Origin: an uncultured Spirochaetota bacterium
GTDB taxonomy: Bacteria > Spirochaetota > UBA4802 > UBA5550
Length of the DNA stretch: 64,000 bases
Assembly: GCA_963732395.1 (NCBI GenBank)
Contig: CAVSZF010000003.1
Span: 114,733 to 178,732, forward strand
Direction of reading: 5' to 3'
Position 1 is the first letter of the stretch, and each line of letters begins with the position of its first letter. The position numbers were made by a program, and so were the translations under genes. Shown here piece by piece: positions 1 through 64,000 of this stretch. The notes under the pieces are model-generated. The model was not told the origin of the DNA. It worked only from the letters and a program-made list of their open reading frames with translations, and did not search any database.

Positions 1-529
1 AGGCGCCCCAGAGGGGGTTGTACTTGTACATACCGAAATACGCTTCGCCGTTATAGACGAAATTGATGTGCCCCTCGTCACGTCCCGCCTTGAGACCCCT
101 GTTCATCTCCGCACGCCTGGTTTCATCGGGGAAGGAGCCGTATGAGGGCACCGCATGGTGCGGGCCCCCATCTCTCCCGGTCTTCCTGGCCTGGAAGAGT
201 ATCCTGCCTCCCGGTTCGAAACCGATAAAAAGGGCCTTCGAGTTTTTCAGCTCGTGGGCCCCTTTCTTCTCTATGCTCAGGATCGATTCGTCCCTGTTTT
301 TGTCGTACTGCAATATCTCGTACTGGTCGTTACAATAGGAATAGATGTTCTTCAGGTCCTTGGTCAGGAGCTGGTTCATGAGGGCCAGCAACTCCGACCT
401 GTTCATGACGAGATTGATATAATTGGAGGAAAAATTCGAGATGAGGATAAAAAGGCCGAAACTCACGATTATTTTGAGGGTTACCGGCCAGACCCTGGCG
501 GTTTTGATTTTTTTCCCGAACATCATCAT
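1..529 (-). CDS. membrane-anchored sensor/signalling protein, N-terminal part only (gene runs off the left edge)
   Basis: Hand translation of the minus strand from ATG 529-527 (GGAGAG a few nt upstream) stays open to nt 2. It is absent from the ORF track because there is no stop in the window. MMMFGKKIKTARVWPVTLKIIVSFGLFILISNFSSNY... gives a short N-terminus, one hydrophobic helix, then a soluble region. Function is inferred from topology only. Confidence 0.45.
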   Translation of the reverse strand, partial: MMMFGKKIKTARVWPVTLKIIVSFGLFILISNFSSNYINLVMNRSELLALMNQLLTKDLKNIYSYCNDQYEILQYDKNRDESILSIEKKGAHELKNSKALFIGFEPGGRILFQARKTGRDGGPHHAVPSYGSFPDETRRAEMNRGLKAGRDEGHINFVYNGEAYFGMYKYNPLWGA

Positions 530-824
530 TGTCTCTCCGAGAGCGCGATTTCAAACGCTCCCTGCCGATAGGATAGCAGAAAGGGGGACCATGTCAAGAT
601 TAATACCACTTTCCGCTATTCAGGACACATGTGCCATTTCAACTCCTTTTCGATCCAGCCGGGCCCCAACTTTTACTTGAAATATTTCAATTATTATCCG
701 ATATATGTAGTGGCGAGAGACGCCGCGGAATCGCCGGATACGGCTCATGCTGGTTCCCGCACATCCCGGCGGCTTCCATCCGGCCATAGTATACGATTCG
801 ACATCATACGTGAGAGGGATCATT

Positions 825-1676
825 ATGATTACAAGTTCCGTTCCGAGAGAAGCCGTAGTCATCTACAACCAGGCCCTCGAGCTTTCAAATCAGGGCGATC
901 ATGACGCAGCCCTTGGCGAATACAGGCGGGCCATAGAGGCGTATCCCGCATTCGTTGCGGCCTACAACAACATCGGCGAAATCCACGCCCAGAGGGGCGA
1001 GAGCGACAGGGCTATCTCGTCCTACCTGGAAGCGTTAAAAATCGAACCGCACCACCGCGTACTGCTCAATCTGGGGGTGGAGCACTACAACAGGGAACAC
1101 TTCGACCAGGCCCTCAAGTATTTCAAGGAGTCGGTGGCGCGCGAGCCCCGATTCGTCGAGGGGAACTACTACGCGGGGCTCGTTTGCTACAACAAAACCG
1201 ACTATAAAAAGGCGGAAAAATTCCTGGGCGAAGTCATCAAATGCGACGAACGCCACCTGAAGGCCAACTATCTCCTCGCCCACATATACTACGAGTTGAA
1301 ACAGTATAAAAAAACGATCGAGTGCCTCGACAGGATCAGGGACATGGCCGAGGACAGGTCCTTCATCAACCGATTCTACGGCTTCTGCTGCTTTTATCTG
1401 GGGCGATACGACGACGCGGTGTCCTATCTCACCGAGGCCCTGGAATGCAGGCCCGAATACGCGCGGTTCAGGAAATACCTGGAGAAGATCACCTACGAAA
1501 ACAAGATGAAGGAAATCGGAGACCTCGGGAAGGCGATTCAGGAGCTCGAGGAGGAACTCAAGAACCGTGAGCCCCACGTCCTGGACCTCACCAAGCTCAG
1601 CATGCTCTACATATTCAAAGGTGAGCACAAAAAAGCGGAAAAGCTCCTCGAGACCCACAAGAAAAAGCTCGCATAG
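825..1676 (+). CDS. TPR repeat protein
   Basis: ORF track 747-1676. Preferred start is ATG 825, preceded by GAGAGGGA. Serial 34-aa TPR signatures (AALGEYRRAIEAYPAFVAAYNNIGEIH, AISSYLEALKIEP, ALKYFKESVAREP, AVSYLTEALECRP). Confidence 0.85.
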   Translation: MITSSVPREAVVIYNQALELSNQGDHDAALGEYRRAIEAYPAFVAAYNNIGEIHAQRGESDRAISSYLEALKIEPHHRVLLNLGVEHYNREHFDQALKYFKESVAREPRFVEGNYYAGLVCYNKTDYKKAEKFLGEVIKCDERHLKANYLLAHIYYELKQYKKTIECLDRIRDMAEDRSFINRFYGFCCFYLGRYDDAVSYLTEALECRPEYARFRKYLEKITYENKMKEIGDLGKAIQELEEELKNREPHVLDLTKLSMLYIFKGEHKKAEKLLETHKKKLA

Positions 1677-1688
1677 GGTCCGCGCGAT

Positions 1689-1735
1689 CTCCCCGGCGGC
1701 GCACGCCGGGGAGGGACCGTCCCTCCTTTTTTTTT
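1689..1735 (+). terminator. rho-independent terminator after the TPR gene
   Basis: Stem CTCCCCGGC (1689-1697) / GCCGGGGAG (1705-1713), then a short second stem GAGGG/CCCTC, then a T9 run at 1727-1735. Starts 13 nt after the stop codon. Confidence 0.8.
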
Positions 1736-1812
1736 ATTGCATTCCATGACACGGTATGGTAGCATCACAGCCATGCGTCGCATCGCATATATCACGCAGG
1801 GAGGAGTACACC

Positions 1813-2064
1813 ATGACATTACAGGGCATACTGATTCTACTGTTTATCGGACTCGTGGCCGGGTGGCTGGCGGGACTCATATGGAAGGGAGGGGGCTTCG
1901 GGCTTCTCTGGAACCTGGTCATCGGGGTCGCGGGCTCCTTCATCGGGGGCTTTATCTTCCGGCTGCTCGGCATATCCTTCCACGGGATCATCGGTTCGAT
2001 CATCGCCGCCCTGGTGGGGGCCCTTCTCCTCCTGGTCATCGTGAACGCCATCAGAAGAAGGTGA
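1813..2064 (+). CDS. GlsB/YeaQ/YmgE family (transglycosylase-associated) small membrane protein
   Basis: ORF track 1756-2064. Start ATG 1813 follows GGGAGGAG. MTLQGILILLFIGLVAGWLAGLIWKGGGFGLLWNLVIGVAGSFIGGFIF is the glycine-rich 3-TM pattern typical of this family. Confidence 0.85.
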   Translation: MTLQGILILLFIGLVAGWLAGLIWKGGGFGLLWNLVIGVAGSFIGGFIFRLLGISFHGIIGSIIAALVGALLLLVIVNAIRRR

Positions 2065-2299
2065 CTCACATTTCACCACGGCCATGGTCATCCCTTTAGA
2101 CGATTGCCGTGATTGCCGTTGCCATGTCGCGGAGCACGGATCCGTCGTCATCTGCCTTGACGGCGGCTCCGCCGCGGCGCGGAACCTCTTCCATTCCGAC
2201 TGGGGGCCCGCCTACGTCATCGGCTGCCCTCTGGATCACGCGTGCGAAACGATGGAGCGCGAAGACATGGCGTAGCGGGAAGCCCCACCGTCCCGTGGC

Positions 2300-2680
2300 C
2301 TATCCGGTGATCGCCTCGATCTCCCTCCGGAAGGCCTCCTGGGAGGCCGAGGGCGAGTAGACCTGAAGGGGTATCAGCTTCCTCATGTTGCCGGACACCT
2401 TTATCTTTCTCGCCACCCATCCCTTCATCCCCGCCGACCAGTCGCCGCGGACAAGGATGGCAAGGGCGTAATCCGCGGGCATCGACATCTCGACGTCCGC
2501 GCCTTCTGCGTGGCCCCTTTCCATGACGCCTCCCCTCATCGACATCAGGACCTCGCCGTCGTCCGTGCCTATTGTAAGGTTCACCGTCACGTCCCTCATC
2601 GCCTTTGGTATTTCAATATCCCGAGCGGCACCCTTGAGCTCTTCCACCTTCGCGAACCATTCGTCAGATAAAAATTTCAT
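2300..2680 (-). CDS. SCP2 sterol-binding domain protein
   Basis: 126-aa ORF. C-terminal ...ADYALAILVRGDWSAGMKGWVARKIKVSGNMRKLIPLQ resembles the SCP2 lipid-carrier fold signature. Its start shares 1 nt with the upstream stop (TAATG). Confidence 0.65.
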   Translation of the reverse strand: MKFLSDEWFAKVEELKGAARDIEIPKAMRDVTVNLTIGTDDGEVLMSMRGGVMERGHAEGADVEMSMPADYALAILVRGDWSAGMKGWVARKIKVSGNMRKLIPLQVYSPSASQEAFRREIEAITG

Positions 2681-4644
2681 TACAGCTTCCTCCCTGTTTC
2701 CGAACCCTCCCGTATCGCCTCAAGGACCTGTCGCGGCTCACGCGCATCGCCTATCACATAGACCTCACCGCCCCCCCCCCGAACGGGGCCTGAAAGCTCA
2801 TCAAGAGGCTCCGACCCCGCGGCAATGACGACAGCGTCCATACCCGAGATCCGCTCCTCTCCCCAGGGCCTGGCTACGACCGCTCCGTCCCCGGTGATCT
2901 CCTTCACTGCGGCCGAGACCAGGATATTCACCCCCTTTCGCCGCAGCTCTTCCATCATCAGTTCTCGCGCCCCGCTGTACATATCCGCGGCCGGTGTGTC
3001 AGTCATCTCGAGGACCGTCACCTCGGTCCGCCCGATGGTGATGTTGTCGCCGTTCGAGGCGAGCATAAGGGCGGCCTCGCACCCCACCATGCCGCCCCCC
3101 ACCACCAGGACCCTGCCGGGGGGTATGTCGACCGAACCCCCGATCACCTCCCTCGCGGTTGTGACATTCGATCCTTCCGCGCCGGGCAGATCCAGCCTTC
3201 GGGACCGAGCCCCCGTTGCGACCACCAGTACATCCGGCCGTATCGCCCCGACCAGTTCCGGGGTGACCTCTTCCCCCATTTTCAGTACGGCCCCTGCCTT
3301 CCCGGCCTGGAGGGCGAGATACTTCGTAACCTTGCAGAGCTCCTGCTTCCCCGGGGGCATGGCGGCGAGGTTGAACTGCCCGCCCGGTTTCGTTTCACGC
3401 TCGCAGAGCGTGACGTCATGGCCGGCAAGGGCGGCCACCCGGGCGCACTCGAGGCCGGCGGGACCGCCCCCCGCCACCAGCACCTTCTTCCTTTTCGCCG
3501 CAGGACGTATTTCCATTTCCCGCTCCCGTCCCACGGCGGGATTCACGATGCAGGTCATGTCACCGCCACGCTCGCGGTTCCTCACGCACCCGAGGCCGCA
3601 GCCGACGCAGGGAGCGATATCGTCCCAGTCCCCCGCTGCGGCCTTCGCCGGCCATTCCGGATCGGCAAGGAGGGCGCGGCCCAGAACCGCCATGTCCGCG
3701 TCGCCCCGTTCAATGATCCGCCCGGCCATGGCCGGTTCCAGTATCCTTCCCACCACCATGACCGGCACTCCGGCGGCGCGCCTGATCATGGCCGCCCCGC
3801 CCGCGTTGATGCAGCGGGGGGTTCCGGTGGGGGGTATCACGCGCCATGCCAGATCCGGATAAACCCCGCCGGACACGTGAAAGGCGGCAACGCCCGCGCG
3901 AACGAAAAGTGTGGCGATATATTCCGTTTCCCGGATGTCCCTTCCGCCCGGGACCGGCTCGTCGGCCGATATGCGCATGATAATGGGGAAATCCTCCCCC
4001 GCCGCTGCCCTGATGGCCCCAAGAACCTCCAGGGGAAACCTGGTTCTGCCGGGTATGTCCCCGCCATATTCATCCATCCGACGGTTTCTGAGGGCCGACA
4101 GAAAAGATCCGACGAGCATATAGGCGTGGGCCGCGTGAAGCTCGATGCCGTCAAAGCCCGCTTCGCGGGCGCGACGCGCCGCGGCGGCGAACTGCGCAAC
4201 GACGCCGGGGATCTCTCCCCCCTCGATCTCACGGCACCTCATTCGCGTCAGATTGTTCACGATTCCCGCGGTAGGGCCGATCGTCGTGATCCCGTTGAAA
4301 AGGGGCGATAGTGACTCCGGCCCCGGGTGCGCGATCTGGGGGATGATCCGCGCACCGCGGGCGTGGACCGCATCGACAAGGCGACGCAATCCCGGGATGA
4401 AGGAATCGTCCCACAGACCCAGGGTACGCGGGATGTAGGGAAAGCTGCCGTCGACCGTACAGACCTCGAGTATGACAAGCCCCACGCCGCCCCGGGCACG
4501 CGCCTCGTAGTAATCGATGAGACGGTCGGTTACAGTCCCGTCCCCCTCGGCGAAATCGGTCGCCATAGGGGCCATGGCGATCCTGTTTCTGATCTCCATG
4601 GTCCCGATTGTAAGGGGGGTGAAAAGCCCTTCAGTTTGCGGCAT
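2680..4644 (-). CDS. OYE-type NADH:flavin oxidoreductase fused to an FAD/NAD(P)-binding domain (2,4-dienoyl-CoA reductase-like)
   Basis: ORF track 2680-4680. Start ATG 4644 (MPQTEGLF...) has GGAGGG 9 nt upstream. N-terminal TIM-barrel motifs (FDGIELHAAHAYML), Cys cluster CVGCGLGCV, two Rossmann motifs (VLVAGGGPAGLE, VLVVGGGMVGCE). Confidence 0.9.
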   Translation of the reverse strand: MPQTEGLFTPLTIGTMEIRNRIAMAPMATDFAEGDGTVTDRLIDYYEARARGGVGLVILEVCTVDGSFPYIPRTLGLWDDSFIPGLRRLVDAVHARGARIIPQIAHPGPESLSPLFNGITTIGPTAGIVNNLTRMRCREIEGGEIPGVVAQFAAAARRAREAGFDGIELHAAHAYMLVGSFLSALRNRRMDEYGGDIPGRTRFPLEVLGAIRAAAGEDFPIIMRISADEPVPGGRDIRETEYIATLFVRAGVAAFHVSGGVYPDLAWRVIPPTGTPRCINAGGAAMIRRAAGVPVMVVGRILEPAMAGRIIERGDADMAVLGRALLADPEWPAKAAAGDWDDIAPCVGCGLGCVRNRERGGDMTCIVNPAVGREREMEIRPAAKRKKVLVAGGGPAGLECARVAALAGHDVTLCERETKPGGQFNLAAMPPGKQELCKVTKYLALQAGKAGAVLKMGEEVTPELVGAIRPDVLVVATGARSRRLDLPGAEGSNVTTAREVIGGSVDIPPGRVLVVGGGMVGCEAALMLASNGDNITIGRTEVTVLEMTDTPAADMYSGARELMMEELRRKGVNILVSAAVKEITGDGAVVARPWGEERISGMDAVVIAAGSEPLDELSGPVRGGGGEVYVIGDAREPRQVLEAIREGSETGRKL

Positions 4645-4666
4645 TATCGGCGTCCCTCCGTGGCGG

Positions 4667-5758
4667 TCATGATTTCTCAAGATAGACGGTACTTGTGGGA
4701 TAGGCGAATTCTATGCCACGGGCGCCGAATTCCTCGAAAATGGCGAAATTGATCGCCTGCTGGACGTTCATGTAATTTCCGTAATCGGCGCCGTTCACGT
4801 AATAGACCACCTCGAAGTTAAGGCTTGAATCGCCATAGTCCTTGAAATGGGCCCGGTCGAAGGTCGCTTCTTCCATAGGGTCGATGATCCCCCGTATGAT
4901 CTCCGGTATCTCCCTCAGGCGATCGAGCGTTGTCTGATAGGTGACGCCGAAGGAAAAGAGGACCCTGCGCTTTTCCATCTTCCTGTAATTGTGAATCCGC
5001 GAGTTGGTGAGGTCGGTGTTCGATATGATGATCTGCTCGCCGCTCAGGCTCGTGATCCTGGTCGTCTTGATGCCGATCTTTTCGATCGTCCCCATTTTTT
5101 CATCAAGTATGATGAAGTCCCCTGTCTGAAAGGGACGGTCGAAGAATATCACGAAATAGTTAAAGAGGTCTTTCAGGATATGCTGGGAAGCCAGGGCGAG
5201 GGCGACACCGCCGATCCCAAGCCCCGCGATCACGGCGGAGATGTTGAAGCCGAGGTTCGCCATCATGAAAAGGATCCCCACCGACCATGCCACTATGTTG
5301 ATGAAGGCGGTGAGTCCCCCCAGGCTCCTGTCAATCTCCTCCTCCCCTTTCTCCGTGTCCCTGTTTTTGAGATAGGTCCTGATCGAAATCCGTATAAAGG
5401 CCACGGCAAACCTGATGCTGGAAAGGGATACCAGGACGATGAAGGCGCCGCGAATAAGATCGCCCACCCGTGGAGAGAGGACCAGGATGCCGGCGATCGA
5501 ATAGTAGAGGAGTATGACATGAAGAACGGGCGGGACATATTTCCTGACGGTCGTGACCAGCACCTCGTCGATGATAAAGTCGCGCCCCTTCACCATCCGT
5601 TTGAGCCTGCCGAGAACGACCTTTTTTATGATGAAAATAAGAAAGGTGCCGCCGATAAACACGGAGACGGCGATGGCGTATTTCAGCATTGTATTGCCGT
5701 ATACTTCGGTCATGATCATCTGTTCAAGCATTCCACGCTCCAGGCTGTTGAATTTCAC
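4667..5758 (-). CDS. mechanosensitive ion channel (MscS family)
   Basis: 363 aa. Several N-terminal TM helices, then the conserved MscS core FDRPFQTGDFIILDEKMGTIEKIGIKTTRITSLSGEQIIISNTDL. Confidence 0.9.
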   Translation of the reverse strand: MKFNSLERGMLEQMIMTEVYGNTMLKYAIAVSVFIGGTFLIFIIKKVVLGRLKRMVKGRDFIIDEVLVTTVRKYVPPVLHVILLYYSIAGILVLSPRVGDLIRGAFIVLVSLSSIRFAVAFIRISIRTYLKNRDTEKGEEEIDRSLGGLTAFINIVAWSVGILFMMANLGFNISAVIAGLGIGGVALALASQHILKDLFNYFVIFFDRPFQTGDFIILDEKMGTIEKIGIKTTRITSLSGEQIIISNTDLTNSRIHNYRKMEKRRVLFSFGVTYQTTLDRLREIPEIIRGIIDPMEEATFDRAHFKDYGDSSLNFEVVYYVNGADYGNYMNVQQAINFAIFEEFGARGIEFAYPTSTVYLEKS

Positions 5759-5773
5759 CTTCCCCCGAAGTGA

Positions 5774-6238
5774 TTACAGGAGGGTCATGTCGAATTTCCA
5801 GTAGGGCCCTTCCCTGACGAAATGAAGCTCCATTCCGTTTCGCACCCGCACGATCGCCATGTTCCCCTTCCGGTTCACGGCGACCACCGGATGACGCGTC
5901 GCGGCGATGAAGGCGTTGCGCTCTCTGTCGACCCTGAGCATAAGGGCGCAGTAATCGCGCACCGTGAGGCTGCGCAGCCTCCCCGCGGGCACGCCCAATC
6001 CCTTTGAAAGCGACACCCGGGTGCGCGCGTCCATGTGTGAGAAAAGGAGGGTCATCCGCCTCACCTTCAGCACGCTCTCCATCGAGAGCATCCCCTCCAG
6101 AGCCGCGGCGTCGGAACCATCGCACGCGGTTTTCAGCACACGAAAGGCGGCCCGGGGTGTGAGGGGGTCCCGGGGCGCACACGCGAAAAGGGATATCGCG
6201 CCCGCGAAGCAGAGGGCCGCACGGCTCACCAGATGCAT
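5774..6238 (-). CDS. hypothetical lipoprotein
   Basis: 154-aa ORF with signal peptide and a lipobox-like AISLFAC. No family recognised. Overlaps the panC stop by 13 nt. Confidence 0.6.
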   Translation of the reverse strand: MHLVSRAALCFAGAISLFACAPRDPLTPRAAFRVLKTACDGSDAAALEGMLSMESVLKVRRMTLLFSHMDARTRVSLSKGLGVPAGRLRSLTVRDYCALMLRVDRERNAFIAATRHPVVAVNRKGNMAIVRVRNGMELHFVREGPYWKFDMTLL

Positions 6239-7095
6239 ACCGGCCCATCCTCGGTGACATCAACGATCATGTTGTCGATAAGACGGGTGCCCCCGTAGAA
6301 GACAGCGACCGCGATGACCGATTTTCCCTCTATAACGTCGACCGGTCCCAGGTCTTCATAGCTCACAACCGATATGTAGTCGATCGAATCAGGGGAGGAT
6401 TCCTCCACCGACCCCCTGATCGCCCCGGCGAGGGCCCCGGCGCTCCGTTCGCCGGCACGCAGCATCGCCTCGGCCTTCCCCAGGCCACGCGACAGGGCAA
6501 TGGCACGAACGCGCTCGTCGGCCGAAAGGCGCGCGTTCCGTGAGCTCATCGCCAGGCCGTCATCTTCCCTGATCGTGGGGGCAATGATGATCGAAAGGGG
6601 GAAATCGAGGTCCCTCGTCATCTTATCTATGCTCACCGCCTGCTGGATGTCCTTCTGCCCGAAGACCGCAACATCGGGCTGGACAATATTGAAAAGCTTG
6701 GCGACCACGGTATAGACCCCCCTGAAATGTCCCGGCCGGTGTGCGCCGCAGAGATGCTCGGTGAGAATCTCCACGTCGACATAGGCAAGACGGCGGCGAT
6801 ACATCTCTTCCTCACCCGGAATAAAGACGAGGTCAACGCCGGCGTCGCGCGCAAGGGCGCAATCCCGTTCCAGGTCGATCGGGTAGGTGTCGAAATCCTT
6901 CGGGTCGTTGAACTGAATCCGGTTGACGAAGATGCTCATGACCTGGTACCCGGCATGCCTCTTCGACTCCTCCACCAGGGAAAGGTGCCCCCTGTGCAGG
7001 TAGCCCATGGTGGGCACAAAGCCGATCCGCCTGCCCGTCCCGCGGGCCGCCGCGACATGGGCGCGAACTTCATTGATGGTGTGCGCTATCTGCAT
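6226..7095 (-). CDS. panC: pantoate--beta-alanine ligase
   Basis: 289 aa. GFVPTMGYLHRGHLSLV (HIGH-type motif) and FGQKDIQQ are characteristic of PanC. GGAGGAAAC precedes the ATG. Confidence 0.95.
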   Translation of the reverse strand: MQIAHTINEVRAHVAAARGTGRRIGFVPTMGYLHRGHLSLVEESKRHAGYQVMSIFVNRIQFNDPKDFDTYPIDLERDCALARDAGVDLVFIPGEEEMYRRRLAYVDVEILTEHLCGAHRPGHFRGVYTVVAKLFNIVQPDVAVFGQKDIQQAVSIDKMTRDLDFPLSIIIAPTIREDDGLAMSSRNARLSADERVRAIALSRGLGKAEAMLRAGERSAGALAGAIRGSVEESSPDSIDYISVVSYEDLGPVDVIEGKSVIAVAVFYGGTRLIDNMIVDVTEDGPVCIW

Positions 7096-7149
7096 GTTTC
7101 CTCCATCATCCCCCCCACCTATCCCCTCCCATCAAGGGAGGGTACTGCT

Positions 7150-7995
7150 TCACGCCTTCTCCGCAGCCACGAGCATCATGTCCCCCAGTCGGAAACGCTT
7201 TGCCAGCACGTCTGCCAGTTTTCTCGCCGGGGAGCCGGGTGCGCCGAAGCCGCTGCCGTAGGTCGCGTATCCCGTCACCCTGAATCCCCTTCGCTCGAGG
7301 ATTTTCATCATCGCCCCGCGCGAAAAAAAATAGAGGTGCTCCGGGAAATTATAATAGCGCCACCCGCTCCCGTAGAACCGCATGAAATTCGCTCCACCGG
7401 CACGGCATGTGGAGATATAGAGACGCCCGCCCACTGCCAGTTCGTCGTAGGCCTTTTCGAGAAACCGCTCCGGATAGTGCATGTGCTCGATCGACGCCCA
7501 GAGCGTTATCAGATTGAAGGGCCTGGCGAAGGCTATCTCCAGGTAGTCGTCCTCATACACCGGCATGCCGGCGCCCCGTGCGAATTCCACGCAATCGGGG
7601 GATATGTCAACGCCGGTGACGTCCCAGCCGCGATTGTGAAGATACATGAGGAAGTAGCCCGCGGCACAGCCGATGTCGAGGACCCTTTTTTCCGCCGGCA
7701 GCGACCTCTCGAAATCGTAGAAACCGAGGTCACGGAGGTTCAGTTTGATGACCCGCTCGATCTCACGGCGCGTGGCGTCTGAAAAATAGTTATCGTAGCC
7801 CCTGTCGGTGCGCTCGGTGAAGTAGGATTCCCGGTAGTATTTCCCGATCTCGTCGCGGCAGGGCCTGGGTGAGAGGAACCGGAGCCCGCATCGGGGGCAC
7901 TTAACCAGTGTATAGACGACACCGTCAGGACCCCCCTTCCGGAAAAGGGGGTTCCCGCCCTCTTTCCCGCATATGGCGCATCGTACTTCTTCCAT
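7150..7995 (-). CDS. class I SAM-dependent methyltransferase with N-terminal zinc ribbon
   Basis: 281 aa. CAICG...CPRCG ribbon, then SAM motif I VLDIGCAAGYF. Confidence 0.8.
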   Translation of the reverse strand: MEEVRCAICGKEGGNPLFRKGGPDGVVYTLVKCPRCGLRFLSPRPCRDEIGKYYRESYFTERTDRGYDNYFSDATRREIERVIKLNLRDLGFYDFERSLPAEKRVLDIGCAAGYFLMYLHNRGWDVTGVDISPDCVEFARGAGMPVYEDDYLEIAFARPFNLITLWASIEHMHYPERFLEKAYDELAVGGRLYISTCRAGGANFMRFYGSGWRYYNFPEHLYFFSRGAMMKILERRGFRVTGYATYGSGFGAPGSPARKLADVLAKRFRLGDMMLVAAEKA

Positions 7996-8032
7996 GGGAT
8001 CATCCTCCAGAATCCGCCAGCCTCGAGGCGGG

Positions 8033-11000
8033 TTACTGCTGGTGGCTCATCGAGAAACCGATGGACTCCTGGCCCACGATCTTCGCGAGATCCTTCATGA
8101 GACTGTCTGACGGTTTAATGTTGAACGTCGAATGCGCCTGAATCACCTGCTCGCCTTCCCTGGCGTTGACGTGGAAAAAGACGGGGCATTCTCCCCTGTG
8201 GCGCGTGAACACCGATTCGAGGGAGCGCAGGACCAGGTCATCGACCCCTATCGAATTGAAATTTATATGCAGTGCGGAAATGGCGTCACGGCGCACATCC
8301 TTCAGGGAACGGACTCCGGTGGCGATCAGCTTCATGGCGGTATCGCTTTCCGCCTCGATCACGCCGGTTATCATGACCGGCTCGCCGCCGCTTATCAACT
8401 CCTCATGCTTGACGAGAACCTTCTCGAAAAAGACGACTCCGAGGGTCCCCTCCATGTCCTCAAGGTCCGCCAGGGCGAAACGCTTTCCGGTCTTCTGTGC
8501 CCGCCTCATCTGGATGTTGGTGATCATACCGACGATCGATACCGTACGGCCGCCGTGCTCTTCAGTCAATTCCGAAAGTGACACGGATGAAAGGGCCCGG
8601 ATCTCCTTTTCATACCGGGCAAGGGGATGGCCGGACAGATAGAGACCGAGTACCTCCTTCTCCCGCGCCAGCCTCTCGTTGTCGTACCAGGGGGGAATGT
8701 CGAGAAGATCGATACGGCTCCCGGCCTCGCCCCCGGGACTCCCGCCTCCGAAGAGATTCCCCTGCCCGGAGGCCAGATCCTCCTGGAGACGGCGCCCCGC
8801 CTCCAGCATGACATCGATCGACGCGAATAGCTGGGCCCGATTGTTGTGAAGGCAATGGAAGGCGCCGGCCTTCACCAGGGACTCGAGCACGCCCCTGTTG
8901 ACCGTGAGGGAATCGACCTGCTCGAGGAAGTCCCTGAGGGTGCCAAAGACGCCGATCCGGTTTCTGGCGGAAAGTATCGATTCGATCGCCTTCGCGCCCA
9001 CGCCTTTTATGGCGGAGAGCCCGAAGCGGATCGACTTCCCTTCTATGGTAAAATCGAACCCGCTGGCGTTGATCGAGGGGGGCAACACCTCTATCCCCGC
9101 GCTCCGGCAGTCGTTGATGTACTGTATCACGTCATCCTGCCTGTCCGGCTGGGCGGAAAGGAGTGATGTCATGTACTGAAGGGGATAATGGGCCTTCAGG
9201 TAGGCCGTCTGGTAGGCCACCAGGGCGTACGCGGCGGAATGCGACTTGTTGAAGCCGTACTCGCCGAATTTTTTTATCATGCCGTAGAGACGCTCGGCAA
9301 GCTTTCGGTCGATCTTGTTCTTTTCCGCACCCTTGAGGAACTTTTCCTCGAGGGCTCCGATCACATCGATGAGCTTTTTCCCCATGGCCTTGCGCAGCTT
9401 GTCCGCCTCGGGCATGGTGAACCCGGCGATGAGCTGGGATATCCGCATCACCTGCTCCTGGTAGACCACGACCCCCAGGGTGTCGCGCAGAACCGGTTCA
9501 AGCAACGGGTGCGGGTACTCGACCTTCTCCGGGTCGCGCTTCCTCTCGATGAACATGTCCGCCATGCCGGAATTGAGGGGGCCGGGCCGGTAAAGGGCCA
9601 CGATGGCGATGATGTCCTCGAAGCATGTGGGACCAAGGCGCCGGAGAAGGGTCTGCATGCCGCTGCTCTCGAGCTGGAACACGCCCTTGGTGTCGGCCCG
9701 CTGGAGGAGTTTGTAGGTTTCCCTGTCGTCGAGGGGGATGGTGTCGATGTCGATCTCGGCGCCGGCGTTCTCCCTGACCAGCCTGACGCACCTGTCGATG
9801 ATGCTCAGGTTCTTGAGGCCGAGGAAGTCCATCTTCACCAGCCCCGCCAGCTCCAGGGCGTTCTTCTCGAACTGCGACGACACCGCGCCGTCCTTGTCCA
9901 TGTAGAGGGGCACGTTGTCCGTCAGGGGGCCGCGAGAAATGACGATCCCGGCGGCATGGCGCCCGGCAGAGCGTACAAGCCCCTCCAGCTTGAGGGAGGT
10001 ATCGATCAGGTCGCGGCCCACCTCCGGGTCCCGGTGGAGGGCCTGGAACTCCTTCGACTTGCCGAGGGTATCCCTGAGATCCTTCTCCTCGATCATCTTG
10101 CTGATCTCGTTGGCCCTCTGGAAGGGAACATCCATGGCCCGCGCCACGTCCTTGATCACCGCCTTCGCCTTCATCTTGTTGAAGGTGATGATCTGGCTCA
10201 CATGGTCCTCGCCATATTTCGCCTTGACGTAGTCGATGACCTCGTCCCGCCGGTTGGCGCAGAAATCCAGGTCCATGTCCGGCATCTCGTTCCGTTCCGG
10301 GTTGAGAAAACGCTCGAAGAGCAGATCATAACGGAGCGGGTCGAGGGCGGTGATTCCCAGGCAGTAGGACACCATCGAGCCGGCCGCCGAACCGCGGCCG
10401 GGGCCCACCGGTATCCCCATCTTGCGCGCGTAATTGATGACGTCCCAGACGATCAGGAAGTATCCGGAGAATTTCATGCTGGTGATCACCGATATCTCGT
10501 AGTCGATGCGCTTCCGGACCTCATCGGACACCGCGCCGGCGTATCTGGCCCGCGCCCCTTCCGTGACCAGGTGCCGAAGATAGGTATCCAGATTGAACCC
10601 TTCCGGCACGGTAAAATCGGGGAGTATGGGCGTGCCCAGATCGAGCTCAAGTTCCACCATCTCGCTTATGGCGCGGGTGTTGGCGAGGGCTTCCGGGTAA
10701 TCGGAAAAGATGGCGTACATCTCCTCCGGCGTTTTTATGTAAAATTCGTCCGAGGGAAACTTCATCCGGTCGCCGTCCCTCATCAGCTTGCCGGTCTGTA
10801 CGCAGAGGAGAACCTCGTGGGATCGGGAGTCCTCCCGGTTAACATAGTGGGAGTCGTTGGTGGCGATCATCGGGATGTCAAGTTCGGAGGCGATCCTGAC
10901 AAGACCCGCGTTTGCGGTCTCCTGTTCCTTCAGCCCATGGTACTGCAGTTCCAGGTAGAAGTTCTCCCTGCCGAAAATCTCCCTGAAGCGGCCCGCGAGC

Positions 11001-11476
11001 TTTCCCGCGTCGCGCTCCCTTCCCCTCAATAGCAGCTGGGGGATCTGCCCGGCCAGGCAGGCCGAGGAGCAGACGAGCCCATCGCGGTGGCGCTCCAGCA
11101 CATCGAAGTCTATCCGCGGCTTATAGTAAAATCCCTCGGTGTATCCGATGGAGGAGAGCTTCATCAGGTTGCGGTATCCCGCGATGTTTTTCGCGAGCAG
11201 GACGAGATGATAGGAGGTTTCCTGGCCGTTGCCGCGGCTCGACTCCTTGACGGTCCTGGAGCCAGGGGCCATGTAAAACTCCTGCCCGATTATGGGGATG
11301 ATCCCCGCCTTTCGGGCGGCCTGGTAAAACTCGATGGCGCCGAACATATTGCCGTGATCGGTCATGGCGACGGCCGGCAAACCGAGATCAGCCGTTTTTT
11401 TGACCAGCTTTTCAACCGTTATCGCGCCGTCAAGTATCGAGTAGTCGGTATGATTGTGAAGATGAACAAAATCCAT
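8033..11476 (-). CDS. dnaE: DNA polymerase III alpha subunit
   Basis: 1147 aa. PHP domain start MDFVHLHNHTDYSILDGA, polymerase core (GRGSAAGSMVSYCLGIT, DFCANRRDEVIDYV), OB-fold C-terminus. Confidence 0.97.
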   Translation of the reverse strand: MDFVHLHNHTDYSILDGAITVEKLVKKTADLGLPAVAMTDHGNMFGAIEFYQAARKAGIIPIIGQEFYMAPGSRTVKESSRGNGQETSYHLVLLAKNIAGYRNLMKLSSIGYTEGFYYKPRIDFDVLERHRDGLVCSSACLAGQIPQLLLRGRERDAGKLAGRFREIFGRENFYLELQYHGLKEQETANAGLVRIASELDIPMIATNDSHYVNREDSRSHEVLLCVQTGKLMRDGDRMKFPSDEFYIKTPEEMYAIFSDYPEALANTRAISEMVELELDLGTPILPDFTVPEGFNLDTYLRHLVTEGARARYAGAVSDEVRKRIDYEISVITSMKFSGYFLIVWDVINYARKMGIPVGPGRGSAAGSMVSYCLGITALDPLRYDLLFERFLNPERNEMPDMDLDFCANRRDEVIDYVKAKYGEDHVSQIITFNKMKAKAVIKDVARAMDVPFQRANEISKMIEEKDLRDTLGKSKEFQALHRDPEVGRDLIDTSLKLEGLVRSAGRHAAGIVISRGPLTDNVPLYMDKDGAVSSQFEKNALELAGLVKMDFLGLKNLSIIDRCVRLVRENAGAEIDIDTIPLDDRETYKLLQRADTKGVFQLESSGMQTLLRRLGPTCFEDIIAIVALYRPGPLNSGMADMFIERKRDPEKVEYPHPLLEPVLRDTLGVVVYQEQVMRISQLIAGFTMPEADKLRKAMGKKLIDVIGALEEKFLKGAEKNKIDRKLAERLYGMIKKFGEYGFNKSHSAAYALVAYQTAYLKAHYPLQYMTSLLSAQPDRQDDVIQYINDCRSAGIEVLPPSINASGFDFTIEGKSIRFGLSAIKGVGAKAIESILSARNRIGVFGTLRDFLEQVDSLTVNRGVLESLVKAGAFHCLHNNRAQLFASIDVMLEAGRRLQEDLASGQGNLFGGGSPGGEAGSRIDLLDIPPWYDNERLAREKEVLGLYLSGHPLARYEKEIRALSSVSLSELTEEHGGRTVSIVGMITNIQMRRAQKTGKRFALADLEDMEGTLGVVFFEKVLVKHEELISGGEPVMITGVIEAESDTAMKLIATGVRSLKDVRRDAISALHINFNSIGVDDLVLRSLESVFTRHRGECPVFFHVNAREGEQVIQAHSTFNIKPSDSLMKDLAKIVGQESIGFSMSHQQ

Positions 11477-11583
11477 GCCTTAATTCTTTTGATCATGGGA
11501 CATAATTTCAAGCATTAATTGGCCGGAGGGCATAATTTTTCCCGAATGGCTGCGTGGAAGGGGGTCAGAGTAAAAAATATCTA

Positions 11584-11699
11584 CCGATAACTATCGCCAT
11601 TATAAAAAGTCTTCTCGACTGGTTGACGCAGATGTCGCTGACCGTATCTTTTTATGAACAAATATATATATCTGTGAATTATTGACCGATACCTATCGG
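11584..11699. promoter_or_regulatory. pair of CGATA-N2-TATCG palindromes upstream of dnaE (candidate operator)
   Basis: CCGATAACTATCG at 11584-11596 and CCGATACCTATCGG at 11686-11699, about 100 bp apart. They lie in the AT-rich 330-bp non-coding gap upstream of dnaE. No binding protein can be assigned. Confidence 0.25.
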
Positions 11700-11807
11700 C
11701 ACCTCGCCCGTTCACCCGAGGCCCGGGGGTATCGGCAGTTATCAGCATGGAGATATGGTAGATGGGGGGGGAATGCAATCAAAGGCCTTCCGGAACCGGT
11801 AAAACGA

Positions 11808-12230
11808 TTACTCCTCAGGGCCCCTGATTATCAATGAAAGCTTTTTCAACACAGTATCCCGGTCATAGGGCTTCTTGATGAAGCCGCTGACCCCGAGGTC
11901 CATTAATTCCATTACCAGTTCCTTGTTGCTGCGGGAGGTTACCATGATGATACGGGCGTCGGGAATCAGCGGCTTCAGCGCTTTGATCGTCTCGACGCCG
12001 TTCATGAGGGGCATCTCCATGTCAATTAAAAGAAAATCGGGTTTGAGCCCCTGTGCCTTTATTTTATGGATCGCGATTTCTCCGTGTTCGGCCTCATCAA
12101 GGATCTTGAACTCCATGGACCGGAGCATCTGCGTCAGGACCGCCCTCGCCGTTTTAGAGTCATCGACGATAAAAACGGAAAATGGTACACCATTGGTCCT
12201 GATTCCGATGGATATGTCTCTCCCTTTCAT
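11808..12230 (-). CDS. single-domain CheY-like response regulator
   Basis: 140 aa. VFIVDDSKTARAVL...FLLIDMEMPLMNG...GFIKKP shows the receiver DD/D/K signature. Confidence 0.9.
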   Translation of the reverse strand: MKGRDISIGIRTNGVPFSVFIVDDSKTARAVLTQMLRSMEFKILDEAEHGEIAIHKIKAQGLKPDFLLIDMEMPLMNGVETIKALKPLIPDARIIMVTSRSNKELVMELMDLGVSGFIKKPYDRDTVLKKLSLIIRGPEE

Positions 12231-12330
12231 TAGATAATCCCCTTATGGAAAACGATCAATGCCATTTGAAGCGAAAGGGAGGAAACCCTGTATCGATCCC
12301 CGATCGTGGCCCTGCGCCTGTGATGCCGGA

Positions 12331-13095
12331 TCATGTCGAAAGCCTCACCCTCTCGACAATACTATCCACCGTACTTTCGATGTTGAAATGCGAAATATAC
12401 CCGAGGTTGCTAAGATAAAAATCGACCGGCGGGGAGAGGCTGCAGAGAAAGAGGGTATATCCTTTCTCCTTCAGAAAATCCTGGATGGAAATGAGAAAAT
12501 TGAGCCCCATATTGTTGAAATATTTGATATTCTTTAAAAAAATGATCAGGTTCTTCTTGAGCGTGTGTTCGGACACCAGCTTCCTGATATACAGGTCATA
12601 TTTCGGCGCGGAGTATTCATCCATGTCCTGGGTGAAATAGAGGACCGTGAATTCATCGCCGATCTCCGCCACCTCCCGGACAAGATTGGAGCTGACCCGG
12701 CGGAGCGCGCCCTGGTTCCGCGCGGCAAGGGTCTTTTCGATGGCGGTTTTGATGATCATGATAAGGTTGTTCAGGTCGATCGGCTTGGGGATGAAATCGA
12801 AGGCGTTTTCCTTCATGGCCTCAACGATGGTCCTGGAATCGGCCGCGCCGCTCAGGAGAACCACGTGGACATCCTTGTTCAGAGATTTAATGTTTTTCAA
12901 AAGTTCCATGCCGTCCATCAACGGCATTTTGTAATCCGTGAGCACCAGCACGGGTCCCTGCTCGCGGAAGAGCTTGAGCGCTTCTATGCCATCATGGGCG
13001 ATGATGGTCTGGTACCCCTTGTTCGAGAGAAACCCGCTGATCTCAACGCATATGTCCGGCTCGTCATCGACAACCAGTATCAAATTTTCATTCAT
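12331..13095 (-). CDS. response regulator with C-terminal STAS (anti-sigma-antagonist-like) domain
   Basis: 254 aa. Receiver LILVVDDEPD...VLTDYKMPLMDG...DFIPKP. The C-terminal half (NIKYFNNMGLNFLISIQDFLKEKGYTLFLCSLSPPVDFYLSNLGY) fits the STAS pattern. Confidence 0.75.
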   Translation of the reverse strand: MNENLILVVDDEPDICVEISGFLSNKGYQTIIAHDGIEALKLFREQGPVLVLTDYKMPLMDGMELLKNIKSLNKDVHVVLLSGAADSRTIVEAMKENAFDFIPKPIDLNNLIMIIKTAIEKTLAARNQGALRRVSSNLVREVAEIGDEFTVLYFTQDMDEYSAPKYDLYIRKLVSEHTLKKNLIIFLKNIKYFNNMGLNFLISIQDFLKEKGYTLFLCSLSPPVDFYLSNLGYISHFNIESTVDSIVERVRLST

Positions 13096-13120
13096 ACGTC
13101 CTCCTTCTCAGGTTCAAAGC

Positions 13121-15742
13121 CTATTCCGCGGACCCGATTCCGTCAACAATTTTTGTGCCAACGGGAAGCGTGATGAGAAAGCGCCCCCCCTCCTTCTCCG
13201 ACACGACCTCTATCGATCCCCGGTGGGCCTTGATGATGCCGTAGCTGATCGAAAGCCCGAGTCCGGTCCCCTTCCCCACCTCCTTCGTCGTGAAAAAGGG
13301 CTCGAATAGCCTGTCGACGATCCCCGGCGGAACGCCGGGCCCGTTGTCGCGGAATTCGATGCAGACGGGGCCCTCCCCACCCTCCCGGAAGGATCTGATC
13401 GAAATTCTCATCTGTTCCGGGGGCGCCGCCATTCCCTCCATGGCGTCCTTCGCGTTCACTATCAGGTTGATGAAAACCTGCTCGAGTTTGGCATGGTCAC
13501 CGGCAACATGAGGCAGGCCGGGGTCAAGGTCGATCTCCATTGCGATTCCATGGAGGCGCATCTGCTCCCCCAGCATTTCAAGGGAGGCCCTGACCGGCTT
13601 GTTCGGGTCCATGGGCCTGATGTCGTAATCGCTCACCCTGCCGAAGTCCCTGAGGTGATTGATGATGTTCGCGGCCCGGTCCACCTGCTTCACGATCTTT
13701 TCCAGCCGCTCGACGGCGAACTCGTCGGTAAAGTACTTCTCTGCTATCGAGTCGAGAAGGTACTGCGCCCCCATCTTTATCACGTTGAGCGGCTGGTTCA
13801 GCTCGTGGGCGACCCCGGTGGCCATCTCCCCCACGGTGGCCATTTTCCCCGCCTGGAGGAGCTGGCGCTCCATGATTCTCCGGTCGGTGATGTCTTTGCC
13901 CTGAATCAGGAATCCCCTGATCTCCCCCCCGTCATTGCGGATCGGGTTGATGGTGACGCCGAGAACCCCCTCCCTGCCGCTATTGTCGGTATAGGCGATG
14001 TCGGTAAGCGCGATGGGCCGGTCTTCGCTGGTGCACTGATAGATGCCGATATATATACTGTCCCATTCCCACTTCATTTTGAAGCCGGTGATCTTTTCCC
14101 CCAGGGCCTCATCTGCCGGGATGCCGAAGATCTTTTCGGCGGCACCGTTCCAGTGGGTGATGACGTCCTCGGTCGAAACGCCGATAAGTATCGCGGAGAT
14201 CGAATTGAGGAGAAGGCGGATGTCATCATGGGCCTTTTTAAGCTTCAGGGTGGCCTTTTTCCGCTCGGTCACGTCCCGTGCGATGCTCAGGATGGCCGTG
14301 GCATCCATATAGTGAACAAGCCGCGAGTTGATCTCGACCGACAGCGGCTCTCCACCCTTCGTAATGATGATCGCGTCGGAAAGCGCGCTTCCATCCCCGA
14401 TGATTCGCCGACTCCATTCAGGGATCAGCCTTGAATACTCGGGAGAAAAAATGTCCGCGGCATTCTTCATGAGAAATTCATCCCGCGAATACCCGAGTTG
14501 CTCGCACGCGGCGCGGTTGACCTCGAGATAGCGTCCACCGATCCCATGGATGGCGACCGCGTCCGTGAGGTTGTCGAAGAGGGAATGGAATCGTTTCTCG
14601 CTTTCACGGAGGGCCTGCTCCATCCCCTTCCGATCGGTGATATCGACGGCGGTACCTATAGCGTATTCTATTCCGTCGATGGCCTCCCGGTGGACAGTGA
14701 ATAAATAATCCACGCTGGCGCCCCTCCTGCCGGGAAGGCTCAGACGCGCTTCCCATGTCAGATCGCCGCCTGAAAATCCCTCTTCAATTTTATCCCTGAA
14801 CAGATCACGGTTCTCTCCTCTCATCAAATCCAGAACATTGATCCCTTCGAGACTTTTTCCGGAAAAACTTGCCAGGCTTTCAAGCGTGCGGTTCCATCTG
14901 ACCAGCCGTCCCTCGCGGTCGATGACAAAGAATAGTGCGGGTAAACTGTTGATAACCGCGTTGATAAAATCCCTCTCCGTCTGCAACGCGTGCCGCATCG
15001 TATCCCTTTCAGTGATGTCATGTATGATGCCGCGGATGGTTTTAGATTTCCCGTCCGGCGAGGCAATCAGGTTCGCGGTGATCAGGCAGTTGATGAGGGC
15101 TCCGTCCTTCCGTCGGAACCGCACCTCGAAATCCTTGACGGCCCGGACCCGCTTCAACCTCCGCTCGAAACGCCCCCGTTCCGCGGGATCGTCATAGAAA
15201 TCCCCCATGTTGAATCCGTCAAGTTCCTCCTCCGAATATCCGAAGAGCTCCGCGAAGGCGGGGTTGAATTCTATCAGCCGGCCTTCCAGGGCCCGGATGT
15301 ACACGGCATCTTTCAGCGACTCGAAGAGAGAACGATAGCGCTCCTCGCTTGCCCTGAGCCTGCTGTTTGCGATATGCTTGTGCAGGGCGATCTCGATGGT
15401 GGTTATCAGTTCCAGCTCGCCGAAAGGCTTGATGATATAGCCGTAGGAATCGACCTGTTTCGCGCGCTCCACGGTTTCCCGGTCCGCGAAGGCGGTGAGG
15501 AAAATGACGGGGATGTCAAGCTTTCGACGGATACTCCCGGCAAGCTCGATGCCGTCGGTCTTCCCCTTGATCCTGATGTCCATGAGGATGATGTCAGGGG
15601 CCGCGGCGTCGAGGGCCCGCCTCGCGCCGGAGGCGCTGGACTCCATGGCCGTGACCTGATATCCCCGTCCCTCCAGCATCCCGCGTATCAATTCGGCGGT
15701 CAGGGGCTCGTCTTCAACGATGAGGACTTTTTTCACGTTCAT
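13121..15742 (-). CDS. REC-PAS(x4)-histidine kinase
   Basis: 873 aa. N-terminal receiver (VLIVEDEPL...ILMDIRIKG...GYIIKP), four PAS-like blocks, H-box GVAHELNQPLN, ATP-binding FRDNGPGVP...GKGTGLGLSISY. Confidence 0.9.
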   Translation of the reverse strand: MNVKKVLIVEDEPLTAELIRGMLEGRGYQVTAMESSASGARRALDAAAPDIILMDIRIKGKTDGIELAGSIRRKLDIPVIFLTAFADRETVERAKQVDSYGYIIKPFGELELITTIEIALHKHIANSRLRASEERYRSLFESLKDAVYIRALEGRLIEFNPAFAELFGYSEEELDGFNMGDFYDDPAERGRFERRLKRVRAVKDFEVRFRRKDGALINCLITANLIASPDGKSKTIRGIIHDITERDTMRHALQTERDFINAVINSLPALFFVIDREGRLVRWNRTLESLASFSGKSLEGINVLDLMRGENRDLFRDKIEEGFSGGDLTWEARLSLPGRRGASVDYLFTVHREAIDGIEYAIGTAVDITDRKGMEQALRESEKRFHSLFDNLTDAVAIHGIGGRYLEVNRAACEQLGYSRDEFLMKNAADIFSPEYSRLIPEWSRRIIGDGSALSDAIIITKGGEPLSVEINSRLVHYMDATAILSIARDVTERKKATLKLKKAHDDIRLLLNSISAILIGVSTEDVITHWNGAAEKIFGIPADEALGEKITGFKMKWEWDSIYIGIYQCTSEDRPIALTDIAYTDNSGREGVLGVTINPIRNDGGEIRGFLIQGKDITDRRIMERQLLQAGKMATVGEMATGVAHELNQPLNVIKMGAQYLLDSIAEKYFTDEFAVERLEKIVKQVDRAANIINHLRDFGRVSDYDIRPMDPNKPVRASLEMLGEQMRLHGIAMEIDLDPGLPHVAGDHAKLEQVFINLIVNAKDAMEGMAAPPEQMRISIRSFREGGEGPVCIEFRDNGPGVPPGIVDRLFEPFFTTKEVGKGTGLGLSISYGIIKAHRGSIEVVSEKEGGRFLITLPVGTKIVDGIGSAE

Positions 15743-15809
15743 TCACTTACTCCGCATAACCGACTCTTGCCGTTTCCGTGCATGCCGGGCCGCAATCGAG
15801 ATCCCGTCG

Positions 15810-17786
15810 TTATTCATCGTCGTCGTGCCGGTCGGGGTCGAAGGTGACGGCGAACTCGGCGCCGGGGCCGCTCCCGACCGTGAGCTCTCCCCCGATCTGA
15901 TTGGCAAGGAGCTTCGCCAGCCGGAGGCCCAGGCTCGATTGCGCGATACTGTCCAACCCATCGGGCAGTCCGGGCCCGTCGTCCTTCACCGCCAGGCGGT
16001 AGGCGCCGCCGTCGACGCGGTGCATCGAAATCGTGAGCTCTCCCTTTCTGCCCCCCGGGAAGGCGTGCTTGACCGCGTTGGTGATCAGCTCGTTCAGCAG
16101 AAGCCCGCAGGGGACCGCGGCGTTCATATCAAGGGCCGCGTCCTCGACATCGATGCCGATACGGATCTTTTTCCCGTCGACTCCAAAAGAGTGGGAAATG
16201 TTCATGACCAGGCTCCGGATATACTCCCGAAAATCGACCCGTGAGAAATCTTCCGAGTGATAGAGGTTTTCGTGCACGATGGCCATCGACTTGATCCGGT
16301 TCTGCATGTCGTTGAAGGCCCCGCGGATGTCGGCCCCCTCGGTGATCGCCGCGGACTGCAGGCCCAGCAGGCTCGACACCACCTGCATGTTGTTTTTCAC
16401 CCGGTGGTGGATCTCTTTTAAAAGCACCTCCTTCTCATGAAGGGAGGCGAGAATCCGCTCCTCAGCGAGCTTGATCTCCGTGATGTCGGTGTGGGACACC
16501 ACCACGCGGACCGGGCCCTCCCCGAAAAACCTGGTGACCCGGCCGATGAACCAGCGCCGCTTCTCCGGCGAATGGCAGGGATACTCCAGCTCGTACGATT
16601 CCGCTTCCCCGCGTATTACCCTCCGTATCCCCGCGGCGAACTCCGCGGACTCCCGGGCGTCCTCCCCGCGCGCGGCGTCGCATACCGCGAGGTAGTTCAC
16701 CCCCTCGAAAAGATCGAGGGGTTCCCGGGCGTTTTCCGCGGCGAAACGGCGCCAGGAGCTGTTCACGGAGAGAATATCCCCGGTCTCGTCCAGGATGGCG
16801 ATACTGGCGTCCAGGGCGTTCAGGGTGCTCACGGCGAAGCGTTCGCTCTCCCGCACCGCCGCCTCGGCCTTCTTCCGGTCCGTGATGTCGAGCATCACCC
16901 CCACGATGCCTCCGATCCTGCCGTCCGTATCGTGAAAGAGCGATTTGTGGTAGACGACATCCCGCTCCGATCCGTCGGCATAGCGCGCCCGGGTCTCGTA
17001 GATCTGTTCGCCGTCGCTCTCGAAGAGCTCCTGGTCCATCCTCCGGTAGACCTCGGCCTTCTCGGCCGGCGCGATATCAAAGACCGTCTTGCCCAGGATC
17101 TCGCTTATCGCCAGACCCAGATATTCCTCGAATGCGGCGTTGCAGCCGATGTATCGCCCTTCCCTGTCCTTGAAGAATATCGGGGCATTGATGGCGTTGA
17201 TGATTTCATACAGGAACTGGAGCTGGTATCGCACCTTCCTCTCGGCTTCCTCCAGATACTCGCCTTTTTCCCGCAGTGCCTGCTCGGCGCGCTTTCTTTC
17301 CGAGATTTCCGATACCAGATCCCGGTTAACCCTCTCAAGATCGGATGTGCGCTCCCTGACAAGGCTTTCAAGACGATCGCGGTACAGTTTCAGTTTAATG
17401 TGCGCATTCACCCGCGCGAGCACGATTGGGATCCGGATGGGTTTTGTGATATAGTCCACCGCTCCCATGGAAAGGCCGGTCTCTTCATCATAGTCCTTGT
17501 CCAGAGCGGTAACAAAAATAACGGGGATATGTTTCGTCGCTTCATTCTCTTTCAGCCTGCGGCAAATTTCGTATCCGTCCATTTCCGGCATCATTATGTC
17601 GAGCAGTATCAGGTCCGACGGATCATTGAACGCGGACTGGAGCGCGAGCTTCCCGCTCGGTGCGGACCGCACACGGTATCCGGATTCCTTGAGCGCGACC
17701 GACAGCACATCCAGGTTTGCCGGGTTATCATCGACAATCATGATCGATGGAACGTAGGGATCGGTTACGTCGTCGACTGTATTCAT
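15810..17786 (-). CDS. REC-PAS-PAS-HisKA_2 type histidine kinase
   Basis: ORF track 15810-17861. Start ATG 17786 (MNTVDD...) lies 7 nt after the upstream stop. Receiver, two PAS, H-box HHRVKNNMQVVSSLLGLQ (HisKA_2/HWE-like), ATPase VKDDGPGLP. Confidence 0.88.
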   Translation of the reverse strand: MNTVDDVTDPYVPSIMIVDDNPANLDVLSVALKESGYRVRSAPSGKLALQSAFNDPSDLILLDIMMPEMDGYEICRRLKENEATKHIPVIFVTALDKDYDEETGLSMGAVDYITKPIRIPIVLARVNAHIKLKLYRDRLESLVRERTSDLERVNRDLVSEISERKRAEQALREKGEYLEEAERKVRYQLQFLYEIINAINAPIFFKDREGRYIGCNAAFEEYLGLAISEILGKTVFDIAPAEKAEVYRRMDQELFESDGEQIYETRARYADGSERDVVYHKSLFHDTDGRIGGIVGVMLDITDRKKAEAAVRESERFAVSTLNALDASIAILDETGDILSVNSSWRRFAAENAREPLDLFEGVNYLAVCDAARGEDARESAEFAAGIRRVIRGEAESYELEYPCHSPEKRRWFIGRVTRFFGEGPVRVVVSHTDITEIKLAEERILASLHEKEVLLKEIHHRVKNNMQVVSSLLGLQSAAITEGADIRGAFNDMQNRIKSMAIVHENLYHSEDFSRVDFREYIRSLVMNISHSFGVDGKKIRIGIDVEDAALDMNAAVPCGLLLNELITNAVKHAFPGGRKGELTISMHRVDGGAYRLAVKDDGPGLPDGLDSIAQSSLGLRLAKLLANQIGGELTVGSGPGAEFAVTFDPDRHDDDE

Positions 17787-17793
17787 GTCATTT

Positions 17794-18891
17794 TCATTCC
17801 CTGTGAGTATCTGAAACGGCCTTGATATGTGCATGAATTTCCATATATGCATCCGCCACATCGGGATCGAACCGCGTACCCCTGTCCTTCAGGATTATAT
17901 CAGAGCTTTCTTCATGTGTAAACGCCTTTTTATAAGGGCGTTTCGCCCTCAGGGCGTCATAGACATCGGCGACGGCCATGATACGGGCGCACAGAGGAAT
18001 CCTGGCCCCTTTCAACCCCTCTGGATAACCATTACCGTCCCACTTTTCGTGATGATACCGCGCAATTTCTATACCCATATTGATGAATAAATTATTCGGA
18101 TACTGCCGCTGGACCGCTTCAAGCGTCTCCGCGCCGCGTACGGGGTGTGTTTTCATGATTCCGCATTCCTCCGGCGTGAGCCTGTCCGGTTTCAACAATA
18201 TACTGTCGGGGATCGCCACCTTGCCGATGTCATGAAGCGGGCTGGCGTGGAAAATGTTTTCGATGAATGAATCCGTTATTTCGGATCCGTATCGCGGATT
18301 CTCTCCCATTTTAATCGCCAGCTCCCTGCAGACTATCTGGACCCGTTCGAGATGTTTTCCCGTATTATCGTCCCGCGATTCAGCGAGCCTCGCGAGGGCG
18401 AAAATGGTGGCCATCTGGGACGCGGATATCTCTTTCACCTGCGCACGCACCTGTTCCTCCAGGTTTTCATTATGCCGTTCCAGTTCCACCTGGAGCCGGT
18501 GAATTTTAAGGTGTGTATCGACACGGGCATGCACTTCCTCGATTTGAAAAGGTTTGGTCACGTAGTCCACCCCGCCCATGAAAAATGCCTTCACCTTGTC
18601 CAGCGGTTCGGTCAGGGCGCTTATGAATATCACCGGGATCTCCCGCAGCGTCTCGTCGGCTTTCATCTGTTCGCACACCTGATACCCGTCCATTTCGGGC
18701 ATGGAGATGTCCAGCAGGACAAGGTCGGGCGGGTCGCTGTGCGCGGCCTGGAGCGCCAGTCTTCCGCTCGGCGCGGGCCGCACCCTGTATCCCTTCTGCT
18801 TCAGCATTCCTGTCAGCAATTCAAGATTATCCGGCGTATCGTCGACTATCAGTATATTCGCCTGATCATTTTTTGAAGGATTTTCGTTCAT
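17794..18891 (-). CDS. response regulator with HD-GYP domain (c-di-GMP phosphodiesterase type)
   Basis: 365 aa. Receiver ILIVDDTPDN...LLDISMPEMDG...DYVTKP, followed by HDIGK ... HHEKWDGNGYP, which is HD-GYP. Confidence 0.92.
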   Translation of the reverse strand: MNENPSKNDQANILIVDDTPDNLELLTGMLKQKGYRVRPAPSGRLALQAAHSDPPDLVLLDISMPEMDGYQVCEQMKADETLREIPVIFISALTEPLDKVKAFFMGGVDYVTKPFQIEEVHARVDTHLKIHRLQVELERHNENLEEQVRAQVKEISASQMATIFALARLAESRDDNTGKHLERVQIVCRELAIKMGENPRYGSEITDSFIENIFHASPLHDIGKVAIPDSILLKPDRLTPEECGIMKTHPVRGAETLEAVQRQYPNNLFINMGIEIARYHHEKWDGNGYPEGLKGARIPLCARIMAVADVYDALRAKRPYKKAFTHEESSDIILKDRGTRFDPDVADAYMEIHAHIKAVSDTHRE

Positions 18892-21474
18892 GGCTTTTCC
18901 TCCTTTCCTCGAAAAGGGAGATTAATGCATCATACTGATATCCCTTCGCCAGTACCCGCAGATGCTCTCCGGCTTCAGCGTTTATTTCCGCGGCCCTGCC
19001 TGTCAGTTCAAGGAGCCTTTCCCGGTCAAGGCGTACGATCGCGGACATCATCCCGTCCACGAGGTCATCGGGCAGACCCTTCAATGAATCGGCCGTTACC
19101 GGCGCCCGGATCGCATCCTGTCCCGGCTTCTTCGCGGGGCCCCGGTCTTTGATCGACGATTCCTCCCCTTCCCGGACCCTAATCGACGCGGTGAAAAGCG
19201 AACCTTTCCCGGCCTCGCTTTTCACCGTAACGTCCCCGCCCAGCATTCTGGCGAATTCCCTGCACAGGGCAAGGCCAATCCCGGTGCCGCCCGTTTTCGC
19301 TCCCTTTTCAGTCTGGCTGAAAGGCCGGAACAGGTTCTCCATGTCATCCTCCGCGATACCGGGGCCGGTATCTTCCACATCGATACACAGCGTGATCCCG
19401 CCTGCTTCAATCCCGGACGCGCGCACCCGTAATTCCACCCGCCCCTCCCCGGTGAATTTCACCGCGTTGTCCATAAGGATGTATATGATCTGCCGCAGTT
19501 TCATTTCGTCGGTCTCGATAAATCCCGGCAGGCCGGGGGATTGCTCCACCAGGATATCCATTTTTTTGGCCACGGCCTTCTCCCGGAATATCTTCTCGAT
19601 GTCATTCAGCAGGGCGGGCAGACGGAACGTCGACAGGTCGACCGTCATACGTCCCGCTTCTATCTTCGATATTTCGAGGATGTTGTTGATGAGCGAGAGA
19701 AGATTCTCGCCGCTCCGATTGATCGTTTCCAGACGCTCGATCTGTTCGGGCAGGAGCTGTGGATCGCGCATCATTAATTGCGAAAAACCGAGGATCGCGT
19801 TCATGGGCGTGCGTATTTCGTGGGACATGTTCGACTATAAATACGCTCTTGGCGCGGTTTGCCGCCTCGGCTTTCACCTTTGCCTTCTCCAGCTCGGCGG
19901 TCCTCTCCTTCACCATCTCCTCCAGATGGTCGCGGTGTCTCTTGAGTTCCTCCTCGACACGCATCTGGTCCTCCGCTACACTGAGCAGTATCCGGTGGGA
20001 CTGCGATGCCTCGTCGAGGAGCCGGAGGGTTTCAGCCTGTGTGTCCTGCAAGGCTTTTTCCATCCGCTTCCGTCCGGAAATATCGCGAATGATCCCGACA
20101 GCGGCCCATTCGCCCTTGATCCTTACGCTGGAGAGTGATAATTCCACAGGTATCTCCTGTCGGTCTTTACGAATTGCATATAATTCCAGTGTCGTGCCGA
20201 CTGCGGCGCCCTCACCTGTTTTTTGAAAATGAGGAAAAGCCGATTTATGGGCATCCCAATATCGTTCAGGGGCGATTAATTCATGCAGATTCTTGCCCAC
20301 GGCCTCTTCCCCGGCATATCCCAGAATGCGGTCTGCCGCCCTGTTCCAGAAAGCTATGATTCCCTTACCATCTATTATTATAATGGCGTCATGGGCGGAT
20401 CCGGTGATGGCATTGAGGGTTTCCACTCTTTCGCGTAATTCCTCCTCCGCCTTCTTCCGCTCGGTAATATCGCGGATGATGGCGAGTATGGCAGGCTGGT
20501 CGTTGAAAACAAAGATGTTGGCTGACACAATACCCGTGACAGTCTCCCCTGATTTCTTGCGGAATTGGAATTCCATACCATCCACTCTGCCGATTCCCGA
20601 TAATTCGCCGACAAAGAATTCGCGATCATCTTCACGCGCCCAGATTCCCAGGTCCGATGTCGTTTTTCCCAGGACCTCCGCCGTGGTGTAACCGGACATT
20701 TTTTCAAACCCGGCGTTGACTTCGAATATTTTTCCATCGGTCAGCCGGGTGAGCATGAGGGAATCGGGAGAAGAATGAAACGCCATGGAGAATTTTTCTT
20801 CCTGCGACCGGACATCCATGAGCAGGCGCTTGTTCACCATCAGGGCCAGGCCGTAGGTAATAAGGATAAACAGCATCTGGTAGACGATAACAATAAAAAC
20901 GTCGAAGGTGCTCACTTTATAGAAAATCGTTTGTTTCTGCGGAGATGATAAGGTTCCTCACAACACGGACAAGGCTGACCATGCAGTAGGCGCCAAACAC
21001 AATGCCCACGGTACGGGTCATTGGCCGCATGCCGATATCGACCCTGTAAAATAAAAGCCAGGTGCACTGGAAACTGATTATCATCAGCATGGCGGATAAA
21101 TTTATTATTCTTCCTGTCAGGTTGGGTTGAAAAAAAGTAAACCAGGCCTGCACACCGACAAAGAGGGCCAGAACGAGATAATTATGGACATGCTGGCCTT
21201 TTTTCCCGAGAAAGCGTTCCAGGCCGATATAACCCATAAACAGTCCGGTTACCACCAGTGGATTGAAGAGCGCTATTTCAATCCATTCCGGTATGATCCT
21301 GCCGCTCATGACAGACATCACGAGGGCGGCCGTTTGTAAGGCAGAGCCGGCGACCCAGAAAGCCGTACCGGCAAAGCGGTCCCGGTTATTGCGCCACAGC
21401 AGCGCGAGAATCAGTGTGCAGACGAGACAGGTGAGCAGGTTGCTGGCAAAGACAGTCCCAACGTCAAGGATCAT
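18866..21474 (-). pseudogene. 7TM-PAS-PAS-histidine kinase split into three frames (two frame disruptions)
   Basis: ORF 20917-21474 has six TM helices and starts at MILDVGTVF, ATGA-overlapping the upstream stop. ORF 19602-20915 begins with a seventh TM helix (FDVFIVIVYQMLFILITYGLALMV), then two PAS and a coiled coil ending ...AANRAKSVFI. ORF 18866-19828 starts exactly at the H-box MSHEIRTPMNAILGF, followed by the ATPase domain. The breaks lie at about 20917-20926 and 19829-19832. The intact paralogue reads AANRAKSTFLSSMSHEIRTP. Confidence 0.75.
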
Positions 21475-23246
21475 TTCCCCCCCTCCGCGCTCCCGTATCG
21501 GGGCGGTTCGCCCAGCCGGGCCAGCAGCTCGTTCACCTCGCGCTTGATCTCCAGAATGCGCGTCTCGCGGCCCCGCATGACCCCCTGCCATTGCCGTAAT
21601 TCATGGAGTTTTTCCAGTAATTCCCCTTCAGCCCGTTTGCGTTCGGTAATGTCCTGGAAGGTTCCCATCAGCCTCACCACTTTTCCATCGATTTTCACCG
21701 CCCGTCCTATGGTCCGGGCCCAGAGATGCCTGCCCTTTGCACTGGTGAAAGGCAGATCGAGATCATAGGGCTCCCCCTTCTCCATGGCCTGCTGCATCGC
21801 TTTTTCAAGGACAGACCGTCCCGGGGCATCAAAGAAAAGGACCGCTCTTGACAGATCAAGGCCCCCCTCGCCTTCGGGAATGTCGTGAATCCGGTATGTC
21901 TCGCCCGTCCAGAATACCTCCTTTGTTTCAACGTCAAGCTCCCATCCGCCCACCCTGGCCATCCTGCCGACATCGTTAAGCAGGGTTTCTCTTTTGATCA
22001 ATTCCTCTTCCATTTTCTTTCGGTCGGAAATATCGTAGATTGCCACTATCGCGCACATACGGCCGTCAAGCAATACCGAATCAATGCTGAACAACAACCA
22101 TGCTTTCCTTGTGATACCGCCGGAATTCAGGGTGGTCTCAATCTCGCTATCGCTCACTCCCCTGCCGCTGATGAAAACCTCCCTGATGGCGCCGGCAAGC
22201 GGACAATCGCCGCAATAGGATGAATGCCCGCACCCTTCATCCGTCTCGATGCGATGCACGCAGCCGATGAAATCACCGCATCTTCGCCCTTTCGCCATTT
22301 CGGAATCCGCACCGAACAGGCGTTCCGCCGCCGGATTGGAATGGATGACCCGCTCCTCTTCATCTAAGACCAGTATTCCCACCGGCGATGAAGATATGAT
22401 GGCCTGAAAATTGTTCTTTTCAATCTGTATCGCTCCCAGCGCCTCCCGCCGCTGCCTCGCCGATGTCTCAAGACGGATGAAAGCAAACCATACGCCCCCA
22501 AGCCCCAGAAGCCAGAGAACGGCATGACCCGCGACCAGGACAACCCATCGTGAGCGCATTACTGACAGGAACGGCCCCATGGGGTACGAAATGCTGATTC
22601 CCCCCCTTATTTCTCCCACACGGTATCCCTGGTGGGCATGACACTTGAGGCAGCCCTTCTCGGTTATAAAAGGCCTCATCAACCTCATGGAGGGTTCGCC
22701 ATTGAGGTCGAGTACGACCCTCACTTCCTTGATTCCCTTCTCAAATTCCTTGAGGGCCTCCCTTTCCCAGGGGTCGGGGGCATTTCCGGGATTGAGGGGT
22801 TTGAGACTGGTTATATGTCCGCGCGTCCCGTGCTGTTTCATGGCCATCTCGTTGACCTGCCGGGTCATGTACGCGGGATTCACCAGGGTCAGCCCGCGGC
22901 CGGAGGGGGTCTGTATATCGCGCTCAGGGATATGACGCAGGTAGGGATTCGGCGGGGTTTCCCCGGTTACCGGAACATAGACCCCCCCGTGATCGGTAGC
23001 CCAGCGGCGGTAGAGAACGTCCTTTTCGAAACTTATTCTCAGGCCTTCAAAAGCAAGGGCATTGGTTCCCCGGTAGACCTCGCGCATGTTAAAGATAAGG
23101 CTTAACGCGAGGACTACGGTCCATAGTGCAGTAATGGCCCAGCCGATCAGTCTGATCTGATGCGGTTCGCCTGCGCCTCTGGAGACCATCAGGTCTTCAG
23201 GGAGACAATCCGGAGTGTTTGTGCCTTTTTCTGCCGTTCTTCTCAT
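21471..23246 (-). CDS. membrane sensor: DUF3365/Tll0287-like heme-c domain, TM, 2 PAS, conserved C-terminal module, no known output domain
   Basis: 591 aa. Periplasmic region carries CLKCH (CxxCH) and the FITEKGCLKCHAHQGY context typical of DUF3365. TM VVLVAGHAVLWLLGLGGVWFAFI. The first PAS has a Cys-rich insert. Ends with LHELRQWQGVMRGRETRILEIKREVNELLARLGEPPRYGSAEGGK. Confidence 0.85.
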   Translation of the reverse strand: MRRTAEKGTNTPDCLPEDLMVSRGAGEPHQIRLIGWAITALWTVVLALSLIFNMREVYRGTNALAFEGLRISFEKDVLYRRWATDHGGVYVPVTGETPPNPYLRHIPERDIQTPSGRGLTLVNPAYMTRQVNEMAMKQHGTRGHITSLKPLNPGNAPDPWEREALKEFEKGIKEVRVVLDLNGEPSMRLMRPFITEKGCLKCHAHQGYRVGEIRGGISISYPMGPFLSVMRSRWVVLVAGHAVLWLLGLGGVWFAFIRLETSARQRREALGAIQIEKNNFQAIISSSPVGILVLDEEERVIHSNPAAERLFGADSEMAKGRRCGDFIGCVHRIETDEGCGHSSYCGDCPLAGAIREVFISGRGVSDSEIETTLNSGGITRKAWLLFSIDSVLLDGRMCAIVAIYDISDRKKMEEELIKRETLLNDVGRMARVGGWELDVETKEVFWTGETYRIHDIPEGEGGLDLSRAVLFFDAPGRSVLEKAMQQAMEKGEPYDLDLPFTSAKGRHLWARTIGRAVKIDGKVVRLMGTFQDITERKRAEGELLEKLHELRQWQGVMRGRETRILEIKREVNELLARLGEPPRYGSAEGGK

Positions 23247-23527
23247 TTCTTCCCCTCCACCCTCCCGTACCGGGGCGGATCGCCCGGCCGGGCCAGCAGC
23301 TCGTTCACCCCGCGGCGATCATTACCATTGAATGGAATGTCAACCGGGGGATACGCGATTTCAGGATATTCTGCGGCCAGATGCGCGGCCCGGCACCCGC
23401 GGCCATGAGGGCCGCGGTAACGGCACCTTGTTTCCACGAAAATGCAAATGCCGTCTTCAAGTCCACAGAACCCCTCAATGTATTCAACCGGCCGCCTTGA
23501 AAAATACAAAGACATGACGTCTGTCAC
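23243..23527 (-). other. 94-aa ORF whose last ~20 codons duplicate the 3' end of the neighbouring sensor gene (probable gene remnant)
   Basis: Ends ...VNELLARPGDPPRYGRVEGKK. DNA 23243-23314 is 64/72 identical to 21471-21542, including the ATGA stop/start junction. The rest of the ORF has no recognisable similarity and overlaps the end of 23484-26456. Confidence 0.35.
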
Positions 23528-26456
23528 CGAAGTCTGTCAGTCTGAACCCGGCCGGAACTGCAATCATAGTGCCGTTCTTCATCCTGATTTTCTGCTCACT
23601 ATACATCATTCCTCCCGTTTCCGCGGAAGCAGACAAAAGTTTCCACCCCTCACTGACCCCCGGGGGAAAAATATCATCTGCATGAATCAGCAGGAGCTCT
23701 TCCCTGGCATATCCGGTAAGCAACTCGGCGGCACCGTTGCATTCTGCGACCGCAAGGTTCTCCAGGTCAATGGCGATTATCGCGCCGGGAAAGGCCTCCA
23801 GAATGAAATGGTATTTCAGTTCTTTTCCAAGAACATCCTTTTTCTCATTCTCCAACTCCCCGAGCCTTGCTTCAAAGCGCTTCAATTCAGTGAAGTCCAG
23901 GAACGTGATTACCAGGCCTTCGATGACATCATCAAGGGTCCTGTATGGCATCAACCTGACGGAGTACCACCTCCCTTCGGATGCCTTGATCTGCTTTTCC
24001 ATGAACGCACGCGTTTTCAGCACTTCCCTGGCGTCTTCGAAAATCCCGGGATACTCCAGAGCGGACGTGATATTAGCCAGCGGCCGTCCCCTGTCGCGCG
24101 GAATCAGGTTGAAGATTTTCGTGGTGGAGGGAGTAAACCGAATAATATTCAAATCGTTATCGAGAAACAGGGTGGCGATTTCGGTACTATCGAGCAGGTT
24201 TTTCATGTCGTTATTTGCCCGTGAAAGTTCGTTGACCCGCACCTGGAACTCGGCATTGACCGTCTGCAGTTCCTCATTGAGGGACTGCATTTCTTCGCGG
24301 GAGGTCATGTATTCCTCGTTCGTCGACTGCAGTTCCTCGTTCGTCGACTGCAGTTCCTCGTTCGTCGACTTCAACTCCTCTAATGACACCTGCATCATTT
24401 CTCGGTATTTCCGCGAATCTTCCTGGGCCCGTTGAAGCTCCTTTCTTAATTCGGCAGACCGGACACCGCCCCTGTAATGTTTCACATGAGGTGCATCTTC
24501 GTGGGACCCGGCGGGATCATCGACATCCCGGAAAATCACCAGGAACATCCCTTCCGCGGCCTCTTCATCACTCAGCGGCCGGACCCGGCAATTAACCGCC
24601 TGGTAGCCGCCGTTCGTCCTGACACGAAGCCCATCAAGAACAACCGGACCCCTGTCCCGTTCAGCATTACGGATGGCCCCCGCAAGCTCGTCCCGCAGGC
24701 CCTCGCGGGCCATGACGAATATATTCCAGTTGACCTTGCCGGACGCGGGCTCAAGGTATTTACCGGTCTTCCCGGAGATATAGAGTATGTCCCCGTGGAC
24801 GTTCACAACCACAGCCGGAAACGTGTGATCTCGCAGGAGCACCCGTTCCGCAATTGCCTGGAGGACTGGAAGGGCCCCCGGGTTCCTCTCCGCCGGCCTA
24901 TTAATTACGGAAACGATCGGGAATAGCTGTCCGGTCAGGTCTCCCGGGCCACCATCTACACTATTATTCCCGCGCCAAAATATCTTCACATTATTATTCA
25001 GCCGTTGGGAAAAACCCGTAAAACCGACGATGTTTTCGGCCGTACCGAGAAAAAGGACGCCGCCGGGGTTCAGACTATAATGAAAGAGCCGCATTATTTT
25101 TTTCTGCACATCGGCCTTCAGATAGATCAGAAGGTTCCGGCATACCAGTATATCCAGTTTCGTAAAGGGTGGCGCCATGACTACATTCTGAATGGCAAAG
25201 ACCACCATATCACGGACATCCTGATTGACACGATAACCGTCGCCTTCCTTTCTGAAAAACCGCTTTAACCGCACACCGGACACGTTCGCGCAGATATGCG
25301 GCCGATAGAAACCCCGGCGCGCCCGTTCGATCGCATCCTTGTCGATGTCGGTTGCGAAAATCTGCAGCGTGCAGTTCCGCAGAGGAGCCGCTTTTTCCAC
25401 CGCCTCCCGGAAGGCAATGGCCAGCGAATAGGCTTCCTCGCCGGAGGCGCACCCGGGGACCCAGGCACGGAACGTATTTTTTGCTGCACTCTTTCCCAGA
25501 AGAAGGGGAATGGCTTTTTCGATTAATACCGTCCATTCATCAGGATCACGGAAAAAATTTGTAACGCCGATAAGGAATTCCTTGAAGAGGAGCTCGATCT
25601 CCTGAATGTTATTTTTCAAAAAATCGGCATACTGGGAAATCAGGCCGATCTGGTGAATACCCATCCGCCGCTCGATCCTGCGCATCAAGGTGGTGTGCTT
25701 GTAGAATGAAAAATCATGCCCCATGTGAGCTCTGATAAGAGCCAGCACCTGGCCAATGGGATTATGGATGGATGCCTCTACAACCTTTTTGCTCCCCGCA
25801 AGCAAGGGGGCTTTCCGGCTATACGCGACCATCTTATCAGCCAGTTCTTCCACCGGTGCGATGTAATCGGCACAACCCATATCAATGACGCTCTGCGGCA
25901 TGGAGTTGAATTGTGCAGTCGACGGCTCCTGGACCAGGCAGATTCCCGTTTTTCCCATTATGCGCCTCATGCCCTCGGTCCCGTCACTGCCCATGCCTGA
26001 CAGTATTATGCCGATGCTCCGTTCTCTGACGTCCTCTGCGAGCGAGCAGAAAAAATAATCGATTGGCAGCCTCAATCCGTGCGGCGCGGACGGTTCAACA
26101 AGATGCAGGACCCTGTGCGATATGGACATGTCCCTGTTCGGAGGTATGAAATAAACCCGATCCGGCCTGACTTTCATCCCGTCTTCCACCAGATCCACCT
26201 TCATGGGGGTGCAACGCTGGAGCAGCTCAGGCATGATGCCCTTGTGCGCGGGATCGAGGTGCTGTACAACGACAAAGGCCATCCCGGTGTTGGCAGGCAG
26301 GTGCCTGAAAAATCTCTCAAGCGCGTCAAGGCCCCCTGCGGACGCCCCGATTCCGACGACGATACCCGCGGACGTCTTCCGTCGTCGGGGTGGTTCCGTT
26401 GTCACGGGTACCGGCGTTTTTTTCGCTTTATCTGTTTTTTCCGGTTTATTTTTCAT
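23484..26456 (-). CDS. CheB methylesterase - CheR methyltransferase - PAS fusion protein
   Basis: 990 aa. CheB-like IVVGIGASAGGLDALERFF...VVVQHLDP. CheR-like TNFFRDPDEW, VPGCASGEEAYSLA, ILVCRNLLIYL. Coiled coil with NEELQSTNEEL repeats, then two PAS-like blocks. No kinase domain before the stop. Confidence 0.88.
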   Translation of the reverse strand: MKNKPEKTDKAKKTPVPVTTEPPRRRKTSAGIVVGIGASAGGLDALERFFRHLPANTGMAFVVVQHLDPAHKGIMPELLQRCTPMKVDLVEDGMKVRPDRVYFIPPNRDMSISHRVLHLVEPSAPHGLRLPIDYFFCSLAEDVRERSIGIILSGMGSDGTEGMRRIMGKTGICLVQEPSTAQFNSMPQSVIDMGCADYIAPVEELADKMVAYSRKAPLLAGSKKVVEASIHNPIGQVLALIRAHMGHDFSFYKHTTLMRRIERRMGIHQIGLISQYADFLKNNIQEIELLFKEFLIGVTNFFRDPDEWTVLIEKAIPLLLGKSAAKNTFRAWVPGCASGEEAYSLAIAFREAVEKAAPLRNCTLQIFATDIDKDAIERARRGFYRPHICANVSGVRLKRFFRKEGDGYRVNQDVRDMVVFAIQNVVMAPPFTKLDILVCRNLLIYLKADVQKKIMRLFHYSLNPGGVLFLGTAENIVGFTGFSQRLNNNVKIFWRGNNSVDGGPGDLTGQLFPIVSVINRPAERNPGALPVLQAIAERVLLRDHTFPAVVVNVHGDILYISGKTGKYLEPASGKVNWNIFVMAREGLRDELAGAIRNAERDRGPVVLDGLRVRTNGGYQAVNCRVRPLSDEEAAEGMFLVIFRDVDDPAGSHEDAPHVKHYRGGVRSAELRKELQRAQEDSRKYREMMQVSLEELKSTNEELQSTNEELQSTNEEYMTSREEMQSLNEELQTVNAEFQVRVNELSRANNDMKNLLDSTEIATLFLDNDLNIIRFTPSTTKIFNLIPRDRGRPLANITSALEYPGIFEDAREVLKTRAFMEKQIKASEGRWYSVRLMPYRTLDDVIEGLVITFLDFTELKRFEARLGELENEKKDVLGKELKYHFILEAFPGAIIAIDLENLAVAECNGAAELLTGYAREELLLIHADDIFPPGVSEGWKLLSASAETGGMMYSEQKIRMKNGTMIAVPAGFRLTDFGDRRHVFVFFKAAG

Positions 26457-26483
26457 TTTATTGACCTTCCCGGAAAAATTCCA

Positions 26484-29400
26484 TCACCGTTTCTTCCTTT
26501 TATTCAATAACCCGATCAACGCGTCATACTGGTACGATTTCACCATTCCCTTAAGACCTTCGATGGTCCGGTTATTCACTCCGCCGGCGCCGTCGATCAG
26601 TTCCATCAGCCGGTCCTGGTCCAGGTTCAGGGTCGCCTTCAGCATCTCGTCAATCAACTCGTCCGGCAGCTCCCTCAATGATCCCGGCGATAGCGGTTTT
26701 GACGGCCGGGCGGCTTCGCCTGGGGCCGGAGCCGTATCCTCTTCGTACACATACTCGACGCCCAGAAAAGTCTTGAGGAAATCAAAGAGCTCACGATCCT
26801 TGAAGGGCTTCCTCAGATATCCGTCCGCCCCCCAGTTCAGGACCTTCTCCCTGTCCTCCGCAAAGGCGCTGGCCGTGACCGCGATAATGGGTGTTTCTTT
26901 TCCGCCCTTCATATCCTTGATGCGCACTATCGCCTCATAGCCGCTTATCACCGGCATCCTCATGTCCATGAGGATTATATGGGGCGACCAGGACTTGAAT
27001 TTTTCTATTACTTCATTGCCGTCGGCGGCCTCCTCGAGCTGAAACCCCACCGGCGCAAGAAGCTCCCTGATCAGCGCGCGGTTGTCCTCGTTGTCGTCCG
27101 CCACGAGCACCCGGTACGTATCCTGCCCCGGCCGTACGCCCGCAACACGACGTTCTTCCAACCGCTTTTTAACCCGTGAATACTCACCCTTCTGGACAAT
27201 GATACTCACGGTGAAACACGACCCTCTGTCCGGCTCGCTCCTTACGGTGATGTCCCCGCCCATGAGCCGCGCAAACTGCCGGGAAAGAGCCAGGCCGAGG
27301 CCGGTCCCGCCCGCCCTGACGCCTTTCTGCGTCTGAGTGAAGGCCTGGAAGAGGTTCTTGCTGTCTTCCGCGGATATGCCCGGCCCCGTGTCTTCCACTT
27401 CAATGATCAGCCCGATCATCCCCCCCTTTGCCCTGCTCCGGCGCGCTCTCAGGGTTATGACGCCCTCGGTGGTAAACTTCACGGCATTGCCCAGCAGGTT
27501 GATGAGAATCTGACGGAGCTTCCCCTCGTCGGTTATGATGATTCTGGGAAGATTATCCGGCAGATCCACCAGGAACTTCAACTGCCTGGCATCAGTTTTC
27601 AGCTTGAACATCGACGTAATGTCCGTCATCATAGCGATGAGATCGAAGGATTCGGGGTTGAAGCCGACTCGCCCCGCTTCGATTTTCGAGAACTCCAGGA
27701 TGTCGTTGATGAGCGCCAGCAGGTGCTCGCCGCTCCGGTTGACGGTGACAAGCCGTTCCATCTGTTTCGGCGTGAGCCCGGAATCGCGCAATAAAAGCTG
27801 CGAGAAGCCCAGGATCGCGTTCAACGGCGTACGTATCTCGTGTGACATGCTGGAAAGGAACGTGCTCTTGGCGCGGTTGGCGGCCACCGCTTCCTCCCGT
27901 GCCTTTTCCATGTTCTTCTCGGCGGCCTGCCGCACCCTGATCTCCGTTTCAAGTTCCACATTGGTCCTTTCCAGCTCGGCGGTACGCTGCTGCACGAGTT
28001 CCTCGAGTTGAGTGCGATACGATGCCAGCTCCTTCTCGTTCTTCAGCCTTTCCGTGATGTCCTCGTTGACCACTATGGCGCCATCGACCGCGCCGTTCTC
28101 GTCAATGATCGGCGCGGTGAAGTTGAGGATGGTCTTCGTCTTCCCGTCGAAGGCGTCGATCTCAAGCTGTTCGTTGCTGATGGTGACGCCCTCGCGAATC
28201 GTATGCGCCAGCGCCCAGTCTTCCGGCATGATCTCCTCACCCGACGGCACACGCCGGGCCTTGAACACCCCGTATTCTTTCATGGAGACCTTCGGTTCCG
28301 CGCCCCATATCTTCACGCCCGCCGGGTTCCCGCCCTGGAGCGTGCCATGTTTGTCCGCAACCCAGAGGCCGACGGGCAGTATCTCGAAAATCTTCTGCAA
28401 AAGGGATTCGCGCTTTCGCAGCTTTTCCTCCGCCTGCTTGCGGTCTATTATTCCGGCCAGCAGTGCCGCCATTGACACAAGAAATTGTTTCTCTTCATCG
28501 TTCTCCTCGTGATGCGCGGCCAGGTACAGGTTCAGCACGCCCAGTGTCTTCCCCGATTGCAGTAGGGGAACGCAATAATGCCCGTGAGGCCCCATGCCGG
28601 CGTATCTCCTGTCGTGGCGCTCGTCGATTGTATCGCTGAACATGATCTGTCCCGTTGCCGCCGCGCGGCCGCAGAGGCATACGCCGGAAGGGACCTTCGC
28701 GCACATCTCCAGCAGGAGCGGATCGAGATTCCGGCTGGCATAAAGAGAAAGGGAATCGGCCTCGCTATCTGCTAAAAATACGGCCCCCTGTTTCTCGATG
28801 GAAAGCCATGGAATCTCCATCAAAATATCCAGGGCCAGACGTACACTTTCCGACAGGGTGTGGTCACCCAGGGATATCCGAAGCAGTTTATTGAAGGATT
28901 CCTGTTCCTGGTAGCTTTTCAGGAGTTTGCTCTCCGCCAGTTTCTGGTCTTCAATGACGCTGAGAAGAACCCGGCGCGACTGATCGGCCGCTTCAAGGAG
29001 CCGGAGTGTTTCCGCCTGGGCCGAGTGGGCCTGTTCTTCGGCCAGTTTACGATCGGTTATGTCCTGAAAGGATCCGCTGATTCTTGCAATTGCATCATTT
29101 TCCCTCGTGATTCTGGCAACTGCACGTACCCAGCGTGTATTTCCTTTCGCGGTAATGACTTCCCATTCCTGATCATACGGTTCACCATATTCCATGGCCC
29201 TCGCAACCGCTTTCTCGGCCATCGGCCTGGATGAAGGGGCGATAAAATCCAGACCCTCGGGCACCTTCGGCTCACCATGCGACATGTCGATTTCAAGGAT
29301 GCGGAAGGTCTCTTCTGTCCATGTTTGAGTCAGGTTTTCTACATCGAATTCCCATCCCCCGATTTTACCCGTTTTTTCGGCTTCATTCAATAAATACTGG

Positions 29401-30191
29401 CTCCTTCGTAAATCCTCTTCCGCCTGCTTGCGCTCGGTGATGTCCATCCCCACGCCGTTGATCTCAACCAGCTCTCCATTGGCCCCCCACAGGTTTGAGG
29501 AGTCCCAGGTGATTGTTTTGACAGCGCCGTTCTTTCCGAGCAGGTTCATTTCGTACCCATGTACATCACCCGACTCAAAGGCCCGCATAATCTCCTTGAC
29601 CTGTTCCCCGAGTTCACCGGGATAAAAGAGGTCCCACCAGTTGCGGCCTATAACGTCCTCCGGGGTATAGCCGGTAACCGCTGTCACGTATGAATTCACA
29701 AAAAGCGTGGTGCCGTCCGGCGTTAGTTTGCAGATGAGACTGGGTGCGGTTTCAACCAGGGTGCGGTATTTTTCCTCGCTCTTGCGCAGCGCCATCTCCG
29801 ATTTTTTCCGCTCCACGGCGTATATGATTGACCGCGACAGCAGCTCGGAGCCGATTGTGCCTTTAACCAGGTAATCCTCGGCGCCCATTTCAATGGACGA
29901 CACCCCGATCCCCTCGTCATCCAGACCCGTAAGCACGATGACGGGAATCATTCCCTGCGTGGTTTCCACGATGCTTTCGAGCGTGGCGATACCGCTCGAA
30001 TCGGAGAGGTTGAGGTCGAGGATCACGACGTCATAGTGCCGGTCTTTTATACGCGATAGCGCGTCCGCAAGGTTTTCCGCAACGGCGCATTCACCATCAC
30101 CCAGGCCGCCCTCTTTCAGCAGCTCCCGGATGAGGCGCGCGTCGCCGGGATTGTCTTCGACGAGAAGGATGTCGATCACCCGTGTTTTCAT
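26484..30191 (-). CDS. hybrid sensor kinase REC-PAS-PAS-GAF-PAS-HisKA-HATPase-REC with C-terminal helical module
   Basis: 1235 aa. Receiver [10 protein letters not shown]...VILDLNLSDSSG. GAF-like ...HYCVPLLQSGKTLGVLNLYL. H-box MSHEIRTPLNAILGF. ATPase VEDTGPGIS...GTGLGLALS. Second receiver VLVADDNEDN...ILMDMRMPVISG. Tail ...KSYQYDALIGLLNKRKKR. Confidence 0.92.
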   Translation of the reverse strand: MKTRVIDILLVEDNPGDARLIRELLKEGGLGDGECAVAENLADALSRIKDRHYDVVILDLNLSDSSGIATLESIVETTQGMIPVIVLTGLDDEGIGVSSIEMGAEDYLVKGTIGSELLSRSIIYAVERKKSEMALRKSEEKYRTLVETAPSLICKLTPDGTTLFVNSYVTAVTGYTPEDVIGRNWWDLFYPGELGEQVKEIMRAFESGDVHGYEMNLLGKNGAVKTITWDSSNLWGANGELVEINGVGMDITERKQAEEDLRRSQYLLNEAEKTGKIGGWEFDVENLTQTWTEETFRILEIDMSHGEPKVPEGLDFIAPSSRPMAEKAVARAMEYGEPYDQEWEVITAKGNTRWVRAVARITRENDAIARISGSFQDITDRKLAEEQAHSAQAETLRLLEAADQSRRVLLSVIEDQKLAESKLLKSYQEQESFNKLLRISLGDHTLSESVRLALDILMEIPWLSIEKQGAVFLADSEADSLSLYASRNLDPLLLEMCAKVPSGVCLCGRAAATGQIMFSDTIDERHDRRYAGMGPHGHYCVPLLQSGKTLGVLNLYLAAHHEENDEEKQFLVSMAALLAGIIDRKQAEEKLRKRESLLQKIFEILPVGLWVADKHGTLQGGNPAGVKIWGAEPKVSMKEYGVFKARRVPSGEEIMPEDWALAHTIREGVTISNEQLEIDAFDGKTKTILNFTAPIIDENGAVDGAIVVNEDITERLKNEKELASYRTQLEELVQQRTAELERTNVELETEIRVRQAAEKNMEKAREEAVAANRAKSTFLSSMSHEIRTPLNAILGFSQLLLRDSGLTPKQMERLVTVNRSGEHLLALINDILEFSKIEAGRVGFNPESFDLIAMMTDITSMFKLKTDARQLKFLVDLPDNLPRIIITDEGKLRQILINLLGNAVKFTTEGVITLRARRSRAKGGMIGLIIEVEDTGPGISAEDSKNLFQAFTQTQKGVRAGGTGLGLALSRQFARLMGGDITVRSEPDRGSCFTVSIIVQKGEYSRVKKRLEERRVAGVRPGQDTYRVLVADDNEDNRALIRELLAPVGFQLEEAADGNEVIEKFKSWSPHIILMDMRMPVISGYEAIVRIKDMKGGKETPIIAVTASAFAEDREKVLNWGADGYLRKPFKDRELFDFLKTFLGVEYVYEEDTAPAPGEAARPSKPLSPGSLRELPDELIDEMLKATLNLDQDRLMELIDGAGGVNNRTIEGLKGMVKSYQYDALIGLLNKRKKR

Positions 30192-30192
30192 G

Positions 30193-30639
30193 TTATTTCT
30201 CCCTGTCGGGAAGCTTCACTATGGTGAGCCAGAAGGACTCGATCGACCTCACCACGTCGATAAAGCGGTTCAGATCAAGGGGCTTCACGATGTAGCAGTT
30301 CGCGTGGAGATCGTAGGTTTTCACCACGTCGGTCTCCGCGTCGGAGGTGGTGAGGATCACCACGGGGATCCGCTTGAGGTCGTCGTTCTCCTTGATGTCG
30401 GCCAGCACCTCGCGGCCGTCCTTTTTCGGAAGGTTCAGGTCGAGGAGGATCAGGTCGGGCCTCTCTACGTCGGCGAATTTACCCTTCTTGAGAAGAAAAT
30501 CCATCGCCTCGACCCCGTCCCTCGCCACGTAGAGGGTGTTCTTCACCTTGCCTTCTTTCAGGGACTCCAGTACGAGGCGGACGTCCCCCTCGCTGTCCTC
30601 CACGAGGAGTATGTCGATCGGTTTGATTTTTTCATTCAT
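30193..30639 (-). CDS. single-domain response regulator (Rcp1/phytochrome-associated type)
   Basis: 148 aa. ILLVEDSEGD...ILLDLNLPKKDG...CYIVKP. Its stop is 1 nt from the start of the downstream kinase gene. Confidence 0.9.
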   Translation of the reverse strand: MNEKIKPIDILLVEDSEGDVRLVLESLKEGKVKNTLYVARDGVEAMDFLLKKGKFADVERPDLILLDLNLPKKDGREVLADIKENDDLKRIPVVILTTSDAETDVVKTYDLHANCYIVKPLDLNRFIDVVRSIESFWLTIVKLPDREK

Positions 30640-30658
30640 GGAGTTCCTCCTTAATTAT

Positions 30659-30745
30659 GCCCCCCCCCAACCCCCCGGAGGGGGGCTGAGCCAGGCCTTT
30701 ACATCGACCTATGCTACCCCTGCCCCCCTCCGGGGGGTCGGGGGC
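30659..30745. repeat. GC-rich palindromic intergenic repeat, copy 1
   Basis: Left arm GCCCCCCCCCAACCCCCCGGAGGGGGGC, ~35-nt spacer, right arm GCCCCCCTCCGGGGGGTCGGGGGC (reverse complement of the left arm). Same architecture as the copies at 34081, 42711 and 49544. Confidence 0.8.
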
Positions 30746-33700
30746 CTCAGTGGCCGAAGGCCATCCTCCGTTATTCCGGGTATGCTGAAATAAAATGACG
30801 ATCCTTCGCCGAAATTCGACTCCACCCATATTCTCCCCCCGTGGCGTTCCACGATCCGCCTGCAGATGGCGAGGCCGATGCCGGTGCCCGGATACTCATT
30901 CCGGCCATGGAGTCTCTGGAAGATGGTGAATATGCGGTCCGAAATACTGCTCCTCGATGCCGATGCCGTTATCGCGCACGCAAAAAACATGCTCTCCGTT
31001 GCTTTTTTCCGCGGTAATGGTGATCAGCGGGGCCGTCCCCTCCCGCCTGAACTTGATGGCGTTCTGTATCATGTTCTGGAAAAGCCTGTGGATCTGCGCC
31101 CTGTCAGCGGCGATCAACGGCATGTCGGCATGGCTCACCGTGGCGCCCGTTTCCCTGATCTGTATTTCAAGGTCCCGGTTCACCTCGGCCAGCACCTCCT
31201 TCACGTTTACGCTATCGAAAGGCTTCCCGTGGGTCATCACCCGTGAAAAGTCCAGGAGACCGCTGATGAGCGACTGGAGGCGTTTCGCGCCGTCCACCGC
31301 GAAGTTGATGAAATCGTTCGCGTCGGCGTCCAGTTTGTCCTTGTACCTTTTCTCAATGAGCTGGAGGTAGCTCGATATCATACGCAGCGGCTCCTGCAGA
31401 TCGTGCGACGCCACGTAGGCGAACTGCTGGAGGTCCAGGTTGGAGCGTTCGAGCTCGATGGTATACTGTTTGATCATGTTTTCGGTTTTGCGCTGCTCCG
31501 TTATATCGATGTTGCTGGACTGGTAACCTCTCAATTCACCTTTCTCGTCGCGGATCACAGTCGCGAAAGCCTGGACGATAAAGGTCGATCCGTCTTTTCT
31601 ACGTGCGACAAACTCCCCTTCCCACGCACCCTTTTCATTCAGGGTGTTGATTACCGGAGTTGCGTCCCCCTCGTCGGCGAAAAAGCTCGATACGGGTCTG
31701 CCCAGAACATCATCGGTACTCTCATTACCCCACAGCCTGAGAAATGAGCCGTTCGCATATCGTATGATCCCGTCAGTGTCCGCTATGCTGTTCGCCGCGA
31801 TTGACGTCTCGAAGACGATGTTTTTCAGAAGCAGCTCGGCCTCGCCCCGTTTCTGGTCGGTAATATCCCGCGCCGTGGAGAGTGCCCCTGTGACGTTGCC
31901 TTTTTCATCCTTGAGCCCCCGGCACCACCAGGCCAGCAGACGCTTCTCCCCGTCCCTGCGCCGCTGCCAGCTCTCGATGTAGATAATGGCGTCATCACCG
32001 TAGAAAAAAGGTTGTACCCTGTTATAGGTATCCTGTTCGCCTTCGAAATAGAATGCGGCCTCCCTGCCTATCACGTCGTCGCCGAAAAATTCGATGCCGG
32101 GCCCGTTGGCCCAGGAATAGATCTTGTTGTTGTCAACCTCCACTATGATGTCCGGTATGGCGGAGAGAAGGGCCTCCTGGTGCGCCGAAAGGGCGTTCAT
32201 CGCTTCCGCGGCTTCATATCGATCGCGGTAGAACCGGTCGCTCTGTTGACGCCAAAAAAGCCCTATGCCGGCTCCCGCTCCGGACAGGAGCGCTGCCATC
32301 AGAACGATCATGATCCAGAGCCTCTCCCGCACCGGCGCGTACACCTCCGTCATGTCCATTCGGGCCACCATGAACCAGGGCGAACCGGGCACCGCCCGCG
32401 TGGCAGCTACCACCGGCACCCCCCGGTAATCGAAGCCTTCCGTGACCGCGTCCCTTCCAATGGCCGCCATCACCGCCGGAACGGTGTGCTGGGTCAGCGG
32501 TATTCGCAGTTTCAGGGCGCTGTTTTTTTTGAACCTGAGCTCATTCAAGAAGAGGACGTCATCGCCCTCCTTCCGGACAATCAGGGTCTCGGCGGTCCGG
32601 CTGGGCATGGGCCAGCGGCTGATCATGGCATAAAGGTACTCATCGGGATCGACGACCAGTACGATAAACCCCAGGACTCCGGCGGTATCCCCGTCATACA
32701 TGACGGGAACCACAAGGGACAGATTTATCGGCTTATCCGGGGCTTCCCGGTGGAAATCCAGGAAGGTAACCGCGCCCGATCGGCGGATAGCGTCCAGGTT
32801 CTGCAACACGTATTCGCAGACATCCCCAGTCCCATGGGGAAATGATAATCGGGCCGCCCCCCGGGCGTCAAGGAGGAGGATATGATCATACCGGTAGGCG
32901 GATCGGAATTTGCCCAGCCATGTTTGAAGCCGCCATCGGACATTCGCATCTGACGTATTGGCAAAAAATCGATCCACCAGGGATGTCATCACGTCGTTAT
33001 GATACAGCAGATTCGCGTCGCCCAGCCGCTCGGTGCGCCACCGCACGAGTTCGTCGACTTTGAGACTTACTATAGAGTAAAGCTCCCGCTCCACTCCTTC
33101 CCTGAAACGCTGTTCATAATGCCGGTAATAGAGGTATCCGGCAACCAGTATTCCGGCGGACATTATGACTAACAGCATTATAAGCTTGCGCGGGATCCGT
33201 TTCCCCTCGTCAACCAGGGGTTCGGTTTCGAATAAGCGGTACCGGTACACTCCCAAGGCGATGATGAGCGATCCCAGGGAAAAGATCGGAATCATGGGGC
33301 TGATTTCCATGCCGGGAATGAGGTTGAACGTCGGGAACAGGGAGCCCATGATCATAATCAGTGTCCCGATTCCCAGGGCCAGGGCCTGGCCGCGTGATTG
33401 CCGGAACATGCGCGACACATTAATAAACAATACCGTCACACCCGCCATCATAAGAACATAGGTATAGAGGAGATGTACCTTGTACCAGGGACCGGCGATT
33501 CTGACTGCCGTCTCGGCGATATAAAAGGGTCCGGCCCTGTGGAACCCGACATCCCGTACCACCCAGAGGCCGTGCAGGCTGTTGGTCCATATCATGACCT
33601 GGGTGACGACCGGAATGACGAAGAGCGCCGCGACGCGCGGCCCCGACAGCAACCGCGGTTTCCCTGTATACTGAAGTACGAACATGAACCAGAGCACCGG

Positions 33701-33940
33701 GATCGAGGCGAAGGAAAGAATGCGCGCATTAAACCAGAACAGGGCCCATTCTCTGGTGGGGCTTATTATCGACATCCCCTCAAAAAACGCGAGCAGGCAC
33801 ACCATGAGCGACACCCACATATAGACGCCGGCCCCGGGGGTGGAATCACGGTGCCGCCGGGAATACCATGCGATATATCCCATGACGGCCACCGTAACCA
33901 TGATGGAAATGAAGTATGCCGTGTGGTACCAGTGCATCAT
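30709..33940 (-). pseudogene. HisKA_7TM-type sensor histidine kinase with a frameshift inside the ATP-binding domain
   Basis: ORF 30896-33940 has the 7TM N-terminus MMHWYHTAYFISIMVT...YRYRLFE, a second membrane-bounded region, 2 PAS and H-box ASHDLQEPLR. It breaks at ...[13 protein letters not shown]. The remainder ([55 protein letters not shown]) continues in another frame as ORF 30709-30990. The shift lies at the A3/T3 run 30942-30944. Confidence 0.75.
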
Positions 33941-34080
33941 GCTACCATGCCTTCATCGGCACGCCCGGGTCGAGATGGGACACGAGGACGAATGCCATGC
34001 CGCCTGGGGCCGCCTTTTTTTCCCGGTCGTGATGCCGGTGTCCTTTTTTTCATGTGTGGCCCCTCATGCTCACAAGCCTA

Positions 34081-34160
34081 TGCCCCCGGAAGGCCCCCCA
34101 ACCCCCCGAAGGGGGGCTTACTATACCCTTCCCATTTTTTACGTCCCCCTCCGGGGGATT
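34081..34160. repeat. GC-rich palindromic intergenic repeat, copy 2
   Basis: CCCCCCAACCCCCCGAAGGGGGGC (34094-34117), spacer TTACTATACCCTTCCCATTTTTTACGT, then CCCCCTCCGGGGG (34145-34157). Confidence 0.75.
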
Positions 34161-34195
34161 CAAGGGGCCGGTAACAGGAGGCTTTTTTAGATATT

Positions 34196-35440
34196 TCATG
34201 CCCCGCCGTACCTCGCCGGTTTGCCCGCCTCTTCAAGAAGATCATTGACTTCTTTTTTAAGACCAATCACCCGGCCCTCGCAGTCCAGCGTAACATTATA
34301 CCATCGCCGAAGCTCTTTCAACTGGCTCTGAAGCACCTTCTCGGTTGCCATTAGCTCTTTGTTTGAAGACTCAAGTTCCTCCCTTTGCTTCTGCAGTTCC
34401 ACGAGCGCAGCTTCCCTCTCGGACACTGCCCGCTTGCGTTCCGTGACGATCGCGCCCATAATCAAACCGACAATACAATTGACGATCATCAGCAGTTCCA
34501 GTTCGCCCAGCCGTGCGAGGTCGAATCGAAACAACCACAGCGCCAGCACCACCCCGGAATTCAACGCCAGGATTGCCGCGCTGACCCCCTTGAAGCCGTG
34601 CTGCAGAGCAATCCAGATGAGCGGCAGCGTAATAAGATAGATGGGCCGAAAATCATCCAGGACTCTTACCCCAAAGACCCAGTAGAGCGTCAAAGCAATG
34701 CTGAACGCCTGCCCGATGGCAGAGAGCGTGGGACGCGGAAATGACCGTCGTGCGGGCAGCCTGACCGGCTGTCCTTCCGCAAACCGTTTCAGGCCCGGCA
34801 TCACATAGATAAGCAGAAAGGGGGTGACGGTCAAGACGCCGATCGTTTCACCAATCCACCAGTGAAAAATCGCGCGGAGGACTTCGCTGCGCGGCATTTC
34901 GCTGCTCAATGCGGAACTCGAAACAGAAAGTACGGCAAGAAGCGCTGAAACAAATACGGCAGCGGCAACCAGCCAGATCACATCCCGCACTTTTCGCAGT
35001 TGCCAATCGAACCGAATTCGGTTGCGCAGGAATGCGGCGGAAGCGCTATAAATCAAAGATATAATAAATGCCCATAAAAAAAGCAACCAAGGGGGCTGAG
35101 GCATGCGATAAATGAACATACTGCTAATGAATAAGGCAATCATCACCGCGGGCGCGAATCTCACGCCAAATACCAGCAGCAGCGCGTATGTGACCCCGGC
35201 AGGCGCATACCAGGCGACAACACCTTTGAATAATTCAAACTGCTGCGAAGCAAAGTCGAGACTGATGTACACGCAGAGGTATGCGGCGATAATAAGAGCG
35301 GCGCGCAACAGCGGGCGCGGGTTGCGGTGCAATGTGGCGGCACCTGGCGGGACAGCGGGTTTCTTGATGGATTTCATGAATCCGATCGATTCCGCGGATG
35401 CACCCGGAGATTGTGTGACCTTCTCATCCGTCATATTCAT
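34196..35440 (-). CDS. MASE1-like membrane sensor with coiled coil and conserved C-terminal module, no known output domain
   Basis: 414 aa. About 8 TM helices with MASE1-like signatures (WYAPAGVTYALLLVFG, WWIGETIGVLTVTPFLL), then a coiled coil. Ends LKELRRWYNVTLDCEGRVIGLKKEVNDLLEEAGKPARYGGA. Confidence 0.8.
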   Translation of the reverse strand: MNMTDEKVTQSPGASAESIGFMKSIKKPAVPPGAATLHRNPRPLLRAALIIAAYLCVYISLDFASQQFELFKGVVAWYAPAGVTYALLLVFGVRFAPAVMIALFISSMFIYRMPQPPWLLFLWAFIISLIYSASAAFLRNRIRFDWQLRKVRDVIWLVAAAVFVSALLAVLSVSSSALSSEMPRSEVLRAIFHWWIGETIGVLTVTPFLLIYVMPGLKRFAEGQPVRLPARRSFPRPTLSAIGQAFSIALTLYWVFGVRVLDDFRPIYLITLPLIWIALQHGFKGVSAAILALNSGVVLALWLFRFDLARLGELELLMIVNCIVGLIMGAIVTERKRAVSEREAALVELQKQREELESSNKELMATEKVLQSQLKELRRWYNVTLDCEGRVIGLKKEVNDLLEEAGKPARYGGA

Positions 35441-35498
35441 TTCCAGCTTTTTTTCTTTTTCCTATGCTTGTAACTACTCAACCATTCAATTATGCCAT

Positions 35499-35560
35499 AG
35501 AGGCACAGAGTTATTTCCGGTTTTCTTTATTCTCCATCAATCCTTACTCTCCGTGCCTCC
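35499..35560 (-). other. intergenic stem-loop between two C-module sensor genes
   Basis: On the transcribed (minus) strand, GGAGGCACGGAG (35560-35549) can pair with CTCTGTGCCTCT (35510-35499). That is 12 bp including two G-U pairs, with a 38-nt loop. Confidence 0.3.
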
Positions 35561-35585
35561 GTGTCCATGTTCTTTTTCCCCCGCC

Positions 35586-36959
35586 TTACGTATCGAAGTA
35601 TTTTCCCGGCTTTCCCATTTCATGAAGCAGGCTGTTAACTTCCTTTTTAATTTCAATGACCCGGTCCTCGCGGTCAAGCGTGGCGTTATACCATCGCTGA
35701 AGCTCTTTTAACTTCTCCCGCACCTCATCATGTGTCCGCCTCTGTTCTAACGCGATGCCGATGCTTGCGCCCAGGCTTTCAAAGAAGCGGATCATTTCGA
35801 GCGTAAAGCAATCGCGCCGGCGGTCGTTGAATTGTATCAGGCCGATGATTTTGTCGGCCACCCGCAGGGGGATCAGGGCCACGGATTCATACCCTTCGCC
35901 GTTACAGTGGTTGCGGGTGCGCGCCTGGCGGTCTTCTTCGGTCGTCGTTGCCAGCAGCTCCGTGGTGCTGTTGGTCCAGAAGCTGCCGAATTCGGTGAAA
36001 AACGGCAGTTTGGTGTCGAATCGTCCCATTAGAACGTTCCCGCACATGCATTCGAGCACCGGGTTGCCATCGGAATCGCGCACGACGTCGCCCGCTGCGT
36101 CACGCTCGCACAGGTACTGCTCGGCCTTCACGAAATCATCGGGGAACCCGTTGGTCACCATGTAGGGGAAGTCGTCGCCCTCCTTCAGGCGGATACCCAC
36201 GGCCTCCAAACCCGTTCTCGTTTTTACCAGCTTAAAGATGTCATGGATCAAATCACTTTTTTCAAAATCATTGAGCAATTCCAGCACTTCACGCGCGAGC
36301 CGGTCCCGCTCGTCCGCCTGCTTGCGCATGGAGATCTCTTCCATAAGCTGTGCGGTCCTCTCCTCAACCAGCTCTTCCAGCCGCTCGTTCATCGTCTTCA
36401 ACTCTTCCTGCGCCTCCAGCAATTCCGTATTTCGAATTACCGCCGCTTCATAGGTGGAAATAAGCATGCCGAGCATCTGCTGCTGGTCCGCGGTGATGAA
36501 GCGTTTTTTCCCCCCGAAATGGATCTCCACCCCCACGCGCACGCGTTCATTATTCCTCAATGCCAAATTGGCGATAATATTGGCGATATTCGAAAGCAGG
36601 TAATCGTCGTTATAGGGCTTGCTGATAAAATTGTCCGCGCCGCAGGCCAGTCCTTCCAGCACGTCCCCCGTGCTGCTGAGTGAGGTCAGCAGGACCACGG
36701 GGATGTTGTTTGTTTTCTCATCCGATTTTATTTTACTGCAGAGCTCGAAGCCGCTCATACCCGGCATGACGATATCGGTTATGACCAGCGTGGGTAAGCG
36801 CGTGCCTATCTGGTCAAGCGCCTGCATGCCGTTGCCGGCAACCATTACGGAATAGTTTTGCTGTTCCAGCAAAAACATGAGTTTTTCAGCCTGCGTGGGG
36901 CTGTCCTCCACGATCAGGATCGTGACATTTTTATTTGATGGATTTGTTGAATCGGTCAT
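35586..36959 (-). CDS. response regulator REC-coiled coil-GAF with conserved C-terminal module (occupies the WspR-like output position)
   Basis: 457 aa. Receiver ILIVEDSPTQ...VITDIVMPGMSG...NFISKP. GAF-like block ...SVALIPLRVADKIIGLIQFNDRR. Ends LKELQRWYNATLDREDRVIEIKKEVNSLLHEMGKPGKYFDT. Its start is 13 nt after the cheB stop. Confidence 0.85.
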   Translation of the reverse strand: MTDSTNPSNKNVTILIVEDSPTQAEKLMFLLEQQNYSVMVAGNGMQALDQIGTRLPTLVITDIVMPGMSGFELCSKIKSDEKTNNIPVVLLTSLSSTGDVLEGLACGADNFISKPYNDDYLLSNIANIIANLALRNNERVRVGVEIHFGGKKRFITADQQQMLGMLISTYEAAVIRNTELLEAQEELKTMNERLEELVEERTAQLMEEISMRKQADERDRLAREVLELLNDFEKSDLIHDIFKLVKTRTGLEAVGIRLKEGDDFPYMVTNGFPDDFVKAEQYLCERDAAGDVVRDSDGNPVLECMCGNVLMGRFDTKLPFFTEFGSFWTNSTTELLATTTEEDRQARTRNHCNGEGYESVALIPLRVADKIIGLIQFNDRRRDCFTLEMIRFFESLGASIGIALEQRRTHDEVREKLKELQRWYNATLDREDRVIEIKKEVNSLLHEMGKPGKYFDT

Positions 36960-36972
36960 ATGCGACCTCCAT

Positions 36973-38016
36973 TTAATTCCTGTTAAAACCAGCCAGCATG
37001 GCGGCTATTCCTTCCGGCGGAAGGACGTGGGCCGCCGCACCCAGCTTGATGGCTTCTCCCGGCATGCTGTTCACAATTGAACTTTTTTCATCCTGGACGA
37101 GGGTAATTGCACCCGTTCCCCTCATTGTTTTCATCTCATCCGCGCCGTCCCTGCCCATGCCGGTCAGCAGGACGCCCACGGCGTGCGGGCCATAGACCTG
37201 TGAAACAGTACGGAAGAGATACGCGACTGACGGGCGCAGACCGTTCTCCGGCGCGTGATCGCCGAGCAGTATCCGGGGGCCCTTTGACACTCCCATGTGA
37301 AACCCGTCCGGGGCGACGTATGCCTGTCCGGGCTCGAGTCTCTCACCGTCTAACGCCATGCGTACGGGAAAGTGTGACGCACCGTTAAGCCAATCGACAA
37401 AACCTTCAGTAAAACCCTTGGCAATGTGCTGGACGACGAGAATTGGGAATGATAGGTCTTTCGGCAACAATGACAGGATTTGCAGGAGCACCGCCGGCCC
37501 GCCGGTGGAAGCACCGATGGCGGCAACCTGTATTTCCGCTTCCGCCTTCAGCATGCGCGGCATTAACTGCGGCGCTGGTTCCATTTTTTTCGCCGTGCCC
37601 GGGAGTCGTTTCACGACCTTTACCTCTGACATCAGCTTCACCGTCTGGATAAGCTCCCGCGAAGCCGACTCGAAATCCACATGCGTGAGCCCCGGCGGGC
37701 GGGGGAGCACGGCCAGTGCTCCTGCTTCAATCGCTTTAAAAGAGGTGCTGACCTCGACAGGCGCCGTGCTTCCGCTCACGATGACGATCGGGGTCGGATG
37801 GGTCGCCATGATCCGGCGGGTCGCCTCATAACCGTCCATGACGGGCATGTGGACATCCATGGTTATCACGTCCGGCCGTTTATTTTCGACAACCTGAAAC
37901 GCCTCTTTGCCGTTATTGGCAACGCCCATCACGTGAAAATCCGGATCGGATGAGAGTATGTAGTTCAGGAATTCCTGCACAACGGGCGAATCCTCGACGA
38001 TGAGAACTTTGATCAT
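36973..38016 (-). CDS. cheB: chemotaxis response regulator protein-glutamate methylesterase
   Basis: 347 aa. Receiver VLIVEDSPVV...ITMDVHMPVMDG. Catalytic domain AIGASTGGPAVL, VVQHIAKGF, LLTGMGRDGADEM. Confidence 0.93.
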   Translation of the reverse strand: MIKVLIVEDSPVVQEFLNYILSSDPDFHVMGVANNGKEAFQVVENKRPDVITMDVHMPVMDGYEATRRIMATHPTPIVIVSGSTAPVEVSTSFKAIEAGALAVLPRPPGLTHVDFESASRELIQTVKLMSEVKVVKRLPGTAKKMEPAPQLMPRMLKAEAEIQVAAIGASTGGPAVLLQILSLLPKDLSFPILVVQHIAKGFTEGFVDWLNGASHFPVRMALDGERLEPGQAYVAPDGFHMGVSKGPRILLGDHAPENGLRPSVAYLFRTVSQVYGPHAVGVLLTGMGRDGADEMKTMRGTGAITLVQDEKSSIVNSMPGEAIKLGAAAHVLPPEGIAAMLAGFNRN

Positions 38017-38083
38017 ATCCGTATACTCCCTTTACTATTATTTATCACAACTTTAAACTCAACCCTTGTGCCCTCCCCCCCCC

Positions 38084-40375
38084 CTAAATAAACCTTTTAA
38101 TCACTTCCAGAAGATTGCTCTGATCAAAACTGCTTTTCACAATATACGCGTTGGCGCCGACTTCAATGCCCCGCTCGCGGTCTTCGCGTGACTCGAGGGC
38201 GGTGACCAGGACCACCGGCAGCTCATTCAGCTTCCCGTCGTTTCGAATCTTTCCGGTAAGCTCAAAGCCGCTCATCCGCGGCATGTCCACGTCAGATACC
38301 ACCAGATCGAATTCCTCGCTTCGGACGAGGATGAAGGCATCCACGCCGTCAATGGCCGTGGAGACCTGATAACCGGCCGTTTCGAGGATGTTCTTGATCA
38401 ACGTCCGCGACGTTATGGAATCTTCCGCCACGAGTATTTTTCTCGATTGTTCCGCCTCTTTATTGACTTTCTGCGCCGGCCCGGCCGACAGGGCCGGACG
38501 GACGGCGGATTTCATCAGGTCAGGAACATTGAGAACGGGCACGACCCTGCCCGTGCCGAGAACCGCGGCGCCGGCTATGTTCCGGACGCGGCCCAACTGC
38601 CTGCCCAGCCCCTTCATAAGCACCTGCTGTTCGTCAAGGATCTCATCCACCTGAAAGGCGATGCGTGCGTCGGCGGATGCGGTCACCACTACCGACACGG
38701 TGGGAGGGGCTCCGCTCACGGGAGTCGTGCTTCGTCGTGACGGAAGCTCCAGTACGTCTCCCAGCCTGACCAGCGGCAGGATCCGGCCGTTCTGCTGTAT
38801 CGTTTCCCGGTTCTCAACGGTCCGGATGTTCTCCCGGGGCACCCGTGCCGCGCGCTCAACATTGATGGTGGGCACAATGAACAGGTGCTCATCGACGCGT
38901 ACCAGCACGCCCCTGAACGTGGCGAGGCTCAGTGACACGAGAAGGCGGAACGTCGTGCCGCCCCCGGCACGGGTTTCCACGGACACGGCCCCGCCGAGCT
39001 TCTCGACCTTCTCGCGAACGATCGCCAGGCCCAGGCCCCGGCCCGATATGTCGGTGATGATGGGACTGGTGGTAACGCCCGATTTGAAGATCAGGGAAAT
39101 GCAATCCTGCCGGTCGAGCTTTTCTGCCGCCTCCCGCGAGACGAGTCCCGCTTTTACCGCAGCCGCCCTCACCTGTTCCGCGTCGATCCCCTCGCCGTCA
39201 TCGGAAAGTAAAATCTCCAGCCGGCGGCCGTCCTTTATTTCGAAGAAGAGATTGATTGTTCCCTTTGCCGGTTTATGCAGGCGGGCGCGTTCCTCCGTTT
39301 TTTTTATGCCGTGGTTGACGCAATTTCTCAGGAGATGGATGAGCGGGTCTTTCAGCTCATCAAGGATCCGTTTGTCGATTTCGATCTCCGCGCCGCTGAT
39401 GACCAGCTCCGCCTCCTTGTCCTGGTCCCGGGCAAGATCGCGAACAAATTTTTGAAAACCCTCCACGAGTGTCGACGCCGGAAGCATGAGCACCTGCTTC
39501 ATCGACTCCAGGTGATCGTCCACCATCCGCCTGACGGTGCGGAGGTCCTGTTCCGCGGCCCGGGCCACGGCGGTCACCCTGTCCTGGAGGATGGAGAATC
39601 CCGTCTTGTCCCAATCAGCCGCCGGTCCCTTCTGCCCTGCCCCCGGAGATGAAAGACGCCCTCTCCTTTTTGCAGATTCGGCTTTCAATGATACAAGGGT
39701 CCGGTCGATTTCCCTCAAGTCGCTGACCCTCTGGCCGGCGGCCATCTTGACCAGGATCATCTCCTCCGCCTGGAGGAAAAGAGGGTCCAGCTTGGCAGTG
39801 GGCATCTTGACGTATTCCATCTTGAACTGCATATCCTCTGCATGGGTTTCGGTTTTGTTCAGGTCCGCTTCCGGATGTGGAGCATCCGGAGGATTTTCAT
39901 GGGCCCCGGTCTCCTCATCACGCACGGGAGCCTTCGGCTTGTCCGGCGGCACGGCGCCCTTGGGCACCTCCTCCAGCTGCTTCATCAGTTTCCTGACATT
40001 CGATCGATCGGCGGGCTTTCCCCCCTCGTCCGTCGATGAAACGAGCCCGGTAATGGCATTCACCGTGCGGTGAAAAAGATCGTACATGGGCTGCGTCAAT
40101 GATATGTCCCCGCGTTTCAGGGCGGAAAACGCGCCCTCGAGACGCTGGCACACCGCCTCGACGTCCTTTACGTCAACGGAGCGCGCCGCGCCCTTGAGGC
40201 TGTGCGCCTCGCGGAAGATGGTTTCGATCACCTCTGCAGACTTTTCCGAGCCCGGATTCTTTTCCAGTTCCATGAGGCCGGCGGAAATCGTCCTGATATG
40301 CTCGTCAGCCTCGATTCGGAACGTGTCACGGAGCCGTTTGAGGAATTCCTTTCTTTTCTCATCCATGGTCTGCAC
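38084..40375 (-). CDS. cheA: hybrid chemotaxis histidine kinase CheA with C-terminal receiver (WspE-like)
   Basis: 763 aa. Hpt FREAHSLKGAARS, N-box HLLRNCVNHGI, G-boxes DDGEGID / SGRGLGLAIV, CheW-like domain. C-terminal receiver ILVAEDSITS...VVSDVDMPRMSG...AYIVKS. Confidence 0.93.
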   Translation of the reverse strand: MQTMDEKRKEFLKRLRDTFRIEADEHIRTISAGLMELEKNPGSEKSAEVIETIFREAHSLKGAARSVDVKDVEAVCQRLEGAFSALKRGDISLTQPMYDLFHRTVNAITGLVSSTDEGGKPADRSNVRKLMKQLEEVPKGAVPPDKPKAPVRDEETGAHENPPDAPHPEADLNKTETHAEDMQFKMEYVKMPTAKLDPLFLQAEEMILVKMAAGQRVSDLREIDRTLVSLKAESAKRRGRLSSPGAGQKGPAADWDKTGFSILQDRVTAVARAAEQDLRTVRRMVDDHLESMKQVLMLPASTLVEGFQKFVRDLARDQDKEAELVISGAEIEIDKRILDELKDPLIHLLRNCVNHGIKKTEERARLHKPAKGTINLFFEIKDGRRLEILLSDDGEGIDAEQVRAAAVKAGLVSREAAEKLDRQDCISLIFKSGVTTSPIITDISGRGLGLAIVREKVEKLGGAVSVETRAGGGTTFRLLVSLSLATFRGVLVRVDEHLFIVPTINVERAARVPRENIRTVENRETIQQNGRILPLVRLGDVLELPSRRSTTPVSGAPPTVSVVVTASADARIAFQVDEILDEQQVLMKGLGRQLGRVRNIAGAAVLGTGRVVPVLNVPDLMKSAVRPALSAGPAQKVNKEAEQSRKILVAEDSITSRTLIKNILETAGYQVSTAIDGVDAFILVRSEEFDLVVSDVDMPRMSGFELTGKIRNDGKLNELPVVLVTALESREDRERGIEVGANAYIVKSSFDQSNLLEVIKRFI

Positions 40376-40380
40376 CGTAC

Positions 40381-42015
40381 CTATACCGTGAACTGCTCTA
40401 CCAAACCTTTGAGTTTCTCACCCAGCCCGTGCAGGTTCTGCGCCGCAAGCTCAACCTGCTTCATGCCCATTGCGGTCTGATTGCCCGCCTGGTTGATGTT
40501 TTGCATCGCTATATTGACCTGGTCCATGCCCACCACCTGCTGCTGGCTCGACGCCACGATCTGGGTTGCGGTTTGCGCCGCTTCGCTTGAACTCTCGGTC
40601 AGCACGCGGATCGCTTCACCTGCCTGGTCCGCCTGTTTCACGCCGGCATCCACCAGCTTGCTCCCCTGCTCGGTGGCCATGACCGCGGCGCCGGTCGCCT
40701 TTTGAATGTCGTTCAGGATGCCCCGGACCTGCTCGGTCGCCTGCTTCGACTGTTCCGCCAAAATCTTGATCTCCTGGGCCACCACGGCGAACCCCTTTCC
40801 CTGTTCCCCGGCCCGGGACGCCTCGATGGCCGCGTTTACCGCGAGAAGGTTTGACTGATCTGCAAGGTCGGTGACGGACGCGATGATGCCGCCTATCGAC
40901 TGGCTTTGCTCGCTCAGGCTCATGATGGTCCGGGCGATCGATTCCATCTGATCGCGGATCTGTCCCATTCCGACGGCGGTTTCCTCGACGGATTTCTGCC
41001 CGCCCCGGGATACCTGGGCGACACGCTGTGCCTTGTCGGAGACGTTCATTGCCTTCTCTGAAGAGAGCTGTGCCGCCTGCCGAACTTCTTCAACGGTCGT
41101 GGTAGTTTCGCTGATCGCGGTCGCGGTTTCAGCGGTCCCGGAGGCCACCTGCGTGGTCGATGCCAGAATCTCGCTCGCGGACGAACCGAGCAGGGTGGTT
41201 CCTTCTTTTATTGCCACTATTGTGCGTTGAAGGCTCTCGACCATCTGGTGGAAAGCCTGCATCAAAACACCCAGTTCGTCCGTCCGCGTTTCGGTGGACA
41301 CGTTGACCGAAAGGTCACCTGAAGCGATCTGTGCGGCGACACCGGATATCGCGCTGAGCGGCCGTGCTATAAAATAATGCAGGAGCACCACCAATGCGAT
41401 GCAGGCCAGGAAGGCAAGCACACCGACGACGACAAATAATAGAAATATCCCCGAGGCTGTCCGTTGCTGCTTCACTAATTGTGAGTCTGCATCCTCGCTT
41501 GCTTTTCTGCTTAGTTCAAGGGAAATGTCCCGCATCCTGGTGAATCGTTCAACCTGGACGCCAAGGCCAAGTTTCTGTGCTTCCTGCTTTTTCCCCTCGT
41601 CGATCAGGGACATCTGCTGCTCCCGTGTCTGGCGATATGATGCCAGTATGCTCTTATATTCGGAAATCCGGCCCTGGAAGCCGGTATCCTGCCCCATGAG
41701 TCTGGAAATTTCGACCAGGAGAGTATCAATCTGGTTGGAAACTTCCTTGATATTCTGCAGAGCTATTTTTTGGGCTGACCTTTCGGTGGTGAAGGACAAC
41801 TCGAGCATCTGCCCACGGTTGAAATTCTGGTACGACCTGAGTTCACTGAGACCGTTGTCGACTTTGTAATTAAAGGCGTGAAGCTTTTGCGTTGTTTGGG
41901 TGATGACCGTGATGCCCCGATAGCCGGTGACGATCACGACAGCCAGCAACAGCCATATTATGCCGAAGGCGATAAGCAGTTTTTTCGAGGTGGACAGGTT
42001 GATAAACCATTTCAT
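40381..42015 (-). CDS. methyl-accepting chemotaxis protein (two TM helices, HAMP, MCP signalling domain)
   Basis: 544 aa. Highly conserved hairpin DQSNLLAVNAAIEASRAGEQGKGFAVVAQEIKILAEQS. Its ATG overlaps the upstream cheW stop (ATGA). Confidence 0.92.
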   Translation of the reverse strand: MKWFINLSTSKKLLIAFGIIWLLLAVVIVTGYRGITVITQTTQKLHAFNYKVDNGLSELRSYQNFNRGQMLELSFTTERSAQKIALQNIKEVSNQIDTLLVEISRLMGQDTGFQGRISEYKSILASYRQTREQQMSLIDEGKKQEAQKLGLGVQVERFTRMRDISLELSRKASEDADSQLVKQQRTASGIFLLFVVVGVLAFLACIALVVLLHYFIARPLSAISGVAAQIASGDLSVNVSTETRTDELGVLMQAFHQMVESLQRTIVAIKEGTTLLGSSASEILASTTQVASGTAETATAISETTTTVEEVRQAAQLSSEKAMNVSDKAQRVAQVSRGGQKSVEETAVGMGQIRDQMESIARTIMSLSEQSQSIGGIIASVTDLADQSNLLAVNAAIEASRAGEQGKGFAVVAQEIKILAEQSKQATEQVRGILNDIQKATGAAVMATEQGSKLVDAGVKQADQAGEAIRVLTESSSEAAQTATQIVASSQQQVVGMDQVNIAMQNINQAGNQTAMGMKQVELAAQNLHGLGEKLKGLVEQFTV

Positions 42016-42692
42016 GACAGATTCCTCCCGTTAAAGTTAGAACCATGCAAAGCGTCCGGTTCTAATTCTTCGTGTACGACAATTTTTTCATCACCCAGTA
42101 TCTTGTCTCCATCGAGGATTATTATGCCCTCCGCGGTAACGCCTTTCACGTACTCCGCGCCGATCCCGGTTACGGTGGGAAGCGGCGGCTGAATTGTATC
42201 ACGCGTGATTCGACGCGTGCCAATGATAGAATCCGCGAGAACCCCAAACTCCATCTCCTCATTTCTAATGATGATTATTTTATTAAGGTCGCCCAGTCCC
42301 TTTTCAGGAAGATTGAAGAAATTCTTGAGATCGATGACGGAAAGGATCTTCCCGCGCACGTTGACGATGCCGAGAACGAAGGAAGGCGTGCACGGTAGGG
42401 GCGTAAGGTCTTTCAGGGGATAAACTTCGCGGACGAACGCCGATTCCATGCCGTATATTTCCCGCGACAATTGGAATTCGATGATTTCAATGAAATTCTG
42501 TACTGACTCGGCCTGTTCTGGTTCGCGCGCAAGGGCTCTGGCGCGTTTTTTAAGGATGGAACGCGTTTCATCGGAGGAGGGCTGTGCGCCCCGCTCAAGT
42601 ACCGCCCGGGTATTTTCAATACGGCGGTGCACCTCGCTCCAGTCGTTTCCTGCTTCTTTCTCATGCGTTGGCATCTTTTTATCGTTATTCAT
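42012..42692 (-). CDS. cheW: CheW-like coupling protein
   Basis: ORF track 42012-42854. The first 54 codons are read from the GC-rich repeat. The preferred start is ATG 42692 (MNNDKKMPT...), preceded by GAGGAG. CheW core FQLSREIYGMESAFVREV...VLGIVNVRGKILSVIDL. Confidence 0.85.
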   Translation of the reverse strand: MNNDKKMPTHEKEAGNDWSEVHRRIENTRAVLERGAQPSSDETRSILKKRARALAREPEQAESVQNFIEIIEFQLSREIYGMESAFVREVYPLKDLTPLPCTPSFVLGIVNVRGKILSVIDLKNFFNLPEKGLGDLNKIIIIRNEEMEFGVLADSIIGTRRITRDTIQPPLPTVTGIGAEYVKGVTAEGIIILDGDKILGDEKIVVHEELEPDALHGSNFNGRNLS

Positions 42693-42710
42693 GGTCACTA
42701 TTCTCCTCGG

Positions 42711-42776
42711 GCCCCCCACCCCCCCCGAAGGGGGCGTACTATTTTCGTGCATACCCTTAACCCCCTCCGGGGGTGG
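42711..42776. repeat. GC-rich palindromic intergenic repeat, copy 3 (inside the che operon)
   Basis: GCCCCCCACCCCCCCCGAAGGGGGC (42711-42735), spacer GTACTATTTTCGTGCATACCCTTAA, then CCCCCTCCGGGGGTGG (42761-42776). Lies between the cheR stop and the cheW start. Confidence 0.75.
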
Positions 42777-42850
42777 CAGTCGGAGACTGCCGGGGGCGCA
42801 CCTCTCTGTGCCTCTGTGTCTCTGTGGCAAAACAGTTGAGCAGTTCCTTC

Positions 42851-44347
42851 TCACGACAGCGCTCCTATCGACATTGTGGCCTGTATGATTTCCCTGAACC
42901 TGCCTGCCGTCATCCCCTCGGATTCGGGCAGGATTTCCTCCTGACTGCAGGCGCTCATAAGCGAAAGGGCGTTATCAAAGCTTTTTTGTGCCGTTTTGGC
43001 GTCTCCCCGCCGCAAGGCCAGGTTGCCCATGGTGAAATAAGCCAGCACGTGATTCGGGTCGAGATAGAGCGTTCGCTTGAGCGAGGAGATCGCTTCATCG
43101 TCGCTGTTCTGTTCCTGGAGGATGACGGCCCGAAGATAATGCAGGCCGGGATTGAGCTTGTCGTCGACGATCGTGGTATCGCACAGAACAAGCGCCTCTG
43201 CAAGATCGCCCCTGTCGGCAAGCGACCGGATTGTTCTTGTACTGGAACTCCGCCTTTCCCCGCTTTCGGTTGTGTCCGTCCCCATCGTATCATCTTCAAC
43301 CTCTCGAATATCCGAAAGCTCTTGAATTACGGGGTGACTCGGTTCAGGTCGCGTATCTTCCGGGGTTGTTTCATTGTCGGTATAGGGGTTCGGCAGGATC
43401 TGTATTTCGGACGCCATGGCGGGTTCATCGATCGGATGGATCATCACGTCAGAAGGAAGAATACCTTCGAAATGAAATACCGCCGACGGCATTGATCCCG
43501 TGAGTTCTTTCCGGTATACGATCGCACCGGGAAAATTGACTGAAGAGAATTGCGGAAAGAGCTGCTGGGAGAGCTCGCTGGAGCTTACTATCAGCCAGCC
43601 TCCATCGGTGAGGGAGCGGTAAAGCCCCTGCGCGATCTCCTGCGCTCGGCCGGACGCGAAATACATAAGCACGTTGCGGCAGAAAATTATATCCATGGCT
43701 CCCGTATTGTTTATAGGTGAGGGATAGATATCTTCGGCGAGATTCAGGTAGGAAAACGCGACCATCTTCTTAATATTGGGAACTATTTCCATCCTGCCGG
43801 GGTCCCTGCGGTGAAAATATTTTTCCTTGAGCCAGGAGGGGGAGTTGCGGAACGACCACTCGCCGTAAATGCCGGCCTTCGCCTTCCTGAGGATCCGTGG
43901 ATTGATATCGGTCGCCAGTATGGTGATGTTCCAGTGTTCCAGGTCCGGGACCGCTCTCTGAAGCGCGATCGCTATCGAGTACGGCTCCTCGCCGGTGGAA
44001 CATCCGGCGCTCCAGATTCTCAGCAGTCTGCCGCTTCCTTCCCGCGTGCGGACAAGTTCCGGAAGGATGTGCTCCACGAGGGCTTCGAAAACCTGCGGCT
44101 CGCGCCAGAAATAGGTTTCGCTGATCGTGAGATGGCTCGCCAGTATCTCGACCTGCTCCCTGGATACTGGCGTCGATGTCACCCACCGGATGAAGGATTC
44201 AGCATCGGTGTATCCGAACTCACGCGCGGCCGAACCTGCATTCCGCTCAAGATCGTTCCAGCGCTCGCGGGGAAAGTGAAGGGCCGTCCGGGACTCGATA
44301 AATTCGCTGAATTGAGACAGCAGGCTATTCCCCAGGGATTCCATCAA
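42851..44347 (-). CDS. cheR: CheR-type protein-glutamate O-methyltransferase with C-terminal TPR region (WspC-like)
   Basis: 498 aa. IWSAGCSTGEEPYSIA and IFCRNVLMYF motifs. C-terminal TPR-like repeats (ALVLCDTTIVDDKLNPGLHYLRAVILQEQ..., LKRTLYLDPNHVLAYFTMGNLAL). Confidence 0.9.
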   Translation of the reverse strand: MMESLGNSLLSQFSEFIESRTALHFPRERWNDLERNAGSAAREFGYTDAESFIRWVTSTPVSREQVEILASHLTISETYFWREPQVFEALVEHILPELVRTREGSGRLLRIWSAGCSTGEEPYSIAIALQRAVPDLEHWNITILATDINPRILRKAKAGIYGEWSFRNSPSWLKEKYFHRRDPGRMEIVPNIKKMVAFSYLNLAEDIYPSPINNTGAMDIIFCRNVLMYFASGRAQEIAQGLYRSLTDGGWLIVSSSELSQQLFPQFSSVNFPGAIVYRKELTGSMPSAVFHFEGILPSDVMIHPIDEPAMASEIQILPNPYTDNETTPEDTRPEPSHPVIQELSDIREVEDDTMGTDTTESGERRSSSTRTIRSLADRGDLAEALVLCDTTIVDDKLNPGLHYLRAVILQEQNSDDEAISSLKRTLYLDPNHVLAYFTMGNLALRRGDAKTAQKSFDNALSLMSACSQEEILPESEGMTAGRFREIIQATMSIGALS

Positions 44348-44868
44348 TCCGTGCCTCCCGAAAGGGCATTGTCCAGCATCCGTTCTTCATCGAGAGAAAG
44401 AAAGGTATCGATGTCGTAGATGAGGATGAGATTCTCTTCTGTCTTGACCACGCCGCGGAGGTATTCAACGAAAGGAAGGGACTGGCCGCCGCTTTCCAGC
44501 TCATGGCCCGCAATCTCGCGAATCTCGGAAACGTAATCCACCACCAGCGCCACGCTGCGCCGTTGTGTCCGCGCGATGATGAAATGGTCTTCAAGCTTGA
44601 TATCACGCGCCGGCAACCGCAGCCGCTCGCGGATGTTCACCACGGGGATAATCTTCCCCTGCACATTTATCGCTCCCTGGATGATCGCGGGAGCGTTCGG
44701 CAGGGGCGTGATCTCAACGGCGCGGACCACCCGCTCGACCGCGGAGAGAGACAGGGCGTAGCGCGGCTCATCCAGGGCAAACACCACGATCCGGTTACGG
44801 TCATCATCGTTGAGATCGCTTGGCAGTACTGTCGTTTCCGTTTCATGTTCAGATGGCATTGCAGTCAC
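44344..44868 (-). CDS. cheW: CheW-like coupling protein
   Basis: 174 aa. VVFALDEPRYALSLSAVERVV...IIQGAINVQGKIIPVVNI. Its stop overlaps the cheR start by 4 nt. Confidence 0.88.
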   Translation of the reverse strand: MTAMPSEHETETTVLPSDLNDDDRNRIVVFALDEPRYALSLSAVERVVRAVEITPLPNAPAIIQGAINVQGKIIPVVNIRERLRLPARDIKLEDHFIIARTQRRSVALVVDYVSEIREIAGHELESGGQSLPFVEYLRGVVKTEENLILIYDIDTFLSLDEERMLDNALSGGTD

Positions 44869-44940
44869 TCTCCATTGTCATACTTCCAACCGGGGACCCT
44901 TTCCTGCCTTTACTATAGCCACATCCACGGGAATAATTTT

Positions 44941-45144
44941 TTATTGTTGATTAATAACCGCTTTCTTTATGTACCGCAGACTTGTGCTGTTGTTCGACAG
45001 GCTCACCATGAGCGACACCCACATATAGACGCCGGACCCGGGGGTGGAATCACGGTGCCGCCGGGAATACCATGCGATATATCCCATGACGGCGGCCGTA
45101 ACCATGATGGAAATGAAGTATGCCGTGTGGTACCAGTTCATCAT
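44941..45144 (-). pseudogene. 5' fragment of a HisKA_7TM kinase gene (first ~47 codons only)
   Basis: MMNWYHTAYFISIMVTAAVMGYIAWYSRRHRDSTPGSGVYMWVSLMV then unrelated sequence and a stop. DNA 45004-45144 matches 33800-33940 (start of the full-length kinase) at 137/141 positions. Confidence 0.8.
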
Positions 45145-46469
45145 CCTGCCGTGCCTTCATACCGTGGCGGCCTGCCTTCCCCCGCCAGCAATTCGTTCAC
45201 CTCGCCCTTGAGTTCGATAATGCGCGTCTCGCGACCAAGCGTGGCCTCATGCCATCGGCGAAGCTCGTTGATCTGATCTTTGAGCTGATTTTCAATATTC
45301 TTGAGCCCGGTAATTTCTTTTGAAGAGCAGATTGCGGATACGACTTCCCCTTTCTCGTTTTTGATCGGGGTAATGGTCGTTAAATAATATCGATCGCCGT
45401 CTTCCCGGGGAACGCGCGCCTCGATGGTTTTTTTCATTCCCGTGTTGACGACCTGGCTGAGGGCCGCGAAGCGCGTATCCGCCTCCTCCCGGGGAAAGAT
45501 ATCCCATAATGTAGCGCCGATGATTTCCTCGACCTTCCTTCCGACCCCCTTTGCGAAGGCATCATTGACATAAAGGTAGTGACCGTCACGCTCGAATGCA
45601 AAGATCGGGTCCGATGATTCGTCAAGAAGTATGCGGTGCTTCTCCTCGCTTTCCCTCAGCGCGTTCTCCGCCTGTTTTCGTTTCGTTATATCCTCGATAA
45701 TACAGACCACATCATGTTCCGTTTCATCATCCGATATCAGCATCGCGGAATTCACGCTTACATCAATGAAGGACCCGTCCTTCCGGACCATTTCACATTC
45801 CTTTTCGTAGGAAAAACCCTTGCTTACGACATCGTGAAAAAATTCGGCGGCCATTTCAAGATAATCCGGATGGATTATACCCGGCAAGGGAGAACCGACC
45901 ATCTCCCCTTTCCCGTATCCGAGATATTGATCGATCCGGCTGTTGCAGTCAACAATCACGCCGTCCCGACTCACTATAAGAAACAGATTGGGGGCGGTTT
46001 CATATATTGAACGGAACTTATTCTCGCTTCTCTTCAGCAACCTCTCGGCACTAACCCTTCTGTTCTTTTCTTCCCTCTCCTCGAGGGCGCGTTTCACCGC
46101 GGGAACAAGTCTCGAGAGATTTTGCTTCAGCACATAATCGGTGGCGCCATTTTTGACCGCCTCAATCGCCACATCCTCCCCCATGGTCCCGGTTACAAAT
46201 ATGAAGGGGATTATACTCTCCTCATTCTTCACGATGTCCAGGGCTTCAAGCCCGTCAAATGAAGGGAGTTTGTAGTCGGCCAGTATCAGGTCGGGCTTGA
46301 AGCCTCGGAGTTCCCTTATGAAATCGTCTCTGGTCTGAACGCGCTTCGATCTGATGGTAAAACCGGCTTTCCCCAGCTCGATAGTGTTCAACTCCGCGTC
46401 GGTGTCGACATCTTCAAGGAAGAGTATTTTTATTGTTTCATTCATATCGGCAACCCTGTCATCAGCCAT
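45141..46469 (-). CDS. response regulator REC-PAS-PAS with conserved C-terminal module, no known output domain
   Basis: 442 aa. Receiver ILFLEDVDTD...ILADYKLPSFDG...DYVLKQ, then two PAS. Ends INELRRWHEATLGRETRIIELKGEVNELLAGEGRPPRYEGTAG. Its stop is ATGA-fused to the 7TM fragment. Confidence 0.85.
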   Translation of the reverse strand: MADDRVADMNETIKILFLEDVDTDAELNTIELGKAGFTIRSKRVQTRDDFIRELRGFKPDLILADYKLPSFDGLEALDIVKNEESIIPFIFVTGTMGEDVAIEAVKNGATDYVLKQNLSRLVPAVKRALEEREEKNRRVSAERLLKRSENKFRSIYETAPNLFLIVSRDGVIVDCNSRIDQYLGYGKGEMVGSPLPGIIHPDYLEMAAEFFHDVVSKGFSYEKECEMVRKDGSFIDVSVNSAMLISDDETEHDVVCIIEDITKRKQAENALRESEEKHRILLDESSDPIFAFERDGHYLYVNDAFAKGVGRKVEEIIGATLWDIFPREEADTRFAALSQVVNTGMKKTIEARVPREDGDRYYLTTITPIKNEKGEVVSAICSSKEITGLKNIENQLKDQINELRRWHEATLGRETRIIELKGEVNELLAGEGRPPRYEGTAG

Positions 46470-46488
46470 CTTCGCCTCTGCGGTATCT

Positions 46489-46932
46489 TTATACCGGGGC
46501 CTGATTGATCACCAGCCAGTACATCTCAAGGTCCTTGACGATCTTGATGAAATTTTCGAACTGCACCGGCTTGACTATGTAGCTGTTCACGCCGAGTTTA
46601 TACGCTTCGACAAGATCGCGTTCCTCTTTCGATGAGGTTAAAACGACAACAGGAATGTTTTTTGTCGTATCGTCCGACCGTATTTTCCTGAGGACCTCGA
46701 TGCCGTCCACCTTGGGCAGTTTGAGGTCCAGGAGTATCACTCTCGGCTTCACGGTGGTGTCCCGTTTTTCATATCGCCCCGTGCCGAATATGTATTCCAG
46801 CGCCTCCTCCCCGTCTTTCACATGATGAATGACATTGGCGAGTTTGTTCTCCTTCAGGGCCATTAACGTCAGCTCTGCGTCATTCGGGTTGTCCTCAACA
46901 AGCAGAATATCGACCGCGTTTAAATCAGTCAT
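46489..46932 (-). CDS. single-domain response regulator (Rcp1 type)
   Basis: 147 aa. [13 protein letters not shown]...[12 protein letters not shown]...SYIVKP. Paralogue of 30193-30639. Confidence 0.9.
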
Positions 46933-48970
46933 ACTGTCCCTCCTTTGGGGGTAATGTGAAATAAAATACGGCGCCTTCGTTTACCGCACCCTCGGCCCGT
47001 ATGTGCCCGCCGTGGCGGTGGATGATCCGCTGAACCAGGGCAAGGCCCACCCCCGTGCCCTCGAATTCTTCCTTTGTATGCAGGCGTTGAAAAACGCCAA
47101 AAAGCTTGTGCACATATTTCATATTAAATCCAACACCATTGTCTTTCACATAATACATATTTTCATTGTTCCCGGACTTTCCGCCCAATTCGATGACCGC
47201 TTCGGTCTTCGGCGATGTGAACTTTATCGCGTTGGAAAGCAGGTTCATCAGCACTATCCTGATCATGGCGGCATCAGCATATACTCCTGGAGGAGAATTA
47301 ACCTTGAAAATGATGTTCCTTCCGGGTTGTTCCTGCGCCAGCAGGGCATACACGTCACTGGCAAGGTGTTCCATGTCGATTATTGAGCATTTCATTTCCT
47401 GCTTGCCTATCCGGGAAAATGAGAGCAGATCGTCGATGAGCTTGCCCATGTCCTGCGTGTTGGTCCTGATAATATCCAGGTACCTTTTCCCGGTGTCATC
47501 GAGGAGGCTGGAACAGTTGTCGAGTAAAACCTTCGAAAAGCCGTCGATGGCCCGCAGCGGCGCCCTGAGGTCGTGGGAAACCGAATAACTGAATGCGTCC
47601 AGTTCCTTGTTGATGGTCTCGAGATTTACGATGTTTTGCCTGAGTTCTTCATTCAGCTTTTTGATCAACTCATCCGCTATTTTATGATCGGTGATATCCT
47701 GGAATGTACCCCTGATTCCTTTCACTATTCCATCTTTTTTATACGCATACCCTATCGCGTGGACCCACCTGAGATTGTTTTTTCTCGTCAGGATACGCAA
47801 TTCCACGTCAAACGGCTCCGAGAAATCGATCGCCTTCTGAACCGCTTCCGAGATTATCGGCCTGTCGTCAGTATGATAAAAATCTATCGCTTTACTTATA
47901 TCCGGTTTGAAATCAGGTTCTGCTTCGTGTATGGTGAAAACTTCCTTGCTCCAGATCACTTCATCGTTTTCAAGATCAATTTCCCAGCCGCCCACCATGG
48001 CCATGCGGCCTGTTTCCTCCAATATCCGCTGGTTTTTCAATAATTCTTCTTCGACCAGCTTCCGTTTCGTTATATCAAGCGTAAAACCGATTATTCCTAT
48101 AATAGCACCTTTTGCGTCTCGATACGGTATCTTGTCTGTCTGGGCCCACAGAGTACCTGTCCCGGTATTCATAGGCTCGATGATGTTTCTTCGGGGATTG
48201 CCGGAATTGATCACCTCCAGATCATCCTTCCAGAAAGCTTCAGCCTGCTCTTTCGGATATAGATCCCAGAGGGATGCCCCTTCCAGTTGCTCCCTTGTCA
48301 TTCCCATTACTTCAGCAAAAGCCTTATTTATCCGTATAAACCGATTCTCTGAGTCCTTATAAAAGATCCATGCCGGCACGGAATCGAGTATAACCTGCTG
48401 TTCTTCCCGCTGTTTCTGAAGTTTTTCTTCAATCTCACTTCGTTCCCCGATCTCCTCCCTGAGCCGTTCGTTTATCAAGTTGATTTCCACGGTGCGCTCT
48501 TCCACCATTTCTTCCAGATGGTCGCGGTGTTTTACCAGTTCCTCCTCCGCCGCAATCAACTCTTCGTTGGCCGCTTCGTATTCTTCCTTCTTTTCCTGCA
48601 TTTCGTCCTGGATCTTATTTTTCGCTGAGATGTCATGTCCGTATACCGCAAAAATTTCCGATCTATTATTCTCATCGAATAACGGCTGTATGACGTATTC
48701 AATATGCCTTTCGTTTATCACGTTTTCAAAACCTGCGGGTGTCCCGGTCTTTATAACCCCGGCCATATGCCGTTTCATCGATTTTACGAAACCGGCCGGG
48801 GAATTGTCGTACAGGGATTTCCCCGTCATCCCGTCGATTTTTCTTCCCAGCACATTCGCCGCCGTGGTATTCGCGTACTCCACGATCCCCTTCCTGTCGA
48901 TGAGCACCATGAAACCGGGAGCGTCATCCATGAGGACCCGGAAAGTCGCTTCATTGTTTTTAGACTTCAT
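46925..48970 (-). CDS. PAS(x3-4)-HisKA-HATPase sensor histidine kinase (soluble)
   Basis: 681 aa. PAS blocks, H-box [17 protein letters not shown]-box [12 protein letters not shown]-boxes VKDNGVGF / GTGVGLALV. Confidence 0.9.
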
Positions 48971-48973
48971 CCC

Positions 48974-49325
48974 CTATCTCCAGCAACCGGTGGTGAAAAA
49001 CAGTGCGCCCTCGCTGACATTTCCCTCGCTCCGCGCACATCCTTTGTGCCGGGTGATTATCCGCCCGGGCAGGCCGGGACCAATTTTCGCACCCTCGAAT
49101 TCCTTTATGGGGTGAAGCCTCTGGAAAACATTGAACAATGTATCCATCTGCTTCATGTCAGAGCCGGCTCCGTTGTGCGCGATACAAAATATCTTTTACC
49201 GTCCCTCGTCACGGCCACTGAATTCTAACCGGGCACTATCCCCTGGTCTCGGGAACTTGAGCGCGTTTGAGAATGAATTTGTGATAACAGCTTTCAGCGG
49301 GGATTGATCCCCGCTTGCGGGCGTG
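48974..49325 (-). pseudogene. remnant of a histidine-kinase ATP-binding domain
   Basis: Hand translation gives ...GDQSPLKAVITNSFSNALKFPRPGDSARLEFSGRDEGR*KIFCIAHNGAGSDMKQMDTLFNVFQRLHPIKEFEGAKIGPGLPGRIITRHKGCARSEGNVSEGALFF. This aligns with the N-, G1- and G2-box region of the neighbouring kinase. In-frame TAA at 49196-49198. No H-box or sensor part lies upstream. Confidence 0.65.
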
Positions 49326-49543
49326 AGGTGGGCAATGTGATAGCAGAACATCGTGCGTTACCGCCTGAAGTGGTGACCGATGCGCGTGTGTGCGGCAACT
49401 CTTCATTTCGGCAAACAGGGCAGCGGCACTGCGTTCCTAACAACCGGAATGCGGAGCCCGCCGGATCGAATCCAGGGATGCGCACACAGGAATTCTACTA
49501 CAATATATGCATTACAATGCTCACCGTCAACATTAATGGAATG

Positions 49544-49820
49544 CCCCCCCGTCCTTACGCCCCCCAACCCCTCCGTCCTTACACCCCCCAACCCCCCGGA
49601 GGGGGGCATAAGACCATTAAATCTATCCCTCTACTGCCCCCCTCCGGGGGGTGGGGGGGCAGAGGGCATAAGACCATTAAATCCATCTCACTACAGCCCC
49701 CCTCCGGGGGGGTGAGGGGGCGGAGGGCCGAAGGCCTTCAAATCTATCTCACAATAGCCCCCCTCCGGGGGGGTGGGGGGGCCTCCGGGGGGTCGGGGGG
49801 TCACAGGGCTGGGGGGCGGG
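49544..49820. repeat. tandem array (3-4 units of ~60 bp) of the GC-rich palindromic repeat family
   Basis: Units start at 49587, 49637, 49697 and 49758. Each is CCCCCCTCCGGGGGG(T)GGGGGGG followed by a conserved AT-richer part (CATAAGACCATTAAATC[CT]ATC...). Preceded by two copies of GTCCTTAC[AG]CCCCCAACCCC. Confidence 0.85.
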
Positions 49821-49843
49821 TCAGAGGGCCCCGCCGCGGCCGG

Positions 49844-50626
49844 TCAATTGCCCTTCATCTCCCGCAGAGCACTGAGATAGGGCTCGGCGCTGACGGAAAC
49901 GGGCCCGAGGAAGGGGTTGTCCAGGTGTACGATGAGGAGGAGAATCAGGACGATCATGATCGAGAGCATCGCCGTCATCATGACCTGGGGGGCAAAATTG
50001 GGGGCGCCGAAAAAGAAGGTGAAGGAGATGGTGATGGCGGCCCCGGCGATGAGGACGAACCACATGAAGCCGGGTATCATCGTCTGGCTGTTGCTGACAC
50101 GCGCCTGGCGGGCGCCGTACAGGTCATCAAGCATCGTGAGAGAAAGGGAAAAGATCGGATCTTTCATGTACCCGTCAGGGACCTGCGTGATGAAGAGGTC
50201 ACGGATCCCCGTCATGATCGAGATTGTCTTCCTGCTCTCAAGGCCCCGGCCCATGAGGGACCACTCGTCCTTCACGATGGAGGCGGCATACTCTACCAGC
50301 CCGGCCCTTACCTGGGACTTTACCGGTTCCGGCAGTCCCCTTGCGATATGGTGAAGGTTGACGATGGCGCCGGCCTCGACCCGTATGCTGTTCCTTCCTT
50401 CCTTATACTCCTCGTAGACCGCCATGGTCATGAAGGCCAGAAGGACGCTGTAGACGACCCCGAGGACCGCGTAGTTGAATCCCGCAACCTCGTTGTTGTT
50501 CCTGAGGGTTTCATGTCGGTATTTCCAGCGGATGACGGCATGGATGAGGCACGCCATTCCGCTGGTAAGGACAACGGCTATCGCAATGGATGCCCAATGC
50601 GGCAATTGCGCGAGAAGAGTTCCCAT
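49844..50626 (-). CDS. DUF4239-like integral membrane protein
   Basis: 260 aa. Two N-terminal and two C-terminal TM helices flank a soluble region. The family assignment is from memory of this topology and length and is not verified. Confidence 0.55.
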   Translation of the reverse strand: MGTLLAQLPHWASIAIAVVLTSGMACLIHAVIRWKYRHETLRNNNEVAGFNYAVLGVVYSVLLAFMTMAVYEEYKEGRNSIRVEAGAIVNLHHIARGLPEPVKSQVRAGLVEYAASIVKDEWSLMGRGLESRKTISIMTGIRDLFITQVPDGYMKDPIFSLSLTMLDDLYGARQARVSNSQTMIPGFMWFVLIAGAAITISFTFFFGAPNFAPQVMMTAMLSIMIVLILLLIVHLDNPFLGPVSVSAEPYLSALREMKGN

Positions 50627-50867
50627 GGAAAGTCAGCTCCAATTATTTCCGCAATCAGGGGAGCCGGCACCTGAATCGCCATTTTTCACCGGATCGGTGT
50701 AGAGACCGGACTATTATTATAGAGAAAAAAAATTGCTCCCTGTCAAGCGATTTACACGATGACGCCGCAGGAAGAATATGATGTGAACTACTTACGGGGA
50801 TATATGCCCCCTTTTCCCTGGATGTGGTGCATATCCGTACACTTGCTGCAGAATAATTCATTTCAAG

Positions 50868-50895
50868 TTGACAAATCGTGCCTGAAAGCTACAAT
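50868..50895 (+). promoter_or_regulatory. sigma70-like promoter for the MORN lipoprotein gene
   Basis: TTGACA (50868-50873), 16-nt spacer, TACAAT (50890-50895), 31 nt upstream of ATG 50927. Confidence 0.4.
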
Positions 50896-50926
50896 AATTA
50901 TACAATCCCAGAAAGGAGCGTCTATC

Positions 50927-51412
50927 ATGAAAAGAACTATCATTTTCTTCATGGCCCTCGTATCCGCATCGGCCCTCTTTATCACGGGGTGCGCCACCAC
51001 CATCGACTACCCTTCGGGGGATAAATATGTCGGCAAGGCATCCGACAAAGTGAGAAGCGGCGAGGGCGAATATATCTGGAAGACGGGGGACAGGTATGTC
51101 GGCCCCTACAGGGACGGCCTCAGAAGCGGCGAAGGCACCTACACCTGGGCCGGGGGTGACGTCTACAGGGGAGTCTATCAAAAAAACATCAAGGACGGCA
51201 GGGGCGTCTATACCTGGGTCACCGGGGACAGGTACGAAGGCGATTGGAAAAACGGGATGATGCACGGCCAGGGGACCTATACATGGAAATCAGGCGACAG
51301 GTACGCGGGAGAGTTCAAAAACCATAAACGTGACGGACAGGGTGTCATGTACTACTCCGACGGGAAAACGCTCAAGGGCCTCTGGAAGAATAATATTTAC
51401 CAGGGAGATTAG
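50927..51412 (+). CDS. MORN-repeat lipoprotein
   Basis: ORF track 50759-51412. Start ATG 50927 follows AAAGGAG. Signal peptide plus lipobox FITGC. Six or more Y-x-G-x-[WY]-x-x-G-x-x-x-G-x-G repeats (GDRYVGPYRDGLRSGEGTYTW...). Confidence 0.88.
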   Translation: MKRTIIFFMALVSASALFITGCATTIDYPSGDKYVGKASDKVRSGEGEYIWKTGDRYVGPYRDGLRSGEGTYTWAGGDVYRGVYQKNIKDGRGVYTWVTGDRYEGDWKNGMMHGQGTYTWKSGDRYAGEFKNHKRDGQGVMYYSDGKTLKGLWKNNIYQGD

Positions 51413-51431
51413 TTCCTTCTTCTTGAAATAA

Positions 51432-51458
51432 GGGGCCCCTGCACGCATCGCAGGGGCC
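51432..51458 (+). terminator. stem-loop after the MORN gene
   Basis: GGGCCCCTGC (51432-51441) / GCAGGGGCCC (51449-51458) with a 7-nt loop. Only a weak T-rich tail (TGTTGT). Confidence 0.45.
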
Positions 51459-51635
51459 CTGTTGTAAACCGGGCGTGCATTTAAAACCTGCCATCCCTGC
51501 CAATCATGCCCCCATCCAGGAATTGAACAAATTTAAAATTTATTCACTTTTTCTATTGACCCTATTGACGATATATAAAATATGTCGTATCTTTTTGCAT
51601 TGTCTTACTTAAATGGAAGATTACCGGGGGAAGTG

Positions 51636-51800
51636 ATGAAAACGGAGATTCAAGATGAGTATGAACTCATCGCCAAGCATTGCCCTTGCTGCGAATCGAT
51701 CGTCATGGCGAAGGTCGAAATCGAAGCATCGGGCAGGATGAAATACAACGGCTACAAGTGCTCGCATTGCGATTGGTCGAATCCGGGAAATGTCAGATAG
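51636..51800 (+). CDS. small zinc-ribbon protein (hypothetical)
   Basis: ORF track 51582-51800. ATG 51636 follows GGGGGAAG. Has CPCC ... CSHC, which looks like a four-Cys ribbon. No family recognised. Confidence 0.4.
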   Translation: MKTEIQDEYELIAKHCPCCESIVMAKVEIEASGRMKYNGYKCSHCDWSNPGNVR

Positions 51801-51823
51801 TCAGGATTCCATGCCACGTCTCG

Positions 51824-54748
51824 TTACGACCCTTCCATGCTTTCCGCATATCGTTTGATGATACGATAGGTCGGCCACAGAAGTCCGATAAACCCGCTGA
51901 TAAAAAGAACCCGGATAATCCATATCGATACGGGCGGTTCAAGCATCGAGTAGCCGAACTCCCCGTTTTCCTCATGCTTCCCGGTCTTCATGACGGCATG
52001 CTTCAGGTTCTTTTCATAGGTATCGGCTATGTCATAACTGGCGGACCGTGCGTACCTGTTCCCATAGTAGAGCCTCATCGGTGAAATATCCTTCTCTTTC
52101 GGAAGCTCGAAGATGAGGCGCTCCCTCGGTCCGGAAATGGCGAACTCTTTCAGCTTCAGGGGCGCATCGTCCCCGTTTATCACGACCAGCTTGAGGGGGT
52201 TCTGACTCGGCTCCGATAACGTGATGATCTGCGGGACGGGTTTCCGCTGCATAAATGCGCCTTCGGTTACGCTCCGGTACTCCCTTTCACTCTTTTCAAA
52301 GAGCTCATAACGCCGGGAGAAGCGGCCGTCATCGAAACGCAAAACGACCTGTGAAACCAGGGCGCGCTTCTCGTTGGGAAAATAATACGCCGTCCCGTCA
52401 AGGTCCGGCTCTGATCCTGTGGCAATCTCATCTGCCGGGATCGTTTCCGTAAAAGTGACGCGCCCTTCGGGACGGAATTCTATCCCGGGGAAGGTGAGAG
52501 AAAGCGTACTGTTGGTTTCAAGACGAAGGAAACGCCTCCCTTTAAGCCGCAGGGGAATAGTTTTTTTCTGCGATTCGTTTTCATATTTATGAATGAAATA
52601 GGTCCCGATCCCGCGCCACTCTTCCGGCCTTGCGGATTCACTCACCAGGATATTCATTTCATAGTTCCCCCCTGCCTCGACCGCCAGCCGGGTATACTCC
52701 GCTCCCTCCGGTATGGCAGGAAGATCAAGGACATAGATGCGGCCCTCGCGAGTCAACCGCTGAAACACCACATCCGGTTTCCCCCACTTCCCTTTGCCTT
52801 CATCCTGTTTATCCTCCAGAAGGTAGGGAAGCGCCCTCCCCCCGTGCACGACCCTCAGGTCGTACCTCCATGAGTGTCGATAGACATTCTCATCAAGATC
52901 AATCGTTCCATAAATGGTCTCCTGGTCTACGGGCTTTTCGGCGGTTATCTCCTGGAAGTACTTGAATGACTTGATGCGGACCGGTTCGGCCGACGCCGGC
53001 AGGGCGAGCCCGGCGAAGATCAGGACGAAAAGGAGTTTTGTCGGCGCCATGGTTTTCACGAGTTTCTCCTTGAATTTTTGATAGAAGAGAGCGGTAAGGA
53101 TCAGTATGATCCCGAGGGTCAATCCGGCCGCGATCCGGACGATGAGGGCGAGAACCCACATGTCATAGGCGTAAAACTTGACGATCACGATGCCTATGAG
53201 AGAAAGTCCCGTTATCCTCAGGAGCGGGCGTCCGAGCTTGAATCCCGGCACGATGAGCGCGAAGGCGTAAAATAGAAGCACATAGGAATAGGTGAGCCTC
53301 CTGAAACTTACGTCCCCGGTGACGAAATCATAGTTTTCCAGCAGGCTGGCCACGATGACCAGGAACAATGCAAGGAATCCATAGGCCCGAAATTCCCGGA
53401 GGTCGCGGCGGATATGGAACGTGGCGGCAAGGAACAGGGCCCCGAGAAGGTAATGATAGAACCTGCTGTTCAGGACCGGCCAGCCCCCCTCGGGCATTCC
53501 CCGCTGCATGAAGAGAAGCACCATGACGGTTATCGACCAGAGTGGTATCGCCGCGACGATAAGGCTCTTCCTGTCCTCGAAGGCTCCGAGGAAGGAGATG
53601 ATGCCGGTTACGGCAACCATGGCCGTTATCTGCCATGGCGCCCGGGCGAACATCGAAAGGGCGGTCAGCATCAGGGAGATCATGGCAAGAAGAGCCAGCG
53701 ACGCGGACCTTCTCTGGAAAACACCCTCGCCTTCTTTTGTAAATATCATCTGCCATAAGGCCAGGAACAGGCAGACAAAAAGGTAAAAATGTGGGACGAA
53801 CGAAGGATAGAAATGATCGACCGTGAGGTGTCCCATGCAAATATACGCAACCACGGCCAGGAGATAGAGAACATCTTCGGGAATCTTCGAATGATCGGGC
53901 CTTTTGAGAATGAATACGCGGCGGAGCATGAAAATAGTGAACAGGAGGGAGATAAAAATAAAAGGCACGGGGAAACTGCTTTCCGGCAGGCTCGCGTTCA
54001 TCCAGCCCGCGTATACGACATTGTTGAAAAAAAGCACCAGATAGGCCGACACCTTCCACTCGAAGGACCTGCTCATGAAAAGAAAAATTACATTGAATAT
54101 CGTCATGTAGATAAAAAGGAATCGATATGAGTTTTCACCCTGCGACATGAGGAGGGGGGCGATATAGGCCCCGAAAAGGCTGAACAGATAGAGAAGCTGG
54201 CTTTTGCCGATTCCGGCCATACACGCGGAGGCCAGGGAGAGGGATACCATGAAGAGAAAGGCTTCCTTCAACCCGAGGAGACCGAAATAGTAATAGGCGC
54301 CGAATACCGCGAAGTAGAGTATTGCATAACCGGTGCCGGTGACCGCGGGGGGCAATTTTCTGAATCCCCCCCTGGCAAGACGCCAGGACACGACGATAGC
54401 CCCGAAACCGACCAGCAGGCTGTTGATGATCCGGGCGGATTCGTTGAGCCAGTGGCGCTCGATAGCCAGTTTGATGAACCATCCGGCGCCGAGGAGGAAC
54501 GCCGCGGCCCCTATGATACCGATAACTATCCCCCCGATGGAAACCTCGGCGTTATCGCCGAGAAGCCGCTTCAGGAACTCGCCGGTGCCGGATCTCCTCC
54601 GGTGCACGACGGCAGGCCGGGCGACTGCCGGAGCGGCTCCCGCGCCCTTTCCCCCGGATTCAGGGCCCGCGAGCTCCGCCTTGATGGCCAGCAGCTCCTT
54701 CTCAAGTACATCAATCCGCTCCCGTAACTCCTCGATTCTTGTCGCCAT
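51824..54748 (-). CDS. fused DUF2339-like polytopic membrane protein and DUF3999-like domain
   Basis: ORF track 51824-54817. Preferred start is ATG 54748 (MATRIEELRERIDVLEKELLAIKAELAG, the coiled-coil N-terminus typical of DUF2339). About 16 TM helices follow. From codon Met 53050-53048 there is an internal signal-peptide-like segment (MAPTKLLFVLIFAGLALPASA), a ~380-aa soluble part and a C-terminal TM. Family names are from memory. Confidence 0.6.
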   Translation of the reverse strand: MATRIEELRERIDVLEKELLAIKAELAGPESGGKGAGAAPAVARPAVVHRRRSGTGEFLKRLLGDNAEVSIGGIVIGIIGAAAFLLGAGWFIKLAIERHWLNESARIINSLLVGFGAIVVSWRLARGGFRKLPPAVTGTGYAILYFAVFGAYYYFGLLGLKEAFLFMVSLSLASACMAGIGKSQLLYLFSLFGAYIAPLLMSQGENSYRFLFIYMTIFNVIFLFMSRSFEWKVSAYLVLFFNNVVYAGWMNASLPESSFPVPFIFISLLFTIFMLRRVFILKRPDHSKIPEDVLYLLAVVAYICMGHLTVDHFYPSFVPHFYLFVCLFLALWQMIFTKEGEGVFQRRSASLALLAMISLMLTALSMFARAPWQITAMVAVTGIISFLGAFEDRKSLIVAAIPLWSITVMVLLFMQRGMPEGGWPVLNSRFYHYLLGALFLAATFHIRRDLREFRAYGFLALFLVIVASLLENYDFVTGDVSFRRLTYSYVLLFYAFALIVPGFKLGRPLLRITGLSLIGIVIVKFYAYDMWVLALIVRIAAGLTLGIILILTALFYQKFKEKLVKTMAPTKLLFVLIFAGLALPASAEPVRIKSFKYFQEITAEKPVDQETIYGTIDLDENVYRHSWRYDLRVVHGGRALPYLLEDKQDEGKGKWGKPDVVFQRLTREGRIYVLDLPAIPEGAEYTRLAVEAGGNYEMNILVSESARPEEWRGIGTYFIHKYENESQKKTIPLRLKGRRFLRLETNSTLSLTFPGIEFRPEGRVTFTETIPADEIATGSEPDLDGTAYYFPNEKRALVSQVVLRFDDGRFSRRYELFEKSEREYRSVTEGAFMQRKPVPQIITLSEPSQNPLKLVVINGDDAPLKLKEFAISGPRERLIFELPKEKDISPMRLYYGNRYARSASYDIADTYEKNLKHAVMKTGKHEENGEFGYSMLEPPVSIWIIRVLFISGFIGLLWPTYRIIKRYAESMEGS

Positions 54749-54938
54749 GGATGCCGCCCCCGGTTTCGGGATACTGTTCGAACTCTCAATTGTGAAGGGA
54801 ACAGGGCCTATATGCATCCAAATTTCTTATCCCGTCAAGCCGATTATAAAAAAAATCAGAACCCGCCCCCCGCATCCCTGTCTATAGTACAGCACAAAGA
54901 AACCTGATACCTACATTGAGATCCCAAGGAGCGCTCCC

Positions 54939-56578
54939 ATGAAACCGTTATCTTTCGGAAAAACCCTTACCCTCCTCGCGGCGATAACAATCGGATGGCT
55001 GACGACAGGCTGCGGAACCGCGATCCGCGAGCACCACGCGAAACATGACAGCATGGAACAGGCCGCGGATAAGTCACGGGGACACCGGAGTACAAACATG
55101 AGCCCCCTCATGGCCATTCCCTCCGGGACCGTCCGCGACGAGGACTTTGTATCTCCGCCCCTCAATACGGAGGAGTATGATCCCATCAATGAAAACGAAT
55201 TCCGGGCCGCGGACCGGAATCCACTCTCCACTTTTTCAATCGATGTCGATACGGCGTCCTATTCGAACATCCGGCGCTTCATCACGCACAACCAGGCGCC
55301 GCCGGCGGATTCCGTGCGCATTGAAGAGATGATCAACTACTTTGACTACGACTATCAAAACCCGGCGGGCGAGCACCCCTTCTCCGTGACCACCGAGGTA
55401 TCCGCTTCCCCGTGGAAATCCGGAAACCGCCTGGTTCATATCGGGATCCGGGGCACGTCCCTCGACTACGAGCGGCTCCAGCCGAGCAATCTGGTGTTTC
55501 TCATCGACACCTCCGGCTCGATGTTCAGCGACAACAAGCTTCCCCTCCTGAAGCAGAGTCTCAAGCTCCTTGTGGGCGGGCTCTCCTCCAGGGACCGCGT
55601 CGCCATTGTCGCCTACGCCGGCTCCGCGGGACTGATACTCCCCTCCACTCCCGCTTCTTCAGGCGACGCCATCATCGCGGCCCTTGACGGGCTCCAGGCC
55701 GGCGGCAGCACCGCCGGCGGCGCCGGCATCCAGCTCGCCTATAAAACGGCGAAGGAGAGCCTCATCCAGGGAGGAAACAATCGCGTGATCCTCTGCACGG
55801 ACGGCGACTTCAACGTCGGCGTCTCCTCCACCGGCGACACTGGTGCGCATGATGGAGGAGTACCGAAAGACCGATATCTACCTGACCATCTGCGGGTTCG
55901 GCATGGGCAACTACAAGGACGGCCGCATGGAGCAGATCAGCAAGGCCGGGAAACGGCAACTACTTCTACATCGACGGCATCAGGGAAGCGGAGAAGGTCT
56001 TCGTGAAAGAGATGCGCGCGAACATGTTCACCATCGCGAAGGACGTGAAGATCCAGGTGGAATTCAATCCGGCAAAGGTGAAGGGATACCGTCTCGTCGG
56101 CTACGAAAACCGCGTCATGGCGAACGAGGACTTCAACGACGACCTCAAGGACGCCGGAGAGCTCGGCGCCGGCCACACGGTCACCGCCCTCTACGAGATC
56201 ATCCCCGCGGGTTCCTCCCAGAAGGTGCGCGGAACCGACCCGCTGAAATACCAGCGGCCCGCGTCCGGCGCCGGCGCGGCGAGCGATGAAATCCTGACCC
56301 TGAAACTCCGCTACAAGCTCCCCGGGCAGGAGAGCAGCAGGCTCGTGTCTTCGGCGGTGACGGACGGCGGCGGCGCCATCCGATCGTCGTCGGACGACTT
56401 CAGGTTTTCCGCGGCGGTGGCGGGATTCGGGATGATTCTGAGGGAGTCGAAACACCGCAACGGTCTCGGCTTCAACGACGTGCTCGCGATGGCCCGCGGC
56501 GCGAAAGGAAAAGACCCCGAGGGTCATCGAGCCGAATTCATCAGGCTTGTGGAAACATGCGCCCTGCTTAAAAAGTAA
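54939..56578 (+). pseudogene. YfbK-type von Willebrand factor A lipoprotein interrupted by two +1 frame shifts
   Basis: Frame 0 (54939-~55838) has lipobox LTTGC, then the vWA MIDAS LVFLIDTSGSM...ILCTDGDFNVGVSSTGD. Frame +1 (55840-~55953) reads LVRMMEEYRKTDIYLTICGFGMGNYKDGRMEQISKAG. Frame +2 (55952-56578) reads NGNYFYIDGIREAEKVFVKEMRANMF...VEFNPAKVKGYRLVGYENR. The shifts are at A 55839 and at the A3 run 55951-55953. Confidence 0.8.
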
Positions 56579-56583
56579 AGGCC

Positions 56584-56618
56584 CCGCGCCGGGGAGACGC
56601 GATTCCTCCCCGGCGCGG
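56584..56618 (+). terminator. stem-loop terminator after the vWA gene
   Basis: 13-bp perfect stem CCGCGCCGGGGAG (56584-56596) / CTCCCCGGCGCGG (56606-56618), followed by ACATTTTCC. Confidence 0.55.
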
Positions 56619-56786
56619 ACATTTTCCTCATCTCGAGTCGGCTCTTTTTCCGCCACAATCTTTCATATCATCCATTACATTCTGCCGTTTTTTTTGTCAT
56701 TTCCATTGATTTCTTAACACATATCTGCAGACACTTCCAATTTAGTGTTGAATTAATCCCGGTCAGGTTGTACCTTTCTGAATCAT

Positions 56787-58655
56787 ATGATTGTCATGCT
56801 ACCAATAAAACTCGACACGCGCCCCATGAACGGAATGGCCCTTCGTATACAATTACGCCCCCTCCATGCGGCCCTTCTCGCACTTCTCTTCCTGCTCCGA
56901 TGCGCATCAGGAACGGATGACCGCGCGAAAAGCCTGCTTCTGGGGGATGTATATCACGATTTCGCCATCGTCGAAAACGGCATCGACGCCGCCGGGGAGT
57001 ACGATTTCAGGATGTACGGGCCGGAAGACTACGACAACATCGGGAACGTCAACCTGACCTACACGCTCGACCTGGGGGCGAACGTCAAAGACGTCTATTT
57101 CCTTTTCACAAACATACACACCTCCACGGATACATCCTATCCCGCGGTGAGCGTCCCCGCCCTGGGGATCAACCAGGGGATCAGCCTGGGGATCGCGCAG
57201 GAAACGGAGCCGGTAAAAGCGGCCATGCCTGATCCAGGCCGCTCGGGCATACGCGGCAAGCCAGAGGCGAGCGAGTTCAACCGGAACCCCTTCCCCTTTA
57301 TCTCAAGGATCAACCCCGTTTCGCTCCTCCTGGGCATCATCACCCCTCCCGAACCGCGATATGACGGGCCCGGGAATACACAGTCATTCAAGATCAATTC
57401 CCTCACCTCCGTGGACGCCACCTGCAGGCTCGTCCGGAACGCGAATACCGACCATGGCGTTAAAACGGTGAACATCTGGGTGGCCGACGACTGCTGGATC
57501 GACGGAGGAACCAAATCGCCGAAGGTCACCCCCGACATGCTCACAGAGGTCGCTGACAAATTTCTTGCCGAAGGAGATGACAACGACATCTACGATTGGA
57601 TCACCGGCATCTTCGACGAGGAGTGGGGGGGGGATGTCCCCGATTTCGCGGCAGGCCTGGTGATCCCTCCGGACGACGGGATCACGATCCTGCTTTTCGA
57701 CATCGACAACGACAACTCCACGAGCGGCGGGATCCTCGGATACTTCTGGGCCAAGGATAATTTCAAAAAAAGCGCCGTTCCCTATTCAAACGAGCGGGTC
57801 ATGTTCTACATCGACGCCCTCCTCCTCGCCCGCGCCGATGACGCCGCGTGGAGCATCAACGACCGGTGGCCCGCGGAGATCGTCTCCGCCATGGCCCACG
57901 AGCTCCAGCACATGATTCACTTTTACCAGAAGAACATCCTCCGTGCCGGGGGAGCGGGCACCGAGACCTGGATCGACGAGATATGCTCCCTCGCCGCCGA
58001 GGACCTGGTATCGGTGCGGATGGCCGCGAACGGACCCCGGGGGGCCCTTCATACCTCCTGGGAATGCGTGGCGGATTCGAAGGATCAGGCGTACCCCGCT
58101 ATTTCGATGGGCAGGCTGCCCGTCTTCAACTATTACAATGAATATTCCGTCACCAGATGGTACGGCGGCGCCAACGTCCTGGTCAGCTACGCGCTCAACT
58201 ACGCCCTCGGCTCCTATCTGGCGAGGAATTTCGGCGGGGCCGCCTTCTTCCGCGATGTTGTACACAACCCCTATACCGACCTCGGCGCCATCGAATACGC
58301 CCTCGACCGCAACGGCTCCGCGGACGGCTTCGGCGCCATACTTCGCAAGTGGGCCGTCGCGGCCATGCTATCCGACAAGACGGATACCGGGGCTGATTTC
58401 CTCTATAACAGGGCCGGCGACTGGTTCAGAAGCACCATTGACCCCATAGAGTACAGGGTTGGCGCGATAGACCTCTACAAATACACATACGCGGTGAACG
58501 GCCATACCGGCCCCTATATCTATACGCACATGCCCGCGATGCCGATGCAGCCGGCGTCCACCATTTATTATCTCGCCGCGGAAAACCTGGCAGGTGCGCG
58601 CACCTGGAGTGTAAAAATGAAACGCAACGTCCGGATGACGGTTCTGGTGAAATAA
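56787..58655 (+). CDS. secreted HExxH zinc metallopeptidase (possibly M30/hyicolysin-like)
   Basis: 622 aa. Hydrophobic signal region AALLALLFLLRCASG (exact start uncertain: ATG 56787, 56826 or 56835). Single HExxH motif in AMAHELQHMIHFYQ. The M30 assignment is from memory only. Confidence 0.6.
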   Translation: MIVMLPIKLDTRPMNGMALRIQLRPLHAALLALLFLLRCASGTDDRAKSLLLGDVYHDFAIVENGIDAAGEYDFRMYGPEDYDNIGNVNLTYTLDLGANVKDVYFLFTNIHTSTDTSYPAVSVPALGINQGISLGIAQETEPVKAAMPDPGRSGIRGKPEASEFNRNPFPFISRINPVSLLLGIITPPEPRYDGPGNTQSFKINSLTSVDATCRLVRNANTDHGVKTVNIWVADDCWIDGGTKSPKVTPDMLTEVADKFLAEGDDNDIYDWITGIFDEEWGGDVPDFAAGLVIPPDDGITILLFDIDNDNSTSGGILGYFWAKDNFKKSAVPYSNERVMFYIDALLLARADDAAWSINDRWPAEIVSAMAHELQHMIHFYQKNILRAGGAGTETWIDEICSLAAEDLVSVRMAANGPRGALHTSWECVADSKDQAYPAISMGRLPVFNYYNEYSVTRWYGGANVLVSYALNYALGSYLARNFGGAAFFRDVVHNPYTDLGAIEYALDRNGSADGFGAILRKWAVAAMLSDKTDTGADFLYNRAGDWFRSTIDPIEYRVGAIDLYKYTYAVNGHTGPYIYTHMPAMPMQPASTIYYLAAENLAGARTWSVKMKRNVRMTVLVK

Positions 58656-58758
58656 TCACGAACTGGCGGATGACGACCGGGTCCGGGCGAACCTTTTTTT
58701 GTTGACGTAATTCCATTGAACCGCCATAACCGTGTTACATGCAAAAATGAGGTTTGGT

Positions 58759-58929
58759 ATGATCGATACGAAGCTCCTCGAAATCCTCGCCTGTCCCGCG
58801 TGCCGTGGGGACGTCGAGTACAACACCAAGGATGAAAAAATCATCTGCACGGAATGCGGGCTCCGCTACCCGGTAAGGGACGGGATACCGGTCATGCTGG
58901 TGGATGAAGCGGAACGGCCCGCCGAATAG
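58759..58929 (+). CDS. Trm112/YcaR (UPF0434) family small zinc-ribbon protein
   Basis: ORF track 58732-58929, start ATG 58759. MIDTKLLEILACPACRGDVEY...ICTECGLRYPVRDGIPVMLVDEA is the canonical family pattern. Confidence 0.85.
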   Translation: MIDTKLLEILACPACRGDVEYNTKDEKIICTECGLRYPVRDGIPVMLVDEAERPAE

Positions 58930-59077
58930 GGTCCGGATCCCCTTATTCTCTTGACAAAATAGAGGGAAATTCTACTTTTATCGCTCCCCCGTCACGTCGT
59001 AACGCGGCGTCGCGGGGACATGAAACGCGGCGGGATTGCCGGCGTCGTGCAGCCCATGCCCTGCAAGGATATTCATC

Positions 59078-60208
59078 ATGTTCGATTCAAAATCTCCTGT
59101 GGTAAAAATCGTCAGCTATGCGGTGACCGGCTTTTTTGTTCTGATCATCGTCATCTCATTCGGCATGCCCGATTTCATGTCGCGGCTCGGAATGGACCAG
59201 TCCTCCATCGCGGTGGTCAACGGCGAGAAGGTGAGCCGCTTCGATTACCTCCGCTACCGCGACTCCCGGTTCGGTGACATGCCCCGCGACGAGAAGATGG
59301 ACGGGATGATCCTTTCCTACTACATCAACGAGGTGCTGCTTCTCCAGGAGGCGCGGAGGAACGGGATATATGTCACCGATGAAAGCATCAAGGACTATAT
59401 TCGGGCGATTCCAGGCCTTCGCGATCCGGAATCCGGCACCTTCGACGCGGAACGCCTCGATAATTTCCTCCAGCGGATCAACATGAGCTTCAATGACCTC
59501 CAGAAAGCTATCCGCAAGGACCTTCTCAGGGACCGCTTCATCCAGTTCATCCGTATGGGAATCGCGGCCCCCACCGCCGATCTCCTTGCCGAGCACCGCG
59601 CGGTCAACTCCCGCATCAGGATCAAGTATTCCTTCGTTAGCGCCATGAACCTCGGTTCGCGTGTCGTGGGCCTGGCTCCGGTCACGGAAGATGACATCAC
59701 GGCCGAAATGGAGAAAAACCGATCCGAGGTCAAGGACCCCGTAACGGACCGGGAACGAATCAGGAAGAAACTCGAATCCGCCGGGGCCGACCGGGTCAGA
59801 AAGGAGATCATCGAGCGGGTCAACGCAATCGCCCTGCGGGGTGGCTCCTTTGACGAGGCCCAGGCCGTCATGAAGGGGACGGTGGCCATGTCAAAGATAT
59901 TTTCGATCGGTGACCGCGTGGCCGACGAAAAGGGGCAGACCATATCCAGCATCAACAGCTCCAAATTATTCCTGGAAGAATTCATGGAGATCGGGTTGAA
60001 CAGGGCCTCGCGCGTTATCTCCTCCGATTCGGGGCTCTACATCTTCACCCCCGTGCTCAAGGAAATTTCACGGTCCGAACTGCCGGAGAAGGAACATGAT
60101 GTCCTTGCGACAGCCTTCGAGGAGGAGAGCATCAGGATGGCATCGGGGAACCTGATGCAGAAATTGTACGAAAACGCAAAAATAATAAAAAATATAAAAA
60201 CTGATTGA
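59078..60208 (+). CDS. PpiD/SurA-N-terminal-like periplasmic chaperone (membrane-anchored, no clear PPIase domain)
   Basis: ORF track 59036-60208, start ATG 59078. N-terminal TM IVSYAVTGFFVLIIVISFG, then AVVNGEKVSRFDYLRY..., typical of the SurA_N/PpiD N-terminus. Confidence 0.65.
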   Translation: MFDSKSPVVKIVSYAVTGFFVLIIVISFGMPDFMSRLGMDQSSIAVVNGEKVSRFDYLRYRDSRFGDMPRDEKMDGMILSYYINEVLLLQEARRNGIYVTDESIKDYIRAIPGLRDPESGTFDAERLDNFLQRINMSFNDLQKAIRKDLLRDRFIQFIRMGIAAPTADLLAEHRAVNSRIRIKYSFVSAMNLGSRVVGLAPVTEDDITAEMEKNRSEVKDPVTDRERIRKKLESAGADRVRKEIIERVNAIALRGGSFDEAQAVMKGTVAMSKIFSIGDRVADEKGQTISSINSSKLFLEEFMEIGLNRASRVISSDSGLYIFTPVLKEISRSELPEKEHDVLATAFEEESIRMASGNLMQKLYENAKIIKNIKTD

Positions 60209-60233
60209 TATATATAAGGGGCGGTAGTATATA
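60205..60233 (+). promoter_or_regulatory. sigma70-like promoter upstream of cheX
   Basis: TTGATA (60205-60210), 17-nt spacer, TATATA (60228-60233), about 110 nt upstream of ATG 60347. Confidence 0.3.
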
Positions 60234-60346
60234 AGTAATAGCATCCGTGGAGCAGCGAGTTGCCCCTGTGTCGTTCAATGCATCGACGGCGTAAATCGCA
60301 TCGTTCCTTCGTACCCCAGATTTAACAGAAGAGGTCCTGTCCCCGA

Positions 60347-60814
60347 ATGGTCAATATCAATGCAGAATTCGTCAACCCCTTCCTTGAAGCAGCAAGCGCC
60401 GTGTTCAAATCGGTCCTCAAGGTCGACCTTCGAAGGGGCAAACTGGTTATAAAAGAGAGCCCCATCCCCTCGATGGACGTCGCGATCCTCATCGGCATCA
60501 CCGGCGGAGTGACGGGTGAGGTGGTCTACAGCATGGGCTATAACATGGTCTATAAAATAGCCGAGGCACTGGTCCCCGGCCTCAGCGAACAGCAGATCAA
60601 GAGCGAGTACAAGGATATTATCGGCGAGATGGCGAACATGATCACGGGAAACGCCATGAACCTCTTCGCCACGACAGGCAAGCGGATCAACATGACCACG
60701 CCGACAGTGGTAGTCGGGAAAGACTTCACCATCACCCTCATCAAGCAGACCACCCTGGGCATCAACCTCTACAGCCCCATGGGCCAGCTCGAAATGAACG
60801 TCGCGCTGAAGTAG
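60347..60814 (+). CDS. cheX: CheX-type CheY-P phosphatase
   Basis: 155 aa. NPFLEAASAVFKSVL... and IIGEMANMITGNAMN match the CheC/CheX family signature, and the length fits CheX. Confidence 0.8.
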   Translation: MVNINAEFVNPFLEAASAVFKSVLKVDLRRGKLVIKESPIPSMDVAILIGITGGVTGEVVYSMGYNMVYKIAEALVPGLSEQQIKSEYKDIIGEMANMITGNAMNLFATTGKRINMTTPTVVVGKDFTITLIKQTTLGINLYSPMGQLEMNVALK

Positions 60815-60825
60815 GCCCCTTCGAT

Positions 60826-61461
60826 TCAGAGGTCGGACCGGGCGGTCATCGTCCCACGGTCAATGATGAAATCGCCGAACACCGAGGGCGCCTCTCCCTG
60901 AAGTAGCGCCAGCATCTCGACGCAGACCCTCCGAATCTCCCACTGTGCGCTCCGGTCGAGCCGAAGATGGAATATGGCCCGGAGTTCCCTGAAGTTCGCG
61001 GAAAAGACGATCTGGCTCTCCAGTGCGTTCGGGAGCACGAATCGCGCGTCCTCCTTGCGAATTCCCCTGGTACGCAGATCCCGATAGGCCTCCTCCGCCC
61101 GGGCCATGAAGCCGCGGAACACCTGCGCCGCTTCCGGGTCTGCGAGAATCGCGTCGGGCATGATATAATTAAAGCCGGCCTCATCCACGTAACGCTGGGA
61201 CTGCTGCGAGTAGCTCGCGAGGCGGTGTCTCACGAGCTGATGAGTGAAGGCGCGGGATGCGCCCGTTATCCTGAAAGAGGCCGAGGCATGCTCCAGTATC
61301 GAATGATGCCCTCGCTGTATGCAGTTTCGTATGAAGCCCTTTTCGCTTCCCTCGGCGATACGGTCGAGGGAAAGGTAGCAGGTGCGTCCCGCCTCCTCGA
61401 TAAGCTTTTCCGCTCCCGGTGTCACCGCCAGGAGCGTCACGGTCGGTTTCGTAAATTCCAT
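60826..61461 (-). CDS. thyX: FAD-dependent thymidylate synthase
   Basis: 211 aa. ThyX motif RHRLASYSQQSQRY plus HHSILEHAS. Confidence 0.93.
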   Translation of the reverse strand: MEFTKPTVTLLAVTPGAEKLIEEAGRTCYLSLDRIAEGSEKGFIRNCIQRGHHSILEHASASFRITGASRAFTHQLVRHRLASYSQQSQRYVDEAGFNYIMPDAILADPEAAQVFRGFMARAEEAYRDLRTRGIRKEDARFVLPNALESQIVFSANFRELRAIFHLRLDRSAQWEIRRVCVEMLALLQGEAPSVFGDFIIDRGTMTARSDL

Positions 61462-61689
61462 ACCTTCACATCATGGACCGCCGTGAAAAAGTCAACTTCC
61501 TTTTTTTTAGCCGACGGGCATTTCAGAGTAATGAACCTCGCTGCAGGGCAGGATACGGGCCCTTCTTCCTGTGCTGCATGGTTTCGCCCACGTGTTCTCG
61601 TACGTCAGGATATGGATTGTCTCATTGATCCGAGCGAATGGCGGGCATGTTCCCGGTTGGTAACACCGGTACTGCTACATCCTTCTGGC

Positions 61690-62295
61690 CTAGATCTTCA
61701 TCCCGGAAAAGCCGTAGAAGGCGATCGCGAGGAGGCCTGCGGTGATGAAGGTGATCGGCACACCCTTCAGGTTGTCCGGGATGTCGGCCAGATCGAGGCG
61801 CTCCCGGATACCGGCCATCAGCACGAGGGCCAGGGTAAAACCGATGCCGGCGCCGAGACCCTGCACCACGCTTTTCAGAAGGCCCATGCTCGTTTCCGGG
61901 GCGGCAAAGCCCGCGTTAATGTTGAGCATGGCGACCCCCAGGACCGCGCAGTTGGTCGTGATAAGCGGGAGGAAAATGCCCAGGGCCTGGTAGAGTGAGG
62001 GGGAAACCTTTTCAATGACCATTTCCACCAGCTGGACCAGGGCCGCGATAACGAGTATGAAGACGATGGTAAGGAGAAATTCGATCCGGAAAGGGATCAG
62101 AATGAATTTGTACACGGGATAGGTGATGAAGGAAGTCATGGTCATGACGAATATCACGGCAAGCCCCATGCCGACGGCGGAATCGAGCTTTTTTGAGACC
62201 CCGAGGAAGGGACAGATTCCGAGGACCCGGGAAAGGACATAGTTGTTGATCAGAATCGTGCTCAGCAGAATGGTGACGAAGACCTTGATTTCCAT
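61690..62295 (-). CDS. rnfA: Rnf electron-transport complex subunit A
   Basis: 201 aa polytopic protein. LINNYVLSRVLGICPFLGVSKKLDSAVGMGLAV is the RnfA/NqrE signature. Confidence 0.88.
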   Translation of the reverse strand: MEIKVFVTILLSTILINNYVLSRVLGICPFLGVSKKLDSAVGMGLAVIFVMTMTSFITYPVYKFILIPFRIEFLLTIVFILVIAALVQLVEMVIEKVSPSLYQALGIFLPLITTNCAVLGVAMLNINAGFAAPETSMGLLKSVVQGLGAGIGFTLALVLMAGIRERLDLADIPDNLKGVPITFITAGLLAIAFYGFSGMKI

Positions 62296-62298
62296 CTT

Positions 62299-62895
62299 CT
62301 ACTTCCTCTTCTTCCGGGAATTGATCGAGTTCATTCCCCAGAGCATCAGGCCCAGGGTAAAAAACGCGCCCGGGGCCAGGGCCATCACCGTCGCGGGCTC
62401 CATGCCGGGAATCAGGGTATAGCCGAAAAGCTTGTTCGCCCCCAGGGACTCCCTGGCGGCCGCCAGCACCACGATGGCCAGCCCGAATCCAACGCCCATC
62501 CCGAGGGCATCGATCAGGGAAGCGAAAAGGCCGTTCTTCTGGGCGAATTCCTCCGCCCTCCCCAGTATAATGCAATTGACCACGATGAGCGGGATGAAGA
62601 TTCCGAGGGACTTGTAGACCTCCGGCTGAAAGGCGTTGAGCATGAGGTCCACCACAATAACAAAGGTCGCGATGATGGTGATGAAAATAGGAATCCGCAT
62701 GTGCGCGGGCACGATACGACGTATGCTCGATACGAGCAGGTTCGAGCATACCAGGACGAAGGTCGTGGCCAGGGTCATCCAGAGGGCGTTCGATACGGAT
62801 GTGGAGACCGCCAGGGTGGGGCAGAATCCGAGACCCAGAATGAGCTGGGGATTCTTCTCCCAGATACCCTTGGTGAATGTCTTCCAATTACTCAT
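62299..62895 (-). CDS. rnfE: Rnf electron-transport complex subunit E
   Basis: 198 aa. NPQLILGLGFCPTLAVSTSVSNALWM is the RnfE/NqrD signature. Confidence 0.88.
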   Translation of the reverse strand: MSNWKTFTKGIWEKNPQLILGLGFCPTLAVSTSVSNALWMTLATTFVLVCSNLLVSSIRRIVPAHMRIPIFITIIATFVIVVDLMLNAFQPEVYKSLGIFIPLIVVNCIILGRAEEFAQKNGLFASLIDALGMGVGFGLAIVVLAAARESLGANKLFGYTLIPGMEPATVMALAPGAFFTLGLMLWGMNSINSRKKRK

Positions 62896-63599
62896 TCTCC
62901 GCCTCCCCCCTTGGCGCGCGGTGCGATCTCCCGCGCCTTTTTCAGCAGCGCCATGCCGCTCTCAATGCTTTTCACCACTGCCTGGGAGGTAATGGTCGCG
63001 CCCGTCAGGGCGGTAATCGCGTTCTTACCGAGGAGGTCCTGCCTCATGCCGGGGTTCCAGTCCCCGATCTTGAGTATTTTTATTCCGGAGGCATCAAGCC
63101 CCCCGAACTGCTCCTGAAACCAGGGCGCGTTATCCACCCCTTTCCCTTTCGTGGAGCCACCGAGCACGTCCCAGAGGGTCTCGCTCGCGGCGACCTCGAC
63201 ACAGCGCGCGCCCAGACCCGGCGTCTCCGACTGGCTGATAATCGATATGCCGAGTATGGTCCCCGTAGTATCGACCCCCACCATGGAGTCGACCCGGTCC
63301 GCGTAGCCGGTACCGGAGGCGATAAAGGCGTAGGCCCTTGCGGTTCGCTTCACTCCGTTCCCATTGATCTCCTTTTCGCCTTCCCAGAAGGCGAACTCGC
63401 GGCCTTCCACGCTCTCCCGGACCTCCTCGCCCACGGTATACCCGGGAAGTACCAGCGCCAGTGCCTGCGTCCGCTTCTGACGCACCTGTTCCTTGATGCG
63501 TGGCCCGGTAAGCCTGTTGATGTGGGTCAGGGCATAGGTGCAGACAAAGGCGACCGAGACAAGGACCAGCGTCGGTTTTATGATGGTTTTCAGCATCAC
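62892..63599 (-). CDS. rnfG: Rnf electron-transport complex subunit G (FMN-binding)
   Basis: 235 aa. N-terminal anchor, ETPGLGAR, and the flavinylation site context ALTGATITSQAV. 4-nt overlaps with both neighbours. Confidence 0.85.
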   Translation of the reverse strand: MMLKTIIKPTLVLVSVAFVCTYALTHINRLTGPRIKEQVRQKRTQALALVLPGYTVGEEVRESVEGREFAFWEGEKEINGNGVKRTARAYAFIASGTGYADRVDSMVGVDTTGTILGISIISQSETPGLGARCVEVAASETLWDVLGGSTKGKGVDNAPWFQEQFGGLDASGIKILKIGDWNPGMRQDLLGKNAITALTGATITSQAVVKSIESGMALLKKAREIAPRAKGGGGE

Positions 63600-64000
63600 T
63601 TCTCACCCCCGCCTTTCCTCTTCACGGCCCCGAAAACCGCCGGCCTGGTATACCGGTCGATCAGGGGAACAAAGGCGTTCATGATCAGAATCGAATACGA
63701 CACGCCCTCGGGGTATCCCCCCCATATCCTTATTACGAAGGCCAGCACACCGCACCCGGCCCCGAAGATGATCATACCCCTGGCCGATACGGGCGAGGTG
63801 ACCATGTCGGTGGCCATGAAGAATGCGCCCAGGATGAGCCCCCCCGATACTATGTGGAAAAGAACGAAAAGATGGGGCGCGGAGAAGCCGGCCGCCGAAT
63901 AGTAGATCGCGGCCAGAATCGCGACGGTGCCGACGTAGGAGACCGGTATGTGCCAGGTGATTATCCTTCTGAAAAGGAGGAAGAGTCCCCCCGCGAGGAG
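63596..64000 (-). CDS. rnfD: Rnf electron-transport complex subunit D, C-terminal part (gene continues beyond the right edge)
   Basis: The open minus-strand frame reaches the window end. C-terminus ...IRIWGGYPEGVSYSILIMNAFVPLIDRYTRP matches the RnfD/NqrB C-terminal signature. Confidence 0.8.
   Translation of the reverse strand, partial: LLAGGLFLLFRRIITWHIPVSYVGTVAILAAIYYSAAGFSAPHLFVLFHIVSGGLILGAFFMATDMVTSPVSARGMIIFGAGCGVLAFVIRIWGGYPEGVSYSILIMNAFVPLIDRYTRPAVFGAVKRKGGGEK

Follow-up and report, generated by a model that had tools for sequence, protein, structure and literature searches.

Within the 64,000-nt stretch of DNA analysed here (the window), four minus-strand genes, designated A to D, encode sensor proteins whose C-termini share a block of about 45 residues, which raises the question of how such proteins, apparently lacking any output domain, could pass on a signal. 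An initial annotation made from the sequence alone had placed this block where an output domain would normally sit and suggested that it may be an undescribed output or partner-docking module.

A shared C-terminal tail in four sensor proteins

Translations of all four reading frames ended in the block that the initial annotation had quoted, at coordinates agreeing with it to within a few bases (Table 1). Searched against the six-frame translation of the window, an HMM of the four tails recovered exactly A to D (E 7e-29 to 4e-27), and beyond these and one partial copy there was no credible match in that translation; across the four tails, 14 of about 43 columns are invariant. The partial copy that had been reported is real, a 22-aa remnant reading RRGVNELLARPGDPPRYGRVEGKK* (tail HMM E 2e-5) with a stop codon that overlaps the ATG of gene A. 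Over about 70 nt its DNA shares approximately 90% identity with the 3′ end of gene A, so that this gene lies between direct repeats. The tails of B, C and D carry many synonymous-site differences in their DNA while the peptide is kept, indicating that selection acts on the protein.

Pfam bore out the input domains named in the initial annotation (Table 1), the Tll0287-like domain of A (formerly DUF3365) carrying a CLKCH heme-c motif, and likewise found no HisKA, HATPase, GGDEF, EAL, HD or HTH domain in A to D. Gene C is the first gene after CheB in a che-like cluster, and gene D comes third in an HK-REC-D operon.

Table 1. Tail modules, motif 2 copies and associated genes in the window
Feature	Position	Strand	Details
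Sensor kinase downstream of A	18866..21474	-	Three overlapping or abutting ORFs
ORFs of the kinase downstream of A	TM region 20917-21474; PAS-PAS-motif 2 19602-20915; HisKA-HATPase 18866-19828	-	
Motif 2 (…AETLRLLDEASQSHRILLSVAEDQMRVEE…)	19938..20051	-	In kinase next to gene A; motif-2 HMM E 6e-7
Protein A tail module	21474..21614	-	Gene 21471-23246; Tll0287-like heme-c domain + 1-2 PAS
Tail 3′-end remnant (…GVNELLARPGDPPRYGRVEGKK*)	23246..23314	-	Upstream of gene A; HMM match 23252-23314
Hybrid histidine kinase	26484..30191	-	REC-PAS-PAS-motif 2-GAF-PAS-HisKA-HATPase-REC
Motif 2 (…AETLRLLEAADQSRRVLLSVIEDQKLAE…)	28914..29036	-	In hybrid kinase 26484-30191; motif-2 HMM E 5e-12
Single-domain receiver protein	30193..30639	-	REC
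Protein B tail module	34199..34327	-	Gene 34196-35440; MASE1 membrane sensor
Protein C tail module	35589..35717	-	Gene 35586-36959; REC + GAF
Protein D tail module	45144..45278	-	Gene 45141-46469; REC + PAS + PAS

Spread, conservation and naming of the tail

A search with the four-tail profile returned 6,370 protein cluster representatives at E ≤ 1e-3, of which 2,089 also passed E ≤ 1e-10, spread over many bacterial phyla; the block is thus conserved outside this genome and is not the local paralogous tail that the initial annotation had considered as an alternative. Its extreme C-terminal placement is equally general, since 163 of 170 tails (96%) end within 25 residues of the C-terminus, at a median distance of 7 aa. 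With near-invariant residues Q, E, L, R, W, R, E, R, L, K, E, V, N, L, L, G, P, R and Y, the tail preserves far more positions than a generic coiled coil does. Its Trp sits 22 residues past the PAS 'DIT' motif, and the module terminates in a short G-x-P-P-R-Y-x-S cap. Among 99 full-length proteins, the tail was combined with PAS (88), REC (32) and GAF (15), as well as PocR, CHASE, dCache, Tll0287, CBS and 5TMR-LYT, and the 25 most frequent of the 27 Pfam families matched in these proteins included no output domain. Tail genes were also found in tandem arrays.

As had been surmised, the block lies outside any named domain family: no entry of Pfam-A 2025 or NCBIfam 2026 covers it (hmmscan at E ≤ 1 gave only sub-threshold chance hits), and searches of PDB sequences gave marginal matches only. 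Literature searches by motif string, keyword and concept found no description of the tail. A word-indexed protein search with the tail profile or a cis-fusion fragment returned a handful of short fragments.

A second conserved helix encoded downstream

The tail is accompanied by a second conserved helix, E..RLL.EA..SR.ALLS..EDQ..AE (motif 2), which no Pfam-A or NCBIfam family covers and which usually resides in a sensor histidine kinase downstream of the tail gene, often translationally coupled to it. In loci selected by the tail, through a search with six close sequences that biases the sample to canonical tails, motif 2 lay downstream on the same strand in 65 of 79 cases and in 52 of the 55 with at least 5 kb available; with equal sequence on either side, 70 motif 2 matches fell downstream of tails vs 2 upstream. 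The reverse linkage was just as directional: in loci chosen by the motif-2 pattern alone, a tail lay upstream on the same strand in 31 of the 34 with at least 5 kb upstream, and none had an opposite-strand tail upstream, both locus samples coming from exact-pattern scans and therefore being biased to canonical sequences. A partner is missing in about 5-10% of loci, whereas Holophaga foetida (L036) offers an example of a clean pair. This reciprocal, directional gene pairing with a conserved helix in the downstream kinase supports the partner-docking idea of the initial annotation.

The gene downstream of the tail encodes a sensor kinase with HisKA and HATPase in roughly 32 of 54 cases, and the stop of the tail gene often overlaps the downstream start by 4-8 nt. 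From the end of motif 2 to the H-box there are 27-29 or 34-36 aa in 40 of 75 kinases, and the motif 2 Ser lies 22, 29 or 36 aa past the PAS 'DIT'; both spacings are heptad-quantised. Mutual information over 119 tail/motif-2 pairs picked out a tail I24T substitution that co-changes with motif 2 ALLS to VMLG, a co-change specific to a clade of Gallionella-like genomes that dominates the covariation and may represent a single event.

Cis fusions, relay proteins and variant classes

In rare cases the two helices occur in one polypeptide, joined by a linker of about 20 aa. L029 is a natural fusion of this kind (PAS-tail-21 aa-motif 2-HisKA-HATPase-REC), which P0096 and P0047 resemble, while L008/L035 carry a divergent tail/motif-2 pair directly after a TM segment and L003 has a divergent pair split at the linker between two reading frames (by a stop or frameshift). 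Apparent internal tails in L039, L070, L078 and L079 proved to be wrong-frame ORFs in GC-rich loci, L029 being the one true fusion among the loci with such internal tails. Relay proteins, in which motif 2 precedes PAS and a tail follows, form chains (for example in L075). A divergent tail class, ELQRF…GRELRM, adjoins a divergent motif 2 (ALLFMLEDL); the operons concerned contain a canonical pair as well.

Structure prediction and comparison with known modules

For protein D, AF2 predicted that the last PAS domain leads into a single unbroken helix of 44 residues and then a coil of 12 residues, with a mean pLDDT of 93.5. The natural cis fragment of P0096, modelled from a shallow unpaired alignment, gave two confident helices with no confident packing between them (pTM 0.36). 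The tail shows a heptad pattern, and an Arg occupies a core 'd' position of its central heptad. The best Foldseek matches of the tail-protein model were short LOV proteins whose Jα coiled coils protrude, and the second half of the tail matched the C-terminal helix of PpSB-LOV marginally in sequence (2yon, E 0.019; 7a6p, E 0.42).

Proteins of this kind (PpSB1-LOV, PpSB2-LOV, PF5-LOV, MrLOVe) likewise consist of a PAS core and a single long C-terminal helix without an effector. The LOV signature is an NCRFLQ-type flavin-binding Cys motif, and on inspection the PAS sequences of A and D lack this flavin-cysteine motif. The tail differs further in being longer, in having its own conserved signature (ELRRW…GRE.R.LELK.EVN.LL…G.PPRY), in also following GAF and MASE1, and in having a genomic partner in motif 2. 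Short LOV proteins without a fused effector form parallel dimers with coaxial coiled-coil extensions (PMC4589677). The tail could be only a homodimerisation coiled coil that caps stand-alone sensors as Jα does, its linkage to motif 2 reflecting a co-inherited two-gene cassette or coupling by other surfaces such as PAS-PAS contacts or phosphotransfer. The Foldseek neighbours, the PpSB-LOV match, the heptad pattern and the lack of confident packing in the modelled cis fragment would all sit comfortably with this explanation, which we nevertheless consider unlikely, if the most serious competitor: some 19 near-invariant residues across phyla are not what generic dimerisation helices display, the flanking sensor domains vary freely yet both helices remain paired and ordered, the connector of about 20 aa is kept in cis fusions, and variant tails adjoin variant motif 2.

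The S-helix carries an 'ERT' signature at positions c-d-e of its central heptad and lies between two domains of one polypeptide (PMC1592074; Anantharaman, Balaji & Aravind 2006). As a coiled-coil signalling segment of about 40 residues with a charged Arg at core 'd' of the central heptad, the tail resembles it; identification of the tail as an S-helix was rejected for its lack of ERT (G-R-E-x-R instead) and its terminal position. A further difference is its non-helical PPRY cap. Motif 2 does occupy an S-helix-like position between domains, directly upstream of DHp or PAS, but has SR.ALLS..EDQ. HAMP consists of helix, connector and helix and forms a parallel four-helix bundle in the dimer. The cis forms recall it in their order of helix, connector of about 20-30 aa and helix, and also in where they are placed: L029 has the pair between PAS and DHp, and L008/L035 have it immediately behind a TM segment, the usual site of HAMP. 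Pfam gave no HAMP match on the tail proteins or on L029, and, unlike in HAMP, the helices are about twice as long and the module is normally split over two polypeptides.

In the docking domains of modular PKS/NRPS assembly lines, a protein engages, through its C-terminal helix, a cognate helix of the protein encoded after it. The tail and motif 2 share with them this arrangement of an upstream C-terminal helix and a cognate downstream helix, as well as the existence of variant classes and of chains longer than two proteins; they differ in belonging to an unrelated family and process, in that motif 2 is usually internal rather than N-terminal, and in that the pairing here is a genomic one. As far as is known, described split kinases divide DHp from the catalytic parts, whereas here whole sensor modules are separate from an intact kinase and two dedicated conserved helices mark the split. 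With split histidine kinases and accessory sensor proteins the present system shares the spreading of sensing and kinase functions over several co-encoded polypeptides (for the concept, PMC3591291, PMC7656254).

Other explanations for the paired helices

A common third component that binds both tail and motif 2, whether a small protein, a nucleotide second messenger like c-di-GMP or a single-domain REC, would suit the richness of the tail in Arg, Trp and Glu (RRW…GRE.R), and candidates are at hand in the single-domain REC (~148 aa) encoded in 47 of 123 related loci and in KaiB/KaiC, present in about 10%. Most loci have no REC, however, and apart from it no recurrent unknown protein family or uncharacterised conserved neighbour was found near tail/motif-2 pairs; no known ligand-binding motif was matched, and the strict tail-then-motif-2 order and the relay chains would be left unexplained, all of which makes such a component improbable.

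Superficially, EL..W/F…GRE.R is also like EL..F….SHELR, as if the tail were the degenerate remainder of DHp helix 1, with the H-box SHE.R changed to GRE.R, and its carriers truncated pseudokinases. We rejected this very improbable origin because hhalign of the tail against 67 DHp segments of the same loci gave a probability of 0.2% (tail vs motif 2, 0.6%; motif 2 vs DHp, 2.3%); in addition, there was no Pfam HisKA match at E ≤ 1, the W-to-R spacing is one residue longer than F-to-H, and the tail has no His at the equivalent position. Least credible of all is that the block matters mainly as DNA, providing a site at which recombination exchanges the sensor genes that lie upstream of kinases. 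Despite the direct repeat around gene A and the tandem arrays of tail genes, synonymous sites diverge while the peptide is conserved, both in B, C and D and across phyla, and any recombination between tail paralogues is more plausibly a side effect.

Candidate kinase partners in the window

The initial annotation had suggested modelling pairs with the adjacent 7TM kinases, but these are not the likely partners, as the motif-2 HMM found no motif 2 in the 7TM kinase adjoining B. The likely partners in the window are the hybrid kinase and the frameshifted kinase directly downstream of A, the latter being read as three ORFs, which implies two frameshifts. A third putative kinase frameshift lies at about 30.9 kb. 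The TGA stop of gene A overlaps the ATG of this kinase gene (ATGA), and the motif 2 there, 1.4 kb downstream of the A tail, is the candidate socket for it. The motif 2 of the hybrid kinase is a candidate socket for the tails of B and C, and possibly D. None of these three genes is directly adjacent to a motif-2 gene, the nearest lying 5-8 kb downstream of B and C and 16 kb downstream of D. The pairing of a C-terminal tail, on a protein with input domains alone, and a same-strand motif 2 downstream is clear for A and loose for B, C and D, for which it runs via the hybrid kinase.

Proposed mechanism

We consider it probable, with some reserve, that the tail is a docking and signalling helix by which accessory sensors are linked in trans to a signalling helix of the kinase. 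The reciprocal gene pairing, the heptad phasing of both helices and the cis fusions are observed; physical contact, bundle geometry, direction of signalling and the specific wiring in the window are inferred, as follows. The tail would extend from the last sensory domain in fixed register as one helix of about 44 residues and, driving no enzymatic output in cis, would associate in trans with motif 2 of a co-transcribed histidine kinase, within the coiled coil that feeds the DHp domain or the next PAS domain. Tail and motif 2, probably two of each, would form a dimer-of-dimers bundle, a junction resembling HAMP or the S-helix, through which the state of the accessory sensor (possibly a ligand-bound PAS or GAF, a phosphorylated REC, a MASE1 membrane signal or heme redox) would be added to the kinase's own input. 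Relay proteins, bearing both motif 2 and a tail, could chain several sensor modules non-covalently. For the window, this predicts that A docks on the kinase encoded immediately after it, and that C and B, with D as a possible third, dock on the hybrid kinase; via C, the che-like cluster would gain an output into a two-component kinase.

On a broader reading, to which we give about even chances, the tail and motif 2 are the halves of an unrecognised, widespread plug-and-socket system for ordered, class-specific, non-covalent assembly of sensors onto histidine kinases and sometimes KaiC systems, in which receiver-tail proteins let one two-component or chemosensory pathway gate another kinase.

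Significance

No mechanism has been assigned to thousands of bacterial proteins that carry PAS, GAF, REC or MASE1 but are 'without output domain', about a third of them being response regulators without a known output. If the tail docks on a kinase helix, these output-less sensors become trans-acting inputs, and many multi-sensor kinases would turn out to be assembled non-covalently, in a wiring legible from sequence. One phosphorelay or chemosensory cluster would then also feed directly into a different kinase, a route represented here by the REC-GAF-tail protein encoded after CheB. Annotation would gain two new domain families, and synthetic biologists would be interested in a short, portable pair of helices by which sensors can be attached to kinases.

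A conserved tail at the C-terminus of four sensor proteins

The four genes lie in an extended minus-strand series of signalling genes, and translation bore out the claim of the initial annotation that four full-length proteins (A to D; see table) end in the same block, here termed the tail, and a profile of the four tails recovered each of them in a six-frame search of the window with E-values of about 1e-27 to 1e-29. The fifth, partial copy that had been proposed was found as well (E 2e-5), and the six frames held no further credible match. Of about 43 columns, 14 are invariant across the four tails, and the many synonymous differences among the tail DNA of B, C and D indicate that conservation acts on the peptide. 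The input parts were also read correctly, with Pfam assigning Tll0287-like (formerly DUF3365, carrying CLKCH) plus PAS to A, MASE1 to B, REC plus GAF to C and REC plus two PAS to D; as claimed, kinase, cyclase, phosphodiesterase and DNA-binding domains were all absent from the four by Pfam, in agreement with NCBIfam.

The initial annotation proposed an undescribed output or partner-docking module, a reading that would fall if the block belonged to a named domain of known function or were confined to this genome. Neither is the case, because the tail is matched by no model of Pfam or NCBIfam at E ≤ 1 and the pattern is conserved far outside this genome: run in full over 1.84 billion cluster representatives, a HMMER search with the four-tail profile matched 6,370 proteins at E ≤ 1e-3, of which 2,089 reached E ≤ 1e-10, and a second scan, covering each GTDB species by one genome, gave 313 confirmed copies in many phyla. 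The 79 loci kept from the latter scan include Chloroflexota, Verrucomicrobiota, Acidobacteriota (among them Holophaga foetida DSM 6591), Planctomycetota, Actinomycetota, Desulfobacterota, Cloacimonadota and others, together with Gallionellaceae and other Betaproteobacteria, Gammaproteobacteria, Kiritimatiellia and Spirochaetia. Sequence searches of the PDB returned no match with the four-tail profile and marginal matches only with a broader one.

The tail consensus, …DITERK.AE..L.EQL.ELRRWH.(A/V)TLGRE.R(I/V)LELK.EVNELL…G.PPRY.SAE, has about 19 near-invariant positions, and among 170 sequences the median distance between its end and the C-terminus is 7 residues (at most 25 in 96%). For the 25 most frequent of 27 Pfam families matched in 99 full-length members, the partners are input domains only (PAS 88, REC 32, GAF 15, PocR 5; also CHASE, CHASE3/5, dCache, Tll0287-like, CBS and 5TMR-LYT), save one CopA-type ATPase fused to ETR1_N-PAS-tail; source annotations call the tail proteins merely 'PAS domain S-box protein'. 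In the ATPase fusion, P0072 (1247 aa), the CopA-type part is a Cu+ P-type ATPase (HMA, E1-E2, HAD), joined to an ethylene-receptor-like ETR1_N copper domain, PAS and the tail; the protein looks like a transporter reporting to a kinase.

Reciprocal pairing with a second helical motif

The gene directly 3′ of the tail gene on the same strand is usually large in the 79 loci, and its start often overlaps the tail-gene stop by 4-8 nt. HATPase_c was present in 32 of 54 such neighbours, HisKA in 31, HisKA_2 in 3 and KaiC in 5. On inspection of these proteins a further conserved helical segment emerged, E..RLL.EA..SR.ALLS(V/L)(V/L)EDQ..AE..L (motif 2), which has no Pfam or PDB match. Its HMM gave 70 same-strand matches downstream of the tail, in 65 of the 79 loci, and only 2 upstream, with about 0.49 Mb of sequence per side; 52 of the 55 loci having at least 5 kb of downstream sequence carried it. 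In an independent set of 80 metagenome loci picked solely by the pattern ALLS[VLI][VL]EDQ, a tail lay upstream on the same strand in 31 of 34 loci with at least 5 kb of upstream sequence and 46 of 51 with at least 3 kb, and none lay on the opposite strand. The median distance from tail end to motif 2 start was 1.48 kb. The pairing is reciprocal, directional and phylogenetically broad.

Clustering of all neighbouring ORFs yielded two other recurrent families, a single-domain receiver (47 of 123 loci) and KaiB (11 loci), and no more. The receiver, about 148 aa and of the LLVEDNPDD… type, typically lies about 2.4 kb downstream. In about 10% of related loci (L034, L040, L042, L050, L051 and the 11 with KaiB) KaiC directly follows the tail gene, with KaiB nearby and motif 2 further downstream, so that a connection with timing or stress systems based on KaiC may exist.

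Helix phasing and structure

Among 75 motif 2 proteins with a locatable H-box, 40 place it 27-29 or 34-36 residues after motif 2, spacings one heptad apart, and the remainder have one to three intervening PAS domains. The Ser of SR.ALL lies 22, 29 or 36 residues past the PAS 'DIT' motif and the tail Trp exactly 22 residues past it in 75 of 77 cases; from these fixed spacings, both helices are phase-locked PAS exit helices, of which the tail stops and motif 2 continues, entering either DHp or a following PAS. No relatedness among the tail, motif 2 and DHp helix 1 was detected when their profiles were compared with one another.

From a 31-row alignment, AF2 modelled the last PAS of D plus tail as a PAS fold followed by an uninterrupted 44-residue helix and a 12-residue non-helical end (mean pLDDT 93.5), for which the best Foldseek PDB matches were LOV-kinase chimeras and effector-less short LOV proteins whose Jα helices protrude. 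The a/d positions of the tail are L, L, W, (T/L), I, L, V, L, with the register disturbed near the invariant G-R-E-x-R. There an Arg occupies a 'd' position, as does the Arg of the S-helix ERT signature (PMC1592074), but that defining signature is missing from the tail. Short LOV proteins, which also lack an effector (PMC4589677), are the closest characterised relatives in form, and HAMP/S-helix junctions and PKS/NRPS docking domains the closest analogues in logic; there is no support for placing the tail in any of them. Between the C-terminal helix of Pseudomonas putida short LOV proteins (EERVRELEAEVAELRRQQGQ; PDB 2yon, 7a6p) and the tail's second half (E.RV.ELK.EVNELL…G) there is a weak resemblance, and the two may be distantly related.

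Fusions, relays and variant classes

Tail and motif 2 also occur in one polypeptide. The product of locus L029 begins with PAS and the tail, which a 21-aa linker connects to motif 2, followed by HisKA, HATPase and REC; in two further proteins (P0096 and P0047) a linker of about 20-30 aa separates the tail from motif 2 and PAS. Seven of 155 motif 2 ORFs themselves end in a tail, and locus L075 holds a chain of three such genes terminating in a kinase. Gallionella-like loci carry a divergent helix, QLDELQRF..V.GRELRM.EL, about 30 residues before a variant form of motif 2, ER.ALLFMLEDL; this pair comes immediately behind a transmembrane segment, the usual HAMP site, within a protein ending in a canonical tail. 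In one locus (L003) a stop or frameshift falls exactly on the linker and puts the two halves in different reading frames. Tails of a third class, ELRMFNE.MVGRE.RIIELKEE.NRL…GR..PYPP.WE, are C-terminal in proteins that themselves carry motif 2, and no downstream partner motif was detected for them.

Proposed wiring in the window

The stop of A overlaps the start of the membrane sensor kinase downstream (ATGA), which is the canonical arrangement; this kinase spans three reading frames and is either a pseudogene or affected by assembly indels. B and C lie 5-8 kb and D 16 kb upstream of a hybrid kinase on the same strand, and their wiring to it is a hypothesis, since a che-like cluster, a single REC and a 7TM kinase that lacks motif 2 intervene. 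D comes third in an HK-REC-D operon, and C directly follows CheB, a position usually held in che-like clusters by an output regulator gene.

A is flanked by a direct repeat of about 70 nt, about 90% identical, corresponding to the tail 3′ end; both copies end …AAATGA, overlapping the ATG of the next gene, which suggests that paralogous tails recombined and that a sensor gene was thereby inserted or exchanged ahead of the kinase. Directly upstream of the tail remnant is a CheB-CheR fusion gene with a STNEELQSTNEELQSTNEE coiled-coil repeat and PAS_10 plus PAS, without a kinase. The 7TM-receptor kinase ORF is frameshifted within its HATPase domain, the G2-box half lying in another frame; with three frameshifted kinases within 15 kb, sequencing error or decay is indicated.

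Coordinates of tail and motif 2 features in the window and of third-class tails in related loci
Feature	Position	Strand	Remarks
A	21471-23246	-	tail protein
B	34196-35440	-	tail protein
C	35586-36959	-	tail protein
D	45141-46469	-	tail protein
Partial tail copy	23252-23314	-	
Direct repeat	23235-23330; 21460-21555	-	flanks A
Motif 2	19938-20051	-	in membrane sensor kinase directly downstream of A
Sensor kinase downstream of A	18866-21474	-	TM 20917-21474; PAS-PAS-motif 2 19602-20915; HisKA-HATPase 18866-19828
CheB-CheR fusion	23484-26456	-	
Canonical motif 2	28914-29036	-	in hybrid kinase 26484-30191
Receivers	30193-30639; 46489-46932		
7TM-receptor kinase ORF	30896-33940	-	frameshift at 3′ end, ~30640-31000
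che-like cluster	36973-44868	-	complete, between D and C; CheW, CheR-TPR, CheW, MCP (4HB+HAMP), CheA-REC, CheB
Third tail class	L051 10381-10494; L080 11927-; L152 5880-		

Interpretation

Alongside the pairing stand translational coupling, heptad-locked placement, cis fusions with conserved connector length, relay chains and class-matched variants, and because these combine, direct association of tail and motif 2 is probably the most economical explanation; the tail would dock in trans onto a co-encoded histidine kinase and add sensor input. The main rival, functional coupling without helix-helix contact, appears unlikely. A monomer AF2 model of the P0096 cis fragment gave two confident helices joined by a disordered linker with a pTM of 0.36, and thus no confident packing. 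The mutual-information signal over 119 pairs came mainly from a single clade-specific co-change, in which I24T in the tail accompanies ALLS to VMLG in motif 2; this is compatible with an interface and may be a single event.

The search for a description covered, of the InterPro member databases, Pfam 2025 and NCBIfam 2026, together with PDB 2026 and the openly searchable literature, and neither element was found there. We rate tail and motif 2 as a coiled-coil signalling element or accessory-sensor coupling, and there is a substantial chance that they represent a distinct, general mechanism.
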